Source: Candidatus Enterousia sp. (lineage in GTDB: Bacteria > Pseudomonadota > Alphaproteobacteria > Rs-D84). Taken from it: a stretch of 55,198 nt of DNA. The notes beneath the pieces are model-generated. The model had not been told where the DNA came from and did no database searches. It saw only the letters and a list, made by a program, of their open reading frames with translations. The DNA is taken from positions 1-55,198 of the forward strand of contig JAZROV010000012.1 in the NCBI GenBank assembly GCA_045648885.1, in the 5' to 3' direction. Shown piece after piece: positions 1 to 55,198 of the stretch. A program made the position numbers and the translations under genes. Each line of letters begins with the position of its first letter. Position 1 is the stretch's first letter.

Positions 1-1
1 T

Positions 2-484
2 AATGCGGTCCCAGGCGACAATCATAACTGGGCATGGGGTGGTGACAGCAGCGATTGGACAATGCCGGCGAACAATGGTTTGATGAGCAACAGTGCAGAT
101 GCGAACGATTCGTCACGTCGTTATTGTTGGTGCAAACCGACATCTTGGACACCATCTGGTGGGTCTGAACAGTTGTTGTCTGCTGCGTGGGTGTTCATCT
201 ACGACGGCGGGGTCGCGTCGTATTGCGCGTACGACTGTGCGAACAGCTGCGCGGCCTACGTGGACGACAATGCGGTCTTCCGCTCTGCGCTGTTCGGGGT
301 CGTTGGCGCATCACCACAATGCGTAGCAAATAATATTACATTAAGTTGGAATAACGAAAACGGAACACAGTTTACATCTGGTTCATGTACATACGACGAA
401 TCGTTGACGGTTCCGTCAACCCATCCAGATAAACGTGGATATACATTCACTGGGTGGAAATTCGTCAGCCCTTCCCAGAATTAA
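2..484 (+). CDS. C-terminal part (5' end outside window) of a Cys-rich secreted repeat protein, paralog of 27881..29101, ending in a Listeria-Bacteroides-type repeat
   Basis: The frame is open from nt 2. NAVPGDNHNWAWGG..RYCWCKPTSWTPSGGSEQLLSAAWVF..FRSALFGVVGAS..CTYDESL..HPDKRGYTFTGW aligns with the C-terminus of 27881..29101. About 80 nt (approx 120-205) are nearly identical to approx 28737-28820. Confidence 0.7.
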   Translation, partial: NAVPGDNHNWAWGGDSSDWTMPANNGLMSNSADANDSSRRYCWCKPTSWTPSGGSEQLLSAAWVFIYDGGVASYCAYDCANSCAAYVDDNAVFRSALFGVVGASPQCVANNITLSWNNENGTQFTSGSCTYDESLTVPSTHPDKRGYTFTGWKFVSPSQN

Positions 485-800
485 TTCTCGGTTCTGGGTT
501 TTCTCGTAGGTTGGGATATTATCCCCATCTACTCCTTTCCCCCACCGCGTGGCGGTGGGGTTTTCGTTACACCCCACGGCGCGGTGCGCCACTCCCCCAC
601 GTGGGGGAGAATAACGGGCATTGCCCCCAGCCCCGAATTCCGCCCCATGGGGGCGGGGGACCGCTTGCGGTGGTGGGGGTGACCCCCCTCCGGCTGGCGC
701 CGCACTCCCCCAGTGGGGGAGAATCTTTGCACTTGTCGCGGAAAAAAGTTCCCCTCCCACGGAGGGGAACTTAGGCTCCGTCGCGGAATAAAAAATCTGC
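485..800. repeat. GC-rich hairpin-dense repeat island A (REP/MITE-like)
   Basis: Short perfect palindromes are present: CTCCCCCACGTGGGGGAG, CCGCCCCATGGGGGCGG, CCACCGC-GTG-GCGGTGG, GTTCCCCTCC-CAC-GGAGGGGAAC. Segment 486-743 recurs inverted at 55198-54937. The ~110-nt unit 571-680 recurs at 27718-27830 and in part at 29271-29358. The island contrasts sharply with the AT-rich surroundings. Confidence 0.85.
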
Positions 801-803
801 CCC

Positions 804-827
804 CGTGGCGTGGCGTGCCACGTTTTT
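804..827 (+). terminator. Rho-independent terminator-like hairpin
   Basis: CGTGGC-gtggcgt-GCCACG followed by TTTTT, located at the end of repeat island A and upstream of yajC. Confidence 0.45.
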
Positions 828-885
828 CACTTTACTTGATTGCTTTTTTTTACTAATCTGGTTGCATAAAAAAGGAGATTTTTAT

Positions 886-1200
886 ATGAATCAATCTGTC
901 GAAGTTGTAAATCAAATGGGACAAAATACCGCTGCTGCTGCACAAACCGGTGGAACATGGGGTATGATTATTTACTGTCTTTTCATCGTTGTTATTTTGT
1001 ACCTTTTCATGATACGTCCAAATAAAAAACGTATGGAACAATATCAAAAAATGCTTGATTCTATTAAGGTTGGCAATCGTGTTCTGGCCGCCGGTATTTA
1101 TGGAACTGTGAAAAAAATAAATGAAAAAACATTGGATGTTGAAATCGCCAAAGGTGTTGTTGTAGAAATAAACAAAAACGCTGTTGCAAATGTTGAATAA
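886..1200 (+). CDS. yajC: Preprotein translocase subunit YajC
   Basis: RBS AAAGGAG lies upstream of ATG 886. The product has a single TM helix and a YajC core (IRPNKKRMEQYQKMLDSIKVGNRVLAAGIYGTV). It sits directly upstream of secD-secF. The track ORF start at 805 lies in the GC hairpin and is unlikely. Confidence 0.9.
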   Translation: MNQSVEVVNQMGQNTAAAAQTGGTWGMIIYCLFIVVILYLFMIRPNKKRMEQYQKMLDSIKVGNRVLAAGIYGTVKKINEKTLDVEIAKGVVVEINKNAVANVE

Positions 1201-1218
1201 TTATAGGGGTGTTATGTT

Positions 1219-2778
1219 ATGTGGAAAAAAATTGCTGTTATTTTAATTGCGCTGTTTGGGATAATGTTGTCGATTCCAACGTTGGTTCCGTCGTCAACAA
1301 AATATTTTCCGTCGTGGATAAAGCCTATACCGTTGGGTCTTGATTTAAAAGGTGGCGCCCAGTTGTTGTTAGAGGTTGATACGTCGGTCATGTTGAAAGA
1401 AAAAAATGTCCAATTGTATGACGAAGTGCGCAGCGCGATGATTGATCGTAACAAAGGCGTTATCCGTTTTTCTGATTTGCGTAATACTGATAATGGCGTA
1501 TCGCTTGTCGTGCGTGATGACGGTATGTTATCCAAAGCCAAGGGGCGTTTGCGAAGTGTTCTGGGTAACAATGTCGATATTGAATCAAATGGTCAACAGT
1601 TAAATATTTCCTATACCGCCAAAGCGCGCGATGAAATGATTACTGATGCGATGAACCGCAGTATTGAAATTGTTCGTCGTCGTATTGATGCGCTGGGGAC
1701 CAAAGAACCATCAATTCAATCTCAGGGGGGTAAATATATCTTGGTGCAATTACCAGGGGTCGATAATCCTGAACATATCAAAGAATTGATTGGTCAGACT
1801 GCGAAAATGACTTTCCATTTGGTGAATGAAAATGTTTCGCGCGAACAATTAGAATCTGGGCGTGCACCGTCTGGAACCCAATTTTTGCCATATATGGAAA
1901 ACCCGACGCAGACTGTGCCTGTGTATTCGCATGTCGAAGTTTCTGGCGACAGTTTGAAAAATTCAGAAGCATCTTTCGATCAAAATAATATGCCGGTTGT
2001 GACGACTGAATTTGATGCGTCTGGGGCGCGGCGTTTCGCAAAATTGACGACGGAACATGTGAATGAAAGATTTGCGATTGTGTTGGACGGCAAAGTGTTG
2101 TCTGCGCCGACTATTCGTGAACCAATTCCGGGTGGACGTGGTCAAATTTCAGGTGGTTTCACATTGCAACAGGCAAAAGATTTGGCCGTTCTGTTGCGGT
2201 CGGGCGCGTTGCCTGCACCGCTGAAAGTGATTGAAGAACGCAGTGTTGGTGCCGGTTTGGGCGCGGATACCATTGCATCTGGAAAAATCGGTTCAGCAGT
2301 GGGCGTTTTGTTCGTGCTGGTGTTTATGTTGTTGCTGTACGGATTTTTCGGTCTGGTTGCAGATATCGTTTTAATCGTCAATTTGTTGATGATTGTTGGT
2401 GTGTCTGCGCTGTTCGGGGCGACGTTAACACTGCCAGGTATCGCAGGTATTGTGTTGACACTGGGTATGGCGGTTGACGCAAATATTCTGCCGTTCGAAA
2501 GAATTCGCGATGAAGTTAAAGCGGGCGTCCCAACATTGCGTGCAGTTGATTATGGTTTTACACGCTCAACAAAAACTGTGTTGGATGGTGAATTGACTAA
2601 TTTAATCTGCGCGCTGATTTTGTTCCAATTCGGGGCTGGTCCAATTCGTGGATTCGCTGTCACTTTGTCAATCGGTGTGATGACAACTTTGTTCACATGC
2701 TTGTTGTTGTCCAGAATTATCATCGATTGGTATATGGGCGGCAAAAGCAGAAAAATCGGCTTTATCAGAAATAAATAA
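1219..2778 (+). CDS. secD: Protein translocase subunit SecD
   Basis: 519 aa with an N-terminal TM helix, a large periplasmic domain, a GLDLKGG motif and a C-terminal multi-TM block, in yajC-secD-secF order. Confidence 0.93.
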   Translation: MWKKIAVILIALFGIMLSIPTLVPSSTKYFPSWIKPIPLGLDLKGGAQLLLEVDTSVMLKEKNVQLYDEVRSAMIDRNKGVIRFSDLRNTDNGVSLVVRDDGMLSKAKGRLRSVLGNNVDIESNGQQLNISYTAKARDEMITDAMNRSIEIVRRRIDALGTKEPSIQSQGGKYILVQLPGVDNPEHIKELIGQTAKMTFHLVNENVSREQLESGRAPSGTQFLPYMENPTQTVPVYSHVEVSGDSLKNSEASFDQNNMPVVTTEFDASGARRFAKLTTEHVNERFAIVLDGKVLSAPTIREPIPGGRGQISGGFTLQQAKDLAVLLRSGALPAPLKVIEERSVGAGLGADTIASGKIGSAVGVLFVLVFMLLLYGFFGLVADIVLIVNLLMIVGVSALFGATLTLPGIAGIVLTLGMAVDANILPFERIRDEVKAGVPTLRAVDYGFTRSTKTVLDGELTNLICALILFQFGAGPIRGFAVTLSIGVMTTLFTCLLLSRIIIDWYMGGKSRKIGFIRNK

Positions 2779-2798
2779 GTGCAAAAAGGAGTTTTATT

Positions 2799-3662
2799 AT
2801 GAAATTGCATTTTATGAAATATCGCAAATTGTCTTACTGGGTTTCCGGAATTTGCGTTTTGTTGTCTGTGTTGTCTATCGCAATACGTGGCTTTAATTAT
2901 GGTATTGATTTTTCAGGCGGTATTTCTATGGAAGTGACCCCGGTAGTCGCAGATTATACTATTGATAAAATGCGCAGCGATTTGGAAGCGTTTAAACCGG
3001 AATTACAGGCGGTGGATAATAATTCTATTTTGTTGCGTGTCGGTCTGCCAAAGGGTTCAACCGATGAACAATTAAATGCCCGTGTGGGTGAAATCAAAAA
3101 CATTTTGGGTAATCGTGTTGAATATTCCCAGGTCCAGGTTGTCGGTCCAAAAATCGGTGGCGAATTGATTCGCGGTGGTATTTTGGCGATTTTGGTATCT
3201 TTTGTTTTGATGTCTGTTTATATCTGGATACAATATCGCGGTGGATATGCCGTCGGGTCATTTGTATCGTTGGTTCTTGATTTGATTTTGATGTTCGGTT
3301 TCTTCTCTATCGTGGGATTGGAATTTAATCAGACTGCTATTGCTGTGATTTTAATGGGCGTCGGATATTCAATCAATGATAAAGTTGTGAATTACGATAG
3401 AATCGAAGAAAATATTAAAAAATATCATAAAATGCCAATGTCTGATATAATCGATTTGTCGGTTAATGAAATGTTGTATCGAACAATTATGACCAGTGTG
3501 TCGACTATTTTGGCGATGGTTGGTATTTATGTTTTCGGTGGCCAGATGCTGCAAGAATTTGCAATTGCGATGACTTTCTCGATTGTGATGGGAACATTGA
3601 CCAGTATTTATGTGTCTAATGTTATTTTGTATCACTTTAATTTGCGGGAAACAGATCATTAA
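2799..3662 (+). CDS. secF: Protein translocase subunit SecF
   Basis: 287 aa with a GIDFSGG motif and 6-TM architecture, immediately after secD. Confidence 0.92.
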   Translation: MKLHFMKYRKLSYWVSGICVLLSVLSIAIRGFNYGIDFSGGISMEVTPVVADYTIDKMRSDLEAFKPELQAVDNNSILLRVGLPKGSTDEQLNARVGEIKNILGNRVEYSQVQVVGPKIGGELIRGGILAILVSFVLMSVYIWIQYRGGYAVGSFVSLVLDLILMFGFFSIVGLEFNQTAIAVILMGVGYSINDKVVNYDRIEENIKKYHKMPMSDIIDLSVNEMLYRTIMTSVSTILAMVGIYVFGGQMLQEFAIAMTFSIVMGTLTSIYVSNVILYHFNLRETDH

Positions 3663-3695
3663 GCGCGGCCACGCCAGAAAGAAAGGAGAGGATAC

Positions 3696-5204
3696 ATGAA
3701 TATAAAAAAAATCTTTTTGTTTTTTGTTCTGGCGTTTTCGCCAATTGCTTCGTTCGCTGGTGATTTGTTCGCTGACGAAGACAGAATCCAAGGCGGTATC
3801 GATGTCATTCAAACGTCTGATGTGTTCGCGGACATTTATGAAAAATTAGATAATGTAAAATGGGCTGGTAAAAATATAGAGGTTGTAATTGAAAATCTCG
3901 AAAAATTAAACACAAATGCACATATAGCGGCCACCGGTGAACGTGTTGTTTTGGTTTGGGGTGATGATTTAATCGCTAATTTTCCGTATCCTGATAAAAA
4001 AGATTGGAAATCGTATGGTGAAATTACGACTGCGCTGGTGTTGCGTATGCGCGAACGTGATGCCAGATTGCGTGCGTTAAGTGTTGATGAATTATACAAT
4101 GTTGTTGTGAATGCTTTGTTAAAAGGTATCGATGAAAACGGTTCTTATAAATTTATAGATGAAGATATGAAAAATATAGAATCGAAAATTTTAACCAGTA
4201 TCGGATTCGAGGGTGGACGCGATGAACGCGGTAATTTCAGAATTACAGGTGTGTTCAAGGGTGCGTCTGCAGATGCAGCCGGCGTGAAAGAGGGTGATAT
4301 TATTTCAGAAATAAATGGTGTTCGTGTTGCGAATATGAGCGATGCCGATTTGCGGTCTGTGTTGAATGGGTATAATTCTGGAACGGTAAAGGTCAAATTA
4401 TTAACGCCATCAGGAAATAAAAATTTATCGTTGCGTCGTGCGTCTATTGTGTTGGCAGATGCGGACATTGTGCATCGTGTATCTAATGAAAAATCAAATG
4501 AAATTTTGGAAATAATTGTTCACAATGTTTCTCAAAACAGTGTTGATATAGTCAACGAAGCATTGGCAAAATATAATAATCTTGATGGAATAATTTTAGA
4601 TTTAAGAACCTGTGGTGGCGACGATGAAAGGGCGGCTGCAAAATTAGCAGGGCTGTTTTTAGGACAACGACCAGTTATGGTTATATCTGAAACAGCTGTT
4701 GATGAATTAGAGGTTATACCTGGGGGTGGTGCAATTACAAATGCGCCTGTGGTTGTGTTGATATCTGATTCTACGCGCGGTACAGCAGAAGCAATCGCGG
4801 CGGCATTTTATGAAAATGGACGTGGCGTCTTGGTTGGAACACCAACTGCAGGTCAGGCGCGTATGGCAACTGAAATCGAATTAAAAAACGGTGGTGTTCT
4901 GGAATTATTTAACAAATCAATCAAAACCGGTAATGGTAATAATCTGGACGGACGTGGGGTATTTCCGCTGATTTGTTTATCAAATATTCGCAGTGCGTCC
5001 CAGATAGATACTTTCTTTGTCAATGTTATGAATGGGCATTTTGATGCACATGATTATAACAAAGATTCAAATGTTGATGTGAAGTCTTTGCGCAAAGCAT
5101 GCCCGAATATCACATCGGGTTCAGATGAAGATGCTATGGCGATTGCTGTGGCAGCAGAGATTTTAACTGATAAACGCGTATATAATGAAATAATGGATTT
5201 ATAA
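3696..5204 (+). CDS. S41 (C-terminal processing peptidase) family protein with PDZ domain; catalytic Ser/Lys apparently substituted
   Basis: Signal peptide; PDZ-like GVKEGDIISEINGVRV; S41 core IILDLRTCGG...VVVLISDSTRGTAEAIAAAFYENGRGVLVGTPTAGQA. This aligns by eye to the canonical GSASASEI...GxxTFGKG motifs, but with Gly and Gln at the Ser and Lys positions. Confidence 0.7.
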   Translation: MNIKKIFLFFVLAFSPIASFAGDLFADEDRIQGGIDVIQTSDVFADIYEKLDNVKWAGKNIEVVIENLEKLNTNAHIAATGERVVLVWGDDLIANFPYPDKKDWKSYGEITTALVLRMRERDARLRALSVDELYNVVVNALLKGIDENGSYKFIDEDMKNIESKILTSIGFEGGRDERGNFRITGVFKGASADAAGVKEGDIISEINGVRVANMSDADLRSVLNGYNSGTVKVKLLTPSGNKNLSLRRASIVLADADIVHRVSNEKSNEILEIIVHNVSQNSVDIVNEALAKYNNLDGIILDLRTCGGDDERAAAKLAGLFLGQRPVMVISETAVDELEVIPGGGAITNAPVVVLISDSTRGTAEAIAAAFYENGRGVLVGTPTAGQARMATEIELKNGGVLELFNKSIKTGNGNNLDGRGVFPLICLSNIRSASQIDTFFVNVMNGHFDAHDYNKDSNVDVKSLRKACPNITSGSDEDAMAIAVAAEILTDKRVYNEIMDL

Positions 5205-5205
5205 T

Positions 5206-5889
5206 ATGTTTATAAGACAAGATAATACTTTAAAATGGAATTTAATTGGTATCAGTGCAGTGATTGTGTTGATTCTGGTTTTGTTCGGTGTTTTTGGTTT
5301 GGATAAAATTTTATATCAAATGATTCATCGTCCAGATTGTAATGTTTGGACAATCAGTAATGGTTTTTTGTGTTCTTTTGCGATTATAATCGGAAAAATT
5401 TTCAATATAAAAATGTGGCTGATTGCATCTTTTGTTGCTGTGGTCGCATTCTTTGTTTATAAAGCAATCAAAAATGAAAATGATTTCAGATATGCTTTTG
5501 TGAAAATTAAAAACAGTTATGCTTTTTATGTGTTTTGTTCTGTTTGGTCTGCGGTTATGGTGGTGGGTGTGTTTAAAATTTTAATCGGTCGTTCACGGCC
5601 GGTGCTGTTTGATGCGCTGGGGAAAACTTATTTCGAACCGTTTGTGTTTGATTCTGTATTTAATTCAATGCCGTCTGGTCATGCTGCCGCCAGTTTTGCG
5701 GGTTTGGTTATGTTAGGAATGTTGTTTCCGCGGATGAAGTGGTTAACATGGACATTGGCCATAGTTATTGGTTGGTCGCGTATTTATGTTGGGGCGCATT
5801 GGCCAATGGATGTTGTGTTGGGGGCGTTTATCGGTATGATATGCGCAGACATAACAAAATCTGTGTTGAAAAAAATCAATTCTAAATAA
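5206..5889 (+). CDS. PAP2-family membrane phosphatase
   Basis: Multi-TM protein with all three PAP2 motifs: KILIGRSRP, PSGH, SRIYVGAHWPMDV. Confidence 0.85.
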   Translation: MFIRQDNTLKWNLIGISAVIVLILVLFGVFGLDKILYQMIHRPDCNVWTISNGFLCSFAIIIGKIFNIKMWLIASFVAVVAFFVYKAIKNENDFRYAFVKIKNSYAFYVFCSVWSAVMVVGVFKILIGRSRPVLFDALGKTYFEPFVFDSVFNSMPSGHAAASFAGLVMLGMLFPRMKWLTWTLAIVIGWSRIYVGAHWPMDVVLGAFIGMICADITKSVLKKINSK

Positions 5890-5930
5890 GATTTTTGCAC
5901 TTTCGTTGATTTTGTGATAGAATCTTTTGT

Positions 5931-8126
5931 ATGGAAAAAAATTCTCATTTTTTGCCGGCCAGTATTTCCAGCATATTACGCAAATTAGCACTGCGTGGGG
6001 TTGGAATTGTTTTGTGTTTAATTTCAATTTGGTTGATATTTTCTTTGTTTATGTCTGATCCGTTTTTATCAGGCTTTGCGGCCCAGGGTAATTTTGGGAA
6101 ACAAAGTTTTATTGGTAATGTTGTCGGTTTTTCACGTTATATGATTGGTTTTATCCCAACATTGTTTGTGTTCGCATGTTTGGGACGTTTCGGGGTCAGT
6201 TTATTTATAGGCTGGGATGAAGAACGTGCGCCAGAATATAATTTTCTGCGTGGTTTTGTGACGCTTTGTTTTGGAACAGCAGGATTGGGTTTAATGTCTG
6301 TTTCAAATACGTTTGGTGGTTTTGCGGGTGCAATTGTTGCAGCAGATTTGGGGCCGATATTACATTTTGCTGCGATACCTGTTGGAATGATTTTGTTTGC
6401 TGGATTTTTAATAATGGCAGGCATGTTGTTGCATGTAAAATGGTATCATGTGCGTGCTGCTGTGCAAACCAGTTATCGTTTAACGCGCACTGTGTTATCT
6501 GCATTCCATTTGATTGCGCCAATCGAAGAAGAAACCGGGGACGAAGAAGAAGAAATCGAAGAAGAGGTTGAAGAAGAAGAACCAGAAGAAAAACCCAAAC
6601 GTCGCAGACGTGTTGTTCGCAAAGATGATGAAGAAATTGTTCATGAATATGAATTACCAGACCCCGAATTGTTGGAAAAATCTGTGTTTGGAAAAAATGT
6701 TATTACACCTGAATTCAGACAGACCGCGCAATTATTACAAGACCATTTCGAAGAATTTGGAATTTATGGCAAAGTTGTCGGAATAAAACCTGGACCGATT
6801 GTGACACAATATGAATTTGAACCAGAACCAGGTACACGTATTGCCAAAGTGACAGATACAGCGAACGATATGACGCGTGCGATGGCGGCTGAAAAAATTC
6901 GTATTACACCAATTCCTGGAACGCAATATATCGGTATAGAAATGGTGAATTTGGACAGAAAAACTGTGCGATACCAGACAATGATGTCGAATCCTGCGTT
7001 TGTGAATTCTAAATATACTATACCATTGGCGTTGGGTGTGAATATAAGTGGCGAACCAGTGTATTATGATTTGGCAAAAATGCCACATATGTTGATTGCA
7101 GGTCGAACCGGGTCTGGAAAATCTGTGTTTGTGCAATCTATTATTGTTTCTATTGTGTATCATTTTACACCTGATAAATGTAAATTGATGATTGTTGACC
7201 CCAAGGCGGTTGATTTCGCATCTTGGGATAATATACCGCATTTGATTACACCGGTTGTGACCGATGCAACCGAAGCAGTGAACGCATTAAAATGGTCTGT
7301 GCGTGATATGGAAGAACGTTATCAGAAACTGAAAAAAATGGGCGTTCGCAATATTGGCGAATATAACGAGAAAGTTGCGGCTTTGCGCGACAGTGGTGAA
7401 GTCTTAACGGAACAGGTCGTTGTTGGAACAGACGAAGAAACTGGCGAATTTGAATATGAAACCCAGGCGATTGATTTATCGGATATGCCTTATTTGGTCA
7501 TTATTATCGACGAGGTGGCAGATTTGATGACTATTGCGCGCAAAGATGTTGAAATGTGCGTCCAGCGTTTGGCGCAAAAGGCGCGTGCAGCCGGAATCCA
7601 TTTGGTTATGGCGACCCAGCGTCCCAGTGCAGATGTTATTACGGGCGTTATTAAATCGAATTTCCCAACGCGTATTTCATTCCAGGCGCGCAGCAATATC
7701 GATTCTATGACAACGCTGGGCGAAAAAGGTGCAGAACAATTGTTGCCATGTGGTGATATGTTGTTCAGTGAAGCAGGGCGTGCGCCTGTGCGTATACACG
7801 GACCGTTCGTTTCAGGTGAAGAAGTTAACCGTATCGCAGATTTCTTGCGCGAACAGGGCGAACCGGAATATGCCGAAGGAATCACTTCGGATGAAGGTGC
7901 GATTATGGATGCAATTCCTGGGGCCGTTCCAAGCAAAGAAACAAAAAGTAATGATTTATACGAACAGGCCAAAGAAATCGTTTTGCGGGATAAAAAACCG
8001 ACAATTTCTTACATTCAACGCAGATTAGGTATTGGGTATAACAAAGCTGCTACTATCATTGAACGGATGGAAAACGAAGGTGTGGTCAGTAGCCCTGATG
8101 CCGGTGGTAAACGTCATATTTTATAG
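5931..8126 (+). CDS. ftsK: DNA translocase FtsK
   Basis: N-terminal TM segments; acidic/basic linker (EEETGDEEEEIEEE..KPKRRRR); Walker A GRTGSGKS; Walker B IIIDEVADL; C-terminal winged-helix gamma domain (ISYIQRRLGIGYNKAATIIERME). Confidence 0.95.
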   Translation: MEKNSHFLPASISSILRKLALRGVGIVLCLISIWLIFSLFMSDPFLSGFAAQGNFGKQSFIGNVVGFSRYMIGFIPTLFVFACLGRFGVSLFIGWDEERAPEYNFLRGFVTLCFGTAGLGLMSVSNTFGGFAGAIVAADLGPILHFAAIPVGMILFAGFLIMAGMLLHVKWYHVRAAVQTSYRLTRTVLSAFHLIAPIEEETGDEEEEIEEEVEEEEPEEKPKRRRRVVRKDDEEIVHEYELPDPELLEKSVFGKNVITPEFRQTAQLLQDHFEEFGIYGKVVGIKPGPIVTQYEFEPEPGTRIAKVTDTANDMTRAMAAEKIRITPIPGTQYIGIEMVNLDRKTVRYQTMMSNPAFVNSKYTIPLALGVNISGEPVYYDLAKMPHMLIAGRTGSGKSVFVQSIIVSIVYHFTPDKCKLMIVDPKAVDFASWDNIPHLITPVVTDATEAVNALKWSVRDMEERYQKLKKMGVRNIGEYNEKVAALRDSGEVLTEQVVVGTDEETGEFEYETQAIDLSDMPYLVIIIDEVADLMTIARKDVEMCVQRLAQKARAAGIHLVMATQRPSADVITGVIKSNFPTRISFQARSNIDSMTTLGEKGAEQLLPCGDMLFSEAGRAPVRIHGPFVSGEEVNRIADFLREQGEPEYAEGITSDEGAIMDAIPGAVPSKETKSNDLYEQAKEIVLRDKKPTISYIQRRLGIGYNKAATIIERMENEGVVSSPDAGGKRHIL

Positions 8127-8217
8127 ATTTATTCCGATTTTCATTTTTTTATAGTTTTTGTCTTTTTTTAAGGTCTTTTTTGTGATATAATCGAAAAAAA
8201 TAGAAAGGAGTTTTTTT

Positions 8218-9540
8218 ATGAAAAAATCGTTGGTTGCTTTGGTTGTATCTGTTGTCGCACCGTTAAGTATTGCATATGGTGCAACAAATACGGGGGCAAA
8301 GACGCGTACTACATATCGCCGCGCCAGTACCACCAGCCAGGCCAAAGGACGTGTGACAAATAATTTTTATTACAATCAATCAAACCGTAAAAAATATGGT
8401 GCAGAACCGGTTCAGGCTGCGCCAGCGCGTCAGACATATACGACGGTCACACGTAATGCTGATTATAAAAACGACAGTTATGGTGTTGATTCTTATGTTG
8501 CAGAATCTTATAAGACAGAAACAGTGCAGAAAAAATCTGATTATTCTGAACGTTATCAAAAAAAGACAACTGTATCCCAAGAAAGAAAATATTTCTTGGC
8601 TCATCCGTTCTTTCAGCCGTTAAAAGGTAATTTCGGTTCGGTCACAGATATCGCTTTTTCAAAAAACAGTTTTGATTTCGATTTGTTAAACAGTGTTGTT
8701 TATGATTTAGATCCATCATCCGCATCGTATTATCCAAATACAGGTGTGCCTTTGACGTATGGCGCATTAGATTTGGGTGGCAAAGCCCAAACAAATCAAT
8801 TTTTGGTTAAACAAGATTTCAGTTTCGGTTTAACTGATAAATTGGCAATCGTCGCAATGGGGCAATATGATTCTACAAAATTACAATTGAAAGATTGGAC
8901 TTCTGGGGATCCAGATAATGAAAACAAAGATTCTGGTGTGAATGTTTTTGGTTTTGGTTTTCAATTGCGTTTTGTTGATACACCAAAAGTTATCGGTATG
9001 ACGGCTGTGAATTATGAAAGTCAACGCGATACAGCAGATTCTGTATTAGCGGATGTTAAATTGGGTTATAAATTTGACAGAACGACCCTGTATTTGGTCG
9101 GTCGCGGCGGATATTCTTGGTTAAAAGAAAAAAATGCGTCATATGGTTTTTATGTTGATGATGATACCGGCGATTGGTTGATGTTGTCATACAAACGTGA
9201 CGTTTCCGATGTGTTCTTTGCAGAAGGCGGTTTGGGTGTGTTTTCGGTGTTAAGTAAATATTTCACTGTGAATGCAGAAGCCTTTTTTGGAAATTATGAT
9301 TGGCATAATCAATTATCAGCCAAGGCTGCATTTGGTATTCAACCGTTCGATTCATTCGCATTAAATATTTATGCCAGCGGGGTTTTATACGATTCTGCAG
9401 AAAATAAAATCAAAGAATTTATGAACTATGATTTGAATCCGACCGGTTTCGCAACAGGTTTGGCATACAGTGTTGGCGATTATAAAATCAAAAATTATAA
9501 TGAATATAAAATCGGTGCACAAATCATTTTACATTTCTAA
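8218..9540 (+). CDS. Predicted outer-membrane beta-barrel protein with Tyr/Lys/Ser-rich N-terminal region
   Basis: RBS AAAGGAG, a signal peptide (..SIAYGA), alternating amphipathic strands and a C-terminal aromatic residue (..QIILHF). Confidence 0.6.
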   Translation: MKKSLVALVVSVVAPLSIAYGATNTGAKTRTTYRRASTTSQAKGRVTNNFYYNQSNRKKYGAEPVQAAPARQTYTTVTRNADYKNDSYGVDSYVAESYKTETVQKKSDYSERYQKKTTVSQERKYFLAHPFFQPLKGNFGSVTDIAFSKNSFDFDLLNSVVYDLDPSSASYYPNTGVPLTYGALDLGGKAQTNQFLVKQDFSFGLTDKLAIVAMGQYDSTKLQLKDWTSGDPDNENKDSGVNVFGFGFQLRFVDTPKVIGMTAVNYESQRDTADSVLADVKLGYKFDRTTLYLVGRGGYSWLKEKNASYGFYVDDDTGDWLMLSYKRDVSDVFFAEGGLGVFSVLSKYFTVNAEAFFGNYDWHNQLSAKAAFGIQPFDSFALNIYASGVLYDSAENKIKEFMNYDLNPTGFATGLAYSVGDYKIKNYNEYKIGAQIILHF

Positions 9541-9564
9541 TCCTTTGATAGTTTGGTGTGACAG

Positions 9565-10416
9565 ATGAAAAAATATTTGTTTTTGTTGATTGGTGTGTTT
9601 GTTGCAGTAAATGCTAATGCGGCTGGTGTCGTGTTGTCTGATACATCAATCGATGAAGATTTTTCGGAAACAACAGTTGAAGAAGAACCGTTCGTCGCAC
9701 AACAAACATCAAATACAGATTCTTATGTCGTGGAACAAATTCAACCTGCAAGTAAAAATTTGTTGGCCAATGATACATCGGATCCGTTGTTTTTGGTGTC
9801 GGATGATAAATTTTTGTCTGATACTTATTTGGCATATACAGATGATAAATTGCGTATCGGTCAATATTTGGCATATGGTGTGAATAATAATTTTGTCTTT
9901 CATGTAAATATGCATTACCAGGTAGATTTTACACACAAAGATGAAAATGGTTTTTCTGCAACTGAATTTGGCGGAACATATCGTTTGAATCACGGAACAA
10001 ATGATTCCCGAATTATCACGGATGCTTTGTTTGGTTTGAAAGTATGGGGGTCGTCGCATGTTCGGACCCCGGAATATGCAGATTCTTCATATTTCGCAGG
10101 TTTGCGTTTCGGTCGTCAATATACGGGGTTAACGTTATCAGGAACTGTAAAATCAACATGGGTGTTTGATGATGAACGGGGACTGTCTTATATAGATTTT
10201 ATACCCGAAGCGTATTTCCGTTTCCAATATGATTGGCGTGGTGGAATTGGATTCGATGTTCGTCGTTCTACCAATACTGATTTATTAGATAACCAAGAAT
10301 GGTTGAATTTAAAATTGTTGAAACAATTTGGTAATACACAATATGCTGGACGTTTCGATTATGAATTTGAATCGCATGATATCCAGGTTGGTTTGAATGT
10401 GAAAATTTTGTTTTAA
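9565..10416 (+). CDS. Predicted outer-membrane beta-barrel protein
   Basis: Signal peptide (..AVNANA), beta-strand periodicity and a C-terminal ..NVKILF. Confidence 0.55.
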   Translation: MKKYLFLLIGVFVAVNANAAGVVLSDTSIDEDFSETTVEEEPFVAQQTSNTDSYVVEQIQPASKNLLANDTSDPLFLVSDDKFLSDTYLAYTDDKLRIGQYLAYGVNNNFVFHVNMHYQVDFTHKDENGFSATEFGGTYRLNHGTNDSRIITDALFGLKVWGSSHVRTPEYADSSYFAGLRFGRQYTGLTLSGTVKSTWVFDDERGLSYIDFIPEAYFRFQYDWRGGIGFDVRRSTNTDLLDNQEWLNLKLLKQFGNTQYAGRFDYEFESHDIQVGLNVKILF

Positions 10417-10425
10417 AAAATAAAA

Positions 10426-11682
10426 TTATTTTTTCCTGAACGAATTCCAATATTCAAAACGCTTTTTGATTTCGCGTTCAAAACCGCGTTCAACAGGTTT
10501 ATAAAAACTGACACGTTGCATGTCGTCTGGGAAACAGTTTTGGCCGCTGCATCCACTTTCAGTTTCAGGGTCATAAATATACCCATCGCCATAACCCAAT
10601 TTTTTCATCATTTTTGTCGGGGCATTTAAAATATTTTTTGGCGGCATCAAACTTCCTGTGTCACGCGCAACCCGATATGACGCAGTTTGCGCTTTGTACG
10701 CAGAAATACTTTTTGGTGCGGTTGATAAATATATTACCAATTCTGTGATGGCGATATCACCTTCGGGCGAACCCATGCGTTCGTAAATTTGCCACGCGGA
10801 AAGTGCGATTTGCATCGCGTTCGGATCGGCCAGACCAACATCTTCCATTGCGAACCGTGTCAATCGACGCAGAACATAGCGCGGATCTTGGCCCGATGTC
10901 ATCATGCGCGCAACCCAATAAAGCGCGGCGTCTGTGTCAGATGAACGCAAAGATTTATGAACTGCGGAAATCAAATTGTAATGTTCGTCCCCAGATTTAT
11001 CAGACATCGGTGCGCGTTTTTGAATGGCAGAATCTAATTCATCAGGCGACAAATCTTTCTTAAATTTTGCATTTGCGAGATATTCAATTGTATTTAACAA
11101 AAAGCGTGCGTCACCGTCTGACATTTTTGCAAGATGATCGCGCGCATCATTTGAAAGTGGTAATTTTTTATCTAAAAATTTTTCAGCCCGTTCGATTAAT
11201 GTCAATAAATCTGTCGTACACAGCGGTTTTAATACCCCAATATGGCAGCGTGAAAGCAGGGCGTTATTCAGATTAAAACTGGGGTTTTCAGTTGTCGCAC
11301 CAATGAAAGTGACCGTCCCATCTTCGAGATAAGGCAACAGTGTATCTTGTTGTGTTTTATTAAAACGATGAATTTCATCAATAAACAGCAAAGTATTGCG
11401 CCCGATATCGCGATTCATTCGTGCGGCGTCCATTGCTTTTTTTATATCGGCGGTTCCAGAAAATACCGCGGACATCGGGACAAAATCCATATCTATTGAT
11501 TTTGCCAATGCGCGTGCAATTGTGGTTTTACCGCATCCGGGCGGGCCCCACAAAATTAAATTTGATAAATTTCCAGAATCTATCATGCGACGAACAATAC
11601 CGTTTTCACCTAATAAATCGGTTTGTCCAACGATTTCGTCAATCGTTTGTGGTCGCATTAAATCAGCCAAAGGACGTGTCAT
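10426..11682 (-). CDS. rarA: Replication-associated recombination protein A (MgsA/RarA AAA+ ATPase)
   Basis: Walker A GPPGCGKTT, Walker B LLFIDEIHRFNK, a MgsA C-terminal helical domain (ISA.HKS.R.SD.DAALYW..RM) and an NAPT motif. Confidence 0.93.
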   Translation of the reverse strand: MTRPLADLMRPQTIDEIVGQTDLLGENGIVRRMIDSGNLSNLILWGPPGCGKTTIARALAKSIDMDFVPMSAVFSGTADIKKAMDAARMNRDIGRNTLLFIDEIHRFNKTQQDTLLPYLEDGTVTFIGATTENPSFNLNNALLSRCHIGVLKPLCTTDLLTLIERAEKFLDKKLPLSNDARDHLAKMSDGDARFLLNTIEYLANAKFKKDLSPDELDSAIQKRAPMSDKSGDEHYNLISAVHKSLRSSDTDAALYWVARMMTSGQDPRYVLRRLTRFAMEDVGLADPNAMQIALSAWQIYERMGSPEGDIAITELVIYLSTAPKSISAYKAQTASYRVARDTGSLMPPKNILNAPTKMMKKLGYGDGYIYDPETESGCSGQNCFPDDMQRVSFYKPVERGFEREIKKRFEYWNSFRKK

Positions 11683-11754
11683 TTTTTACTTTTATTTTAT
11701 TTAATCTTTATTTGTGATATAATAATACTATTAAATAATCAAAGGTTTTTCAAG

Positions 11755-12111
11755 TTGGTAAATAAAAATTCAGATTTTACTTTGGCAGTTGCGAATCTGG
11801 CGGCGGCTGCAATAAATGCAAATCCAAAATTGTCTATGCGAGACGCTGTGGCCCAGGCGACAGAATTATTGCGTGGCACATCTTTGAGCGAACAGCAAAT
11901 TTCAGATTCAATTACGCCTGATGCGATTCAATGTTTCGAAGATGGAACATGGCATGTTATGTTGAAACGATATATTAAACGCAAATTTAATTTGACCCCG
12001 ATGCAGTATTGTGAAAAATGGGGGTTGCCAATGAATTACCCGTTTGTTGCGGAAAATTATGCAAAAAAACGTTCTAAAATCGCAAAGAAAATGGGACTGG
12101 GGAGAAAGTAG
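11755..12111 (+). CDS. mucR: MucR/Ros-family transcriptional regulator (TTG start in track)
   Basis: The C-terminal signature LTPMQYCEKWGLPMNYPFVAENYAKKRSKIAKKMGLG matches the Ros/MucR core. Zinc-ligand positions are mostly substituted (see findings). Confidence 0.8.
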   Translation: MVNKNSDFTLAVANLAAAAINANPKLSMRDAVAQATELLRGTSLSEQQISDSITPDAIQCFEDGTWHVMLKRYIKRKFNLTPMQYCEKWGLPMNYPFVAENYAKKRSKIAKKMGLGRK

Positions 12112-12114
12112 TAT

Positions 12115-14073
12115 ATGTCGGAAAAATATGAAAAATATAAAAAGGCTATAAATAAACCACAACGTGCGATGAAGCGCGCATTTGACGCTGTTAAAGATTG
12201 GTCGCCAGAAAATAAATGGATGCAATTGGTGCGGGTGCCAACTGCGACGGTGGCATTTAATTTATATCTGGCGATGTTGTTGTTCACACGTATTGGTCTG
12301 GAAAATCCCATTATTGAAAAACTGGATGATATAAACAGAAATAAAACAGTGAACAAATCTGCAAAAACCAGATTTGGACGTTTTGTTGCGAAAATCAGAA
12401 AACGTGAAAAGGCAAACCCAACGTTGTCTGCGATTTTGGTTTATTATATGATGTTGACTATGTTGGTTGGTGGAACAAGTGCATATACTCATAAAACAAA
12501 CATAAAAGAGTTTTTTAAAGAATGGCGTAAAGATAATGAAACAGATGAAGATATAGAAGAAGAAATTGAAGAAGCAAAGCAAAATACCTTTGCTGCGTAT
12601 AAAGAAAAATTAGAGCCGATCACTCCGTGGTTAATTGCACAATTGATTGCCGCAGAAGGTGTTCATATGGATGAACAGGGTGTCATGCATACGCCATATA
12701 AAGACGGTAATGGAATTTGGACAATTGGGTTTGGTAGTACGCGACTTAAAGATGGTAGTCGCGTGACAAAAGATACGCCACCAATAACGACTGAAGAAGC
12801 ATATGATTTAGCACGTTGGCATTTAGAAGAAAAAGAAACTTTTTTTGATTTATATTGTTATAGTGTTGCAGATGAGCGTTTAACTGTAAGAAATACAGGA
12901 GAAGCCTTTGGGTTATCATCTATTGTATATAATTCAGGAACAAAATTCATAGAGGATGAAAACGATAAAAACCACAAAGAACGTTTTGAATTGTTAAGAC
13001 AGAAATATGCAGAGTATGGGGCTGCGATACCAGATTCTGTGGTTGCTGAGTTGTTTGAAAAGTATCCGATAAGAAATAAAAAGTCGTTTGGTGAAGCATG
13101 GATCGATTCTAATGACCCCCAAGATATGGCAAAAGCTATCGGTTTGTATATGAAAGATGGGAATGGGATGCATTGGCGCCGTTGGTTAGAGGCGGGGCTT
13201 ATTACTGGTGATATAACACCAGAAGATTTGTTGGAATGCCCAATTCAGGGAATGTATGATTTTTATATGTATATGGGGGGATATATAGAATATAAACCAA
13301 TTAAGGGGGATACCAAAGAAACAATAAAACGAAAAAACGCAGAATTGAAAAAACCTGCTTTGTGGGAAAAAACTGCAGATGGATGGATACCAAGAAAATC
13401 AACATACCAGGCCTTTAAAGAATGGTTGAAAAACCCAAAAACAAAAGACAAAGGTACAGGAAAAGAGTGGGTAATAACGCGACAGAGAGTGAAAGATTTC
13501 TTGCCAGAGTATGTTTTACAAGAATGTATGAATGGTAAATGTGAAATAGGTGCTGTTCGGCCAAAAAAACAAACTGAACAGCACGTTGAAAAACGCACAT
13601 ATACATTGTTTTTTGAAGATTTGTACAAAATTGCTGTTAATAAGTATAATGCTGGTGATTATGATGCTGCAATAGAGATTCTAGAAAATCTGATTAAGAC
13701 TAATCCTGATAATGCGTTATTGCATAATGATTTGGCACTTATGTATAACAAAATTGGTGAATATGATAAAGCAATTGAGCATGCCCGAAAGATAGTTCAT
13801 GATATTGGTGATAAATCTCAATATGGTGCTGCGCAATATAATGCGGGTGTTGCGTATGAAAAAAAAGGTGATTTAGAGAATGCTTTGAAAAATTATAAGT
13901 TATCATTATCTAATGGAAATGCTGAAGCCTATGATGCGGTTAAACGTGTCGAAAAGAAATTATCAAAACAAAAATCTAAAACGATTGCGTTTAACCAAGG
14001 AATTCAAAATATAAAGCAAAGTTATCAGACGCCCCATGTCGTTTATTCTGGGGATAATGAATTTCAGGCATAA
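12115..14073 (+). CDS. Membrane-anchored GH24 (T4-type) lysozyme domain protein with C-terminal TPR repeats
   Basis: TM segments near the N-terminus. A lysozyme E-D-T pattern is present (AAEGVHMDEQGVMHTPYKDGNGIWTIGFGST). The C-terminus carries TPR-like repeats (YNAGDYDAAIEILENLIK..ALMYNKIGEYDKAIEHARK..GVAYEKKGDLENALKNYK). Confidence 0.65.
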   Translation: MSEKYEKYKKAINKPQRAMKRAFDAVKDWSPENKWMQLVRVPTATVAFNLYLAMLLFTRIGLENPIIEKLDDINRNKTVNKSAKTRFGRFVAKIRKREKANPTLSAILVYYMMLTMLVGGTSAYTHKTNIKEFFKEWRKDNETDEDIEEEIEEAKQNTFAAYKEKLEPITPWLIAQLIAAEGVHMDEQGVMHTPYKDGNGIWTIGFGSTRLKDGSRVTKDTPPITTEEAYDLARWHLEEKETFFDLYCYSVADERLTVRNTGEAFGLSSIVYNSGTKFIEDENDKNHKERFELLRQKYAEYGAAIPDSVVAELFEKYPIRNKKSFGEAWIDSNDPQDMAKAIGLYMKDGNGMHWRRWLEAGLITGDITPEDLLECPIQGMYDFYMYMGGYIEYKPIKGDTKETIKRKNAELKKPALWEKTADGWIPRKSTYQAFKEWLKNPKTKDKGTGKEWVITRQRVKDFLPEYVLQECMNGKCEIGAVRPKKQTEQHVEKRTYTLFFEDLYKIAVNKYNAGDYDAAIEILENLIKTNPDNALLHNDLALMYNKIGEYDKAIEHARKIVHDIGDKSQYGAAQYNAGVAYEKKGDLENALKNYKLSLSNGNAEAYDAVKRVEKKLSKQKSKTIAFNQGIQNIKQSYQTPHVVYSGDNEFQA

Positions 14074-14085
14074 GGAAAAAACACA

Positions 14086-16095
14086 ATGCAAGTTTATGTG
14101 AATACAGAAAATAAAAATTGGAAAAAATATAAAATAGATTTTGAAAAAATCGCCTATGCGGCGGTTTTGCCCGTGCACAAAGATTCAGAGGTTTCAATTA
14201 CTTTGGTTGATGATAAAAAAATTCACAAATTGAATAAACAATATCGTGGTATTGATAAACCTACAAATGTATTGTCGTTTGAATTGGGTGATGATGTTTT
14301 GTTGGGTGATATTTTTATATCTTTGGATACAGTGCAACGCGAAGCAAATGCAGCAGGGATACCTGTGCCGGAACATGTTGCGCATATGGTCGTTCATGGA
14401 ATGTTGCATTTACAGGGTTTTGACCATATAAAAGACAAAGATGCAAAAATTATGGAATCCAAAGAGATTAAAATATTAAAAAAATTAGGTTATAAAAATC
14501 CGTATGCCTATGAAGTGTGTGATGATAAATTATGCTGTCCTGGTGGTTTTATATCGAAATTGAAATCGTTAAAAATCAAAGAAAACAGTGTTTGGCAATA
14601 TGTTTTATACGCGCTGTTTGGCGCGATTGCATCATTTGGTTTTGCGCCGTTTTATTTATGGTTTTTGTCTGTATTAGGAATAGGTGGCGCATACTATTTA
14701 ACAATTAAACAAACAAAGAAGGCAGGTTCTATTAAATCTTGGTTGATAACATTTCCATTTGGGGCATTTTATGGAATGGCTATGTTTTGGTGGGTGCTGA
14801 ATTCTATTTACGTTGTGCCCGATTTGGCGCGTCAATTTGCAATTTGGACAATACCTGGATTGATTGGTATTGGTTTGATTTGTGGGATAATTTTATCTTT
14901 GCCGTTCGCTGTTATTCGGTATATGCCGCGGAAACTGTCGTACAGGGCGATTTTGTTTGCCGCCGTTTGGACGTTGGTTTTGTGGTTGCGTGAATGGATA
15001 TTTACAGGTTTTCCATGGAATCCGATTTCTAATATTGCGATGAATTATAAAATGGTAATCAATTCAATTTCATTTTGGGGATCGTTGGGGTTGTCTTTTG
15101 TAATAATTGGTATGATTGCCAGTCTGACAGAATTGATTTATGACCGCAAACAAAAATCTGGTTGGTTTGTTTTTATCATGTATATTGCTTTGTTTTGTGT
15201 TGGCTGTGCATTTGGTTATCGCAATATGAAAATCACAGATATAAAAAATATGGATAATTTGCCGTTGATAAGAATTGTTCAGCCTGCAGAATCTGCCGTG
15301 TACAAAATGCCAAAGTCGCGCGAAGAAGCGCACAGTATCGCAGAACAGAAAGTGCGTGATTTATTTGTTTGGGCAACACAAGATAATTCGGCAATGCCTG
15401 ATTTAATCGTGTATCCTGAAACTGCATATCCATATGTGGTGGTTGATGAAAAATTCCCGTTGTCGCGTTTGTTGAATACAAATGTAATTATGGGGACGAA
15501 TTATTATAAAAATGGTGATATGTATAATTCGTTGGCTGTGGCAGATAAATATGGAAAAATAAATCATATATACAGTAAATCTCATTTGGTTCCATTTGGT
15601 GAATATCGGCCGTTTGGTGATATTATTCCAACCCCAGGGCAGTTGTCGCGTGGAAACGGAATGGAATTGATAAATATAAATACGCAATATGGAGATTTCG
15701 TTTTTGCGCCAGCTGTTTGTTATGAAATAATTTTTTCAGGTTCTTTGATTCCAAAAAAACAAACGCCAAACGCAATTATAAATATAACAAATGATACATG
15801 GTTTGGAACGACACCGGGGGTGTATCAACATTTGGATATGGTTCGTCGTTATGCAATTGAATCAGGGGTCCCGGTTGTGCGTGCAAATTATTCAGGAATA
15901 AGTGCGTTCATAACCAGTGATGGTAACGTCGTGTCTTTATTGCCAGTTGGTCAAAACGGTTCTTTGGATGGTTTCGTTTGGGGGGCGCATGATACGGTAT
16001 ATCGTCGTATAGGTCGCGATGGTTGGATGGCAATTATTTTGATGTTTTCAATAATTGCTGTAATATCCATATCCGTATTTCAGAAGAAAGATTAG
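14086..16095 (+). CDS. ybeY/lnt: Fusion of endoribonuclease YbeY (N-terminal ~150 aa) and apolipoprotein N-acyltransferase Lnt
   Basis: A single uninterrupted 669-aa ORF. It carries the YbeY zinc motif HMVVHGMLHLQGFDH, then multi-TM Lnt membrane segments and a nitrilase-like domain with IVYPETA and the catalytic-Cys context PAVCYEIIF. Confidence 0.8.
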   Translation: MQVYVNTENKNWKKYKIDFEKIAYAAVLPVHKDSEVSITLVDDKKIHKLNKQYRGIDKPTNVLSFELGDDVLLGDIFISLDTVQREANAAGIPVPEHVAHMVVHGMLHLQGFDHIKDKDAKIMESKEIKILKKLGYKNPYAYEVCDDKLCCPGGFISKLKSLKIKENSVWQYVLYALFGAIASFGFAPFYLWFLSVLGIGGAYYLTIKQTKKAGSIKSWLITFPFGAFYGMAMFWWVLNSIYVVPDLARQFAIWTIPGLIGIGLICGIILSLPFAVIRYMPRKLSYRAILFAAVWTLVLWLREWIFTGFPWNPISNIAMNYKMVINSISFWGSLGLSFVIIGMIASLTELIYDRKQKSGWFVFIMYIALFCVGCAFGYRNMKITDIKNMDNLPLIRIVQPAESAVYKMPKSREEAHSIAEQKVRDLFVWATQDNSAMPDLIVYPETAYPYVVVDEKFPLSRLLNTNVIMGTNYYKNGDMYNSLAVADKYGKINHIYSKSHLVPFGEYRPFGDIIPTPGQLSRGNGMELININTQYGDFVFAPAVCYEIIFSGSLIPKKQTPNAIINITNDTWFGTTPGVYQHLDMVRRYAIESGVPVVRANYSGISAFITSDGNVVSLLPVGQNGSLDGFVWGAHDTVYRRIGRDGWMAIILMFSIIAVISISVFQKKD

Positions 16096-16261
16096 CGCCG
16101 GGTTTTCTTGATTCGTCAATAGATTTTATAATTGACGCAACAGATGTCTTTTTATCGGCAGCCAATTTTTGTAATACCTGGAAAAATTCATATTCCAGTG
16201 AGATACTGGTTTGGTGTCCTGATAAAGATACAGATATTTTATGCATTTTAAATTTTCCCAA
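16034..16261 (-). CDS. Ribbon-helix-helix (RHH_4 family) protein
   Basis: ISVSLSGHQTSISLEYEFFQVLQKLAADKKTSVASIIKSIDESRKPGANLSSEIRIWIL matches the alphaproteobacterial RHH_4 pattern (GH.TS..LE..FW....NLSS.R). Its 3' end overlaps the convergent lnt end. Confidence 0.7.
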   Translation of the reverse strand: MGKFKMHKISVSLSGHQTSISLEYEFFQVLQKLAADKKTSVASIIKSIDESRKPGANLSSEIRIWILQQLLKTSK

Positions 16262-16682
16262 CCATTAAACAATCTGTCATTGCGCGATATGGATCGTCGT
16301 AAGTTTTTAATACCGATAATGTTAAATTATCCAACATGAAACATTTTCCCAATGCGTCTGTGGTAAACCAAAAAAGGTCATTGCGTCCAAACACTGTTTT
16401 CCCAAATAAATTTTTGTTTCCAGATACTTCGCTGTTCACTTTCGCAATAGAAGGCAGAGGATATTTTATTTCGCGATCTATTTCAATTGGTCCGAATATA
16501 CATGCCGAACCCAATGTTGCCCCGAAAGATAATGTGTAAAAATTTAGTAAAAAAGCAGGCAACATCGCAGCACGAATTCCCTGTAATTCGGCATTTGCGA
16601 TAGTTATAGCGGTTGCGTTTTGTGCCGGAAAAACCGTCGCTCCGCGTGATTTTATCAAAGATATAAATTCTTCGGTATTCAT
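16248..16682 (-). CDS. SMI1/KNR4 (SUKH)-like protein, possible immunity protein
   Basis: 144 aa. The pattern ..ANAELQGI..LPAFLLNFYTLSFGA... then ..FGRNDLFWFTTDALGKCFMLD resembles SUKH-1 family hallmarks. Judged by eye only. Confidence 0.4.
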   Translation of the reverse strand: MNTEEFISLIKSRGATVFPAQNATAITIANAELQGIRAAMLPAFLLNFYTLSFGATLGSACIFGPIEIDREIKYPLPSIAKVNSEVSGNKNLFGKTVFGRNDLFWFTTDALGKCFMLDNLTLSVLKTYDDPYRAMTDCLMVGKI

Positions 16683-16685
16683 TTT

Positions 16686-17192
16686 TTATTCGTTCCCCCG
16701 ATCAGATACATAATTCATAGCAGCAATACTTAAACGGTCTGATGCAGCATTTCCCCCAGCGCCGCCGCCACCCAGGTGTGTTGTCACATAAATCTTTTTT
16801 TCAGGATTTGGCAAAAATACCGTTTGAGCATCACTTTGTTCAATGATGAACCGATCCAGATTTTGCGAATGTGGAAATGTCAAACACATGAACATATTAT
16901 TAATGCTGAATTCGCCGCCCCATAATAATGGTATTCTGAATCTGACAGATGTGTTTTCTGGCATTTGTTTGCCCATGACCAGATTCATAAATTCATCACG
17001 ATTTAAATTCATGAAAGCGATTTCTTCGAAAGAATCAGTCAAAGACGCCAAAAAATTGCGTCGTAATTCGACATATTTTTTAAACCAATCTGCATCTAAT
17101 CGGCAACGTTTTGGGGTATATTCCATAACAGGCAAATCATCCATCCCCAGTTGTGCCAATCGTTCCAGTGCTGAATCTTGGTTGTATTGCAT
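16686..17192 (-). CDS. Hypothetical protein with weak HNH/colicin-DNase-like core
   Basis: 168 aa. IPLLWGGEFSINNMFMCLTFPHSQNLDRF resembles the colicin E9 core [26 protein letters not shown], but the upstream HH is replaced (VRFR). It sits 3 nt upstream of the SUKH-like gene. Confidence 0.3.
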   Translation of the reverse strand: MQYNQDSALERLAQLGMDDLPVMEYTPKRCRLDADWFKKYVELRRNFLASLTDSFEEIAFMNLNRDEFMNLVMGKQMPENTSVRFRIPLLWGGEFSINNMFMCLTFPHSQNLDRFIIEQSDAQTVFLPNPEKKIYVTTHLGGGGAGGNAASDRLSIAAMNYVSDRGNE

Positions 17193-17220
17193 ATTTACGG
17201 TGTCCCTTAAATCTATATCA

Positions 17221-18123
17221 CTATGTGTTGTACAATAAACTTAACACTGTGTCAATATAATCAGAATAGGCATCAAAATCTTCGCGATCATTTTCTGGAA
17301 TCTCGTCGCCTGGGTTTTCAGAGATATATTTGCGGACATCATCAATCGAATGGAACACATGAACCCGCGAATCAGAATCATATTTTTTTAATGTATCAAT
17401 CAAAAATGCATTGACGGTTATTGGGATGTCTTCCAATGTGTCGGTGAATATTGATTCCAGTTTTTCAATTGCAGCCTTTAATTTTTCAATATCACAATTT
17501 ACGCCACCAATCCAGACCGTTTCGTTTGCGCCAATTGCAAATAAATTTAATTTCAAGCCCGAAATATTTGGACTTTTTTTAATCAAAAACGAATTTTCAG
17601 AAAATATAGAGTTTAATTCTGAATCAAATTTTTCATTGTCTACCGTTGGCGCAGAGTGCTGGGTCGCTGCAATCTGGGCGATGTTTTTTGGCAGGTTTAA
17701 TTTAGGCGGTCGCGTCAATTGTATGTTATTAATAATCGGTTCCTTTGGCAATGGTTTTGATTCTGGGGTTTGCGCAGATTTCTCTTTGGCTGGAACGTCG
17801 GATTGAATCGTTGTTTGTTCGGTTTTTGATTCTTGTTTTTTTTCAATCGGTTTTTCCGGTGTGACAGGGACAATGATTTTTATACGCTTTGGACGATAAA
17901 TTACATTGAAACAAATTATAAGAACCAAAATGGCAACACCAAAAGATATATAAAATGATTTTGATACAGATTCACCAGATGCCTGGATTACGGATAATTC
18001 ATGCCAATGAATAGATGAAAACAAATTAAAACCAAAATATGTGTTTAACCAAAACGTCAGTGCCAACAAAACCGATGTTGTACAAAGTACGGATAACAAA
18101 AGACGTTCAATTTGTTTATTCAT
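17221..18123 (-). CDS. Membrane protein with Pro/Lys/Glu-rich linker and unknown C-terminal domain
   Basis: 300 aa with two N-terminal TM helices, a low-complexity linker (PVTPEKPIEKKQESKTEQ..KPLPKEP) and a globular C-terminal domain. No motif recognised. Confidence 0.5.
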   Translation of the reverse strand: MNKQIERLLLSVLCTTSVLLALTFWLNTYFGFNLFSSIHWHELSVIQASGESVSKSFYISFGVAILVLIICFNVIYRPKRIKIIVPVTPEKPIEKKQESKTEQTTIQSDVPAKEKSAQTPESKPLPKEPIINNIQLTRPPKLNLPKNIAQIAATQHSAPTVDNEKFDSELNSIFSENSFLIKKSPNISGLKLNLFAIGANETVWIGGVNCDIEKLKAAIEKLESIFTDTLEDIPITVNAFLIDTLKKYDSDSRVHVFHSIDDVRKYISENPGDEIPENDREDFDAYSDYIDTVLSLLYNT

Positions 18124-18147
18124 TTTATTTTAATTGTATCATATTTT

Positions 18148-18837
18148 ATGATAAACTGGAATAAAATGATTGAAGCAAACGAAATTTTTTCCGATTCGGA
18201 TAAACGAATTGCTCTTTGGTGCAATGAAGTGGGAGATACCAATGATTTGGCGTTGTTGGCAGACAATGTTATTGAAAATAAAATTCCATTGATTTCTGTG
18301 CCGACGAATAATCTGGCTTTCTTGTGGACGTGTTTGGAAAATTCAGGCGTTAAAATTTTTACCCGGCATTTTTTTGAAACAACAAACAGAAATTTAGATG
18401 AAGATGTGTCGGATTTTTCGTGTCAGGTTATATCTGATTGTAAAAATGGCGCGAATGGTGTCCAAGTGTTTTTAAAAATGCGTGATTTTGAGCGGTTTGC
18501 TGATTTGTTGGCGACTGTTCGTGATGATTTGTTTTTCGAACATGATTTGTCTTTGGTTTTGAATATCCAAGAAATAAACGCAAATGATTGGCCGTTGGTT
18601 TTTGAAAAATTACGTCAAATTCATGCAGATTATTTTGGAATTTTGTTTGATGAAGATATGGGAAATCGCTCTGATTTCATTGGACGCATTTACGGTATGT
18701 TGGATAATTGGGATTTTGATGGCGGGCTGCATTTTATGTTGGAAAATAATTTTGATCGCATTGACCAGGTTGTTCGTTTGGTCGAATCAATGCGGTCTGA
18801 TTTGAACGATAAAATACATTTCTTTTTGGAATATTAG
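18148..18837 (+). CDS. Hypothetical protein
   Basis: Long ORF with normal composition, divergent from 17221..18123. The start is uncertain (track 18112; ATGs at 18148 and 18166). No motif recognised. Confidence 0.5.
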   Translation: MINWNKMIEANEIFSDSDKRIALWCNEVGDTNDLALLADNVIENKIPLISVPTNNLAFLWTCLENSGVKIFTRHFFETTNRNLDEDVSDFSCQVISDCKNGANGVQVFLKMRDFERFADLLATVRDDLFFEHDLSLVLNIQEINANDWPLVFEKLRQIHADYFGILFDEDMGNRSDFIGRIYGMLDNWDFDGGLHFMLENNFDRIDQVVRLVESMRSDLNDKIHFFLEY

Positions 18838-19508
18838 GCGTTTGATAACACCAGATATTTTGGTTCGGTCGTGCCGGCTTTGTTTTTTATTTGATATCGG
18901 GTTTTTATAATGTTTAACGTGGTCGATTTTATTTTTAATCTGGTTCGTTTTAATTGTTCGATTATCCAATCATAATATTCAAAATGGTCTGTGCCGATAA
19001 TTATCGTTCCATCGTCAGCCAGAAAAGCCGATAATAAATTCAAAAATTCATGATTTAACAGGCGACGTTTTTCATGGCGCGCTTTGGGCCATGGGTCGGG
19101 ATGCAAAACCCAGATTTGATTGAATTTTATGTTTTTGAAATCGTCTTGTTTTAACAGTAATCGGACATCGTCAGCATGAATGCGAATGTTTTTATATTCA
19201 TTAAATACCGTATCATCCGATTCGTTTGTAATGGACGAAAGCAGGGCGGCAACGCCGTTCATAAATGGTTCTGCACCCAAAATAATTGAATCAGGATTCG
19301 TATGAGCCAAATCGCAGATGTGTTCGCCATTTCCAAAACCAATTTCCAAAATAGTTGGTTTTTGGGCGATTTCCAACGCTTTTGGTGCGATTTTTGGTAA
19401 TAAATTTTCAATCAATCGCGATTTTCGAGCAGACAATTTCTTTCCGTGTCGCCGGCCAAAAGTTCGCAATTCATTGTTTTCAAAATGTTTTAATTCTTGT
19501 TTTTCCAT
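18834..19508 (-). CDS. trmB: tRNA (guanine-N7)-methyltransferase
   Basis: SAM-binding EIGFGNGEH, plus VLHPDPWPKARHEKRRL, which is typical of TrmB. Confidence 0.88.
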   Translation of the reverse strand: MEKQELKHFENNELRTFGRRHGKKLSARKSRLIENLLPKIAPKALEIAQKPTILEIGFGNGEHICDLAHTNPDSIILGAEPFMNGVAALLSSITNESDDTVFNEYKNIRIHADDVRLLLKQDDFKNIKFNQIWVLHPDPWPKARHEKRRLLNHEFLNLLSAFLADDGTIIIGTDHFEYYDWIIEQLKRTRLKIKSTTLNIIKTRYQIKNKAGTTEPKYLVLSNA

Positions 19509-19558
19509 ATAATTAGTATAAAATCAGTTTGTTATAAAAACAAGGGGTGAAATAAAAA

Positions 19559-21133
19559 ATGCGTAAAGGCCTGTCAAAAGATTTAATAGCGCGTGTTTTG
19601 GGCGGTGCACCAAAATATACACTGGAAGAATTAGAAGCAAAATTTCCACCACGTGAATTGATTGAGGGTGCGATGGTGACGCGTTTTGCGCCCAGTCCGA
19701 CCGGTTTTATGCATATTGGAAATTTATATGGTGCACTGATTGATTATAAATTGGCCCAACAGTCAAATGGTGTTTTTATGTTGCGCATTGAAGATACAGA
19801 TACAAAACGCGAAGTTTCTGGTGCAGTCGAAGTTGTCAAAGATGCAATGAAACGGTTCGGTTTTGAATATAATAATGACGAAAAATATGGCCCGTATTAT
19901 CAATCGCAACGTAAAGAAATCTATCGTTCTGTGGCGGCATATTTATTAGAAAACGGTTTGGCATATCCTTGCTTTTTAACGTCGTCAGAAATGGAAGAGA
20001 TTCGTGCAAAACAAAGCGCGGCTGGTTTTGCAACTGGTATTTACGGTGAATTTGCGCGTGACCGTGATATAGACACACAAGATATCATCAAACATTTGGA
20101 TAACGGTGAAATTCCGACAATTCGTTTGTATTCAATGGGAAATCCAGAAACACGAATTTACTGTAAAGATGCTGTACGTGGTTCGATTTCTTTTCCGGAA
20201 AATAACGAAGATTTGGTTTTGATTAAATCTAATGATGGTTTGCCAACTTATCATTTTGCACATTTGGTGGATGATCATTTTATGCGCACAACGCATGTTG
20301 TTCGTGGTGAAGAATGGTTGCCATCATTGCCGTTGCATTATCAATTGTTCCGGACGATGGGGTGGACGCCGCCACTTTATATCCATACATCTACATTGGA
20401 TAAAATTGATTCAGAAACTGGCAAACAGCGCAAAATGTCGAAACGTAAAGACCCTGAAAGTAATGTTGCGTTTTTCATCAAAGATGGTTGGCCAACAAAT
20501 GCCGTGATTGAATATTTGGGCAATATTTTGGCATCTGGATATGAAGAAGCAAAATTAAAAGGCAGCGTGAAATCGTTTTGGGAATATGAAATGCGGCCCA
20601 AAAAGATACCTATGTCGGGCGCCTTGTTTGATATGAAAAAATTAGAATGGTGGGCCAAAGAGTATATTGCGACTTTGCCGGTGGACACATTGGTAAATTC
20701 TGTTGCAAATTGGGCACGCGAATATGGAAATGAAGAAAACAAAAAACAAATTGCAGATATTGATTATCTGACGCGTGTTTTATCTATTGAACGTGATAAC
20801 CCGAAACGTATTCGCAAAGATTTCATTACGTGGCAACAGACTTTGACAGAGGTTGCGTATTTCTGGGATTTATTGTTCGTTCCAAATAAAGAATACGAAT
20901 ATAATCGTGATGTTTTGCGTGAATTTTTGGCCGTTTATGATGCGGGCGATGACAAAGATACATGGTGGAATAAAATTGTCGAAATTGCTGGCAAATTAAA
21001 TGTTAAACCGGGCGATGCCGCAATGAATTTGCGTGTTGCAATGACTGGTCGAACAAATACCCCAGATTTGTATTCTTTGATGTCTGTATTGGGCGGCGAG
21101 CGTGTGCGTAATCGTATAAATATGGTTTTATAG
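19559..21133 (+). CDS. gltX: Glutamyl-tRNA synthetase
   Basis: Class I motifs are present: PSPTGFMHIGNLYGAL (HIGH-type) and KMSKR (KMSKS). 524 aa. Confidence 0.93.
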   Translation: MRKGLSKDLIARVLGGAPKYTLEELEAKFPPRELIEGAMVTRFAPSPTGFMHIGNLYGALIDYKLAQQSNGVFMLRIEDTDTKREVSGAVEVVKDAMKRFGFEYNNDEKYGPYYQSQRKEIYRSVAAYLLENGLAYPCFLTSSEMEEIRAKQSAAGFATGIYGEFARDRDIDTQDIIKHLDNGEIPTIRLYSMGNPETRIYCKDAVRGSISFPENNEDLVLIKSNDGLPTYHFAHLVDDHFMRTTHVVRGEEWLPSLPLHYQLFRTMGWTPPLYIHTSTLDKIDSETGKQRKMSKRKDPESNVAFFIKDGWPTNAVIEYLGNILASGYEEAKLKGSVKSFWEYEMRPKKIPMSGALFDMKKLEWWAKEYIATLPVDTLVNSVANWAREYGNEENKKQIADIDYLTRVLSIERDNPKRIRKDFITWQQTLTEVAYFWDLLFVPNKEYEYNRDVLREFLAVYDAGDDKDTWWNKIVEIAGKLNVKPGDAAMNLRVAMTGRTNTPDLYSLMSVLGGERVRNRINMVL

Positions 21134-21157
21134 TTTATATAGCAAAGGAAGGAAAAA

Positions 21158-21922
21158 ATGGTAAAAAACAAAAAACTGGTTAAGCAGAAATTACGCGCTT
21201 TAAAACGCGACAAACATGCCAGTACACTTTTGCGTGTTTTGCAGGCGACGGGGTTATTTCGCTGGGAACGTAAATCTACTAAATCAGAAGAGGCTTTGAA
21301 TATTTTAACACATGGCATCGGCATCGGTTTGGCGATTGCTGCATTGTGTCTGTTGGTTGCATTCGCGGTTGTTCATCATAATCCATGGGCGGTGGTTGCG
21401 TGTTCTATATTTGGTGTGACAATGTTCACTTTGTATTTTGGGTCAACCATGTGTCATGTTTCGATTGGCGACAAAAGTGAATGTTTTTTTGAGGTATGGG
21501 ATTCAATCGCAATTTATGCGTTGATTGCTGGGACGTACACTCCGTTTTTATTGGTGAATTTAATTCACGGCGGGTATTGCGCATTGGGTTGGACTATGTT
21601 CGGCATATTGTGGTCAATTGTCGTATTTGGTGCAGTTATGAAAATCATCAGTCCGCGTCGTCAGCCAAAATGGATGGTTGCGCTTTATCTGGTTATGGGG
21701 TGGGCGTTGCTTTGGATTTTGCCAGCGATGATTAAGACTATATCCGCGCGTGGAATGTGGTTTGTGTTGGCGGGCGGTTTGTCTTATTCTGTTGGTGTGA
21801 TATTTTATTTATGGCGCAAAATGAAATTTGCACATGCGCTTTGGCATTTGTTTGTTATCGGGGGCAGTGTGTGTTTCTTTTTTGCAGTTCTGTTCGGGTC
21901 AATAATTGATTTTGTAGCGTAA
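21158..21922 (+). CDS. Hemolysin III / PAQR-family membrane protein
   Basis: 7-TM protein with conserved N..THG near TM1 (LNILTHGIG) and the C-terminal HALWHLFV motif. Confidence 0.8.
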   Translation: MVKNKKLVKQKLRALKRDKHASTLLRVLQATGLFRWERKSTKSEEALNILTHGIGIGLAIAALCLLVAFAVVHHNPWAVVACSIFGVTMFTLYFGSTMCHVSIGDKSECFFEVWDSIAIYALIAGTYTPFLLVNLIHGGYCALGWTMFGILWSIVVFGAVMKIISPRRQPKWMVALYLVMGWALLWILPAMIKTISARGMWFVLAGGLSYSVGVIFYLWRKMKFAHALWHLFVIGGSVCFFFAVLFGSIIDFVA

Positions 21923-21930
21923 AGTTATTA

Positions 21931-21962
21931 AAAAAATACCGCCATAACGGCGGCGTTTTTTT
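21931..21962. terminator. Bidirectional rho-independent terminator between convergent genes
   Basis: A-run, then CCGCC-ataac-GGCGG, then T-run, between the PAQR gene (+) and der (-). Confidence 0.55.
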
Positions 21963-23289
21963 ATTCATTATCGAACGGGTTTTCTGATTTTTTATATTCG
22001 ATTATAATTGGCAAGTGTTCCCATTTTAACGCATTCGCAATTCCACGACGCAAATACCGTGTATAAGATTCAGGTATATCAGATGCCCCACCGACATTGA
22101 TAGCGATACGCATAGGCCGCGTTCCGGTTTGATGTGCAAATTTTATCTTCATCGGTCGTTTCAATCGTGACATAGGTGGCTGACGATCTGCGACTAATTT
22201 TTCAATGATGCGATTTATCAAACTGGTTGGGGTGGTGCTTTCCGATATATCCCATTGTTCATAAACGCGTTTGAATAAATTTTGAACACCGGTTCCCGTC
22301 TGGGCAGATATAGCCAATATCAACGGTTTGATAATTTGGTGGAAAGAATTTGTAAATTGGTGTTTCAATTTTAATAATTTTTCATCACGTTCAATTGGGT
22401 CAATCAAATCCCATTTATTTAATGCAACACATAATATTTTCCCGGCATCATATACGCGACCAGCAATAGATAACGCCTGGTTTTCAATATTTTTTGTGGC
22501 GTCTACGATTAAAATTACAATATCTGATTTTTCAATCGCGTCCAAAGATTTTAATGCAGACAAAGTTTCTACGTCATCGGTTACGCCCGATTTACGTCGC
22601 AGACCAGCAGTATCCATGATTACTATATCGCGGCCGTAAAAATGTGTTGGTATTTTAACAGTGTCGCGTGTGATACCCGGTTCATCCTTTACAATCTGGC
22701 GATTTTCACCCAAAACACGATTTACAAAAGTAGATTTTCCCACATTTGGTTGCCCCAACACTGCGATTTTTATTTTTTTGTCTGGTGCGGTTTCGCATTT
22801 GTCGTTTGGACATATTTTATCAATGAATTCGTAAATATCGTCAAACCCGCGTTTGTGTTCTGCAGATATTAAAACCGGTTCGCCAAAACCCAATTTATAG
22901 AAATCATTTATATCATTCAAACGTTTGGATGATTCAGTTTTATTTATCAGCAACAGTGCAGGTGCTTTCGTTTTTTTATGAACCAATTTTGCCCATTCGA
23001 TATCCATTGGGTTTAACCCGACGCGTCCGTCAACGACAAATAAAATTACATCGGCATTTTCAATTGCGCGCATAGCCATGTCGGTTGAATCGCGGCCAAT
23101 GCCGGATTTCGTGTTTTCGAGGCCCGCCGTATCAATCACATTCCATGGACGGTTTGGTATTGTTCCCGATATTATATCGCGTGTGACACCAGGGCGGTCG
23201 TGAACCAGTGCGTCCCGCGAATTAGTCAATCCATTAAATAATGTTGATTTGCCTGTGTTTGGGCGACCAACAATAACTAAGTTTTTCAT
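21961..23289 (-). CDS. der: Ribosome-associated GTPase Der (EngA)
   Basis: Two GTPase domains (GRPNTGKST..DTAG; GQPNVGKST..DTAG..NKWD) and a KH-like C-terminus. The start is set at MKNLVIVGRPN (ATG 23289), not at the longer track ORF. Confidence 0.93.
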   Translation of the reverse strand: MKNLVIVGRPNTGKSTLFNGLTNSRDALVHDRPGVTRDIISGTIPNRPWNVIDTAGLENTKSGIGRDSTDMAMRAIENADVILFVVDGRVGLNPMDIEWAKLVHKKTKAPALLLINKTESSKRLNDINDFYKLGFGEPVLISAEHKRGFDDIYEFIDKICPNDKCETAPDKKIKIAVLGQPNVGKSTFVNRVLGENRQIVKDEPGITRDTVKIPTHFYGRDIVIMDTAGLRRKSGVTDDVETLSALKSLDAIEKSDIVILIVDATKNIENQALSIAGRVYDAGKILCVALNKWDLIDPIERDEKLLKLKHQFTNSFHQIIKPLILAISAQTGTGVQNLFKRVYEQWDISESTTPTSLINRIIEKLVADRQPPMSRLKRPMKIKFAHQTGTRPMRIAINVGGASDIPESYTRYLRRGIANALKWEHLPIIIEYKKSENPFDNE

Positions 23290-23358
23290 ATGTTTTTTCC
23301 ATTGATTTTTTATAATTATAAAGCAAAAATATAAATAATCAAACACTGGAGGCAAAAA

Positions 23359-23955
23359 ATGAGAGCAAAAAAAAGAAGTTGGTTTTCGCGATTGGCTGAT
23401 GTGTTTTTCAGACCAAAATATTTCTTTTCTAAAATCGTTGCAGACGGAAAAATGGAAGACGCAATGTTGCGCGCGTTTATGTGGGGGCTGGTTGGCGGCA
23501 TAGTAGTTTTGATTGTGAATTTGTTGCGTGGAAATCCGTTCACTGTGGCGTCTTTGTTCAAAGCGTTCGTTGTTTATCCGGTTTTGGCGGTTGTAGTTTT
23601 GTTTATCTGTGCAGGTTTGATGATGTTGGTGTCTGAAATCACATCTGGGGATCGTGATTGGGAAATCGCGGTAAAGGGCATAGCGTCTATATTTTTTGTG
23701 TACCCAATGGCGTTGATTTTGAATGCGCTGGCGTTTGATTGCAGATCTATTTGGGCAATCAGTATGGCGACTGATTTATATATGCTGTTTTTGCTTTATA
23801 ATATCGCAGTGTATTGCATGCATGGGAAAAAGATAAGTGTGATTTTTGTTTTAATGGTTGGTGCAGTGTTTTTGGCCGCAGTGTATTTGTCTGATTTTCG
23901 AACACTGTGGTTTTTAGTGAAAAATATTCCGGCCACGTTGAAATGTTTCTTTTAA
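23359..23955 (+). CDS. Multi-pass membrane protein, Yip1-like
   Basis: 198 aa with about 5 TM helices after a short cytoplasmic N-terminus. The family call is tentative. Confidence 0.4.
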   Translation: MRAKKRSWFSRLADVFFRPKYFFSKIVADGKMEDAMLRAFMWGLVGGIVVLIVNLLRGNPFTVASLFKAFVVYPVLAVVVLFICAGLMMLVSEITSGDRDWEIAVKGIASIFFVYPMALILNALAFDCRSIWAISMATDLYMLFLLYNIAVYCMHGKKISVIFVLMVGAVFLAAVYLSDFRTLWFLVKNIPATLKCFF

Positions 23956-23987
23956 AAAATAACCGCCAAACGGCGGTTGTTTTTTTA
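23955..23987. terminator. Bidirectional rho-independent terminator
   Basis: A-run, then AACCGCC-aaac-GGCGGTT, then T-run, between convergent genes. Confidence 0.7.
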
Positions 23988-25025
23988 AAACCCGCTTTTC
24001 AGGCCGACTGCGAAAAATGGCGTTGTATCAGCGAATCCGCCGGACATAAACAGTGCGGTGTTTTCGCTGTATTTATAACGGAATGACGCAACCAGTGTGT
24101 TCACATAATCACCGTCATCTAATTCAACGCCGTCGCGGGTTTTATGATGCCAAATGTTTGTATCTGAAAACATGTATGTCAAAGATATACTGGATTGCAA
24201 TAAATCATAACTGACCCCAGTGCCAGCAATTATGCCGTCTGCAGTTTTTGTTATCGGTTTATAATCGTATATCATACGAAAAGACGTACCCCAGATAAAA
24301 CTGTTGTATTGCAGATTTATCCCCAACGCCATTTGTGTTCGCCAATCTGCAATTGTTGGTATGGAAAAACTGGTTTCAGAAAAACCGTCTGGTTTATCCA
24401 TATACGACAGTGCCAATGAATATGCAGTTTTTACTTTTCCATTTGGTTGTTTTAATTTAATTGCGAAATCAATTGCGTAATTGTAATCGTCATCAAAAGC
24501 GGCAAGCGACAGGCCATATTGACCGTATTTAGTAGCAGTTGTAGCCAAATTCAGCCGCAACGAATCGCGTCCTGTTGTCGCAGTTGTATCTGAAATTAAA
24601 ACCTGGTCTAATTTTAATTCGTCATGCAAAATAGATTTTTCATTTAAATTTAAATATCCGACGTCTGGCAGCCCCAGTCCCATTTTGCGCGCGATTGAAT
24701 TAGTTAAACCGATTTCAGCGCGACCGATTTTGCGATCTTCGATTAAAACAAAAGCATCATGGACATAATCGTTGTCTTCGACGCTGTCCGCTTCTATGGA
24801 ATAGGTTGCACCGATTCGTGTGGTTGAATTAAATTTATAAAACGCCTGGGTTTTCACTTCCCAATCATCGATGAAAACAGGTTTATCGCTTTTAGGTTCT
24901 AAAAACCCGACCATACCGTCTGCGTCCAAAACGAATTTCCAATTATTGACCGAATAATCCAGTGCATGTGCGTTTGTTGTGGCAACGGCCAAAACAGTCA
25001 TTAAAAAAATTTTTTGTTTTATCAT
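23985..25025 (-). CDS. Porin-like outer-membrane beta-barrel protein
   Basis: Signal peptide (..TNAHA), long alternating-strand pattern and a C-terminal ..GLKSGF. Confidence 0.6.
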   Translation of the reverse strand: MIKQKIFLMTVLAVATTNAHALDYSVNNWKFVLDADGMVGFLEPKSDKPVFIDDWEVKTQAFYKFNSTTRIGATYSIEADSVEDNDYVHDAFVLIEDRKIGRAEIGLTNSIARKMGLGLPDVGYLNLNEKSILHDELKLDQVLISDTTATTGRDSLRLNLATTATKYGQYGLSLAAFDDDYNYAIDFAIKLKQPNGKVKTAYSLALSYMDKPDGFSETSFSIPTIADWRTQMALGINLQYNSFIWGTSFRMIYDYKPITKTADGIIAGTGVSYDLLQSSISLTYMFSDTNIWHHKTRDGVELDDGDYVNTLVASFRYKYSENTALFMSGGFADTTPFFAVGLKSGF

Positions 25026-25957
25026 TTTTCTTCTGTAATCAGGGTTGGTTTATTGTTTGTTTCATTCAAAATTGCGTCGCGCAGTTTATTATATGCGCGT
25101 TCTTCGATTTGTCGGACGCGTTCACGCGATATTCCGTATTTTTGCGACAAAGTTTCCAATGTTGCCACCGGGTCAGACAACCGCCGTGCCATCAATATTT
25201 CGCGGTCGCGGTCGGGCAGGTTTGCCAAATGTTTTCGTAATAATTCATATCCGCGCCGTTTGAAATCAAGTTGTTCAATACCGTCTGCAACATTGATTCT
25301 GGAATCGGCCATATTTGATAAAATGTCATGCGCATCAGAATCAGAATTCATCGGCGCGTTCAAAGACACATCGCGTGCAGACATTCGTGTTGCGACATTT
25401 GCAACATCGCTTTCTGGGACGGATAAATATTCTGCGATTTGTTTTGTTTGCGCATCAGACAAAGATTTATCCATTATGCCCAACGCGCGTTTTGCGCGTG
25501 TTAAATTAAAGAAAACGCGTTTTTGATTTGCAGACGTTCCCAATTTCACAATTGACCAATTATTTAATATAGTTTCGTAAATTTCCGCTTTGATCCAAAA
25601 CATAGCGTACGTAGAAAACCGAAATCCGCGGTCTGGGTCGAATTTTTGCAGCGCCTGCATCAGGCCCATATTACCACTGGCAATCAAATCAGACACCGGC
25701 AGGCCGTAATTTTTGAAATCGTATGCCACCGACACAACCAGACGCAAGTGCGAAGCAATCAATTTTTCAGCCGCGACATTATCGTGTTCATTTGCCCATT
25801 TTGTTGCATATTCGTATTCTTGCTCGGCGGTTAAAATCGGGAATTTTTGAATTTCATTGATGTATTTAGTCAAACTGACATCGTCATTCGCGCCTAATAC
25901 TGTTGTTGAAAGGGCGTTTGATTTTGATGGCAAAGTTGTCTTGATTTGCTTTTTCAT
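25022..25957 (-). CDS. rpoH: RNA polymerase sigma-32 (heat-shock sigma factor)
   Basis: Sigma-70 regions 2-4 are present. The RpoH-box-like QKRVFFNLTRAK is present, along with region 4.2 (TLETLSQKYGISRERVRQIEERA). Confidence 0.9.
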   Translation of the reverse strand: MKKQIKTTLPSKSNALSTTVLGANDDVSLTKYINEIQKFPILTAEQEYEYATKWANEHDNVAAEKLIASHLRLVVSVAYDFKNYGLPVSDLIASGNMGLMQALQKFDPDRGFRFSTYAMFWIKAEIYETILNNWSIVKLGTSANQKRVFFNLTRAKRALGIMDKSLSDAQTKQIAEYLSVPESDVANVATRMSARDVSLNAPMNSDSDAHDILSNMADSRINVADGIEQLDFKRRGYELLRKHLANLPDRDREILMARRLSDPVATLETLSQKYGISRERVRQIEERAYNKLRDAILNETNNKPTLITEEK

Positions 25958-26011
25958 AACTTTTATAGTATAGCAATAAAATAGAATTTATCAAGCCCAG
26001 GAGAATTTGTT

Positions 26012-26665
26012 ATGACAAGTATCTTAGAAAGAAATAAAAACCTTAAAAAGCCAGTTCAAAAAACACGCGAAGAATACGCCGAAGATGCGCTTTACCGCGA
26101 AGTCTGGGAAGATGTCAACAATGAAAAAACTCAACAGTTTGTGAAAAAATATTGGAAATATATTGTTGGCGCGGTCGTTGCGATTATGTTGATTATGTCT
26201 GGGGTTCAAATTGGGCGGCGTATGTATCATTCTGCGAAATTGGCGACGGCGGGGGTATATGAAACTGCGGTTGCAAACGGCGATGCAGGTGCGCTGGCAA
26301 ATCTGGCGAAAAACAGCGGTGGTGCAACATCTGATTTGGCGATGTTTCAATCGTATTTAATTGATAAAGATGTTAAAAAACTGGAATATTTGGCGGATAA
26401 AGCGGATACGCGTGATTTCAAAGATTTAGCGCGTTTGCATTTGGCATCAATCAATGGTGATAAAATGAGCGCGGATGAATTTGAAAAATATTTGTCATCG
26501 ATGAATAATAAACATTCGCCGCTGTTTTATTCTGCACAATTGATGATTGCGCAAAAATATTTGGCGGCGGGGGACAAAGCGCGCGCTGATAAATTTTTAG
26601 ATGCGATTATAAATGATGCAGATGCGCCACAATCAATTCTGGTAAATGCCCAGATGATGAAATAG
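26012..26665 (+). CDS. YfgM-like membrane-anchored TPR-like protein
   Basis: Single TM helix after a charged N-terminus, followed by a helical repeat domain. It sits immediately upstream of the bamB-like lipoprotein, as in yfgM-bamB pairs. Confidence 0.55.
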   Translation: MTSILERNKNLKKPVQKTREEYAEDALYREVWEDVNNEKTQQFVKKYWKYIVGAVVAIMLIMSGVQIGRRMYHSAKLATAGVYETAVANGDAGALANLAKNSGGATSDLAMFQSYLIDKDVKKLEYLADKADTRDFKDLARLHLASINGDKMSADEFEKYLSSMNNKHSPLFYSAQLMIAQKYLAAGDKARADKFLDAIINDADAPQSILVNAQMMK

Positions 26666-26675
26666 GGTGGTTTGG

Positions 26676-27407
26676 TTGAAAAAATATTTTGCGTTTTTGT
26701 TGACTTTGGTGGCGGTTGCAGGCTGCGCAGAACACGATCCGATTTTGCCGGGAATGCGGGTTGATATTTTTGATGTATCGAATGTCAGGGTTGAAAATAT
26801 AGACGTTCCGCAATTATCAAATGATGCAAAAAATATATCTGGGGATGCAAAATGCGAATATACCCAAGATTCGTCTAATAACATTTTTATCGGCGATAAA
26901 AAAATATTTTCGGGTTTTTCAACAAACAGCGTTGTGCGCAGTAATCAATCACCAATTTGCACAGGGGGATTTATTTATACCGGTCTGACCACTGGGGAAG
27001 TTATCAAGATAAACGCATCGAACCATCGGGTTGTTTGGGCGACGGATGTTTTTCGTGCGTCGACTATGACGGGGGGAACGCCGGTTGTTGATATTGTTGC
27101 GCATGTTGGCGTGGACAAAGATTTTGTGTATGCGGGCGGTTTGGGCGATGCATTTTGTAAATTGAATAAATACAGTGGCGAAAAAATTTGGTGTTTGGAT
27201 ATATCTGTGCCGGTTGATTTTATAATGGTTGATAATTTTGTTTTTGTTGTCGGGGGTAATGGTACATTGTATGCAATCAACGCAAATAATGGAAAAATTT
27301 ATTGGATGACGGAAAAAGTTCCACAAATTAAACCGAATTATCAAAATAATTTGTTAACCATTGGAAATTTGCGAATAAATTATCATAACGGCAAAATTGA
27401 AAAATAG
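26676..27407 (+). CDS. Short BamB-like (PQQ beta-propeller repeat) lipoprotein
   Basis: Lipobox LVAVAGC. PQQ-like repeats are present (GEVIKINASNHRVVWAT; GDAFCKLNKYSGEKIWC; GTLYAINANNGKIYWM). The likely TTG start at 26676 gives MKKYFAFLL; the track uses GTG 26667. At ~243 aa it is much shorter than typical BamB. Confidence 0.55.
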   Translation: MKKYFAFLLTLVAVAGCAEHDPILPGMRVDIFDVSNVRVENIDVPQLSNDAKNISGDAKCEYTQDSSNNIFIGDKKIFSGFSTNSVVRSNQSPICTGGFIYTGLTTGEVIKINASNHRVVWATDVFRASTMTGGTPVVDIVAHVGVDKDFVYAGGLGDAFCKLNKYSGEKIWCLDISVPVDFIMVDNFVFVVGGNGTLYAINANNGKIYWMTEKVPQIKPNYQNNLLTIGNLRINYHNGKIEK

Positions 27408-27440
27408 CGTTTTTTTGATGTAATTTTTTGGAAAAAAAGA

Positions 27441-27468
27441 ATGTCACAATTTTTGTGACATTTTTTGT
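27441..27468 (+). terminator. Rho-independent terminator after the bamB-like gene
   Basis: ATGTCAC-aattttt-GTGACAT followed by TTTTT. Confidence 0.65.
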
Positions 27469-27503
27469 TTGTATGATTTGTTTGTTTTTGATAGAATGAT
27501 TAT

Positions 27504-27686
27504 GTCGACGGGTGTTCCGTTGATGGGGTGTCAGAACCCGTTTTGAGTTGCGTCCAAGTTGTGACGAAAAAATCTCCAACCATACAAAGGGTTGGAGGGT
27601 TGCCGAATATATTGAATAAGGCACACAATTTCAACTCAAATTGTTCTGAACCTCCAACCACTTGAATTTTCATTGTGGTTTTTTTG
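27504..27686 (+). ncRNA. Candidate small RNA (promoter-to-terminator unit, ~180 nt)
   Basis: Promoter: -35 TTGTAT (27469-74), 17-nt spacer, -10 TAGAAT (27492-97). Internal helices: ACGGGT..ACCCGT, long-range TTTGAGTTG/CAACTCAAA, and CTCCAACC-atacaaag-GGTTGGAG. Terminator: AACCAC-13 nt-GTGGTT followed by a T-run. Confidence 0.4.
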
Positions 27687-27716
27687 CGTTTGATAAACGC
27701 GAACAAGATTTTTGGG

Positions 27717-27831
27717 TTACCCCCCACGGCGCGGCGCGCCACTCCCCCCGTGGGGGAGAATAACGGAGCGTTGCCCCCAGCCCTAAATTCCGCCCCACGG
27801 GGGCGGGGGACCGCTTGCGGTGGTGGGGGTA
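27717..27831. repeat. GC-rich repeat island B (single ~110-nt unit)
   Basis: Near-copy of 571-680, running ACCCCCCACGGCGCGG...GGTGGTGGGGGT, with imperfect terminal inverted repeats ACCCCCCAC / GTGGGGGT. Confidence 0.85.
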
Positions 27832-27880
27832 TCGAAAGAAATAACAAAAACAAGAACAGAAAGCAAAAGGAGCAAAACCT

Positions 27881-29101
27881 ATGAGACAAACAAAAATAGT
27901 TTTAACCAGTATGTTGGCATTGGTAATCGCCACGCCGGCGATGGCAGGGGTTGGTGATGTAATCACAACCGGTGCATCATGTACAATCGGCGATTTGGGT
28001 GTATCCAGCGGCACGGCAAATGCAACCGCGCAATTCAGCGTAAATTCATATAACTGCGCCGCTGGAACATACCTGCCCGCAGGCAGCAGTTGGTCAACAG
28101 ACAATCAGTATACCCCGTATGAAGACGGTGACGACCCAATACAGTGTATGCAGTGTCCCGCGAACAGTTATTGCGAAGGCGATACATTCTCTTATAACGC
28201 ATCCAACGCCCAGGGCGCAGTAACCTGTGCAAGCGAATGGGGCGATGCTTATCCATATTCAGACGCGGGTTCCGACAATGCGGACGCATGTTATTTCGTT
28301 GCACCATGTCCAACAATCAGTGCAGCCACAGCATGTGACCCCCATGCCGCAACATGTGCATACACAAATGATGCAATAACAACAAATGGCCGTATATATG
28401 CCGAGGGTGAATCTGGTCCCAACATGCCAAAATGTAGTTTAGATTTCACATGCGCGACAGGATATACGAAATCGACAACACAAAGCGCCCCAACATTACC
28501 CAGCACAAACGGTAACAGTTATGAATATCATTCACATGATAATAATTATATCAGTACGAATGGTTCGTCATTAAGCGCTGGTGAATGGACGGTAAATTGG
28601 ACATCTGGCACGGCAGGGACGATAAAAGGTATAGCGAGTTGTAATACAGTTCCCGGTAATAATGACGAATGGACATGGGCGAACGGCAGCACATTACCAG
28701 CGAACAGCAATTTAGCTAGCACGGAAACAACAGGTCGTTATTGTTGGTGTAAACCAACATCTTGGACACCATCTGGTGGGTCTGAACAGTTGTTGTCTGC
28801 TGCGTGGGTGTTCCGCAGCGACTACGGGGGCGCGTCGAATTGCGCGTACTACTGTGCGTCCGACTGCGCGTACTACGTGAGCAACCGTGCGGACTTCCGC
28901 TCTGCGCTGTTCGGGGTCGTTGGCGCGTCGTCACAATGTGTGGCCAATACCATCGACATCAACTGGAATAACGAAAACGGGACAGTGTTCGAGACCGGAC
29001 AATGTACGTATGATGAATCATTGGCCACACCGAACAGCCATCCAGATAAACGTGGATACACGTTTACCGGATGGATGTTCAGCAATCCGTCAAATCAATA
29101 G
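27881..29101 (+). CDS. Secreted Cys-rich repeat protein with C-terminal Listeria-Bacteroides-type repeat (putative surface protein/adhesin)
   Basis: RBS AAAGGAG and a signal peptide (..ATPAMAG). Cys-rich C..C..G.Y modules are present (CAAGTYLPAGSS..CMQCPANSYCEG). The C-terminus reads CTYDESLATPNSHPDKRGYTFTGW. The 3' half is visibly more GC-rich than neighbouring genes. Confidence 0.7.
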   Translation: MRQTKIVLTSMLALVIATPAMAGVGDVITTGASCTIGDLGVSSGTANATAQFSVNSYNCAAGTYLPAGSSWSTDNQYTPYEDGDDPIQCMQCPANSYCEGDTFSYNASNAQGAVTCASEWGDAYPYSDAGSDNADACYFVAPCPTISAATACDPHAATCAYTNDAITTNGRIYAEGESGPNMPKCSLDFTCATGYTKSTTQSAPTLPSTNGNSYEYHSHDNNYISTNGSSLSAGEWTVNWTSGTAGTIKGIASCNTVPGNNDEWTWANGSTLPANSNLASTETTGRYCWCKPTSWTPSGGSEQLLSAAWVFRSDYGGASNCAYYCASDCAYYVSNRADFRSALFGVVGASSQCVANTIDINWNNENGTVFETGQCTYDESLATPNSHPDKRGYTFTGWMFSNPSNQ

Positions 29102-29640
29102 GCGATCGGGCCGAAAACGCGACGGGCGTGGGCCGAACGGACGAAGCGGCGAACTGCCGCAGTGCGGTAACGCGTAATGCGCCCCCCACCGCTGTGCGGT
29201 GGGGGGGACGAACCCCGCCACTTTTGTGGCGGGGTTTTGTTTTAACCCCCCACGCCACTGACGTGGCCCTCTCCCCCTGTGGGGGAGAATAACGGGCATT
29301 GCCCCCAGCCCCGAATTCCGCCCCACGGGGGCGGGGGACCGCTTGCGGTGGTGGGGGTGACCCCCCACGGCGCGGCGCGCCACTCCCCCTGTGGGGGGGG
29401 AATCTTTGGACTCGTCGCGGAATAAATAAACCCCGCCCTTGCGGCGGGGTCGCAGAGAACCATTGGTTCGATGCGGGGGCGGGTAAAAATATATTTTTCT
29501 TGATTATTTATTTGTCTGAGATTTTTTTTCTGACCCGCCCCCGACTCGATTTGCGCTGGCGCTTTATCTCGTCGGCCCCTCCGCAGGGGTGGGGCATACC
29601 CCCCTCCCCCACGGGGAGATTTTTTATCATCAATGCAAAA
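29102..29640. repeat. GC-rich repeat island C (composite)
   Basis: Unit copies lie at 29271-29358 and, in part, 29359-29400. Segment 29399-29615 recurs inverted at about 54958-54763. It includes a long hairpin GGGGGCGGGT-(~50 nt AT-rich)-ACCCGCCCCC. Confidence 0.85.
29211..29244 (+). terminator. Rho-independent terminator of 27881..29101
   Basis: AACCCCGCCAC-tttt-GTGGCGGGGTT followed by TTTGTTTT. Confidence 0.7.
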
Positions 29641-29644
29641 AATT

Positions 29645-30391
29645 TTACCGTAAATAAAATGTTATCGTTGACACTACGCGGACACGTTTGTTTATCGATT
29701 GTTTTTCATTATCGGACCATGCGTCAACCTGGTCACGGGCAGTAATACTGAACACGCCCTGGTTCGCAGATTGAATTTTGCCTAATTTTGCGTTTGCGTC
29801 TTTGGCAAATTGTTCGCCTGCGGCAGTGGCGTTTTTAGTCGCCGCCTCTATCATTTGTATTTTGATATCGTTCAGACCATTAAAGACATAAATCGGGCCG
29901 GCATAATCTTCAGTCACAGTCACACCCTGGCGCACTAAATCGCCCATTTTCCGCGATACAGAATCAACCAGATTCACAGAGTTAGAACGCACCATTACCC
30001 CCGTTTCGATGACATAGCGGTCGTTGGAATCTTCGCCCTGACGCTGGGCATCGGAATATCCTGCGAATTTATCGCGCACTGTGATACGCAGATTTTGAAT
30101 TTCGCCGTCATTAAACCCATTTTCAGTCAAAAATGTGCGTACTTTTTGGATATCGCCATCAATCGCAGATTGAACCCGCGTCAAATCGCCACCAACACGA
30201 TTGAATTTTATGTTCCAAATCGCAGTGTCTGCAACAACGTCTAATTCCGCCAAACCCTTTACTGTGACAGTGCGTCGCGCCATGGACCTGTAAATTCCGT
30301 TTCCAATGAAAAAGCCCCCCAGTGCAACACCAAATGCCAAAATCATCACCCAAATTGTCGGTCTGTTTTTGATTTTTTCAGATATTTTCAT
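29645..30391 (-). CDS. SIMPL-domain (DUF541/YggE-like) protein
   Basis: RBS GGAAGGAG lies upstream of ATG 30391. N-terminal TM helix, then TVTVKGLAELDVVADTAIWNIKF and ..RVVSTITFYL, as is typical of SIMPL. Confidence 0.7.
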   Translation of the reverse strand: MKISEKIKNRPTIWVMILAFGVALGGFFIGNGIYRSMARRTVTVKGLAELDVVADTAIWNIKFNRVGGDLTRVQSAIDGDIQKVRTFLTENGFNDGEIQNLRITVRDKFAGYSDAQRQGEDSNDRYVIETGVMVRSNSVNLVDSVSRKMGDLVRQGVTVTEDYAGPIYVFNGLNDIKIQMIEAATKNATAAGEQFAKDANAKLGKIQSANQGVFSITARDQVDAWSDNEKQSINKRVRVVSTITFYLR

Positions 30392-30499
30392 AAAAAACTC
30401 CTTCCGTTGATGCACCAATTATAATCAACAAAAATTTTTTATTCAAGATGTAAAAAGGCTTTATTTTATCTTTTCAAAACGTTTCAGATTGAATTTTTT

Positions 30500-30619
30500 C
30501 TAATTCAAAATTCCAATTGTATCAAATCCCAATTCTTTGGCATGCATCACCATTTCAGCAACAGTATTTTTACCGTCAAATCCAATTGTGTGCGTATGCA
30601 AAGTAAATTTCTGATTCAT
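30500..30619 (-). pseudogene. 39-codon remnant of a PHP-domain phosphoesterase (N-terminal motif only)
   Basis: It translates to MNQKFTLHTHTIGFDGKNTVAEMVMHAKELGFDTIGILN followed by a stop. H.H....DG......A...G...IG is the PHP N-terminal motif, and the rest of the domain is absent. Confidence 0.5.
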
Positions 30620-30792
30620 TTTCACCAGTTTGAACCGTCATTTTTATCGAACAATCGCTAGATATTTAATTGCGAAAGGCAAAACGCCCCAAGTTTGTTT
30701 TTTGTCCGTCCAGCATTTTGCAAATCGTCCAAATATCCACATTGATTTTTGATAAGATATTCCAACTCGTGTATCATCACTAAATCGTTTTT

Positions 30793-31239
30793 TCATCTGG
30801 TATGCATGGACACTGTTCTTGGTTCTTTCGCCATAATTGCAGCACTTATAACCTTTGTTTGAAAATAGGCGTTACGACAAACGAGTTCTGCACATTCATA
30901 TACAAACAAATTCATATACGAACTAACCATTTTATATCTACGGCAGAAAATCCATGTATCTGGTGCTGCATCTTTACCTGTTATTTTTGCACGACACCAT
31001 ATATTTGACCCGATTTCTCCGGATGGTATTCCTGATTTTCCGTAATCACCATCGGTATCAAAAGCACCTATATGTAATTCCGCGATCTCTGAATTGGATT
31101 CTTGTATCTCACTAAAAAAGGATTTGATATCGTTAATATATTCTATATTTGCACCCTGATATGCAGTTGCAGGTTTGCTACCCAAAAAAATACCGTTTGA
31201 TTTTATGGTGATGTATTTAGTATTTGGAATATCTGTCAT
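30793..31239 (-). CDS. Hypothetical protein
   Basis: 148-aa ORF with no recognisable motif, in a tRNA-adjacent region of low coding density. Confidence 0.4.
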   Translation of the reverse strand: MTDIPNTKYITIKSNGIFLGSKPATAYQGANIEYINDIKSFFSEIQESNSEIAELHIGAFDTDGDYGKSGIPSGEIGSNIWCRAKITGKDAAPDTWIFCRRYKMVSSYMNLFVYECAELVCRNAYFQTKVISAAIMAKEPRTVSMHTR

Positions 31240-31665
31240 TTTTTGCCTTTGATGTTTAATATGAATTCATAAATAGCAAAATTTGTTTGATTTTCAATAA
31301 AAATAATCAATCAACACATTTTTTGATTTTGCAAAATGAAAAGAGAATAGTTCTGGAACAAAAAATTATAAAATTCATAGATAAAAAACATTCAAAATTT
31401 GATTGAAATGTCATATGGATTGACGGAATAAAATACTGCGTGTCAAGGCCCCTAATCGCGGCTTTGCCATCGGCAAAAACGGATGAGGCGGGCCTGTCAC
31501 ACGAAGTTTTAACGAAGTGTGGCGACCAGATTGTATATTCCCACTTCACTTCGTTCGTGGGCCCCTTTCCAAATCGCAACGGTTCGAACTTCGCCCTGCT
31601 CGTTCTCTCCTGCTTTTTTGTCGAACTGGCCAGTTCGAATCCGAGACATCATGTCTCGATTAAAT

Positions 31666-31691
31666 TAAAAAATGCCCATTCGGGCATTTTT
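31666..31691 (-). terminator. Terminator of the tRNA-Ala/tRNA-His unit (bidirectional hairpin)
   Basis: ATGCCC-attc-GGGCAT flanked by an A-run and a T-run, 9 nt downstream of the tRNA-His 3' end. Confidence 0.7.
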
Positions 31692-31699
31692 GAATTTAA

Positions 31700-31777
31700 T
31701 GGGGCGGGCGACCAGATTCGAACTGGCGACATTCGGTACCACAAACCGACGCTCTAACCAACTGAGCTACGCCCGCC
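31700..31777 (-). tRNA. tRNA-His (GTG) with encoded G-1 and CCA
   Basis: Cloverleaf read by hand. G-1 plus acceptor GCGGGCG/CGCCCGC, D arm GCTC..GAGC, anticodon stem TCGGT/ACCGA, loop TTGTGGT, T arm GCCAG-TTCGAAT-CTGGT, C73 and CCA. Confidence 0.95.
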
Positions 31778-31822
31778 AAACTGTTTTTTACTGTGCGCCA
31801 CGCGCGCAGTAACGAAAATTAA

Positions 31823-31898
31823 TGGTGGAGCTGATCAGACTCGAACTGACGACCCCTTGCATGCCATGCAAGTGCTCTACCAACTGAGCTACAACCCC
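31823..31898 (-). tRNA. tRNA-Ala (GGC) with encoded CCA
   Basis: Acceptor GGGGTTG/CAGCTCC with G3:U70, anticodon stem CTTGC/GCAAG, loop ATGGCAT, T loop TTCGAGT and CCA. Confidence 0.95.
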
Positions 31899-31990
31899 AT
31901 AGTGCGAAAGTTATTTTATATTTCTTCTTGCAAAAAGTCAAATCTTTTTGCTAATCTTTTCACAAAGGTATTACCCAAGGAGTATTTATT

Positions 31991-32551
31991 ATGGATTATT
32001 CAAGCCTGAAAACCGAAGTCGAACAAAAAACCGCTCAAACACTGGAAGTCTTGCAGAATGAATTCGCAGGTTTGCGGACTGGGCGCGCGTCTGTGCATTT
32101 GCTGGACGGGGTCAAAGTGCCTGTGTATGGTGCTGAAATGCCGTTGAACCAGGTGGCAACTGTCGCTACGCCTGACACACAAACATTATCCGTGACGGTA
32201 TGGGATATAAACAACGCGGCCGCTGTTGAAAAAGCGATTCGTGATTCTGGGCTGGGGTTAAATCCGATGACTGCAGGTGGTGTTATTCGTCTGAATTTGC
32301 CACCGTTGACCGAAGAACGTCGCCGTGAATTGACCAAAGTCGCCGGAAAATACGCAGAAGAAGCAAAAATTTCTATGCGCAACATTCGTCAAGATGCAAT
32401 GTCGAAAATTAAACGCGCAGTCACAGACAAAGAAATTTCTGAAGACGACCAACGCAAATACGAAGAAGACTTGCAGAAAGTGTTCGATGGTCGCGCCAGC
32501 GAAGTTGACGCAATGGCAAAACAAAAAGAAGCCGACATTATGTCTGTTTAA
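31991..32551 (+). CDS. frr: Ribosome recycling factor
   Basis: 186 aa with typical Frr sequence (LRTGRASV.LLD.V.V.YG...PLNQVA...P....L.V..WD). Confidence 0.95.
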   Translation: MDYSSLKTEVEQKTAQTLEVLQNEFAGLRTGRASVHLLDGVKVPVYGAEMPLNQVATVATPDTQTLSVTVWDINNAAAVEKAIRDSGLGLNPMTAGGVIRLNLPPLTEERRRELTKVAGKYAEEAKISMRNIRQDAMSKIKRAVTDKEISEDDQRKYEEDLQKVFDGRASEVDAMAKQKEADIMSV

Positions 32552-32573
32552 CTTTTCGCCGGGGGGATACAAA

Positions 32574-33332
32574 ATGTTAAATATTTTTAAGAAAAAAACA
32601 AACAAAACACCGACCACGATTAAAATTCCTAAACACATTGCTTTCATTTGTGACGGCAATCGCAGATGGGCTGAACATCGCGGTCTGCCACCATTGATGG
32701 GCCATCGCGCAGGTATTTCAAATTTCGAAAATTTGGTTGATTGGTTTATCGCACGTGGCGTGACAACAATTACTTTCTTTATTTTTTCCACGGAAAATTG
32801 GAATCGTTCAGATGAAGAAGTCAATTTCTTGATGGATTTATTCTACAGCGAATTAAGCAAAAATATGAAACACGCAGTTGAAAAAAATTTGCGTTATCGT
32901 GTGATTGGTTCACGTGAAAGATTGCCTAAAAAATTGGCTGATTTGTGCGATAAATTGGAAGAAGTATCTGCTGAAAATACTAATGGAACGGTTGTGTTTG
33001 CGCTGAATTACGGCGGCCAAGATGAAATTGTTCGCGCAGTGAATGCAGCAATTGAAAACGGAAAACCGGTTGACAAAGAAACTTTCGAAACATTTATGGA
33101 CACTGGCGATTTGTTGCCAATCGATTTAATGGTTCGAACCAGTAATGAAAACAGAATTTCTAATTTCTTGCTTTGGAAATTGGCGTATGCTGAATTGTTA
33201 TTTGTCCCTGAACATTGGCCTGATTTGGTAAAATCTGAAAAATTGTGGCAACGTGTTTTGGACGAATATACTAAACGTGATCGTCGTTTTGGTGGTGGGA
33301 AAAAGAAAAATTATTCAGGAAAACAAAAATGA
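32574..33332 (+). CDS. uppS: Undecaprenyl diphosphate synthase
   Basis: HIAFICDGNRRWA, FSTENWNRS and RTSNENRISNFLLWKLAYAEL motifs. The start is set at ATG 32574 (MLNIFKKK), not the frr-overlapping track start. Confidence 0.93.
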   Translation: MLNIFKKKTNKTPTTIKIPKHIAFICDGNRRWAEHRGLPPLMGHRAGISNFENLVDWFIARGVTTITFFIFSTENWNRSDEEVNFLMDLFYSELSKNMKHAVEKNLRYRVIGSRERLPKKLADLCDKLEEVSAENTNGTVVFALNYGGQDEIVRAVNAAIENGKPVDKETFETFMDTGDLLPIDLMVRTSNENRISNFLLWKLAYAELLFVPEHWPDLVKSEKLWQRVLDEYTKRDRRFGGGKKKNYSGKQK

Positions 33333-33985
33333 AATTATCTGAAACAATGTTAAGGTTTATCAGCGGTGGCGCGATGTTGTTGGCGCTGGTTGTGGCTGTT
33401 TATCTGGAACGCGCAATGCCGTCGTTGCACATAATTCGGTGGTTGACGATGGCTGTTGTCGTTGGTGCAATTGTCGAAGTAATAAGATGTTTTACAAAAA
33501 CAACAGTGGAAAATTTTCAAAAAAATTCGGTTGTTTTCTTGCTGTTTTTGGCGCTTTTGTTGGTGATGTTGCGCGCTGGTTATACTGTCGGTGCGCGCCC
33601 ACTGATTATGTTATGGCTGTTGATGATTATCGTGGGGGCTGATGTTGGTGGCTGGTTATTCGGCATCATTTTTGGTGGCGATAAAATGTGGGAAAAGATA
33701 TCTGCACATAAAACATGGGCCGGGCAAATTGGCGGAATTATTTGTGGCACAGCGATGTCTTTGATTTACGGAATGATGATGGCGCGCAATTTTATGCCTG
33801 AATTGGTGTGGGTCGGCATCAGTGTTTCATTGCTGTCCCAATATGGAGATTTGACCGCCAGTTTTATCAAAAGACGTTTAAACATCAAAGATTTCAGCAA
33901 CCTGTTGCCGGGACACGGTGGAATTTTGGACCGTTTTGATGGTTGGATTTACGTGTTGCCGCTGATTTGGTTCATGATAAAATAA
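33329..33985 (+). CDS. cdsA: Phosphatidate cytidylyltransferase
   Basis: Multi-TM protein with the C-terminal CdsA signature SFIKRRLNIKDFSNLLPGHGGILDRFDG. Confidence 0.9.
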   Translation: MKLSETMLRFISGGAMLLALVVAVYLERAMPSLHIIRWLTMAVVVGAIVEVIRCFTKTTVENFQKNSVVFLLFLALLLVMLRAGYTVGARPLIMLWLLMIIVGADVGGWLFGIIFGGDKMWEKISAHKTWAGQIGGIICGTAMSLIYGMMMARNFMPELVWVGISVSLLSQYGDLTASFIKRRLNIKDFSNLLPGHGGILDRFDGWIYVLPLIWFMIK

Positions 33986-34006
33986 ACAAAAGAGAGAAAA
34001 AACATC

Positions 34007-35065
34007 ATGCATACTTTTTTGACCGTTATTGCATTATTGATTGTTCTGGGGGTTGTGGTTTTTGTTCATGAATTTGGACATTTTATCGCTGCACGCTGGG
34101 CCGGTGTTCGTGTTGACGCTTTTTCAATTGGGTTTGGCCCTGCACTTTTAAAATGGACAGATAAACACGGAACGGTTTGGAAATTATGCGGATTACCGTT
34201 GGGCGGTTATGTTTCTATTTACGGCCAAGAAGACATGTTCAACCGTAAAAAATACCAGCGTTTACCAAAAGATAAAAAAATCGGACATTATTTATCAGTG
34301 CCTGCATGGAAACAATTTATAATTATCGGCGCTGGGGTTTTTATGAATTTTATGTTGGCGTGGGTCATATATTCTGCAGATTTTATGTTCCGTCCGCGCA
34401 CGGTTCAATTACCTGTGGTTGGCCAGGTTGTTCGCGACAGCGTCGCTTTTAAGGCAGGTATAAAACCTGGGGACGTCATTATAAAAATAGACAAATCAAA
34501 TGTGAATAATTGGGGCGAATTGATTATAGCAAAAGAAATCGCAGGTGAAAACAACGCGATGGTTTTATTGGCACGCCGTGATAAATTGATTCGCGTATCG
34601 TTGGCACCGGCAGAAAGATGGGGACTGATTGCAGACGGCAGCAAGACTGAATTTCGCAAATTGGGCTTTTTCGGGGCGTGTTATTCAGGGCTGCGCGAAA
34701 CATATTACCAATCTAAAAATTTATTGATTGTGTTAAAACAGATTATAACCGGCGAACGATCTTCGAAACAATTGGGCTCTTTCATCACGATTGCCCAGGT
34801 GTCTGGTCATGCGTTGGAAGCGGGCTTTTTGGTGTTTTTATCAATAATCGCGTTGATTTCTGTCAATCTGGGGGTTATCAATTTGTTGCCCCTGCCGGTG
34901 TTAGACGGCGGATATTTGCTGATTTTAATAATTGAAGCAATAACCCGTCGTAAATTAGGTGGCAAAGCCATGGAAACCACTATTTTATGCGGATGGGTAT
35001 TGATTGGCGCGCTGTTTATATTTACTATGTGGAACGATATATCGCGAGTGTTCGGGTTGAATTAA
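34007..35065 (+). CDS. rseP: Site-2 protease RseP (M50 zinc metalloprotease)
   Basis: HEFGHF (HExxH) in TM1, a single PDZ (GIKPGDVIIKID) and the C-terminal NLLPLPVLDGG motif. Confidence 0.92.
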   Translation: MHTFLTVIALLIVLGVVVFVHEFGHFIAARWAGVRVDAFSIGFGPALLKWTDKHGTVWKLCGLPLGGYVSIYGQEDMFNRKKYQRLPKDKKIGHYLSVPAWKQFIIIGAGVFMNFMLAWVIYSADFMFRPRTVQLPVVGQVVRDSVAFKAGIKPGDVIIKIDKSNVNNWGELIIAKEIAGENNAMVLLARRDKLIRVSLAPAERWGLIADGSKTEFRKLGFFGACYSGLRETYYQSKNLLIVLKQIITGERSSKQLGSFITIAQVSGHALEAGFLVFLSIIALISVNLGVINLLPLPVLDGGYLLILIIEAITRRKLGGKAMETTILCGWVLIGALFIFTMWNDISRVFGLN

Positions 35066-35069
35066 AAAT

Positions 35070-37337
35070 ATGAAACGAAAGATTTTATTTTTTGTATCGG
35101 CATTTTTTGTTTGCAGTTTTGCAAATGCAACCATTGTTTCGCGTATTGATGTGAACGGCAATCAGCGCATGGACGGGGAATCTGTACGAATTTTGTCTGA
35201 TGTTCGCGTTGGCGATAATATAGGCGGCGAAAAAATCAATACCATCGCAAAAAAACTGCAATCCAGCGGATATTTTTCATCTGTGGATGTAAAAATGGAC
35301 GGCGATGTTTTGAAAATCAAATTGGTTGAATCGCCAATTATCAACATGGTGACAATCGAAGGCAACGACGAAATCGACACTGATGATTTAAAGAAAGAAA
35401 TTCGCACCAAAGAGCGCGCTGCATATGACGTATCGACAATCGGTTCAGATGTCCAACGGATGTTGACTCTTTACCAGCGCAAAGGATTTTTTGGAACAAA
35501 AATCAACCCCAAAAGAATTGATTTGGATAACAATCGTGTAAATGTTGTCTATGAAATTTCTGAGGGTCATCCGACATACATTCGCAACATAGATTTTGAA
35601 AACAATAAAAAATTCCGGTCCAGCAAATTACGCAAAGAAATTTTATCGCGCGAACATGCATGGTGGCGTTTTATGACACAATTTGATGTCTATGACGAAG
35701 ATCGAATTCAATATGACCAACAATTATTACATCAATTTTATATGCGAAACGGTTTCTTGGACTTTCGCGTCACAGATACCCAGGGCGAATTTACGCCTGA
35801 TCGGCAATATTATTCTGTAAAATTTACTGTTGATGAAGGCAACCAATACAAAATCGGCGATGTTTTCATAGATAACCCATTTGACGATGTTCCAGACAAA
35901 GAATTGTATGATGCGTTGACTATATCCAAGAAAGATGTTTATAACATTGATGAAATTGACGCGACCGTAAATGCGTTGCGTGGTGTTGTGGCAGATCATG
36001 GCTATGCGTTTATAAATGTCGAACCAATTCCGACTAAACACGACGATACGCGCATTGTAGATATGAAATTCCAAATAAAAAAGACAAATCGTATATATAT
36101 AAATTCTATCAATTTATTAGGAAATGTCCGGACATTTGACAATGTTATTCAACATCATATGCCTATGCGTGAAGGCGACCCGTTTTCACTGCAGACAATT
36201 GAAACTGCGCGTCAGAATTTAATGCGCACGCGTTATTTCAAAGACGTTCAAATGGTTCCAACACGTCTGGCCGATGCAAATATGATGAATTTAGATGTCA
36301 AAGTCGAAGAACAACCAACTGGTGAATTATCTGGTGGTTTTGGTTGGTCGTCTATCAATGGTTTTATGGTTGATGCAGGTATTACTGAAAATAATTTTAT
36401 GGGTCGTGGTCAAACTGTCCAAATTCGTGGTTCAATCGCACAATATCAAAGACAGGCACTTTTCAGTTTCACCGAACCGTTCTTATTCAATCGTGAATTA
36501 TCAGGCGGTTTTGATATATCGTACACTCAATATAAATATTCGCAATTGGGTGGATATGGGTACGATCGTGATTCTTTTGCAATCTCGGGTCGTTTGGGGT
36601 GGCGTTTAACCGACCATTGGACACAAACAATGCGGTTATCTGCTACGTTCGACCAGAACTATGATTTGAATTTGGGGGGGTGGCAGAAAGCAAACCTTTA
36701 CGCGTTGGGAACAAATTTGCGCTATTATAATTTGAATACGAATTTTCAACAAAACACTCATACCGGAATTGTCGGAGATTTAGGCATCACATATACCGGT
36801 TTTGGTGGAACCAGCACATTTATGCGATACAGTGCGGACATTACCGCGATGGTTAAATTCTTGGATGACAGATGGCAATTACGGACTTCGTGGGATTTGG
36901 GATATCTGCAATCACTGGACAGCGATAATTATATTCCACGTGTTTATCGTTATTTCTTGGGTGGGGAAACTTTGCGTGGATTTGATATCGCCGGCATAGG
37001 TTCGCGCAATTGGTATTACAGAAGTTATTCTTTGGGTGGTTTATGGAAAGCAAACGGTTCAACTCAATTAAATTTCCCGATATTTATTCCTGATGAATAC
37101 CAAGTCAAAGGTTTCGTTTTCGCAGACTATGGAATTTTGGGTCGCCCCCCAAAACGCGAATATGAATACCAGGGTCGCCCGAACATAATCGACCAAGATT
37201 GGCGCACATCCGTTGGTTTTGGTATATATTGGAACACCCCAATGGGACCTATGAATTTTTCATGGGGCTGGCCAATGAAGATAAATGAATACGACCAAGA
37301 AAGACGATTCTTGCTTTCATTTGAAACGCAATTTTAA
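35070..37337 (+). CDS. bamA: Outer membrane protein assembly factor BamA
   Basis: 755 aa with a signal peptide, POTRA repeats (I..I.V.GN), a C-terminal Omp85 barrel and a terminal ..LLSFETQF. It follows rseP as usual. Confidence 0.93.
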   Translation: MKRKILFFVSAFFVCSFANATIVSRIDVNGNQRMDGESVRILSDVRVGDNIGGEKINTIAKKLQSSGYFSSVDVKMDGDVLKIKLVESPIINMVTIEGNDEIDTDDLKKEIRTKERAAYDVSTIGSDVQRMLTLYQRKGFFGTKINPKRIDLDNNRVNVVYEISEGHPTYIRNIDFENNKKFRSSKLRKEILSREHAWWRFMTQFDVYDEDRIQYDQQLLHQFYMRNGFLDFRVTDTQGEFTPDRQYYSVKFTVDEGNQYKIGDVFIDNPFDDVPDKELYDALTISKKDVYNIDEIDATVNALRGVVADHGYAFINVEPIPTKHDDTRIVDMKFQIKKTNRIYINSINLLGNVRTFDNVIQHHMPMREGDPFSLQTIETARQNLMRTRYFKDVQMVPTRLADANMMNLDVKVEEQPTGELSGGFGWSSINGFMVDAGITENNFMGRGQTVQIRGSIAQYQRQALFSFTEPFLFNRELSGGFDISYTQYKYSQLGGYGYDRDSFAISGRLGWRLTDHWTQTMRLSATFDQNYDLNLGGWQKANLYALGTNLRYYNLNTNFQQNTHTGIVGDLGITYTGFGGTSTFMRYSADITAMVKFLDDRWQLRTSWDLGYLQSLDSDNYIPRVYRYFLGGETLRGFDIAGIGSRNWYYRSYSLGGLWKANGSTQLNFPIFIPDEYQVKGFVFADYGILGRPPKREYEYQGRPNIIDQDWRTSVGFGIYWNTPMGPMNFSWGWPMKINEYDQERRFLLSFETQF

Positions 37338-37347
37338 TTGTTTTGTC

Positions 37348-37377
37348 TTGACGGGGGGGATGTTATTTTTTTATACT
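37348..37377 (+). promoter_or_regulatory. Putative sigma-70 promoter of the lipoprotein/VirB8-like operon
   Basis: TTGACG (37348-53), 18-nt spacer, TATACT (37372-77), upstream of RBS TAAGGAG. Confidence 0.4.
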
Positions 37378-37405
37378 TTCATCAGGAACTCTAAGGAGAA
37401 GAAAA

Positions 37406-37561
37406 ATGAAAAAATTTCTGGCGATTTGTGCATTATTGATTGTTGGAATCGGTATCGCAGCGTGCGGACAAATTTATGACCGCGAACCTGTGACGATTGG
37501 ATATGACAATAACGAATTGAAATTAAGCCCATGCGCATGCATTTTGGTTTATCATGCATAA
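37406..37561 (+). CDS. Small lipoprotein (51 aa), VirB7-like in size and architecture
   Basis: Not in the ORF track because it is under 60 aa. RBS TAAGGAG lies 8 nt upstream. The product is MKKFLAICALLIVGIGIAAC.. with the lipobox IAAC. Confidence 0.55.
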   Translation: MKKFLAICALLIVGIGIAACGQIYDREPVTIGYDNNELKLSPCACILVYHA

Positions 37562-37584
37562 ACTATTATCAATGGGGGGAATGA

Positions 37585-38280
37585 TTGGATTATCCAAACA
37601 GATTTAATACACCGGCATTTCCTGCGGGAAAAAGTCTTGCTTTGTCCCGGGGTGTTGCTGTTCACATTTTGATTGTATTTTTTCTGATTCTTTGTACGTG
37701 TGGACTGTTGATATTTTTCATACATTCGCAAAAAAATTATCCGTTTTTAATATCTGTTGATCCGTTGACTGATGAATGGACTGTGGTTGCGTACCCACAA
37801 AAAAATCGTGAAAACATCGTGGAACAATATCAAATAATTCAGGAAAAATTAGTCAATGATTTTGTTGGGAATTGGTTCACTATTTCTCCGAACCAGACGT
37901 TAAACGATATGCGTTGGATGGAATGTTCGATTGATGAATGTTCTTTTTCAGAACGTTTTAATCCAATAAACCAAGAATGTGCGTTGGCTTGTACATCTGG
38001 GGAAGAATTATTCAAACAATTTACTGGCAAAATTTTACCTGAATACACTGCCCGAATAAACCAGGCAGCCGAAGTTTGGTCTGTTGAAAAGAAAGATATT
38101 ATGCCATATTATGTCGACAAAGATACCAGCAAATGGCAGGTTTATGCTCAAATCAAATCTAACATCAATGGTGTTTTTAATGTTTTGATATTTTTAGACA
38201 TTAAACGCGATGATAATTTATATCCGGCTACACTGGGGTATTATGTAAAAGATTTTAACGCATATCGGGTGGGTCAATGA
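37585..38280 (+). CDS. Bitopic membrane protein, VirB8/TrbF/DotI-like (NTF2-fold) candidate
   Basis: TTG start after GGGGGGA. It has one TM helix, then a periplasmic domain beginning ISVDPLTDEWTVV and ending YPATLGYYVKDFNAYRV. The VirB8 hallmark is NPLGF.V..Y. Confidence 0.4.
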   Translation: MDYPNRFNTPAFPAGKSLALSRGVAVHILIVFFLILCTCGLLIFFIHSQKNYPFLISVDPLTDEWTVVAYPQKNRENIVEQYQIIQEKLVNDFVGNWFTISPNQTLNDMRWMECSIDECSFSERFNPINQECALACTSGEELFKQFTGKILPEYTARINQAAEVWSVEKKDIMPYYVDKDTSKWQVYAQIKSNINGVFNVLIFLDIKRDDNLYPATLGYYVKDFNAYRVGQ

Positions 38281-38942
38281 ACAGATTAAAATCATTTTTT
38301 ATAGGTATTTTGTTATTGGCAGCAACGTTTGCGATGGTTGTTTTGGTTGCGCTGGTTTATCGTGCAAACGACCAGATGTCAATCAAATCTTACATATTTC
38401 AAACGAACGATTTCGCAAAAGAACGTGTTGGTGCATTGCAAAAATTAGATGATATGTCTGCGGTTGATTTGCGCAATCGATTGATAAAAAAATATATATC
38501 TGAATATTTTACGGTTATACCGGGCGAACAAAATATACTGGTTCGTCCAGATTTGCAAAAATTGTCTGATGCGAACGCGTACCGGCAATGGCAATCAACC
38601 GAAGCGGTCAAAATCACAGAAATGGCGAATAAAAAGATGTTTCGCACTGTGCACGTCTCAGATGCAGATATTGCAACGAAAAATCTGCCTGAGGGGTATG
38701 ATTATTATGACGCAATCGAAGCAGAACCGATTTTATACGAAATTCATTATACTACAAAAACATGGACACAATCTAATGCGATGGAAATTTCACCGGTATA
38801 TGAAACGGGAAATATTTACATTTGGGCGCGTTTTAAACCAGGAATAAATAAAAATATAGACGTTCGAAAATATCTGGAATCCGGGGAAAATCCGGTTGGG
38901 TTGTTCATGTTCGAAGTCACAAACATAGAAGACAAGGAATAG
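38277..38942 (+). CDS. Bitopic membrane protein, second VirB8/DotI-like candidate
   Basis: ATGA overlap with the previous gene. It has one TM helix, and its C-terminus reads ENPVGLFMFEVTNIE (NP.G motif). Confidence 0.4.
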   Translation: MNRLKSFFIGILLLAATFAMVVLVALVYRANDQMSIKSYIFQTNDFAKERVGALQKLDDMSAVDLRNRLIKKYISEYFTVIPGEQNILVRPDLQKLSDANAYRQWQSTEAVKITEMANKKMFRTVHVSDADIATKNLPEGYDYYDAIEAEPILYEIHYTTKTWTQSNAMEISPVYETGNIYIWARFKPGINKNIDVRKYLESGENPVGLFMFEVTNIEDKE

Positions 38943-38945
38943 CGA

Positions 38946-39740
38946 ATGTTAAAAAAAATTATGTTTTTGATGTCTTTGGTTGCGATTGTTTTTTTATCGC
39001 CGTTTGCGGTGGCTGATGACGCTTTTGATTTTGATAATTTTGCGATTATTGATGATGATTCAGACGATATCAACATTCCAAATGTTTCTTTGAATTCTGG
39101 GGCTGGACCTGTTGCGGTTGCACAATTTGATATTGGTGGCGCAATGTTGGGGATGACTTACGATGAAATAAACGACATATTTTTTGAAAATTCATCGCTT
39201 TATGCGCCGCGAAAAAACGACAGCATTATTTATAAAATAAACAAAGAATGGGAATATAATCTGGATTACGAATGTCGGCAAAGTGGTATTTTTGTTCCAG
39301 AACAATTACAAAAATGCATTTATTCTTTGGCACGAAATCGTGGATTGTTGTATGTGTCTGAAATACATCTGGAACGCACGTATACTGGTGAAACGATTGA
39401 TATTTATTTTACCAGCAATGCGTCTGATAATGTTGTTTGGAAAATTGTATATAAAAACGATGCGAATGTTTTAGACGGCCAGGACAGCGAAACATCTCAA
39501 ACATTCGAAAATCAACGCACGCGTAAACTGTTGGCATTTTGGCAGGGAGTATTGGATAAATATGGCGTTCCAAATTCAGATGAAGACAAATGGATATCGT
39601 CTGAAAACGCCTATGACCCAATGATGCGGGCATATCTGGGACAATTAGAATTGATTGACAACGGATTAAATGCCGCAGATTTGGCAAAAAATATCCAGGC
39701 TTCACGTGAAAATTTCCAGGCGAAACCTTATGCATTCTAG
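38946..39740 (+). CDS. Secreted hypothetical protein
   Basis: Signal peptide (..SPFAVADD) followed by an acidic N-terminal stretch. Same operon by spacing (3-nt gap). Confidence 0.5.
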   Translation: MLKKIMFLMSLVAIVFLSPFAVADDAFDFDNFAIIDDDSDDINIPNVSLNSGAGPVAVAQFDIGGAMLGMTYDEINDIFFENSSLYAPRKNDSIIYKINKEWEYNLDYECRQSGIFVPEQLQKCIYSLARNRGLLYVSEIHLERTYTGETIDIYFTSNASDNVVWKIVYKNDANVLDGQDSETSQTFENQRTRKLLAFWQGVLDKYGVPNSDEDKWISSENAYDPMMRAYLGQLELIDNGLNAADLAKNIQASRENFQAKPYAF

Positions 39741-40083
39741 TCAAACATCTTATCAAATTGGTTTATATTCTGAATTTCTGGCGCGATGGTTTTTACGTTT
39801 TCATGGGTACCGCATATTAAAAAGTCGATATATAACCGGTAAAAATACTAACCGCGCCGAAATAGACATCATCGCGCAGCGAAAGAACACTATCGTATTC
39901 ATAGAAGTCAAATCACGTCAAACTGTATCGGCTGCATGGGACGCGATTACACCGGCACAATCGGCACGGTTGCGACGTGCAGCCGAAACTTTTTTGATAA
40001 ACAAACACTGGACTGGAAATGCCAGATTTGATGTGATTGTTGTATGCGGGCACAAAATTCATTGGGCTAAAAACGCGATTTAA
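39730..40083 (+). CDS. yraN: YraN-family (UPF0102) endonuclease-like protein
   Basis: G...E..A..FL...GY.IL..RY pattern and EIDIIAQRKNTIVFIEVKSR. The start is set at MHSSQTSYQIG. Confidence 0.8.
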   Translation: MHSSQTSYQIGLYSEFLARWFLRFHGYRILKSRYITGKNTNRAEIDIIAQRKNTIVFIEVKSRQTVSAAWDAITPAQSARLRRAAETFLINKHWTGNARFDVIVVCGHKIHWAKNAI

Positions 40084-40340
40084 TTTTTTATAACTGCGCT
40101 TTTTATCAATGTGACATCTTCTTTGATTCCGTCTATTTTTAATTGCAATTGACCGATGCCAGATTCCAAAATAGTTGTTCTGTTTTCCAGTGATGTTATT
40201 CGCTGATCTTGGCGCGTCAATTCTTCCAAAGAAGAATCTTGGCGCGCAATCCAATAAACACATCCGAAAATCAAAGCCACCAGGAACCACCCGTCATGCA
40301 ATATTTCCAAAATATTTTTTATATTTTTTTGTTGTGGCAT
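40080..40340 (-). CDS. Small membrane protein with coiled-coil tail
   Basis: 86 aa with one TM helix (WFLVALIFGCVYWI), then heptad-like LEELTRQDQRITSLENRTTILESGIGQLQLKIDGIKEDV. Confidence 0.45.
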   Translation of the reverse strand: MPQQKNIKNILEILHDGWFLVALIFGCVYWIARQDSSLEELTRQDQRITSLENRTTILESGIGQLQLKIDGIKEDVTLIKSAVIKN

Positions 40341-40373
40341 GATTTCATAAATAATTTTCCATAAAAAAGTTGT

Positions 40374-40574
40374 TTATGTTTGATTATTCCCCCGTTGTAT
40401 TAAATTTTCGATTTGGTGAACCAGCGCATTTTGCGCGGCCCACCAACGTAATTCATTATCAGAAACATTCGGTCCAAAAACACGTTCCACGGTTATCGAC
40501 CGCAAATGCGCCAACACGCGTTTGCCGTCAAAACCAGAAAAAGTACGTGCATATTGTTTTTCAATTTCTGTCAT
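40374..40574 (-). CDS. Small phage protein (Bbp19-like?)
   Basis: 66 aa. The pattern F.G.DGKRVLAHLRSITVERVFGPNVSDNELRWWAAQNALV resembles small proteins next to the portal in BPP-1-type podoviruses (from memory). Confidence 0.35.
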   Translation of the reverse strand: MTEIEKQYARTFSGFDGKRVLAHLRSITVERVFGPNVSDNELRWWAAQNALVHQIENLIQRGNNQT

Positions 40575-40589
40575 TTTTATATTGTCCTT

Positions 40590-41813
40590 TTATATTGCAG
40601 ATTCTTCACGTGCCATTTGTGCAATTGGCGCCATGTATTTTAATTCTGCATCACTGTGCAAAGATATTTTTTCTATTAAACCGCGACGCGATAATATCTG
40701 CAGACCGCGTTCACATAACGGTTTAATAAATTCGTGCAGCAACCGACCGTATGTCGCACCCAAAATTCGTATCATATCAGAATTACGTGCTAATATTTCG
40801 GTCGCAGTCATTTCTTTGTCCGACAATAACCCAAGTCTGTCTGCCAGCAATGTATGACGAATACGATCACGTAAATCGCGCAGGACAATTTGCGAAACAT
40901 CAAAATCAGCTCCACTGGACAGCGGCGTCAGCCCAGAACTGCCAACTGCTTTCGGTATAATTGCACCCGGTGTCAAATTTATGTTTGATAAATTGATAAC
41001 ACCATCATCATCTGCCTGCCAGATACCACTGACCGCGATAGTCGCGTTTTTCAAAACTAATTCTACAACTTTGTTTGCGGTTTTTATATCTGGCAACGCG
41101 CGCAACACTGGGCCACGACCATATATTTCCCCACTGACCAACGACCAACGGAAAATTATATATGGATTTGTTTCAAATGTTCCACGTGCAACGATATTAT
41201 TTTCAATATCACCGCCAACATCTATCCATGCTGTAAAATCTTTTCCGATTAAAGATTGCACCAATCTGATTGGTGTTTGCGGGTTATTTTTTATCGTGTC
41301 TTTCATATTTTTCGGGAATATGAAATTCGGATATTTTTCCATAATATCACACGCAGGCAGCGAAGTTGTATGGAAAACCGCACCGTTTAATAAAGCTATA
41401 TCTGTCATTGGAATCGCAGTGAACGAAAAAGCAGAATCTGAACCGATTGGGTTTTCAGACATAAATAAACATGCTGTTCCTAAAACAACTAAATCAATAT
41501 AGCATTGGTGCACTGTTGTATAAAAATTCGAATCATTCAAATGCGCACGCAACATTGCTGTCGCGATTTCTGGGTTTGGAGATAAATCGCTTTCACGAAC
41601 CAGATTCACCCACAAAGATTCTGGTGGCGTCAACAGAGAATACATTGACGCAGCCAAATTGTCTACTGCATCCGCCGCAGTCGCATCAAACAAAGTTGCA
41701 ACATCTGAATCATCGGTCGGGATTGTGTATCGTATTGCTGATTTCCAACGGTTTAACCATATTTCCCGTTCGTCCAGCGCACGTTTATATAATTGCATAA
41801 GATTTTTTTGCAT
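40590..41813 (-). CDS. Portal (head-to-tail connector) protein, T7 gp8-type
   Basis: 407 aa. The N-terminal pattern ..R....WLNRWK.A.RYT.P......LFD.TA.DAVDNLAASMYSLLTPPESLW is typical of the podoviral head-tail connector family. It sits immediately downstream of the terminase nuclease ORF. Confidence 0.7.
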   Translation of the reverse strand: MQKNLMQLYKRALDEREIWLNRWKSAIRYTIPTDDSDVATLFDATAADAVDNLAASMYSLLTPPESLWVNLVRESDLSPNPEIATAMLRAHLNDSNFYTTVHQCYIDLVVLGTACLFMSENPIGSDSAFSFTAIPMTDIALLNGAVFHTTSLPACDIMEKYPNFIFPKNMKDTIKNNPQTPIRLVQSLIGKDFTAWIDVGGDIENNIVARGTFETNPYIIFRWSLVSGEIYGRGPVLRALPDIKTANKVVELVLKNATIAVSGIWQADDDGVINLSNINLTPGAIIPKAVGSSGLTPLSSGADFDVSQIVLRDLRDRIRHTLLADRLGLLSDKEMTATEILARNSDMIRILGATYGRLLHEFIKPLCERGLQILSRRGLIEKISLHSDAELKYMAPIAQMAREESAI

Positions 41814-41834
41814 TTGTTTTTTTCCTTTTGTTTT

Positions 41835-42683
41835 TTATATTTTGAATTCTGTGTTTGCTTTGATTAAACCGTTATTGGTTATCAAAGGCTTAACCGATAT
41901 CGGGTTCATCAGCAGCGCACCTGCAACTGCATCTAAACCGTCATCATGTTCTTTCGAACCAATCGGCGTCCATGCCAGCATTTCAGACAATAACATTGTT
42001 TGTTTTATCCGCGTGTGCATATACAGACGACCTGTGTTTAATATCGGTTCAATGGCATTCAAAATTCTGGTTTCTTTTTTGGTATGATTTGAAATTTGTA
42101 TGATATTTATTGTCATTTGACGCGCATTCGCAACACGTCGCATAATTTCAGGCAACGCATTACCAATACCGTTTATTTCTATACCAATGCGATTTATTCT
42201 GTGTTTTTGCATAAAATTCAGAACTGATTCACATTGGCTGGCCAGTGGGTGCAAATCGTCATCGTCAACCACCATATACAATATGTCGTGAACGAATACG
42301 TTTTTTAATTTGTCGTCACGATAAACCAGTGCGCAAACACTGCCGTCAGATGTGCTGTGGCCGGAAGACGGGTCCCAATACAAACACGCGCCATTTATAT
42401 GATGTTCACCGATTCGCGACGAATGAATATCAAAATCATCGTCATAAAAATGCACACTGCCCGGGTCCAGATGTATTCTTTCTTCTGCGACATATTCCAA
42501 CATCATCTGGGCAGAAAAATGTCGTGGTCCAACAATACGTTCTAATTCGTGTATTTTTTCAATGGGGAACAACTCTGGCCACGCCGGATTTCCAGCATCA
42601 TCGACGATTGGTATTTTTAATTGTTTATACCCACTTAAAAAAGGTATTGAATTATTAAAATTTTCGTTTAATCTAATGGACAT
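41835..42683 (-). CDS. Large terminase, C-terminal nuclease half (separate ORF)
   Basis: NPAWPELFPIEKIHELERIVGPRHFSAQMMLE is followed by an RNaseH-like nuclease with ACLYWDPS(S), RIGIEINGIG and the terminal HDDGLDAVAG motif. An internal ATG at 42683 is preceded by GGAG 8 nt upstream. The track ORF extends to 42758. Confidence 0.75.
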   Translation of the reverse strand: MSIRLNENFNNSIPFLSGYKQLKIPIVDDAGNPAWPELFPIEKIHELERIVGPRHFSAQMMLEYVAEERIHLDPGSVHFYDDDFDIHSSRIGEHHINGACLYWDPSSGHSTSDGSVCALVYRDDKLKNVFVHDILYMVVDDDDLHPLASQCESVLNFMQKHRINRIGIEINGIGNALPEIMRRVANARQMTINIIQISNHTKKETRILNAIEPILNTGRLYMHTRIKQTMLLSEMLAWTPIGSKEHDDGLDAVAGALLMNPISVKPLITNNGLIKANTEFKI

Positions 42684-44232
42684 GGACTTTACTCCGAAAA
42701 CTTTACCCACAAATTTAGAGGCCGAACAGGCAGTTCTGGCCGCGGTTTTAATGAACAACCGTGCTTTGGAATCTGTATCCGAATTTTTATTGCCAGAACA
42801 TTTTTCGCATCCTGCCCACCAAGAAATCTATAAATTGGCACTGCGGCAATTTTCGGCGGGTATTCCGTTTGATATAATCACTGCGAAAACATATCTGGAA
42901 CAACAGGGTGTTCTGGAATCTGTTGGTGGGGTTGAATACCTGACTAAATTGGCGGGCGCTGGTGCAACGGTTGTAAATGTTGAACATTATGGTCGTATTA
43001 TTTTTGACAATGCCCGTCGTCGTGATTTAATCGGTTTGGGTCAAAATATAATTGACAGCGCCTATACCGAAGACATCGATAACACCGTTGATTCGCAAAT
43101 TGAAAACGCAGAGCAAAAATTATTCAATTTGGCATCAACTGGGCAATCTGAACAAAACATAGTTTCATTGGCAGACGCATTAAAAGGCGCCCTGCAAGAG
43201 GCCGAAATCGCATACAAAGCCGATGGCAAATTGTCTGGTTTAACCACCGGTTTGGATGAATTAGATAAATCGTTAAGTGGCCTGCATCATTCTGATTTAA
43301 TCATTGTCGCCGGACGTCCAGGTATGGGAAAAACGACATTGGCTATGAACATTGCTTTTAATGCTGCTAATGCTATTTTCAACGGCCGTGCGAATGAAAA
43401 ATATCACGGTGCGGTTATATTTTTCAGTCTGGAAATGTCGAACCAGCAATTGGCCGCACGTGTGTTGTCTTCGCAATCTAAAATACCGGCATCCCACATG
43501 CGCGAGGGTAATTTGACAGACGAAGATTTCATGAAAATGTCTGAATATTCAAATGCGTTGTCAAAAATACCTTTGGTTATAGATGACACTGCCGATATGT
43601 CGGTACCCATGATAAAAACGCGCGCGCGTCGTATTGCTCGTAAATTTGGTGGTGTTGCGTTAATTGTTATCGACTATTTACAATTGATGAAATTGCCTGG
43701 GGGCAAAAACAGCGACAACCGCGTCCAAGAATTATCCACAATCACTCGTGGCTTGAAGATTCTGGCCAAAGAATTGGATGTTCCTGTTATAACTTTGTCG
43801 CAATTATCGCGCAGCGTCGAACAACGTGATGACAAACGACCAATATTGTCTGATTTGCGTGATTCAGGTTCTATTGAACAAGATGCAGATATCGTGATGT
43901 TCACGTATCGTGATGAATATTATTTAAGCAATCGCTCACCTGAAAATCGTCTGTCTGGTAATGCGCCACAGAAAGTGACTGAAAATTGGCAAAACCGTTT
44001 AGATAAATCTCGGAACAAAGCAGATATTATCATCGCGAAAAACCGTCATGGCAAACCAGAAACCGTGCATTTAAGTTTTGTCGGCGAATACTATCTGTTT
44101 GACAATTTGAACCAATTTGGACCTCAGCCGATTATACCGGACGATGGTTTTTCGGTGCAATATTCATCTAATGCTGATTCTGGGGTTCAAACTGTTGCTG
44201 ATATAAACGATATTCCTGATGATATAATTTAA
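42676..44232 (+). CDS. dnaB: Replicative DNA helicase DnaB with acidic C-terminal extension
   Basis: N-terminal LPTNLEAEQAVLAAVL, Walker A GRPGMGKTT, Walker B IVIDYLQLM, then LSQLSRSVEQR and SDLRDSGSIEQDAD. About 45 extra residues end in ..DINDIPDDII. Confidence 0.92.
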   Translation: MDMDFTPKTLPTNLEAEQAVLAAVLMNNRALESVSEFLLPEHFSHPAHQEIYKLALRQFSAGIPFDIITAKTYLEQQGVLESVGGVEYLTKLAGAGATVVNVEHYGRIIFDNARRRDLIGLGQNIIDSAYTEDIDNTVDSQIENAEQKLFNLASTGQSEQNIVSLADALKGALQEAEIAYKADGKLSGLTTGLDELDKSLSGLHHSDLIIVAGRPGMGKTTLAMNIAFNAANAIFNGRANEKYHGAVIFFSLEMSNQQLAARVLSSQSKIPASHMREGNLTDEDFMKMSEYSNALSKIPLVIDDTADMSVPMIKTRARRIARKFGGVALIVIDYLQLMKLPGGKNSDNRVQELSTITRGLKILAKELDVPVITLSQLSRSVEQRDDKRPILSDLRDSGSIEQDADIVMFTYRDEYYLSNRSPENRLSGNAPQKVTENWQNRLDKSRNKADIIIAKNRHGKPETVHLSFVGEYYLFDNLNQFGPQPIIPDDGFSVQYSSNADSGVQTVADINDIPDDII

Positions 44233-44298
44233 TTATTTTTCTTGCCAAACAAATAAATTTTTAATATCATTTTGTCAACATATACCAAGGAGTTTACG

Positions 44299-45306
44299 AT
44301 GGCCCTAGAAGAAATCATTTTTCCAAACAACATCAGAAACATTCGCGCCGCCAAAGGCATGAAAATGACTGAATTGGCACGCCAGGCGAATCTGTCGTTG
44401 TCTGCAGTATCGAAAATTGAAAAAGGTGTCAGACGTTTAAATCAAAAACAATTGTTAAATGTATGCACTATATTGGGCTGCAAATTATCTGACATTTTCA
44501 TTCACGAATCAGACGCAGTCGCCAATCAATGGCAAAACGAAATCAAACGCCGTTTAACGGACAACGAAGACAGCGGATTGAAAGTCTTTGGTTCCGGGCT
44601 TCGTAAAATTCGTCAACGCGCTGAAAAAACCATCGCAGAAACTGCGAAAATGGCCGGAATGACATTGTCTGTGTATCATAAAATCGAAGTTGGCCAACGC
44701 GAAGTTTATGAAGATGAAATCGATATTTTGGCGAAAACTTTTGGTTATACATCAAAACAATTGTTCGATGAAATCGCAAAACTTTATAACGCCGGCGAAT
44801 TGACCAAACAAATAAACAAAGTCAAAGAACGCGTCAAATCTGTTTTGGAACCTGGCAATCCAGAATCTGGATTGGATGTTCATGGTGGTCTTTTTGGTGC
44901 GCAATTGTATGATAATGCGCGCAAAAAATTGGTTCCTGTGTTCGGCAAACCTGATGGTAAATCAATCAAACTGAAAAAATCTGATGAAACGATGATTGTC
45001 GCTCCGGGGGCGTTGGAAGGCAAAAACGGAATCTATGCGATTATTCCGAATTCTAAGCGTTTGGGCGGATTTATCCCGGAAACATCATATATTTTCGCAG
45101 ACGCTAATGAAAAACCATCTGTGGGTGATTTAGCAGTATGCATTGATTCAGATTTTTCAAAAATGGATTCTGATGAAACAGTGTCTGCCCAGATTGCGGT
45201 GGTTCGTCAAGATTCACATGGCAAATTATATGGACATATATCTAATCCTGATGAAAAAATACATTTCCAAACGATGCATAAAATTGTTATGATTGTTATG
45301 AAATAA
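44299..45306 (+). CDS. Double XRE-type HTH regulator with S24/CI-like C-terminal beta domain
   Basis: RBS AAGGAG upstream of ATG 44299. HTH 1 is IRNIRAAKGMKMTELARQANLSLSAVSKIEKG. HTH 2 is LRKIRQRAEKTIAETAKMAGMTLSVYHKIEVG. The C-terminus is VPVFGKPDG....GDLAVCID, LexA/CI-like but with no clear Ser-Lys dyad. Confidence 0.6.
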   Translation: MALEEIIFPNNIRNIRAAKGMKMTELARQANLSLSAVSKIEKGVRRLNQKQLLNVCTILGCKLSDIFIHESDAVANQWQNEIKRRLTDNEDSGLKVFGSGLRKIRQRAEKTIAETAKMAGMTLSVYHKIEVGQREVYEDEIDILAKTFGYTSKQLFDEIAKLYNAGELTKQINKVKERVKSVLEPGNPESGLDVHGGLFGAQLYDNARKKLVPVFGKPDGKSIKLKKSDETMIVAPGALEGKNGIYAIIPNSKRLGGFIPETSYIFADANEKPSVGDLAVCIDSDFSKMDSDETVSAQIAVVRQDSHGKLYGHISNPDEKIHFQTMHKIVMIVMK

Positions 45307-45334
45307 TAAAAACTGTCAAGGAGGGACATAACAC

Positions 45335-45976
45335 ATGCAACAACAAGCACACATAATTGCCCAGCGTTTGTTAAACCTTTACCGTCAAGAACACGTGATA
45401 AATGGTGGCTGGACGGCCGTGAACAAGGTTTTAATTGCAGAATCTGATGATCCCCAGGTCATAGAAGAATTAAAAAAATTGCCGACTGGAAAACGTCTGG
45501 CGACGCACATCGATAATTTGCGCAGCGGTAAAACCCCGATGAATACAATTGAAAGCGAATTGTTACCATACGGCGGTTTGATTGCCAGCCAAGAAATGCG
45601 TTTTTCTTTGACAGACGAAGAAATAACCCAATTAAAATCTGCATTGGATACATTTGAAACCACACCTGAAAATTTAAAGAACATCAAAAATATGGAATGT
45701 GTCCGGAAATTTGGCGCAGACTGGGTAGATGCTATTAAATCTGTGTTATCAAAAGATCCTGAATATCTTGCAAAATGGGACAATGTTGTCCGCACATCAA
45801 AGGCATACCAGATGTGGGATTCTGCAAAACAGTTGGTGTCTGAAACACTGACCGAACGCAATCGCGCTCAAATTCAGGCCGACATGCCAGAATTCGAGAC
45901 GTATTTACCAATGTTTGGCGACCAAGGCCGTGCGATATTGGCAAAATTGCGAACATTTATGTCATCTGCATCTTGA
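45335..45976 (+). CDS. Hypothetical protein
   Basis: 213-aa helical-looking ORF with RBS AGGAGG upstream. It is the last gene of the plus-strand block and ends 3 nt before the stop of the convergent terminase ATPase ORF. Confidence 0.5.
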   Translation: MQQQAHIIAQRLLNLYRQEHVINGGWTAVNKVLIAESDDPQVIEELKKLPTGKRLATHIDNLRSGKTPMNTIESELLPYGGLIASQEMRFSLTDEEITQLKSALDTFETTPENLKNIKNMECVRKFGADWVDAIKSVLSKDPEYLAKWDNVVRTSKAYQMWDSAKQLVSETLTERNRAQIQADMPEFETYLPMFGDQGRAILAKLRTFMSSAS

Positions 45977-45979
45977 TTT

Positions 45980-46585
45980 TTACACTGAATATATCGTATC
46001 GCGCGCATGTGGGGTTCCGATATAGATAATCGTTCCATGTGGCGATAAAATAAAGTCTAATTCTCGCAATCTTTCGCGCAGGTTATCTCTTTTTTGCTGT
46101 GTGTTGCAAGTGTTTGGGACTTCGACGTCATCACATATCACTAAATCAGAGCGCATTCCTGTGATATTGCCAGAAATTCCCTGACAGATAACAGACGGTT
46201 CACGAATACCGATTGGACGTTTAATAGTTATTTTATGCGTACCCCACTCTTTTTTGACATCTGGTATTATGTCGGCGCACCACGGATGATTTTCCAGAAT
46301 ATTTTTTATATGCGAAACCATCCGCGATGCTAAATTCGATTCAGCAGACAAAATCAATATACGACTTTCTGGTCGAAAGCATAATACACAGGCTGCAAAA
46401 ATACCGACAACTGTTGATTTTCCTGAATGTCGAAAAGCGTTTAACAACCCACGATGCGGTTCATCATTTAATACTTCAATTAAAAACCGCATTATCTCTT
46501 GGTGATGTTTTGGTGTTGAAAACCCCAACAATCTGTTCCACGCGTCCAGAAAATCAAAGGCTTCCGTAATCGTCACTGTTTTCAT
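45980..46585 (-). CDS. Large terminase, N-terminal ATPase half (separate ORF)
   Basis: Walker A RHSGKST, Walker B DLVICDDVE, coupling motif IYIGTPHARD, then a stop after ..TIYSV. 201 aa. Confidence 0.75.
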   Translation of the reverse strand: MKTVTITEAFDFLDAWNRLLGFSTPKHHQEIMRFLIEVLNDEPHRGLLNAFRHSGKSTVVGIFAACVLCFRPESRILILSAESNLASRMVSHIKNILENHPWCADIIPDVKKEWGTHKITIKRPIGIREPSVICQGISGNITGMRSDLVICDDVEVPNTCNTQQKRDNLRERLRELDFILSPHGTIIYIGTPHARDTIYSV

Positions 46586-47102
46586 GATCTGCCGGTTCGG
46601 TTATAGAACCATAATCGTTTATCAATTTCGGCAATGCACCATCTAACACGTTCAACAGATTATAATACAAACCTAAGACGCCACCGCCGGAAAGTTTATC
46701 AGCGATTACATCCAACGTATAATCTATTTTAGTCAACAAATTATCGTGCACGTTTTCCCATCCAGCCAAATCGACATTCACACCCCATAAATCTTGCAAA
46801 GCCGCAAGCATAAAATTAAAATCTGAATTTAAATCTTCAGGATCTATTTTAACCGTCGGCTGGTAATCTATGACGCGGTCCAGCGAAATTTGGCGAAATA
46901 TATCGATATGTTTTCCAGACTCAGGGGCCGTATCAAATACCACTAAACCACCAACAAAATTACCATTTGGTGAAACAGCATATTGTGTTTCGTCCAACAA
47001 AGTATTATCAATTGCGACTTTGACATCTGCATTTTGAAAAAATGGAAAAGTGAACACAAACTCTGTGTCTGTGCCGTTGGCTGTGTATGAAATTTTATAC
47101 AT
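46554..47102 (-). CDS. T7 gp17-type tail-fibre N-terminal (tail-attachment) domain protein, no distal receptor-binding part
   Basis: YTANGTDTEFVFTFPFFQNADVKVAIDNTLLDETQYAV parallels the T7 fibre N-terminus (YQLDGSNRDFNIPFEYLARKFVVVTL..). Only 182 aa. Confidence 0.5.
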   Translation of the reverse strand: MYKISYTANGTDTEFVFTFPFFQNADVKVAIDNTLLDETQYAVSPNGNFVGGLVVFDTAPESGKHIDIFRQISLDRVIDYQPTVKIDPEDLNSDFNFMLAALQDLWGVNVDLAGWENVHDNLLTKIDYTLDVIADKLSGGGVLGLYYNLLNVLDGALPKLINDYGSITEPADHENSDDYGSL

Positions 47103-47111
47103 GATGTCCCC

Positions 47112-47459
47112 CTAGCCTGCTATTTTATCGATTTTTGACAACCACGATTTCAATAAATTTGGTCTTGTTGCTTTGGTATTTTGTATTTTTTGTAAATTAT
47201 TTTTGCGCTTGTCGTCATATGGCGCGCTGGTTTCATCGCGCAGACGTTTTAATACAGCCTGTTCAGAAAAACCGGTGCCTGAATTTCCTGTTGCACCGTA
47301 TTTAGCACGCTGGTTTGACAAAGCTTTTTTTATCAAATTTATTTTTGTTGCTTCATCTTGCGCCATTTCAGCCAAGATTTGTTGCCGCTGGTTTTCAGCC
47401 GTTTTTTTGGCATCTTTGTAATCTAAAACTTTTGTGACATCGGATACAAGTTGTCCCAT
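47112..47459 (-). CDS. Small Lys/Gln-rich virion-module protein
   Basis: 115 aa, helical and basic, lying between the nozzle-like and fibre-stub genes. Confidence 0.4.
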   Translation of the reverse strand: MGQLVSDVTKVLDYKDAKKTAENQRQQILAEMAQDEATKINLIKKALSNQRAKYGATGNSGTGFSEQAVLKRLRDETSAPYDDKRKNNLQKIQNTKATRPNLLKSWLSKIDKIAG

Positions 47460-47478
47460 AGAAAACTCCTTTGTTTTT

Positions 47479-49185
47479 TTATATTGAATATATGCCGTCC
47501 ACAGTCACAGACAACACGGTCATTGGTAATTGTTCGCTGCTGGAAATTGTCCATAACGGTTGCATAGTATCGCTTTGCGTTCCCAACAAATTGATAGACA
47601 AATCACCGCTGAAACCTGGGCTGTCGCTGGCATAGGCATAATTTGGTATCTCTACACGATATCCATTCACGAATAATGTCTTTGTATTTAACACCCGCAT
47701 AGATATTTTTCGCGCACGTAATTTTTTCGGTGAATGACCGTTAACTATCATTGGAAACGCGGATATTGTATAATCAAAATCATACGCACCTGCATCATTC
47801 AGACAATCTGAATCAAATTTTTCTAGATAATTTGTCGTGCCACGTTTTACGATGACATATGTATAATTATCCAAAACCGCAACATATTTAAACAAACCAT
47901 CTGTTTTATATGTCGCCCATGCAGAAATATTTTGATGCTTGTTCAACACTGCCATCACACCATCATTCATAACAATAAATAATTGATGAGAATTTTGGTT
48001 GTACGCCATACTGATTGGGTTGTTTATTAAATGTTTTGCAAATGGACATAAATCAACTGCATTGTAATGTTCGCTAAGCGCATCCAAATCTAATTCGCGA
48101 ATGTCTTTGCCAGATTGAGATACAAACACCGTTCGTGAATCTATGTTTTGTGGTGGCAGATATGCGCTGGAAAAACACCCAATACTTGTATGCTGTTTTA
48201 TATCAACATTTGACGGTGTCAACGGAGAATTCGAAATCGCCCATTCACCCTGACTTGTCAATATTTGTAATTTATCACTGCTGACCATTGTCCAAATTTG
48301 GTGGTGTTGAGCAGACAACAGTGTCACATATATTGCTTCGTCATCCAGACCAGTCCCTGCGCTGAAATTATCATGATTACCGACTTGCGACATCCAAATA
48401 TAATTTGGTGCAGATTTCGTAGCACCAAAAATCAATCGATTTTGATGGAACGAAACACAACTTGGCCATCCGCGTTTATCATTGAATACAGATTCATACC
48501 AATCATAAATCGGACTGCCGGGCACAGAATAATTACCGTTTATATGAACTGTGGCTACACGTGCATCTTGAACTGCTGCGACAACCCACTGTTTGTCATC
48601 AACATATAATTGTTCGCCAACCGCATCTTCGGTCCAAAAATCTGCACTGGTTGTGAATGTCGCATAATTATTACCCAAAGCGCTAGAAGTGATGGTAATA
48701 GATATTCCGGCGGCATCATCAAATTTCATAAACGGCATATTTATATCACCGTTTGATTTTACTGTGAAAGCAAATTGCGACAATGCGAAACCACTGGCGG
48801 TTTTAGTCAACACACGTGGTGAATAATCAGGATGCACAAAAAATATTTTATTAAAACGTTGGGCATACTGTAATTTAGACAAATCTGTTCCGGCCCATGG
48901 TGCATTTATTGTCGTGATTCTGGTATCATTACTGTAAATTTCCATTGATAAATTATATATCACCAACAAATATTTTTCTGTTTCTGATATCGGAAAAGGC
49001 ACCAATATTGCACCATTGGAAACATTTTTAATTTTTTGTAAACCACATCTGCGTTTTAAACCGCCAGATTCTAAAACATCTACATTTTCCAGTTTTGCCA
49101 GTCCATTATTATCATTTGTTGCATAAAATTCAGATGACATTTCACCACAGTTAAAAGAATTTTGTGTTTTAAGAAAATTTCCCAT
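47479..49185 (-). CDS. Tail tubular protein B / nozzle-like protein
   Basis: 568 aa. The N-terminus QNSFNCGEMSSEFYA....L.NVDVLESGGLKRRCG resembles the conserved start of podoviral nozzle proteins, and the remainder is beta-rich. It follows the adaptor-like gene. Confidence 0.45.
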   Translation of the reverse strand: MGNFLKTQNSFNCGEMSSEFYATNDNNGLAKLENVDVLESGGLKRRCGLQKIKNVSNGAILVPFPISETEKYLLVIYNLSMEIYSNDTRITTINAPWAGTDLSKLQYAQRFNKIFFVHPDYSPRVLTKTASGFALSQFAFTVKSNGDINMPFMKFDDAAGISITITSSALGNNYATFTTSADFWTEDAVGEQLYVDDKQWVVAAVQDARVATVHINGNYSVPGSPIYDWYESVFNDKRGWPSCVSFHQNRLIFGATKSAPNYIWMSQVGNHDNFSAGTGLDDEAIYVTLLSAQHHQIWTMVSSDKLQILTSQGEWAISNSPLTPSNVDIKQHTSIGCFSSAYLPPQNIDSRTVFVSQSGKDIRELDLDALSEHYNAVDLCPFAKHLINNPISMAYNQNSHQLFIVMNDGVMAVLNKHQNISAWATYKTDGLFKYVAVLDNYTYVIVKRGTTNYLEKFDSDCLNDAGAYDFDYTISAFPMIVNGHSPKKLRARKISMRVLNTKTLFVNGYRVEIPNYAYASDSPGFSGDLSINLLGTQSDTMQPLWTISSSEQLPMTVLSVTVDGIYSI

Positions 49186-49203
49186 GAATGTTCTCCCTGA
49201 ATT

Positions 49204-49722
49204 TTAAAATCTTGAATTTATCAAAGAAAAATCATCAATATTTGATTGATTTGATGTTGTGCTGTCTATAAATTTTGCTGATTGGAATTCTGATTCATAT
49301 AATGCAGTCATCATTTTGAAAACATTTGCATCACCAACCAATGGGATACAAAATTCCATTGCCAGTTTTGTTGCAACCAAACTTGCAAAATAACTTGGGA
49401 AACATTCGGTTTCAACACGCACGATTGCAGTAATATCTAATGAATCTGATTGAATGACTATTTTATTTCCTATGATTTTTCCTTCGCTTTTGATGATTCT
49501 TAAAACATCATTTGGAATTACAAAATCACCATCTGAATTTTTATTCAAAGTAATATTTTGCGTTGCAAAACGCCACGGGAACATAGACAACAATGTGTCC
49601 ACAACCGAATCAAACAAAGTTCTGGCTATTTGCGCAGACGCAGAATCTTCACGCAATGATTGAATTGGTTTTTCGCCCAATTTCAACAAAGCCATCGAAC
49701 ATAAATCTATTTTTGTAAACAT
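49204..49722 (-). CDS. Tail tubular protein A / adaptor-like protein
   Basis: 172 aa. The pattern IDLCSMALLKLGEKPIQSLREDSASAQIARTLFDSVVDTLLSMFPWRFA is recurrent in podoviral gp11-like adaptors. Confidence 0.45.
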   Translation of the reverse strand: MFTKIDLCSMALLKLGEKPIQSLREDSASAQIARTLFDSVVDTLLSMFPWRFATQNITLNKNSDGDFVIPNDVLRIIKSEGKIIGNKIVIQSDSLDITAIVRVETECFPSYFASLVATKLAMEFCIPLVGDANVFKMMTALYESEFQSAKFIDSTTSNQSNIDDFSLINSRF

Positions 49723-49792
49723 ATTTCGTCCCTTTTGATAGCAAAAAGGGCCGCATTACACGGCCCAATTACAAACATAAAACGTTGCGTTT

Positions 49793-50023
49793 TTAAGATA
49801 ACGCACCAACAGTAATCGAATCTGCAGCAACAGCCAATACTTTGATTGATGTGCCATTTGATCCGTTTATGATGATGATATCACCGCTGTTCATCAAAGA
49901 TTTTACATTGGCGAAATAGCCAGACGCTGTAATCGTTGCCAATGTTGCATTTTCTTTGTAATGCCACAACGTAAAACCGTTTGCGTACGCAATCACAGAC
50001 AAATTTTTATTTTGAAATGCCAT
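49793..50023 (-). CDS. Small protein downstream of capsid (possible decoration/cement protein)
   Basis: 76 aa, beta-rich, 35 nt after the capsid gene. Confidence 0.35.
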   Translation of the reverse strand: MAFQNKNLSVIAYANGFTLWHYKENATLATITASGYFANVKSLMNSGDIIIINGSNGTSIKVLAVAADSITVGALS

Positions 50024-50057
50024 TTGATTTTCCTTTTGGTTATGTTATGAATTTTTT

Positions 50058-50885
50058 TTAAGCGGCGTCATCATCGCATTTGATACGAACGATACCTTCT
50101 GCGTCAATCAAGACTGCGCCTTGAGACATGCTGTTGCTGATAAAGTGCGCAGCACGTTCACCATGCCATGTGATGTCTGTTTTTACTTCTTGACCACATG
50201 CGTGCCCAATGCTGGATGCATGATAGATAAAGCAATCACGGTCATCAGTGTTGGCTAATGGCAAAGAATTGCACAATATCCAATTGATGCCCAACCATTT
50301 TCTAGATTCACAACCATCGACTAATGGTGTTGCACCGCCGACATAATCAGCAGATACAAATTCGTTCATAGACATCAATTCATTCCATTGATGCACACCG
50401 ACTACTGCAAATCTGCGACCATCATCTGGAACATCGTTTTCATTTAATTTTTCCACAGCAGACATAATCAATGCTTTGGTTAAACCAGTTGAATAATCGC
50501 CAACATACTGTGTAGCATTATTCATTGCTGCGATAATCAATTCATCTGTTTTGCGTCCCAACGCGTATGCACCGGCCGACGCAACAACACGACGTTCATC
50601 AACATTGGTTTTCAATTCATCCAACGCATCAATCCAATCGCCTGCATAGTAATCTTGTAATGTGCATTCAACCGGAGTATGATTCAAATTCATCACTGGA
50701 ACAATACCATGACGCGATTTAGTGCTGGCGATACCTTTGCCAACTTTTTGGAAAGTTGTAGACATTCCAACGACCCCAGATTTGCTGCGAATCGTAGAAC
50801 GTAATTTTGTGCCCATTTGCTGATAAGCCAAATGAACATCTGCTTCAAATTGTTTGATAAACACTTGATCTACAGAAAGAGACAT
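50058..50885 (-). CDS. Major capsid protein
   Basis: 275 aa. VDQVFIKQFEADVHLAYQQMGTKLRSTIRSKSGVVGMSTTFQKVGKGIA..HG.VPVMNL.H..VECTL.DYYA matches a capsid family common in alphaproteobacterial podo-type prophages (from memory). Its position after the scaffold fits. Confidence 0.7.
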   Translation of the reverse strand: MSLSVDQVFIKQFEADVHLAYQQMGTKLRSTIRSKSGVVGMSTTFQKVGKGIASTKSRHGIVPVMNLNHTPVECTLQDYYAGDWIDALDELKTNVDERRVVASAGAYALGRKTDELIIAAMNNATQYVGDYSTGLTKALIMSAVEKLNENDVPDDGRRFAVVGVHQWNELMSMNEFVSADYVGGATPLVDGCESRKWLGINWILCNSLPLANTDDRDCFIYHASSIGHACGQEVKTDITWHGERAAHFISNSMSQGAVLIDAEGIVRIKCDDDAA

Positions 50886-51020
50886 AAAAAATCCTTTTTG
50901 TTTTTTTAATTAAAATAAACGCCTTGACCAGGCGACACCACATTTTGAAATGATGGTTATGCGAAAAATTCGCGCCATAAAAACAAAATAAAAAACGGGT
51001 CCAAAACGGATTATCCAATA

Positions 51021-51099
51021 AAAAATTCAGTCAGACATAAAATAATATCTGACTGAACAATTTATCAAAAAAGCCCCAAAATCCTACAATTCTGGGGCT
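51021..51099 (-). terminator. Two tandem rho-independent terminators after the H1-like gene
   Basis: On the minus strand: AGCCCCA..TGGGGCT followed by T6 (51067-51099), and TTCAGTCAGA..TCTGACTGAA followed by T5 (51021-51057). Confidence 0.7.
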
Positions 51100-51126
51100 A
51101 AAAATGAATATAATAAATATTATTTA

Positions 51127-51450
51127 TTATTTTCTTTTTGCAACTTTTTTTGCAGCTGGTTTTTTCGCAGCAACTTTTTTAGCAGCTGGTTTTTTAGCAA
51201 CTACTTTTTTTGCAACTGGTTTTTTTGCAGCTGGTTTTTTCGCAACTACTTTTTTAGCAGCTGGTTTTTTCGCAACTACTTTTTTTGCAACCGGTTTTTT
51301 AACCGCAACTTTTTTTGCAGGTGCTTTTTTAGCAACTGGTTTTTTCGCAGCTGGTTTTTTAACTGCAACTTTTTTCACTGGTGCTTTTTTCGCAGCTGGT
51401 TTCGCAGCAGCTTTTGCGCAACCACATTTTTTCTTAGAACCAAAGAACAT
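51127..51450 (-). CDS. Histone H1-like Lys/Ala-rich repeat protein (Hc1/AlgP/BpH1-like nucleoid protein)
   Basis: 107 aa made of AKKPA/AKKVV pentapeptide repeats. It has a strong RBS (AAGGAGAG), a putative own promoter (TTGAAT..TAGAAT, approx 51490-51520) and a double terminator. Confidence 0.75.
   Translation of the reverse strand: MFFGSKKKCGCAKAAAKPAAKKAPVKKVAVKKPAAKKPVAKKAPAKKVAVKKPVAKKVVAKKPAAKKVVAKKPAAKKPVAKKVVAKKPAAKKVAAKKPAAKKVAKRK
51140..51420. repeat. Imperfect ~15-nt (5-codon) tandem repeat inside the H1-like gene
   Basis: gcagctggttttttc / gcaactactttttt units are reiterated about 18 times on the plus strand. Confidence 0.8.
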
Positions 51451-51556
51451 AATTCTCTCCTTTTAAGTTTTTGGATAGAACAAAATTATTTTGTTCATGA
51501 TTCTATTTTATATGAATTGAATTCAATAGTCCAGAATAAAAGTTAAAAAATATATT

Positions 51557-52213
51557 TTATGAATATAATTTTTTAAAACCGTTTTCAATTTTACGAACAT
51601 ATTCTGGATCTTGGTCGCGCCAATATTTTGGATCGCGCATCATGTTACGCAAATCATCATCAGATAAATTTTCAGCAACATTTTTATCGGTTAAAACTTC
51701 TGGTTCAAACGATTGCATCATCTTGTACACGCCTTGGATTCCCTGGGGTGTAGAGCATAATTCATCAAACGCATCGGCGGGTAAAAATTTTTCACCGAAC
51801 GCTTTTATTTCACGCAAAGCATCATTCATTTTTTGTGTTGAACCGAAAAATTTTTTTAATTCATTCATTGCATTTGTTTCGTTTTGCAAATCGAATAAAT
51901 TTTTTATTGTTGGTTGTAAAATTTTTTCTGCGATGTCATAAATTTTTTCAACTTGTTTATTTGTTAAACCAATTTCGTGAAATTGATTACGAACCGATTC
52001 GTCATCGAACAAAGCATTTGTTGGATATTCCGACGCATCATCTGGAACACCGATTGCATGATTAAATTTTTGTTTTGTTGCATCATCACTATCATCGTTC
52101 GGCACAGAAATCATAGACCCCATCTTTTTTTCCAATTCACAATATGATTTGACCAGGGCTTGTGTATTTAATTCGCCATTTTCATCAAGAAATTTTTCAG
52201 GGACATTATCCAT
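51557..52213 (-). CDS. Capsid scaffolding protein
   Basis: 218 aa, acidic and helical. The N-terminus PEKFLDENGELNTQALVKSYCELEKKMG is typical of podoviral scaffold proteins. Confidence 0.5.
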   Translation of the reverse strand: MDNVPEKFLDENGELNTQALVKSYCELEKKMGSMISVPNDDSDDATKQKFNHAIGVPDDASEYPTNALFDDESVRNQFHEIGLTNKQVEKIYDIAEKILQPTIKNLFDLQNETNAMNELKKFFGSTQKMNDALREIKAFGEKFLPADAFDELCSTPQGIQGVYKMMQSFEPEVLTDKNVAENLSDDDLRNMMRDPKYWRDQDPEYVRKIENGFKKLYS

Positions 52214-52427
52214 TCTTTTTTCCTTTGGTTGAAGATTCTTGTTTCAAAAAATAAATTCCGCCCAACGTGAACACAGTTTGCAAAACAGAAAACAAATCTT
52301 GTTCACCGATTAAATACGCCCCGACAGCAGAAACAATACCGACGCTGGCGATTACATAGGTTTTACGACCTGATAAATATCCACCTTTGATAAATTTGTT
52401 CATGATTTTTTCCTTTGTTTGCGTCAA
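52206..52427 (-). CDS. Holin-like small membrane protein
   Basis: 73 aa with two TM helices and a charged C-terminus (KQESSTKGKKNG). It overlaps the hydrolase gene by 4 nt. Confidence 0.45.
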   Translation of the reverse strand: MTQTKEKIMNKFIKGGYLSGRKTYVIASVGIVSAVGAYLIGEQDLFSVLQTVFTLGGIYFLKQESSTKGKKNG

Positions 52428-52834
52428 AGATAAAACAGCATATCATCAATTTCTGCAATATAACCGCGCGCCACGGCCCATTGTGGCAAAACATTCGCAT
52501 GATGAAATTTTGTTGCGCCGAACACAGAATCTTTTAAATTACCGCGAATCATTTTTTGCACAACGCGCAGACACATTTGAAATTTTCTGTCATTCGCAGG
52601 AACATTTATATATTCATGGCGCGGCGAATTTTTATCCAGCACATCAAAAACAGTATTATCATTTATGATATCTTCGAACGATTTATCGAATTTCATATGA
52701 ATGTTGTAAATGACGGACGCCATAGCTTCCACGACTGGCAACGAATGTGCAAATGTTTCTGCATAAATAATTCGTGCGATTTTATATGGCACGCGTTGCG
52801 AATCATCTTTATTTTCAATCAAAGTTATTTGCAT
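52424..52834 (-). CDS. Cell-wall hydrolase (SleB/Hydrolase_2-like)
   Basis: 136 aa. ARIIYAET......EAMASVIYN and ..ATKFHHANVLPQWA resemble the cell wall hydrolase family pattern (A..I.GEA...........V..N...; ..FH....P.W). Confidence 0.55.
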   Translation of the reverse strand: MQITLIENKDDSQRVPYKIARIIYAETFAHSLPVVEAMASVIYNIHMKFDKSFEDIINDNTVFDVLDKNSPRHEYINVPANDRKFQMCLRVVQKMIRGNLKDSVFGATKFHHANVLPQWAVARGYIAEIDDMLFYL

Positions 52835-52865
52835 GTTTGACCTGTTGTTTTTTTATTAAAAAAAA

Positions 52866-52938
52866 CACCCACAAAAATGTGGGTGTGATGAAAGGCCAAG
52901 AATAAAAAAATCCGCACACTTGGCGGACAAATTCTTCA
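52866..52938 (-). terminator. Two minus-strand terminator hairpins between birA and the phage-derived cluster
   Basis: On the minus strand: TCCGC..GCGGA followed by T7 (52914-52938), and CACCCAC-attttt-GTGGGTG followed by T8+ (52866-52895). Confidence 0.55.
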
Positions 52939-52987
52939 TTCTTGATGTTTCACATTATATCACAAATTGACATGAAAGTCAAGATGT

Positions 52988-53668
52988 TTACACAACGATT
53001 TCATCACCATAAACAAAAATATCACGTTCGCCGTCATTCAAAATCAATGCGCCGTCATCGTTAAGCCCAACAAATCTCAGCATTACACCGCGATATTTAA
53101 TTTTCTGATTTATTCCGATTGCTAATTCCAGAAATCTTGCGCGCACGCTTTCAAAATTTTTATTACGCCAAACATCTATATTTTTTATCAACTCTTTTAA
53201 TAAATCAGGAATCGTCACATTAATATAATTATTAATTTTCGTAGTTTGATATTCAGACACAATTGGTGCGTCATTTACATTTATACCAATACCGACAACG
53301 ACAAAATCTTTTGCGTATTCGATTAAAATGCCACAGATTTTTTTACCGTCTATTAAAATATCATTTGGCCATTTAATTTTCGGCGTCATACCGAAATGAA
53401 TCAAAGTCTCAGCCACTGCCACCGCCACAGCATAAGACAATTTTGAATCAGGCTGATGAATTTTATAAATGAAACTGGTGTATAAATTACCGCTGTGCGA
53501 AATCCATTTGCGTTTATATCTGCCACGTCCGCCAGTTTGTACAGTTGCTATAACGACCGTTTTATCACTTGCACGATTTTCATCAATCATATCCAACGCA
53601 AAATCTTGGGTACTGGTTATTTTATCCAAAGAAATCAGTTTATAAGTTTCCAATTTTATATTTTCCAT
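52988..53668 (-). CDS. birA: Biotin--[acetyl-CoA-carboxylase] ligase (no N-terminal HTH)
   Basis: GGRGRYKRKWISHSGNLYTS (GRGR.GR.W motif) and KWPNDIL..GKKICGILIE. The start is set at MENIKLETY. Confidence 0.88.
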   Translation of the reverse strand: MENIKLETYKLISLDKITSTQDFALDMIDENRASDKTVVIATVQTGGRGRYKRKWISHSGNLYTSFIYKIHQPDSKLSYAVAVAVAETLIHFGMTPKIKWPNDILIDGKKICGILIEYAKDFVVVGIGINVNDAPIVSEYQTTKINNYINVTIPDLLKELIKNIDVWRNKNFESVRARFLELAIGINQKIKYRGVMLRFVGLNDDGALILNDGERDIFVYGDEIVV

Positions 53669-54086
53669 TGATATTTTGTATAAAATCGCGACCATAAACT
53701 TTGCGCAATTGATATACAGCATTTTCCACTGCATGGGTTGAAACATCCGGCAGTATCCCCAGCATTTTTTTCAAATCGCGCATAGTAATATTCGGGTTTT
53801 TATCAAGACAGACAACAAGCCTGTGTTGCAGATTTGGCAGAACGACATCACGACCGAAAACCCGTTGAATAATATCGCGATTTTCAATTTTATCCAAAAT
53901 GACGCGTTTCAAATCAGTCAACGAAATGGGTGCATCCAAATTGAGATTATCGAAAACGACATCTGCATCTTTTGGGGTGTCAGAAATAATCGCGCCCAAA
54001 TCAGTAAAGATATGCGTCCAATATTTATCCGTCGTGTAAACTTTTATGTTGCTTAGCATAATTTCACAATAGCCCACAAAAGCCAT
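53640..54086 (-). CDS. Small protein with OmpR/PhoB-type winged-helix-like C-terminus
   Basis: LQHRLVVCLDKNPNITMRDLKKMLGILPDVSTHAVENAVYQLRKVYGRDFIQNINGKYKI resembles a trans_reg_C domain. The N-terminal ~70 aa is too short for a receiver domain. Confidence 0.4.
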   Translation of the reverse strand: MAFVGYCEIMLSNIKVYTTDKYWTHIFTDLGAIISDTPKDADVVFDNLNLDAPISLTDLKRVILDKIENRDIIQRVFGRDVVLPNLQHRLVVCLDKNPNITMRDLKKMLGILPDVSTHAVENAVYQLRKVYGRDFIQNINGKYKIGNL

Positions 54087-54112
54087 TTGTGCAACATTTT
54101 ATTATGCTACGA

Positions 54113-54355
54113 TTACATAGTATGTTCAGTTGACGGGATAAATTTCGTAAAATCTTGCAGGGAAGCACCTGTTGACGCCAGTATTTTTGAAATACTGTTT
54201 GTCGACGGCCACCGTGGTTGTCCTTCTTTGGACCAGCGCTTACTTTTGTTGAACGTAGTTGGGTCCAGACCGCTGCATTTTGCCAGCCCAGAACAAGACA
54301 TATGATGTTCCATTGCAAATTTTTCTATTGCACCCCATACATCTTCATGTGTCAT
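54113..54355 (-). CDS. HTH repressor-like protein (N-terminal domain of the alphaproteobacterial HTH-S24 repressor family, S24 domain missing)
   Basis: VWGAIEKFAMEHHMSCSGLAKCSGLDPTTFNKSKRWSKEGQPRWPSTNSISKILASTGASLQDF matches the conserved N-terminus of ~230-aa HTH-plus-S24 proteins (from memory). Here the ORF stops after 80 aa. Confidence 0.55.
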   Translation of the reverse strand: MTHEDVWGAIEKFAMEHHMSCSGLAKCSGLDPTTFNKSKRWSKEGQPRWPSTNSISKILASTGASLQDFTKFIPSTEHTM

Positions 54356-54501
54356 AGTATTTTTCTCCTATGTTATGTTTCCCAATTCAACATTCTTATT
54401 ATAGTTGTTATACAGAATAAATTCAATCTTGAATGTTTAGTTTGTATTCCTATGCACAGGAAAAAAAATAAGTCGCCTAAAAAAATTTTTTGACAATATA
54501 C

Positions 54502-54530
54502 TTGACAAACGCTTTTTTGTGTATTATATT
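54502..54530 (+). promoter_or_regulatory. Near-consensus sigma-70 promoter
   Basis: TTGACA (54502-07), 17-nt spacer, TATATT (54525-30). A second TTGACA lies at 54490-95. Confidence 0.55.
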
Positions 54531-54536
54531 TCGATT

Positions 54537-54727
54537 CGTCAAAGGGGTTAAACCCAATGACCGGACGCCCAGCGTCCGTCGGGCCCAGAGTTTTCAGACT
54601 CCCTCCTACATTCTCTCTCCTCTGGACTTTGGACCCGAACAATTAAGTTTAGGATGCCCATTTCTTTTTCTCCTTTCCTTCCTTTCAGGGCATCCGAAAA
54701 AATACCGGCATCCGCCGGTGTTTTTTT
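54537..54727 (+). ncRNA. Candidate ~190-nt sRNA with C/U-rich (anti-Shine-Dalgarno-like) loops
   Basis: It lies between the promoter above and the terminator ACCGGC-atcc-GCCGGT followed by T7 (54704-54727). Hairpins: GGACGC-cca-GCGTCC, and GGATGCCC-(28-nt loop ATTTCTTTTTCTCCTTTCCTTCCTTTCA)-GGGCATCC. An unpaired CTCCCTCC / CTCTCCTCT stretch is also present. Confidence 0.5.
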
Positions 54728-54734
54728 ATTTGCA

Positions 54735-55198
54735 ACGCCCGTCATTCTCCCCCACGGGGGGGATGCCCCACCCCTGCGGAGGGGCCGACGAGATAGAGCG
54801 TCAGCGCAAATCGAGTCGGGGGCGGGTCAGACAAAAATTTCAGACAGATAAATAATCAAGAAAAATATATTTTTACCCGCCCCCGCATCGAACCAATGGT
54901 TCTCTGCGACCCCGCCGCAAGGGCGGGGTTTATTTATTCCGCGACAAGTGCAAAGATTCTCCCCCACGGGGGGAGTGCGGCGCCAGCCGGAGGGGGGTCC
55001 CCCCCACCCCCGCAAGCGGTCCCCCGCCCCCATGGGGCGGAATTCGGGGCTGGGGGCAATGCCCGTTATTCTCCCCCACGTGGGGGAGTACGTTCGAAGA
55101 ACGGGAGGGGGGTAACGAAACCACCACCGCCACGCGGTGGGGGAAAAGGAGTAGATGGGGATAATATCCCAACCTACGAGAAAACCCAGAACCGAGAA
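54735..55198. repeat. GC-rich repeat island D (inverted copy of island A plus part of island C)
   Basis: 54937-55198 is the reverse complement of 486-743, differing in one ~25-nt block. About 54763-54958 is the reverse complement of 29399-29615. The window ends ~5 nt before where the stop codon of an inverted paralog gene would lie. Confidence 0.85.

Follow-up and report, generated by a model that had tools for sequence, protein, structure and literature searches.

Results

Gene content of the locus

Fifteen phage-like open reading frames (ORFs) were identified on the minus strand of the window, meaning the whole analysed stretch of 55,198 nucleotides, and are bounded by the host genes yraN and birA (Table 1). 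An earlier note on this DNA had written "fourteen" while naming fifteen, and the latter number was confirmed. The note had also described the ORFs as co-oriented, whereas the stretch is neither contiguous nor of one orientation throughout: a 3.3-kb plus-strand block (42676–45976) inside terL separates the terminase ATPase ORF from the nuclease ORF and contains genes for DnaB, a double XRE-HTH protein and a 213-aa protein.

The phage identities previously assigned held up in profile searches, with matches to Hydrolase_2, PF05396, HC2/H1-like, PF19821, PF17212, phrog_376, the T7 fibre N-domain, Terminase_6N, the T7 terminase RNaseH-like domain, PF12236 and Bbp19. The nozzle also matched PDB 8ck1 'Tail Nozzle' (E 4e-27) and the capsid protein PDB 9eg4_A (E 6.5e-25); among the homologues of the latter is a solved capsid structure that has seven chains per asymmetric unit. 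Profile searches returned no family match for the 115-aa basic protein or for the 73-aa membrane protein, and because of this the putative holin role of the latter is taken from its position. The 86-aa protein, with an XhlA match below threshold (E 0.065), is possibly a spanin- or XhlA-like lysis accessory. In 70/70 loci, and in the distant relative L172, scaffold and capsid are separated by an AKK-rich ORF of 52–164 aa; the H1-like gene is missing in the relatives MT838907 and Roseomonas. MT838907 and Rhodospira each have an s76 homologue 3' of the capsid gene and a Bbp19-like gene 3' of the portal gene, and phage Hodr has a small ORF at the s76 position.

No integrase or recombinase was matched by Pfam in any scanned window ORF, and no att-type direct repeats of at least 12 nt were found between the cluster flanks. 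The GC content of the cluster (0.34–0.41) matches that of the remaining window, and the gene order is permuted compared with relatives arranged portal-scaffold-capsid...TerL. On all four of these points the earlier description was borne out. Its statement that replication and lysogeny-switch genes are absent is literally wrong, as dnaB and an HTH gene lie inside the cluster, yet it stands to the extent that DnaB scores as host-type and not phage. Ejection or core proteins were not found among the cluster ORFs by profile searches, and no small terminase is recognisable in the cluster. Relative to related phages, the full fibre, polymerases and core proteins are missing.

Table 1 Features of the locus, with the loci in which each was found and approximate dN/dS.
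Feature	Position	Strand	Basis	Loci	dN/dS
yraN	39670-40083	+	Flanking host gene
86-aa protein, N-terminal membrane anchor and coiled coil	40080..40340	-	Sequence	69 (51-81% identical)	0.14
Bbp19-like small phage protein	40374..40574	-	PF25181, E 2e-8
Portal protein, 407 aa	40590..41813	-	PF12236 (Head-tail_con), E 1e-77		0.07
TerL C-fragment (terC), 282 aa, rest of ATPase domain and RNaseH-like nuclease	41835..42683	-	PF22530, PF17289		0.21
DnaB, host-type replicative helicase, 518 aa	42676..44232	+	NF006606, TIGR00665		0.095
Regulator, 335 aa, two XRE-type HTH domains and beta-rich C-terminal domain	44299..45306	+	HTH_3/HTH_31		0.12
p213, 213 aa, last gene of inserted host operon	45335..45976	+	Synteny	74 (45-72% identical)
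TerL N-fragment (terN), 201 aa, ATPase core with Walker A, Walker B, C-motif	45980..46585	-	Terminase_6N		0.10
Tail-fibre N-terminal (tail-attachment) stub (fibN), 182 aa	46554..47102	-	phrog_1640 (E 6e-16), PF03906	Present in 36/75, cleanly missing in 39/75	0.16 where present
115-aa basic helical protein, at T7 gp13 position	47112..47459	-	Synteny	Kept in 75-77, and in L097 and L172	0.23
Tail tubular protein B / nozzle, 568 aa	47479..49185	-	phrog_376, E 4e-96	Intact in 77/78	0.20
Tail tubular protein A / adaptor (tubeA)	49204..49722	-	PF17212 (Tube), E 1e-5	Intact in 79	0.21
T5 terminator or attenuator hairpin, between s76 and tubeA	49748..49766	-	Hairpin prediction	66/79 (strict criteria)
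s76, 76-aa head-associated small protein	49793..50023	-	phrog_18004, E 6e-14		0.15
Major capsid protein, 275 aa	50058..50885	-	PF19821 (Phage_capsid_2), E 2e-72		0.09
Capsid-gene leader, conserved, non-coding	50954..51016	-	Hairpins A and B
Hairpin B, TATGGCGC..GCATAACCA	50954-50979	-	Conserved capsid leader
Hairpin A, GGATAATCC..GGACCC	50997-51016	-	Conserved capsid leader
Two terminator hairpins after H1-like gene	51025..51099 (T3 51072-51099, T4 51025-51058)	-	Hairpin prediction	At least one in 69/70, mean 2.2 per locus
Histone-H1/Hc2-like basic protein, AKK repeats	51127..51450	-	PF07382, E 2e-15
T7-type scaffolding protein	51557..52213	-	PF05396, E 2e-10	Intact in 69	0.26
73-aa membrane protein, holin-like	52206..52427	-	Hydrophobic core in sequence	Intact in 69	0.28
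Cell-wall hydrolase (SleB-like), probable endolysin	52424..52834	-	PF07486 (Hydrolase_2), E 1e-7	Intact in 69/69	0.36
Two tandem intrinsic-terminator hairpins in leader	52865..52928 (T1 52910-52928, T2 52865-52886)	-	Hairpins and T-runs	Nearly all
Near-consensus sigma-70 promoter, TTGACT-N17-TGaTATAAT	52954..52982	-	Directly after birA stop codon	Elements kept in all 63 aligned
birA	52988-53746	-	Flanking host gene
p148 (probably 139 aa), orphan winged-helix DNA-binding protein	53640..54086	-	AF2 fold, synteny	Syntenic in 66	0.33
h80, 80-aa Cro/C1-type HTH protein	54113..54355	-	HTH_26, weak (E 0.002)	56

A terminase gene divided by a host dnaB operon

TerN and TerC align as a single piece with an intact phage TerL and with the intact Roseomonas protein; they are collinear with residues 22–213 and 222–478, respectively, of the latter, in which just 8 residues are left unaligned. 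The motifs of terN (HSGKST, 74/75 loci; (I/V)(I/L)CDD(V/I)E, 75/75, as IICDDVE in 64; GTPH, 75/75) and of terC (WDPS, ExNG and HDDG[LI]DA, 73/73) were retained. The nearest TerL relatives (≤51% identity) are mostly intact proteins of 450–510 aa. Compact relatives that lack an integrase and have an undivided terL are found in Roseomonas and Rhodospira. By these alignments, terL is cleanly interrupted beyond the C-motif of the ATPase by a predicted host operon with dnaB, and the two halves are ORFs of their own in which no catalytic motif has been lost. This most unusual feature of the locus was overlooked in the earlier note.

The helicase passed the host-type models NF006606 (604.7 against 540) and TIGR00665 (502 against 385) and fell short of the phage_DnaB model TIGR03600 (418 against a threshold of 498.65), and its assignment as a phage helicase was rejected. 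The dnaB and terC start codons overlap within a CATG palindrome, a junction kept in all loci (73 sequences), and at the other end the p213 stop codon lies 3 nt from that of terN. The 335-aa HTH regulator is called at the same length in the database and has an AF2 model of pLDDT 63.5. No family, PDB or PHROG match was obtained for p213, which is missing in L172. No functional precedent for a split TerL was found in the literature, and the split terminase enclosing dnaB and the present alphaproteobacterial lineage both appear to be undescribed.

Regulatory region and candidate regulators

The promoter matches 11/12 consensus positions with an extended -10, and its elements CTTGACTTT and TGATAnnAT are those kept in every aligned locus; the window has just one other promoter of similar quality, upstream of the tRNA genes. 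T2 ends ~30 nt from the first ATG, and the T1 and T2 stem sequences differ among loci in a compensating manner. Compensatory changes were also found in 6/7 predicted pairs of the capsid-leader hairpins (RNAalifold), for which an Rfam search matched no family. A terminator after terN was present in 3/74 loci only. The promoter and T1 could alternatively be a small-RNA gene. This conserved promoter-terminator region had gone unremarked in the earlier note.

Upstream of the cluster, h80 (mean identity 88% across its loci) lies directly 5' of p148 in 54/55 loci and is, from its predicted domain, a candidate regulator; it is the first gene of an h80-p148-birA unit. The p148 family numbers 118 proteins, and the few named or checked members are from Enterousia-type MAGs. 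In fold comparison its AF2 model (pLDDT 86) resembled only winged-helix regulators of a generic kind and the N-domain of T4 MotA, in no case at E < 1e-3. Like h80, p148 is a candidate regulator. No antiterminator was identified.

Conservation and selection

The same gene order and orientation, including terN / p213-hth-dnaB (opposite strand) / terC, were observed in 80/80 best-matching species loci. These are Ca. Enterousia or uncultured Alphaproteobacteria MAGs, and one is a chromosome-level MAG assembly of 958,618 bp (metaFlye 'circ'); all genomes compared are MAGs from uncultured organisms. The birA-side location is common to all 80 genomes (Ca. Enterousia, Rs-D84, ~0.75–1 Mb), and yraN was found on the opposite side wherever the fetched flank extends that far. 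Reduced genomes of 0.75–1.0 Mb have been described for the order Rs-D84 (PMC12306168). Neither integrase nor att sites of an ordinary prophage were seen in the relatives.

Each ORF is full length in ~70–80 loci, with a single short nozzle ORF among 78, and dN/dS across the cluster is 0.07–0.36, values that are approximate as dS is near saturation (~1.1–1.3); dnaB and p148 served as comparison genes (Table 1). Protein identity across the 80 loci is 81–99% for capsid and 72–92% for portal versus 47–63% for birA, so that both are better conserved than birA. Divergence of the cluster parallels that of the adjoining host genes: in pairwise comparison, distances in cluster genes track those in dnaB and p148 (rho 0.48–0.73) as closely as dnaB tracks p148 (0.60). 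The earlier proposal of selection and not decay is thus backed by the shared locus, intact ORFs, low dN/dS and co-divergence, and the refuting outcomes that the note had named for locus, integrase and att sites, ORF integrity and dN/dS did not occur.

In L172 (GC 0.51), host genes are inserted between scaffold and capsid and the portal is not nearby, yet the genes are intact and the terN-dnaB-terC arrangement is kept. From these dispersed yet intact genes and the kept arrangement, the cluster is long-resident. Domestication of a phage cluster is strongly supported by gene comparison. What the comparisons show is the remnant of a short-tailed phage of the T7/pelagiphage type that is passed on by vertical inheritance and maintained by selection. 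It has been pared down to genes for head, tail, packaging and lysis, has none of its own for integration or replication, and is fixed beside birA on the chromosome of the gut bacterium Candidatus Enterousia and its close relatives.

Discussion

Judged by its genes, the cluster is probably a gene transfer agent (GTA); a host-owned, GTA-like particle maker is overall the best explanation, one towards which we lean with modest confidence. The two terminase polypeptides would cooperate in filling capsids built from the capsid protein, scaffold and portal, which the adaptor and nozzle would complete, with the fibre stub added in about half of the species. Release would involve the hydrolase, the holin-like protein and the anchor/coiled-coil protein. 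Because there is no recognisable small terminase and no replication of the element, the cargo would have to be host chromosomal DNA, as for a GTA. T7-type terminases normally cut at defined ends and not by the headful, which means that packaging at random cannot be taken for granted.

Expression would start at the strong constitutive-type promoter, held off by the two leader terminators and modulated by the three internal ones; production would therefore need read-through or antitermination. With no terminator behind terN, late transcription probably continues across the dnaB operon, antisense to it, as far as terC and portal. We liken this proposed control to lambdoid late operons and to the Caulobacter GTA, with which the precedent lies (antitermination control of CcGTA, PMC11150451). 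More speculatively, DNA may be delivered to other cells, with recombination in a reduced genome as the benefit. The missing ejection and core proteins, and a fibre that is at most a stub, raise doubt about such delivery.

The particles may instead be made and selected for PBSX-type killing or competition, for DNA or nutrient release by controlled lysis, or as decoys, with packaged host DNA incidental. This we regard as unlikely but deserving of serious weight, since it fits the same synteny, intact ORFs and low dN/dS, as well as the conserved lysis cassette at the operon head, the frequently missing fibre stub and the lack of ejection proteins. However, the portal and both terminase halves rank among the most constrained genes (dN/dS 0.07–0.21, motifs invariant), which points to selection on DNA packaging as such, and killing by phage-like particles normally requires a receptor-binding device, the weakest part here. 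The same alternative was raised for FpGTA by its authors (PMC12946183).

It is improbable that the host makes use of only a part of the cluster, for instance the H1-like protein, the lysis genes or the capsid as a compartment, while the remainder persists because it is linked to the essential dnaB and deletion is slow. The embedded position of dnaB, the seeming rarity of rearrangements in these genomes and the dispensable, species-variable fibN favour such partial function, but all 15 ORFs are under constraint and have stayed open over near-saturated divergence, for which hitchhiking is insufficient. Reduced genomes purge useless DNA, and those considered here are ~0.9 Mb; in L172, moreover, genes parted by host genes are still intact.

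A minimal temperate phage or satellite that is still mobile, with the embedded dnaB and HTH gene as replication and repressor module or with a helper phage, is very improbable. A helicase and XRE-type regulators do lie inside or adjoining the cluster, and IMG/VR lists cluster fragments as viral. Against this, birA-side neighbours and internal order are fixed, integrase and att repeats were not found, the terminase is interrupted, L172 has its genes dispersed among host genes, and DnaB scores as an alphaproteobacterial housekeeping equivalog. The fixed locus, co-divergence and host-type DnaB largely refute mobility. An inert, decaying prophage, suggested by the heavy loss of polymerases, core proteins and full fibre and by the two-piece terminase, is scarcely credible. 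It is refuted by synteny, by ORFs that are intact in ~80 species with dN/dS far under 1, by the invariance of the catalytic motifs and by non-coding control elements conserved through compensatory changes.

The GTA-like element FpGTA, published in 2026, was described as podovirus-like (PMC12946183). The earlier statements that known GTAs are all long-tailed and that a short-tailed one would be new are, respectively, outdated and undercut by it, and morphology alone is therefore not new for the present cluster. If the host-owned, GTA-like particle proposed here is T=7, as its seven-chain capsid homologue might suggest, it would have room for ~30–40 kb and could take up the 12.7-kb locus in full; this counts against the GTA reading, since classic GTAs differ in that respect.

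Gene content of the phage-derived cluster

The phage-like cluster consists of fifteen minus-strand ORFs with morphogenesis, packaging or lysis signatures, listed in transcription order in the table below. It spans 12.7 kb, and the structural, packaging and lysis genes remaining amount to ~9.4 kb. The flanks are housekeeping, with YraN and BirA adjoining and BamA, RseP, UppS, SecDF, FtsK, GltX and Der farther out. The earlier note had taken the cluster ORFs to be contiguous and co-oriented; this needed correction, as a plus-strand block encoding DnaB, a 335-aa protein with two XRE-type HTH domains (HTH-335) and a 213-aa ORF (p213) separates the two terminase ORFs. No relatives of p213 were detected beyond this clade.

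Features of the window, with cluster genes in order of transcription
Feature	Coordinates	Strand	Order	Match or remark
Phage-like cluster	40080-52834	-		fifteen ORFs
Promoter	52954-52982	-		inverted repeat TTGAC-N6-GTCAA over -35 element and spacer
SleB-type cell-wall hydrolase		-	1	
73-aa membrane protein		-	2	
T7-type scaffold	51557-52213	-	3	
AKK-repeat histone-H1/Hc2-like protein		-	4	
Major capsid protein	50058-50885	-	5	PF19821, E 2e-72
76-aa protein (s76)		-	6	phrog_18004
Tail tube A (tubeA)	49204-49722	-	7	
Nozzle, 568 aa		-	8	phrog_376, E 4e-96; PDB 'Tail Nozzle' 8ck1
115-aa basic protein		-	9	
Fibre N-terminal stub, 182 aa	46554-47102	-	10	
Terminase ATPase fragment, 201 aa (terN)	45980-46585	-	11	
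dnaB, HTH-335, p213 block	42676-45976	+		separates terN and terC
Terminase fragment with T7-type RNaseH-like nuclease, 282 aa (terC)	41835-42683	-	12	
Portal		-	13	PF12236, E 1e-77
Bbp19-like protein (bbp19)		-	14	
86-aa membrane-anchored coiled-coil protein (g86)		-	15	
CCCCCGTGGGGGAGAAT repeat sites	596-612, 708-724, 27745-27803, 29274-29331, 54744-54760, 54956-54972, 55068-55084			GC-rich palindrome, REP/MITE-like
406-aa ORF	27881-29101			no Pfam match
652-aa protein	12115-14073	+		Phage_lysozyme domain, then TPR repeats
669-aa ORF	14086-16095	+		YbeY endoribonuclease and apolipoprotein N-acyltransferase (Lnt) domains

The note's reports of a missing integrase, missing flanking direct repeats and host-like composition were borne out. 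None of the window ORFs scanned has an integrase or recombinase domain, no direct repeat of at least 12 nt is common to both flanks (an att-site search returned only two shared AT-rich 11-mers), and GC content and codon usage of the cluster are like those of the rest of the window. Neither the cluster nor the remainder of the window encodes a phage RNA polymerase, a DNA replication module or the core proteins gp14-16. A primase-replicase was likewise not found in the cluster, whose only replication gene is the host-type dnaB. The tail genes are those for T7-type tube A, nozzle and fibre, with no tape measure or tail tube gene among the cluster ORFs. In the solved structure of a capsid homologue (9eg4), the asymmetric unit contains 7 chains, suggestive of T=7 in relatives. 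The H1-like protein could serve in DNA condensation or charge neutralisation.

Synonymous divergence is lower in the capsid and scaffold genes (pS 0.59 and 0.51) than in their neighbours (~0.68-0.70), and the lowest effective codon numbers (Nc 36-39) belong to capsid, scaffold and tubeA. Both measures hint at high expression or RNA-level selection.

Conservation and selection

The particle genes, though derived from a phage, behave like selected genes of the host. Thousands of capsid homologues share 82-98% identity (3,889 proteins at E <= 1e-10). When one genome per GTDB species was scanned, 310 stretches were found to encode a relative. The best 80 of these 310 have 81-99% capsid identity and come from metagenome-assembled genomes (MAGs) labelled Candidatus Enterousia or uncultured Alphaproteobacteria; their sources are rumen, horse, yak, goat and other guts, and one is a chromosome-level assembly of 958,618 bp (metaFlye 'circ'). 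Members of Rs-D84, the order of Enterousia, all have reduced genomes of 0.75-1.0 Mb with neither TCA cycle nor respiration, and a symbiotic lifestyle is suspected for them (PMC12306168; PMC13196213). Neither of these two papers mentions the cluster, and in the literature on Enterousia or Rs-D84, no paper linking either to phage-like clusters or GTAs was found.

Synteny, intactness and dN/dS, the checks proposed in the earlier note, all came out in favour of a maintained element. By tblastn with all window proteins, gene order and orientation were the same in 80/80 loci wherever the contig reaches, the common layout being p148, birA, hydrolase ... terN, p213-hth-dnaB on the other strand, terC, portal, bbp19, g86 and, where the contig reaches it, yraN. 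In essentially every locus the ORFs keep their full length; of 78 nozzle ORFs, one is short. The fibre stub is present in 36/75 loci and cleanly absent in 39/75, leaving a gap of 0-50 bp; its presence and absence are scattered over close and more distant species groups among the 80 best-matching loci. Values of dN/dS (Nei-Gojobori, pairs with dS < 1.5) were 0.07-0.36 for all 15 genes, far below 1, the ratios being rough as dS of ~1.1-1.3 is near saturation. Portal (0.07), capsid (0.09) and terN (0.10) were lowest, most others fell at 0.14-0.28 and hydrolase reached 0.36; the comparison genes dnaB and p148 (the latter on the birA side) gave 0.095 and 0.33.

The codon alignment of birA was unreliable (median pN 0.68), so its dN/dS was dropped and protein identity used instead. 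Capsid (81-99%) and portal (72-92%) identities are far above those of birA (47-63%) and p148 (37-63%). Pairwise divergence of the cluster genes correlated with that of dnaB and p148 (Spearman 0.48-0.73) as closely as dnaB and p148 did with one another (0.60). The layout fixed in 80/80 loci and the distance correlation with host genes indicate vertical inheritance. The pseudogenes, patchy presence and relaxed selection of cryptic prophages were not observed, and synteny, intact ORFs, dN/dS and co-divergence together rule out that the cluster is a prophage in decay or an element that moves independently.

In IMG/VR, loci L084-L096 are pieces of this host-fixed cluster, dnaB among them, that are entered as viral genomes (UViGs). 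Such listing is an annotation artefact for virome and prophage surveys.

A terminase in two pieces around dnaB

Concatenated TerN and TerC give a single collinear alignment with TerL of Acinetobacter phage TPWB-05, an undivided protein. Against the intact Roseomonas mucosa TerL (495 aa), residues 22-213 correspond to TerN 11-199 and residues 222-478 to TerC 15-264, with a handful of loop residues missing at most. The TerL of Pelagibacter phage Hodr was discarded as a reference for the split because it aligned without real homology. The break falls directly after the C-motif (IGTPH..D..Y), and the catalytic motifs are retained on both sides of it. In terN, Walker A HSGKST is kept in 74/75 species, Walker B with the catalytic Glu, (I/V)(I/L)CDD(V/I)E, in 75/75 (IICDDVE in 64), and GTPH in 75/75; the terC nuclease motifs WDPS, ExNG and HDDG(L/I)DA are each present in 73/73. 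A search of 1.8 billion 50%-identity representatives returned nearest non-Enterousia TerL relatives of <=51% identity that are mostly 450-510 aa long, and the split is therefore a derived trait of this clade.

The two halves have their own start and stop codons and are closely fitted to the intervening block. The terN and p213 stop codons are separated by 3 nt, the start codons of dnaB and terC overlap in a CATG palindrome in 73/73 aligned sequences, and the Shine-Dalgarno sequence of terC (GGAG) sits within dnaB codons. At terC codons ~12-16, synonymous positions show conservation that reads TTGAA / AAAAAAGG on the opposite strand, which in our reading of the alignment may be the expected -35 site of a leaderless-type dnaB promoter. 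The DnaB protein passes the alphaproteobacterial replicative helicase equivalog NF006606 of NCBIfam (604.7 against a cut-off of 540) as well as TIGR00665 and fails the phage_DnaB model (418 against 498.65); it therefore looks like the host housekeeping helicase.

Programmed excision rejoining terL, of the skin or nifD type, was rejected, there being no direct repeats around the 3.3-kb insert and no recombinase. Intein or trans-splicing of TerL was not supported, as neither half has a Hint/intein domain match. Given the lack of such repeats and domains, we infer that the terminase halves are two polypeptides acting together. A literature search for 'split terminase' found no paper.

Control region and candidate regulators

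A near-perfect sigma-70 promoter of host type with an extended -10 element, CTTGACTTT-N17-TGATATAAT, lies directly after the birA stop codon. It matches 11/12 consensus positions, its core is invariant in 63/63 aligned species, and within the window just one other promoter resembles it, that of the tRNA-Ala/His genes. Downstream of the cluster promoter come a ~45-nt leader and two intrinsic-terminator hairpins, each with a T-run, whose stems vary among species yet always pair. The ~30 nt between the second of these and the hydrolase ATG are too short for another promoter. Further in, two terminator-like hairpins after the H1-like gene are conserved in 69/70 loci and one after s76 in 66/79; none occurs at the other cluster junctions, and the junction after terN has one in just 3/74 loci. 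The interval from the fourth terminator (the second after the H1-like gene) to the capsid ATG holds two short conserved hairpins with compensatory changes in 6/7 predicted pairs. Neither the leader nor the capsid 5' region came near threshold for any Rfam family. A sigma-54 promoter before the capsid gene (TGGCGC...TTGCA) was considered and rejected, since its spacing varies among species and its inner bases covary, as in a hairpin.

The close clade retains the inverted repeat over the promoter, as does part of the distant clade; this repeat could be an operator or antiterminator-loading site.

The layout corresponds to a termination-gated late operon, as in lambda pR'-tR'/Q. Common to the lambdoid late operon are a strong constitutive-type promoter, terminators at once, then lysis and morphogenesis genes, and further terminators within the operon; read-through in Enterousia would follow from layout only. 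In the Caulobacter GTA cluster, GafZ drives read-through of internal terminators (PMC11150451). No Q, N, RfaH or GafZ homologue was identified. Candidates for a read-through factor are h80, p148 and HTH-335, all conserved among the loci. The first, an 80-aa Cro/C1-like protein on the birA side, has a mean identity of 88% and is adjacent in 54/55 loci. When p148 was considered as a GafZ-, Q- or OmpR-type factor, its model proved to be a confident winged helix with only generic winged-helix and weak T4 MotA fold matches and nothing specific. For HTH-335 the AF2 model is mediocre (pLDDT 63.5); an S24/LexA-like fold was considered for its C-domain, where matches split between lambda-CI-like and cupin-like at low TM scores.

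Because terN has no terminator after it, a single continued transcript would be the simplest route to expression of terC, portal, bbp19 and g86. This transcript would run antisense across the dnaB operon.

Phage origin and relatives

Among cultured phages, Pelagibacter phage EXVC031P Hodr is closest (capsid 42%, portal 33%). T7-like and pelagiphage podoviruses (Hodr, HTVC010P-type, Vibrio podophages) share with the cluster these homologous proteins, the order scaffold-capsid-small protein-tube A-nozzle around the capsid gene, and a TerL of the T7 'DNA maturase B' type that is ~25-27% identical. They differ in having 32-40 kb genomes, polymerases, large internal core proteins and full fibres, and in Enterousia the portal module has been relocated after TerL. 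With respect to Autographiviridae, only the morphogenesis module is homologous. A 5084-bp human-faecal 'Bacteriophage sp.' scaffold of higher GC (MT838907.1; capsid 63%, portal 42%) runs small MGG-protein, portal, Bbp19, scaffold, capsid, s76, tubeA, nozzle. It may come from a genuine phage, or else be a GTA-like locus that was packaged by an alphaproteobacterium of the human gut.

Relatives in IMG/VR fall into three classes: Enterousia fragments with terL split; one more distant lineage (GC 0.51, capsid 73%); and high-GC contigs of 12-13 kb ordered portal...fibre...intact TerL. The distant lineage is represented by a 64-kb contig (L172/L173; JGI 3300010049) with its genes in 1-20819. An M48 peptidase gene and two further ORFs separate hydrolase-scaffold-H1-like there from capsid-s76-tubeA-nozzle-basic-terN; dnaB and an 834-aa gene, both on the opposite strand, lie between terN and terC, and unrelated genes follow. 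No portal is found nearby, and all cluster genes are intact. Since this distant contig has both features, the dnaB-in-terL arrangement and the H1-like gene are old. Its particle genes are becoming interleaved with host genes and are still intact, the pattern known from GTAs of long domestication.

Cultured bacteria are the source of the high-GC class (L164-L169 and L170; also L098-L113). Roseomonas mucosa and R. gilardii carry a ~13-kb cluster in the same chromosomal context in both species, with no integrase among the genes seen; in Rhodospira trueperi the cluster adjoins ligA, and capsids >=90% identical are common to five Roseospira/Rhodospira species. These ~12-13 kb clusters, ordered portal-scaffold-capsid-tubeA-nozzle-fibre-TerL-hydrolase, resemble that of Enterousia in capsid (53-61%), portal (~42-45%) and TerL N-part (~45-49%), in size, in adjoining housekeeping genes and in showing no integrase. 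They differ by an intact TerL (480-495 aa), a full-length fibre (414-785 aa), the T7 order portal...TerL, a candidate small ORF before TerL, and the lack of the H1-like gene and dnaB. No description of Roseomonas GTAs or of the Roseomonas or Rhodospira clusters was found in the literature, and these are possibly undescribed GTA-like elements in culturable bacteria, or else defective prophages.

Other features of the window

With up to 2 mismatches allowed, the CCCCCGTGGGGGAGAAT repeat is present 9 times where 0 copies would be expected. The 406-aa ORF has inverted pairs of it on both sides, and the GC peak near 28-30 kb is due to these repeats. The 669-aa ORF is an apparent gene fusion. The 652-aa lysozyme-domain protein lies far from the cluster.

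Discussion

The case presented here is comparative genomics of MAGs. From gene content, we infer that the cluster builds DNA-filled short-tailed particles by means of the two-piece terminase, and the packaged DNA would be host DNA, because small terminase, replication and excision functions are missing. Particle production would be held rare by the terminators and would end in lysis.

Phage particles domesticated by their hosts are already known as GTAs or viriforms. The GTAs RcGTA, BaGTA, BhGTA/VSH-1 and CcGTA have phage-derived head, tail, packaging and lysis genes that are chromosomally fixed, lack an integrase and replication genes of their own, are inherited vertically under purifying selection, and are dispersed among host genes, as in the distant Enterousia relative. 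CcGTA also has terminators within its cluster as control logic (PMC11150451). A GTA would further be expected to fill its particles with essentially random host DNA and not by preference with its own genes, to have a capsid too small for its whole set of particle genes (12.7 kb in Enterousia), and to pass the DNA on to recipient cells. As in viriforms, the Enterousia particle genes are chromosomal and phage-derived, without integration, excision or replication functions of their own, and the structural genes are under purifying selection. In contrast, RcGTA-type clusters have no sequence family in common with it: RcGTA-like elements (Rhodogtaviriformidae) combine an HK97-type g5 capsid with a long non-contractile tail and tape measure, whereas Enterousia has a PF19821 capsid and T7-like tail, with neither tape measure nor long tail. 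It also differs from these GTAs in a TerL split around dnaB and in a host that is uncultured and belongs to a genome-reduced gut lineage.

The earlier suggestion that a short-tailed GTA would be new no longer stands, as FpGTA, a podovirus-like GTA-like element of Faecalibacterium, was published in 2026 with particles, ~8.5-9 kb DNA and proteomics (PMC12946183). Compared by published description only, FpGTA is alike in its small operon (~10 kb) encoding TerL, portal, scaffold, capsid and proteins of the short-tailed-phage type, its near-ubiquity in a gut bacterial genus and its lack of replication genes; it differs in belonging to Firmicutes (Bacillota) and in having a candidate TerS and a second tail/lysis operon (PMC12946183). 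FpGTA has experimental support, whereas the Enterousia element, with its split TerL, is known from genes alone. What appears to be new is the alphaproteobacterial lineage, unrelated to RcGTA and BaGTA, in a genome-reduced order and with relatives in Rhodospirillales/Acetobacteraceae, along with the conserved two-piece terminase around a replicative helicase gene and the conserved promoter-tandem-terminator gate.

The main rival to transfer of host DNA is a PBSX-like, non-transfer role of the particles. Delivery to other cells is doubtful in that the fibre is only a stub, absent from 39/75 species, and ejection proteins are not recognisable in the cluster. A cf-PICI satellite, with integrase, replication module, own small terminase and helper tails, is not matched by a cluster that has tail genes and a fixed chromosomal position.

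A further proposal, which we consider rather unlikely, is that the dnaB-in-terL arrangement is functional and not accidental, within a second podovirus-derived alphaproteobacterial GTA lineage with a two-piece terminase. Late transcription to terC and portal would then run antisense and head-on against the leaderless-type dnaB promoter in the first terC codons. Commitment to particles would be mechanically coupled to shutdown of the replicative helicase, and ordinary dnaB transcription would keep the second terminase half and portal off. The lineage would unite the Enterousia clusters with those of Roseomonas, Rhodospira and Roseospira and would be older than the Enterousia radiation.

Loci of this cluster are catalogued as viral contigs or prophages in IMG/VR though they behave like host genes. 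The two-piece terminase, if functional, would mean that the TerL ATPase core and the lid/nuclease part can act as separate polypeptides. Through the embedded dnaB, a connection of replication with the decision to make particles becomes testable. The Roseomonas and Rhodospira clusters, with their culturable hosts, provide an experimental entry point. If the particles are real, an entire genome-reduced gut and rumen order of uncultured Alphaproteobacteria spends ~1% of its 0.9-Mb genome on a host-controlled DNA-packaging particle. The GTA families known so far, few in number, would then be joined by one derived from podoviruses, and the particle would be a candidate recombination route for lineages otherwise exposed to genome decay.

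Follow-up and report, generated by a model that had tools for sequence, protein, structure and literature searches.

A T7-type large terminase gene in two pieces around dnaB, within a phage-derived gene cluster of the order Rs-D84

In the 55,198-nucleotide stretch of a Candidatus Enterousia sp. genome analysed here (the window), the gene of a T7-type large terminase subunit (TerL) is present as two open reading frames, TerL_N and TerL_C. They lie 3.3 kb apart around a block of genes that includes dnaB, and each has its own start and stop codons in 52 of 52 species of the order Rs-D84. This alphaproteobacterial order of gut bacteria comprises Ca. Enterousia and its relatives; every genome used was a MAG, and the host genomes are mostly smaller than 1 Mb (PMC12306168). 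The whole cluster to which the two genes belong is probably a domesticated GTA-like element with a two-chain terminase, of T7-like podophage descent and vertically inherited in Rs-D84. All coordinates of the split gene given in the original prediction hold, and what comparison has chiefly added is the context, a reduced genome in which a domesticated phage cluster is passed on vertically.

The two TerL pieces and their junction

TerL_N is the final gene of a run that begins with a Hydrolase_2 gene and continues through scaffold, capsid and tail genes, while TerL_C leads a second run completed by the portal, Bbp19-like and p86 genes (Table 1). The TerL_N start lies within the end of the tail-fibre gene, the two sharing 32 nt, and 21 nt separate the TerL_C stop from the portal gene. 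The intervening block is packed edge to edge between the two pieces, as had been noticed earlier: only 3 nt separate the end of the unk213 stop (45976) from the stop codon of TerL_N, and the TerL_C and dnaB starts overlap in a CATG palindrome common to the TerL_C ATG (42683) and one of the two candidate dnaB ATGs (42682, the other being 42676). In the window translation TerL_N ends as ..GTPHARDTIYSV*. TerL_C is contained in an ORF open from 41835 to 42758 (minus strand), with GGAG 8 nt upstream of its ATG.

Table 1. Features of the phage-derived cluster and of the genes nested in it (window coordinates)
Feature	Position	Strand	Matches and remarks
Cell-wall hydrolase, endolysin-like	52424..52834	-	PF07486 Hydrolase_2 1.3e-7; phrog_938 endolysin; first cluster gene
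Scaffolding/capsid-assembly protein	51557..52213	-	PF05396 Phage_T7_Capsid 1.8e-10; syntenic in Rs-D84 loci
Major capsid protein	50058..50885	-	PF19821 1.8e-72; phrog_3437
Tail tubular protein A-like	49204..49722	-	PF17212 Tube; phrog_394
Tail protein, tubular B-like	47479..49185	-	phrog_376 4e-96
115-aa conserved protein	47112..47459	-	follows tail gene; in 51/52 loci
Short tail-fibre protein	46554..47102	-	N-terminal adaptor domain only; phrog_1640 6e-16
TerL_N	45980..46585	-	201 aa; RecA-like core of terminase ATPase
unk213, all-alpha protein	45335..45976	+	closes dnaB-regulator-unk213 run; convergent with TerL_N
Double XRE-type HTH regulator	44272..45306	+	PF01381 twice: residues 21-74, ~106-166
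dnaB, cellular-type replicative DNA helicase	42676..44232	+	NF006606, TIGR00665
Dual-use stretch	42624..42683	both	TerL_C codons 1-20 (-); DNA directly upstream of dnaB start (+)
TerL_C	41835..42683	-	further ATPase-domain beta-strand and helices, linker, RNase H-like nuclease
Portal (head-tail connector)	40590..41813	-	407 aa; PF12236 1.2e-77
Bbp19-like small phage protein	40374..40574	-	PF25181 1.8e-8
p86	40080..40340	-	86 aa; last cluster gene

The two pieces match adjacent parts of a single profile, phrog_38, TerL_N at positions 276-459 and TerL_C at 468-707. TerL_N scores 218.9 (cutoff 150) with NCBIfam NF033889 termin_lrg_T7, over profile positions 4-189 of 500, and aligns to residues 46-212 of T7 gp19; TerL_C alone scores 106, under the cutoff of 150 of this full-length model, and is matched by Pfam PF22530 and PF17289. 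As previously stated, the pieces add up to a TerL of normal length (201 + 282 = 483 aa, with intact homologues of 470-510 aa). The concatenated sequence gives one collinear, end-to-end alignment with intact phage and prophage TerLs (40-43% identity, 94-100% coverage) in which no conserved column is lost; 282 aa is also the gene-caller length of TerL_C in most short homologues among the matches listed. Walker A (RHSGKST), Walker B with the catalytic Glu (LVICDDVE) and motif III (GTP) are all located in TerL_N, where RHSGKST, LVICDDVE and IGTPH stand in invariant columns of an alignment with 18 intact homologues. The acidic nuclease motifs WDPS, IEINGIG and DDGLDAVA are kept in invariant TerL_C columns of the same alignment. 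Together with the open frames and the purifying selection described below, these motifs bear out the claim that neither half is degraded.

The break falls in a gap-rich variable segment after ATPase motif III, at about residue 212 of T7 gp19: TerL_N stops two residues past a conserved Y, and the first 14 residues of TerL_C align to a variable loop of the intact homologues. The break site was shown in this way to be a variable, indel-tolerant surface loop just past motif III. Because of this position TerL_C holds not only the nuclease but also the final ~70 residues of the ATPase domain, and the earlier description of a clean split into ATPase and nuclease was inaccurate, since the break runs through the ATPase domain. 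Modelled with AF2, the fused TerL_N+TerL_C reached a pLDDT of 86.6, with residues 207-211, that is, the junction, as the sole internal low-confidence stretch, and its top Foldseek matches were the TerLs of PhiV-1, T7, T4 and Sf6. Fold, motifs and total length are thus those of intact T7-type TerLs (NF033889, PHROG 38; PDB 4bij, 8dgc), in which ATPase and nuclease form a single polypeptide, unlike the two ORFs found here. Short PHROG families labelled TerL match each half (phrog_4758, phrog_5573), which means that two-ORF TerLs may occur in phages also.

Conservation and selection of the split across Rs-D84

Relatives were examined in a first scan of 52 species and a second scan of 236 loci, 79 of which were read. 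In the first, TerL_N was intact (195-238 aa) in 52/52 species, with its stop at an identical alignment position and the type of stop codon varying among relatives. TerL_C was found at 46 loci, and at 43 of these an open frame spanned the entire query; no frameshift or internal stop was seen in the cluster genes of the first-scan loci. An identical break with both frames open in all 52 species rules out chance. The gene order was mostly identical in the 79 loci read from the second scan, none of which contained an unbroken terL. These data show that terL was broken in the common ancestor of the sampled lineages and has been two separate genes ever since; recent insertion or decay is not the origin of the split. 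The start of TerL_C is equally constant, ttcGGAGtaaagtccATG or a one-base variant (Shine-Dalgarno plus ATG) being present in 45 of 45 sequences examined.

The pieces do not have to be neighbours. In MAGs Cyl330_bin36 and Hm464_bin176 they lie on separate contigs (L050 + L219; L043 + L230), both being kept where dnaB no longer flanks them (L043, L050), and in termite-gut lineages the content and orientation of the DNA between the halves vary while the break point is constant. At three loci (L143, L238, L286) the left module has suffered deletions that spared dnaB, the TerL_C and portal frames being open despite the loss of capsid genes, tail genes or most of TerL_N. Some lineages can do without the element, unless these MAG contigs are misassembled.

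Values of dN/dS, which are only rough because dS is near saturation, ranged from 0.065 to 0.20 in all 11 phage-derived cluster genes tested. They were ~0.085 for TerL_N and ~0.18 for TerL_C (about twofold faster evolution of the latter), ~0.065 for the portal, ~0.07 for the capsid and ~0.115 for p86, and in the nested block 0.105 for DnaB, ~0.115 for the regulator and ~0.20 for unk213. By this measure, both terL pieces were shown to be under purifying selection order-wide. The genes also diverge together: the dN distances of TerL_N correlate with those of TerL_C (0.93), portal (0.94) and DnaB (0.90), those of both halves with portal and capsid at 0.85-0.95, those of the regulator with the portal at r = 0.88, and those of the cluster genes with dnaB at 0.75-0.90.

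The cluster, its nested genes and related systems

The T7-like head-tail-packaging genes form a cluster of ~12.7 kb (40080-52834), syntenic across Rs-D84 together with its neighbours birA and yraN, one at either end, and more than 50 species, at 50-90% amino-acid identity, share its layout and flanks. Two features by which GTAs and viriforms are recognized were found here, namely a fixed locus with vertical inheritance (birA/yraN synteny, co-variation of dN with dnaB) and structural genes under purifying selection, as far as approximate dN/dS values with dS near saturation can tell. The major capsid protein is 70-98% identical among loci, and the 115-aa protein weakly matches the same-position gene of outgroup prophages. 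The tail-fibre protein matches PF03906 only weakly, under the Pfam cutoff, and its gene is missing from a substantial minority of species; the portal, at 407 aa, is shorter than the sole outgroup portal measured (L056, 487 aa). With a fibre cut to its adaptor domain or absent and a shorter portal, a normal adsorbing particle is not assured. The p86 protein, 85-86 aa long in 40 loci, has no family match in Pfam or NCBIfam; its N-terminal hydrophobic helix followed by a coiled coil might, as a guess, be holin- or spanin-like. Scans of the cluster and block proteins brought up neither an integrase nor a phage replication domain, and no homologue of the small terminase was found in the window or at any of the 52 loci. 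IMG/VR holds the cluster only as fragments of 4-14 kb, called viral, and no whole phage genome bearing it.

The nested genes lie on the strand opposite to the TerL halves in most lineages. DnaB scores 604.7 with NF006606 (cutoff 540), 502 with TIGR00665 (cutoff 385) and 418 with TIGR03600 phage_DnaB (under the cutoff of 499), and these profile scores place it as cellular and not phage type. Its closest relatives outside Rs-D84, among the matches listed, belong to other alphaproteobacterial assemblies (43-50% identity), and no cluster-gene homologues were found in the flanks read around those dnaBs. Of the CI-like regulator originally proposed, the XRE-type double HTH is present but no S24 domain was found in a Pfam scan; matches to solved structures are restricted to the HTH domains and the C-terminal half is uncharacterised. 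The third protein, unk213, was shown to be lineage-specific. It gave nothing above threshold in Pfam, NCBIfam, PHROG or PADLOC, has 1150 homologues (~213 aa long among the matches listed), and its AF2 model (pLDDT 83) had a best Foldseek E-value of 0.6.

From the gene layout, the control sequences of dnaB had been deduced to lie within coding DNA of the terminase, and an excess of synonymous conservation supports this. TerL_C codons 1-20 show a synonymous-codon identity of 0.82-0.85, compared with 0.56 gene-wide, whereas in other genes this identity is back at baseline beyond codon 10; nucleotides of the stretch are near-invariant inside clades. The observations support a dnaB upstream control region embedded in these codons. 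For the TerL_C-portal run there was no convincing promoter candidate: a promoter scan performed at chance level, and dnaB itself has no synonymous constraint past codon 10.

Outgroup prophages of Rhodospirillales, Micavibrio and Magnetospirillum share with the Rs-D84 cluster the portal, Bbp19 (likewise after the portal), scaffold, capsid, tail tube A and B, and Hydrolase_2 genes. In contrast to the two genes of Rs-D84, their TerL is an intact single polypeptide, with no dnaB nearby. Their gene order also differs: portal-Bbp19-scaffold-capsid-tail-TerL-lysin, with the Hydrolase_2 gene after TerL and a small ORF before it (in phage Piluca it carries a small-terminase annotation), as opposed to the lysin first and the portal module after TerL_C in Rs-D84.

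RcGTA is an HK97-like, siphovirus-like element, while the T7-type portal, scaffold, tail tubular proteins and TerL of Rs-D84 point to podoviral, T7-like ancestry. The Rs-D84 cluster further differs from RcGTA in its two TerL genes, a small terminase that was not detected, a truncated or absent fibre, and the nesting of the cell's dnaB and a regulator. What it shares with RcGTA-like GTAs is a head-tail-packaging cluster in which integration and replication genes are not detected, a fixed chromosomal site, vertical inheritance and purifying selection (PMC9662315; PMC9254644). Like the present cluster, RcGTA-like ones are kept even where alphaproteobacterial genomes are very small, as in the reduced genomes of endosymbionts (PMC9662315; PMC9254644).

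Alternative explanations and the proposed role

Divided genes of comparable architecture are known whose products are rejoined. The TerL-family gene UL15 of herpesviruses consists, in the whole viral family, of two exons flanking ~3.5 kb of opposite-strand genes and yields one protein through mRNA splicing (PMC3079670), and the split-intein "fractured" genes include a gp17-type terminase (PMC2677866). It is nevertheless extremely improbable that DNA rearrangement, as one of the original options had it, or RNA or protein splicing restores a single TerL in Rs-D84 at particle production. Searches of the block ends for direct or inverted repeats, and of the block proteins (DnaB, the double-HTH protein and the all-alpha protein) for recombinase or endonuclease domains, found none, and excision would remove dnaB. 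No Rfam intron or other Rfam match occurs in the window, and intron halves would lack room, with a 3 nt gap on one side and dnaB coding sequence on the other. No split-intein halves were found at the break, and intein halves would need extra residues, whereas the two pieces sum to the intact length. In contrast to UL15, start and stop codons are present in both pieces (a stop of variable type in TerL_N, an invariant SD and ATG in TerL_C), and the genes between them are of cellular or regulatory kind instead of virion genes. In two genomes the halves are on separate contigs. Another parallel is NrdA of phage Aeh1, split by a homing endonuclease gene (PMC2677866): as in this and the fractured genes, inserted DNA turned one enzyme gene into two ORFs whose chains, in Rs-D84 by inference, associate. 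Here, in contrast, the inserted DNA carries an essential host gene with a regulator, and the arrangement is stable order-wide, not sporadic. An ordinary prophage, whether an active temperate phage integrating beside dnaB or one whose terL was killed by a recent insertion, deserves as little credence, even if the genes are unmistakably phage-derived and IMG/VR pipelines label the fragments viral. Against it stand the constant layout and flanks, the co-divergence with dnaB, the integrase and replication domains undetected among the scanned proteins, the small terminase undetected in the window, the ~9.4 kb of phage genes, too small for an autonomous phage, and the lack of frameshifts and internal stops.

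The original prediction had also raised the capture of an essential gene; the phage genes would then be dead weight, persisting because their deletion would take dnaB along and kill the cell. Such a role is very unlikely, although the helicase is of the cellular replicative type and sits tight against both halves, its start overlapping that of TerL_C and its upstream region lying inside that gene. Linkage cannot account for open frames or for dN/dS values of 0.07-0.2 over ~9 kb of phage genes and would protect at most the first 60 nt of TerL_C; moreover, the three partial deletions spare dnaB, and the halves persist where dnaB does not flank them (L043, L050). Capture is therefore neither needed nor sufficient. 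Somewhat less improbable, but still unlikely, are separate non-packaging jobs, for example in defence or the processing of DNA, with TerL_N working alone as an ATPase and TerL_C alone as an RNase H-like nuclease. The halves can indeed be unlinked, TerL_C evolves faster, and its frame and that of the portal survive at the three deleted loci. However, TerL_N would then lack the end of its own ATPase fold, which travels on TerL_C, co-divergence is close between the halves and extends to portal and capsid, and in nearly all loci read both are found inside a strongly selected head-tail-portal set.

A functional two-subunit terminase, the remaining option of the original prediction, fits the intact and selected halves, their co-divergence, their persistence when unlinked and the invariant SD and ATG, as judged from sequence comparison. 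In the domesticated GTA-like element that we favour, a cluster of T7-like podophage descent is inherited vertically like a host locus. The model of the fused chain suggests that TerL_N and TerL_C would reassemble non-covalently, TerL_C completing the ATPase fold of TerL_N and supplying the nuclease to give a working terminase. By analogy with GTAs, the cluster may still make a phage-like particle to the benefit of the host. Throughout the order, a phage packaging-enzyme gene has been retained in two pieces around the cell's replication helicase gene, selection keeping both intact.

Organisation and completeness of the divided terminase

In the window, the T7-type large terminase is encoded by two separate genes, TerL_N and TerL_C, standing on either side of a block formed by dnaB, a double-HTH regulator and unk213 on the opposite strand. 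The coordinates and layout described in the original prediction were borne out by the ORF list and the sequence (see the table). The unk213 stop and the stop codon of TerL_N lie 3 nt apart, the portal gene starts 21 nt past the TerL_C stop, and the TerL_C ATG, with a GGAG 8 nt upstream, has the palindrome CATG in common with the dnaB ATG at 42682.

Features of the phage-derived cluster and its upstream region, listed in gene order from the cluster head; dN/dS values are pairwise Nei-Gojobori medians, using only pairs with dS < 1.5
Feature	Position	Strand	Description	dN/dS
Sigma-70-like site	52982..52954	minus	TTGACT-17-TATAAT with upstream TG	
Two terminator-like hairpins	52928-52910; 52886-52865			
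Hydrolase_2 lysin	52424-52834	minus	1st in cluster	
T7-type scaffold	51557-52213	minus	2nd	
107-aa ORF	51127-51450	minus	RBS AAAAGGAGAGAATTATG	
Two strong terminator-like hairpins	51099-51072; 51058-51025			
Capsid	50058-50885	minus	3rd	0.07
Strong terminator-like hairpin	49748-49766	minus	GGGCCGTGTAATGCGGCCC, then T-run	
Tail tube A	49204-49722	minus	4th	
Tail protein	47479-49185	minus	5th	
p115		minus	6th	
Fibre N-terminal domain		minus	7th	
TerL_N	45980..46585	minus	8th; 201 aa, C-terminal end IYIGTPHARDTIYSV	0.085
unk213	45335..45976	plus	213 aa, without family match	
Regulator	44272..45306	plus	344 aa, two XRE-type HTH domains	
dnaB	ATGs 42676 and 42682, stop 44232	plus		0.105
Second terminase ORF, whole frame	41835..42758	minus	TerL_C ATG at 42683	0.18 (TerL_C)
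T7-type portal		minus		0.065
Bbp19-like protein		minus		
86-aa protein		minus		
yraN			host neighbour	0.15

When joined, the two halves amount to 483 aa and are collinear in one piece with intact phage TerLs, for example that of Acinetobacter phage TPWB-05 (98% coverage). Alignment with 18 intact homologues of 468-510 aa (40-43% identity) showed that all invariant columns are kept, among them those of Walker A, Walker B, motif III and the acidic motifs of the nuclease (WDPS, IE.NGIG and DDGLDA), which upholds the view of a normal-length TerL with little or nothing missing. Right after the invariant GTPH..D.IY comes a variable stretch rich in gaps, and it is here that the gene is broken. The phrog_38 profile is matched at adjoining stretches by TerL_N (276-459) and TerL_C (468-707), and TerL_N alone scores 218.9 bits against the NCBIfam T7-type TerL equivalog (cutoff 150; profile positions 4-189 of 500). 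Residues 46-213 of T7 gp19 (PDB 4bij, 8dgc) are matched by query residues 38-202.

The AF2 model of the fused sequence has a pLDDT of 86.6, its only weak internal stretch (207-211) being the junction, and a Foldseek search with this model returned the PhiV-1, T7, T4 and Sf6 terminases and aligned the isolated P74-26 TerL ATPase domain across ~280 columns. The motif III strand (180-190) is followed in the model by a long loop, a strand (221-225) and helices (242-260), with the nuclease beginning at ~279. This order of elements, together with the Foldseek alignment of the ATPase domain, indicates that the ATPase domain itself is divided. TerL_N comprises the RecA-like core, and the other ATPase-domain elements, the linker and the nuclease lie in TerL_C. 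The proposed clean division into ATPase and nuclease holds as far as two ORFs are concerned, but not in placing the break at the domain boundary.

Spread, selection and independence of the halves

A first scan with TerL_N as query, taking one genome per species, yielded 52 species, all of them MAGs, with hosts assigned to Ca. Enterousia or to unnamed Alphaproteobacteria and 'Rickettsiales' and sampled from rumen and from horse, mouse, human, bird and termite guts. The same split, for which a search among relatives had been proposed, was present in every species: TerL_N measures 195-238 aa and stops at a common alignment position in 52/52. Of the 46 loci with a TerL_C match, 43 have it open across the full query and at least two of the remaining three are interrupted by the contig end; gene callers assign TerL_C 282 aa in most of the short homologues listed from a database of 5.8 billion proteins. 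A second scan, with the TerL_C alignment as query, gave 236 loci, of which 79 were read; the full order capsid-tailA-tailB-p115-(fibre)-TerL_N / unk213-regulator-dnaB / TerL_C-portal-Bbp19-p86 was found in 55. The type of the TerL_N stop codon varies and the tail past TIY ranges from 2 to about 40 residues, as expected of a break in a tolerant loop. That the split of terL is ancient and selected is close to certain.

The dN/dS values are rough because dS is near saturation, all being nonetheless far below 1. The dN distances of TerL_N and TerL_C are correlated with each other (r = 0.93), with those of the portal (r = 0.94 and 0.85, respectively) and with those of DnaB (r = 0.90 and 0.75), a pattern that fits co-inheritance of the entire locus.

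The more distant lineages from termite guts share this break point but differ in its context. Between the halves lies dnaB alone, on the same strand (locus L049), or dnaB plus a large unknown gene (L051, L052), while TerL_N is directly followed by the portal in L050 and by unrelated genes in L043; Pfam matches are mostly absent among the intervening genes of these loci. In the MAGs of the latter two (Cyl330_bin36 and Hm464_bin176), TerL_C is on a separate contig (L219 and L230, respectively). In several lineages dnaB is inverted onto the terminase strand, with the regulator-unk213 pair still convergent with TerL_N. The two halves behave like independent genes. The TerL_C start, ttcGGAGtaaagtccATG, is identical or one base off in the 45 sequences examined (45/45); this conservation is partly due to the DnaB N-terminus on the opposite strand, but the synonymous positions are frozen as well.

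The portal (window 40590-41813) measures 407 aa in Enterousia and ~450 aa in termite-gut lineages, against 487 aa in L056, the single outgroup prophage for which it was measured; the shorter C-terminal end is a conserved feature of the clade. Left-module deletions were observed in three loci: in L143 (570-1261) capsid residues 1-85 abut TerL_N residues 173-199 and the portal is absent, in L238 (4410-4652) only TerL_N residues 146-201 remain, and in L286 (3753-4639) tail tube A abuts TerL_N, the portal being open in the last two. Each of these loci still has open frames for dnaB, the regulator, unk213 and TerL_C. These deletions correspond either to real decay in some lineages or to MAG misassembly.

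The nested dnaB block and the surrounding cluster

In TerL_C codons 1-20, that is, the 60 nt directly upstream of the dnaB start, synonymous codon identity between same-amino-acid sequence pairs reaches 0.82-0.85 vs 0.56 gene-wide, a comparable rise being confined to codons 1-10 in other genes. This excess supports the earlier proposal that dnaB control sequences lie inside terminase coding sequence. The converse, TerL_C-portal control inside dnaB, was not seen; dnaB constraint is at background past codon 10. A simple scan of the region found as many promoters as expected from shuffled sequence, and a terminator scan found none after TerL_N and none after unk213. The best sigma-70-like site of the region is located just past the birA stop, with two terminator-like hairpins between it and the first cluster gene (start 52834), and this minus-strand segment (52865-52982) resembles a leader controlled by attenuation or antitermination. 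Another strong hairpin of this kind lies between capsid and tail tube A. Terminator-like sites after phage major capsid genes are common.

DnaB scores above the curated cutoffs for cellular replicative helicases (NF006606, 604.7 vs 540; also TIGR00665) and below the phage DnaB cutoff. Among the matches listed, its closest relatives outside the order are other alphaproteobacterial DnaBs (43-50% identity), and no homologues of cluster genes were found in the flanks read of those genes. The regulator combines two HTH_3 domains with an uncharacterised C-terminal half; PDB matches cover the HTH domains only, and there is no similarity to the S24-type repressor of the outgroup prophage L056. For unk213 there are 1150 homologues, about 213 aa long and without an informative Pfam domain among the matches listed. 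Nothing above threshold was obtained for it in Pfam, NCBIfam, PHROG, PADLOC, a PDB sequence search or tblastn against phages, and its AF2 model, confident and all-alpha, has no structural match (best Foldseek E-value 0.6). A contig of human faecal origin, listed as an unverified bacteriophage (L217; MT835708.1, 5601-9580), has a gene for a 38% homologue of the regulator, followed by one for an 804-aa protein that is similar at its N-terminus to residues 1-60 of unk213; TrbL/VirB6-like genes and an M23 peptidase gene are also present. The regulator and its partner may therefore form a module outside the cluster.

The cluster is flanked by birA and the yraN/UPF0102 gene, and both arrangement and flanks recur across the order. 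The nearest intact TerLs belong to prophages of Rhodospirillales, Magnetospirillum, Micavibrio and others (at least 467 stretches confirmed), with the order portal-Bbp19-scaffold-capsid-tubeA-tubeB-(fibre)-small ORF-TerL-Hydrolase_2 and, in those listed, no dnaB near the intact TerL. In Rs-D84, by contrast, the portal module stands behind TerL, the lysin is at the cluster head, and the fibre is shortened to 182 aa or missing. Neither the small ORFs that stand before intact TerL (L055, L056) nor the small terminase annotated in phage Piluca has a homologue in the window or in any of the 52 loci. The cluster proteins scanned yielded no domain of an integrase or of phage replication. In IMG/VR the cluster occurs only as fragments of 4-14 kb. 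On the 1.65 Mb chromosome of a small-genome outgroup alphaproteobacterium (L055/L057; OZ244156.1, 3887-12296), tail tube A, tail tube B, fibre, intact TerL and Hydrolase_2 lie between tRNA synthetase genes, without portal, scaffold or capsid within 10 kb. The locus could be a further copy of this type of phage, partly dispersed or domesticated.

The 107-aa ORF between scaffold and capsid has a strong RBS and encodes near-pure Lys/Ala/Pro/Val repeats (AKKPAAKKPVAKKVVAKK...), a composition reminiscent of histone H1 or Hc1. It is followed by two strong terminator-like hairpins, and a similar repeat region occupies the same position in many Rs-D84 loci. Its product may condense DNA in the particle or belong to the nucleoid. 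Rfam applied to the whole window identified two tRNAs only (31703-31898, minus), without introns or riboswitches, and the GC-rich stretches 1-1000 and 28000-30000 are not rRNA.

Candidate explanations, precedents and meaning

The best-supported reading of the whole, and a probable one, is that TerL_N and TerL_C would be translated separately and reassemble into a two-chain terminase. Taking all functional steps from MAG sequence, we infer that the two chains reassemble and that particles are produced. The original prediction thus stands in part, in its two-chain terminase, but not in rejoining by rearrangement or in addiction through a captured dnaB. Rejoining via rearrangement, intron or intein is extremely improbable: there is no recombinase domain, no intron and no spare residue, each half has its own stop and start signals, and the halves are unlinked in two genomes. 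The block ends show only short chance repeats, none at 42683 or 45980; the intein or intron model was rejected on length and junction sequence. Addiction through dnaB is very unlikely, leaving the purifying selection unexplained and being contradicted by the three loci in which partial deletions spared dnaB. That the halves were exapted to separate functions is unlikely as well: the ATPase fold is divided between them, and both vary closely in step with portal and capsid. An ordinary prophage, dead or alive, is hardly credible in view of the synteny, the co-divergence and the gene content.

Taken together, the features of the surrounding element bear the hallmarks of phage domestication of the gene transfer agent (GTA) kind (PMC9662315, PMC9254644), here with a T7-like podoviral ancestry. 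Host genomes of the order measure 0.67-1.6 Mb, mostly <1 Mb (PMC12306168); that study mentions neither phage, GTA nor terminase, and the cluster goes unmentioned in the two Enterousia genome papers covered (this one and its citing context). In herpesviruses, the two exons of the TerL homologue UL15 flank ~3.5 kb of opposite-strand genes (PMC3079670), a gene architecture parallel to the Rs-D84 split, the UL15 halves being however joined by splicing. Precedents for broken enzymes are NrdA of phage Aeh1, known as 'genes-in-pieces', and a gp17-type terminase with a split intein (PMC2677866); homing endonucleases or inteins take part in those cases, and neither occurs here. Two short PHROG families, phrog_4758 and phrog_5573, match the respective halves, and phages, too, may have TerLs made of two ORFs. 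Domesticated phage clusters and genes in pieces are kinds already known; uncommon are a packaging ATPase broken within its catalytic domain, yet conserved across an order, and an essential replication gene that sits within the cut and has its control region in the coding sequence of the terminase.

A more speculative reading, rather unlikely as a whole, regards the nesting as functional and not accidental: a new podovirus-derived GTA with an obligate two-chain terminase, whose two gene runs would interlock with the dnaB-regulator operon through overlapping transcription, both convergent and divergent. From the promoter upstream of Hydrolase_2, strong late transcription would run past the TerL_N end, reading through antisense across unk213, regulator and dnaB into TerL_C-portal, a switch that at one stroke would shut off the regulator and the replicative helicase and make the packaging machinery complete. 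If so, a producing cell would halt replication just at packaging onset.

If the two-chain terminase is true, it would represent a natural, long-lived viral packaging motor made of two polypeptides and cut within the ATPase domain, offering a ready-made system in which to study how the RecA-like core communicates with the remainder of the ATPase domain and with the nuclease. It is unusual for an essential replication gene to have its control region within a terminase gene, an architecture that would let metatranscriptomes test directly whether replication is coupled to particle production. The cluster would be a previously undescribed domesticated T7-like phage cluster, maintained throughout a whole order of Alphaproteobacteria from gut and rumen, and the fact that these phage genes take up ~1% of genomes mostly <1 Mb implies a benefit.
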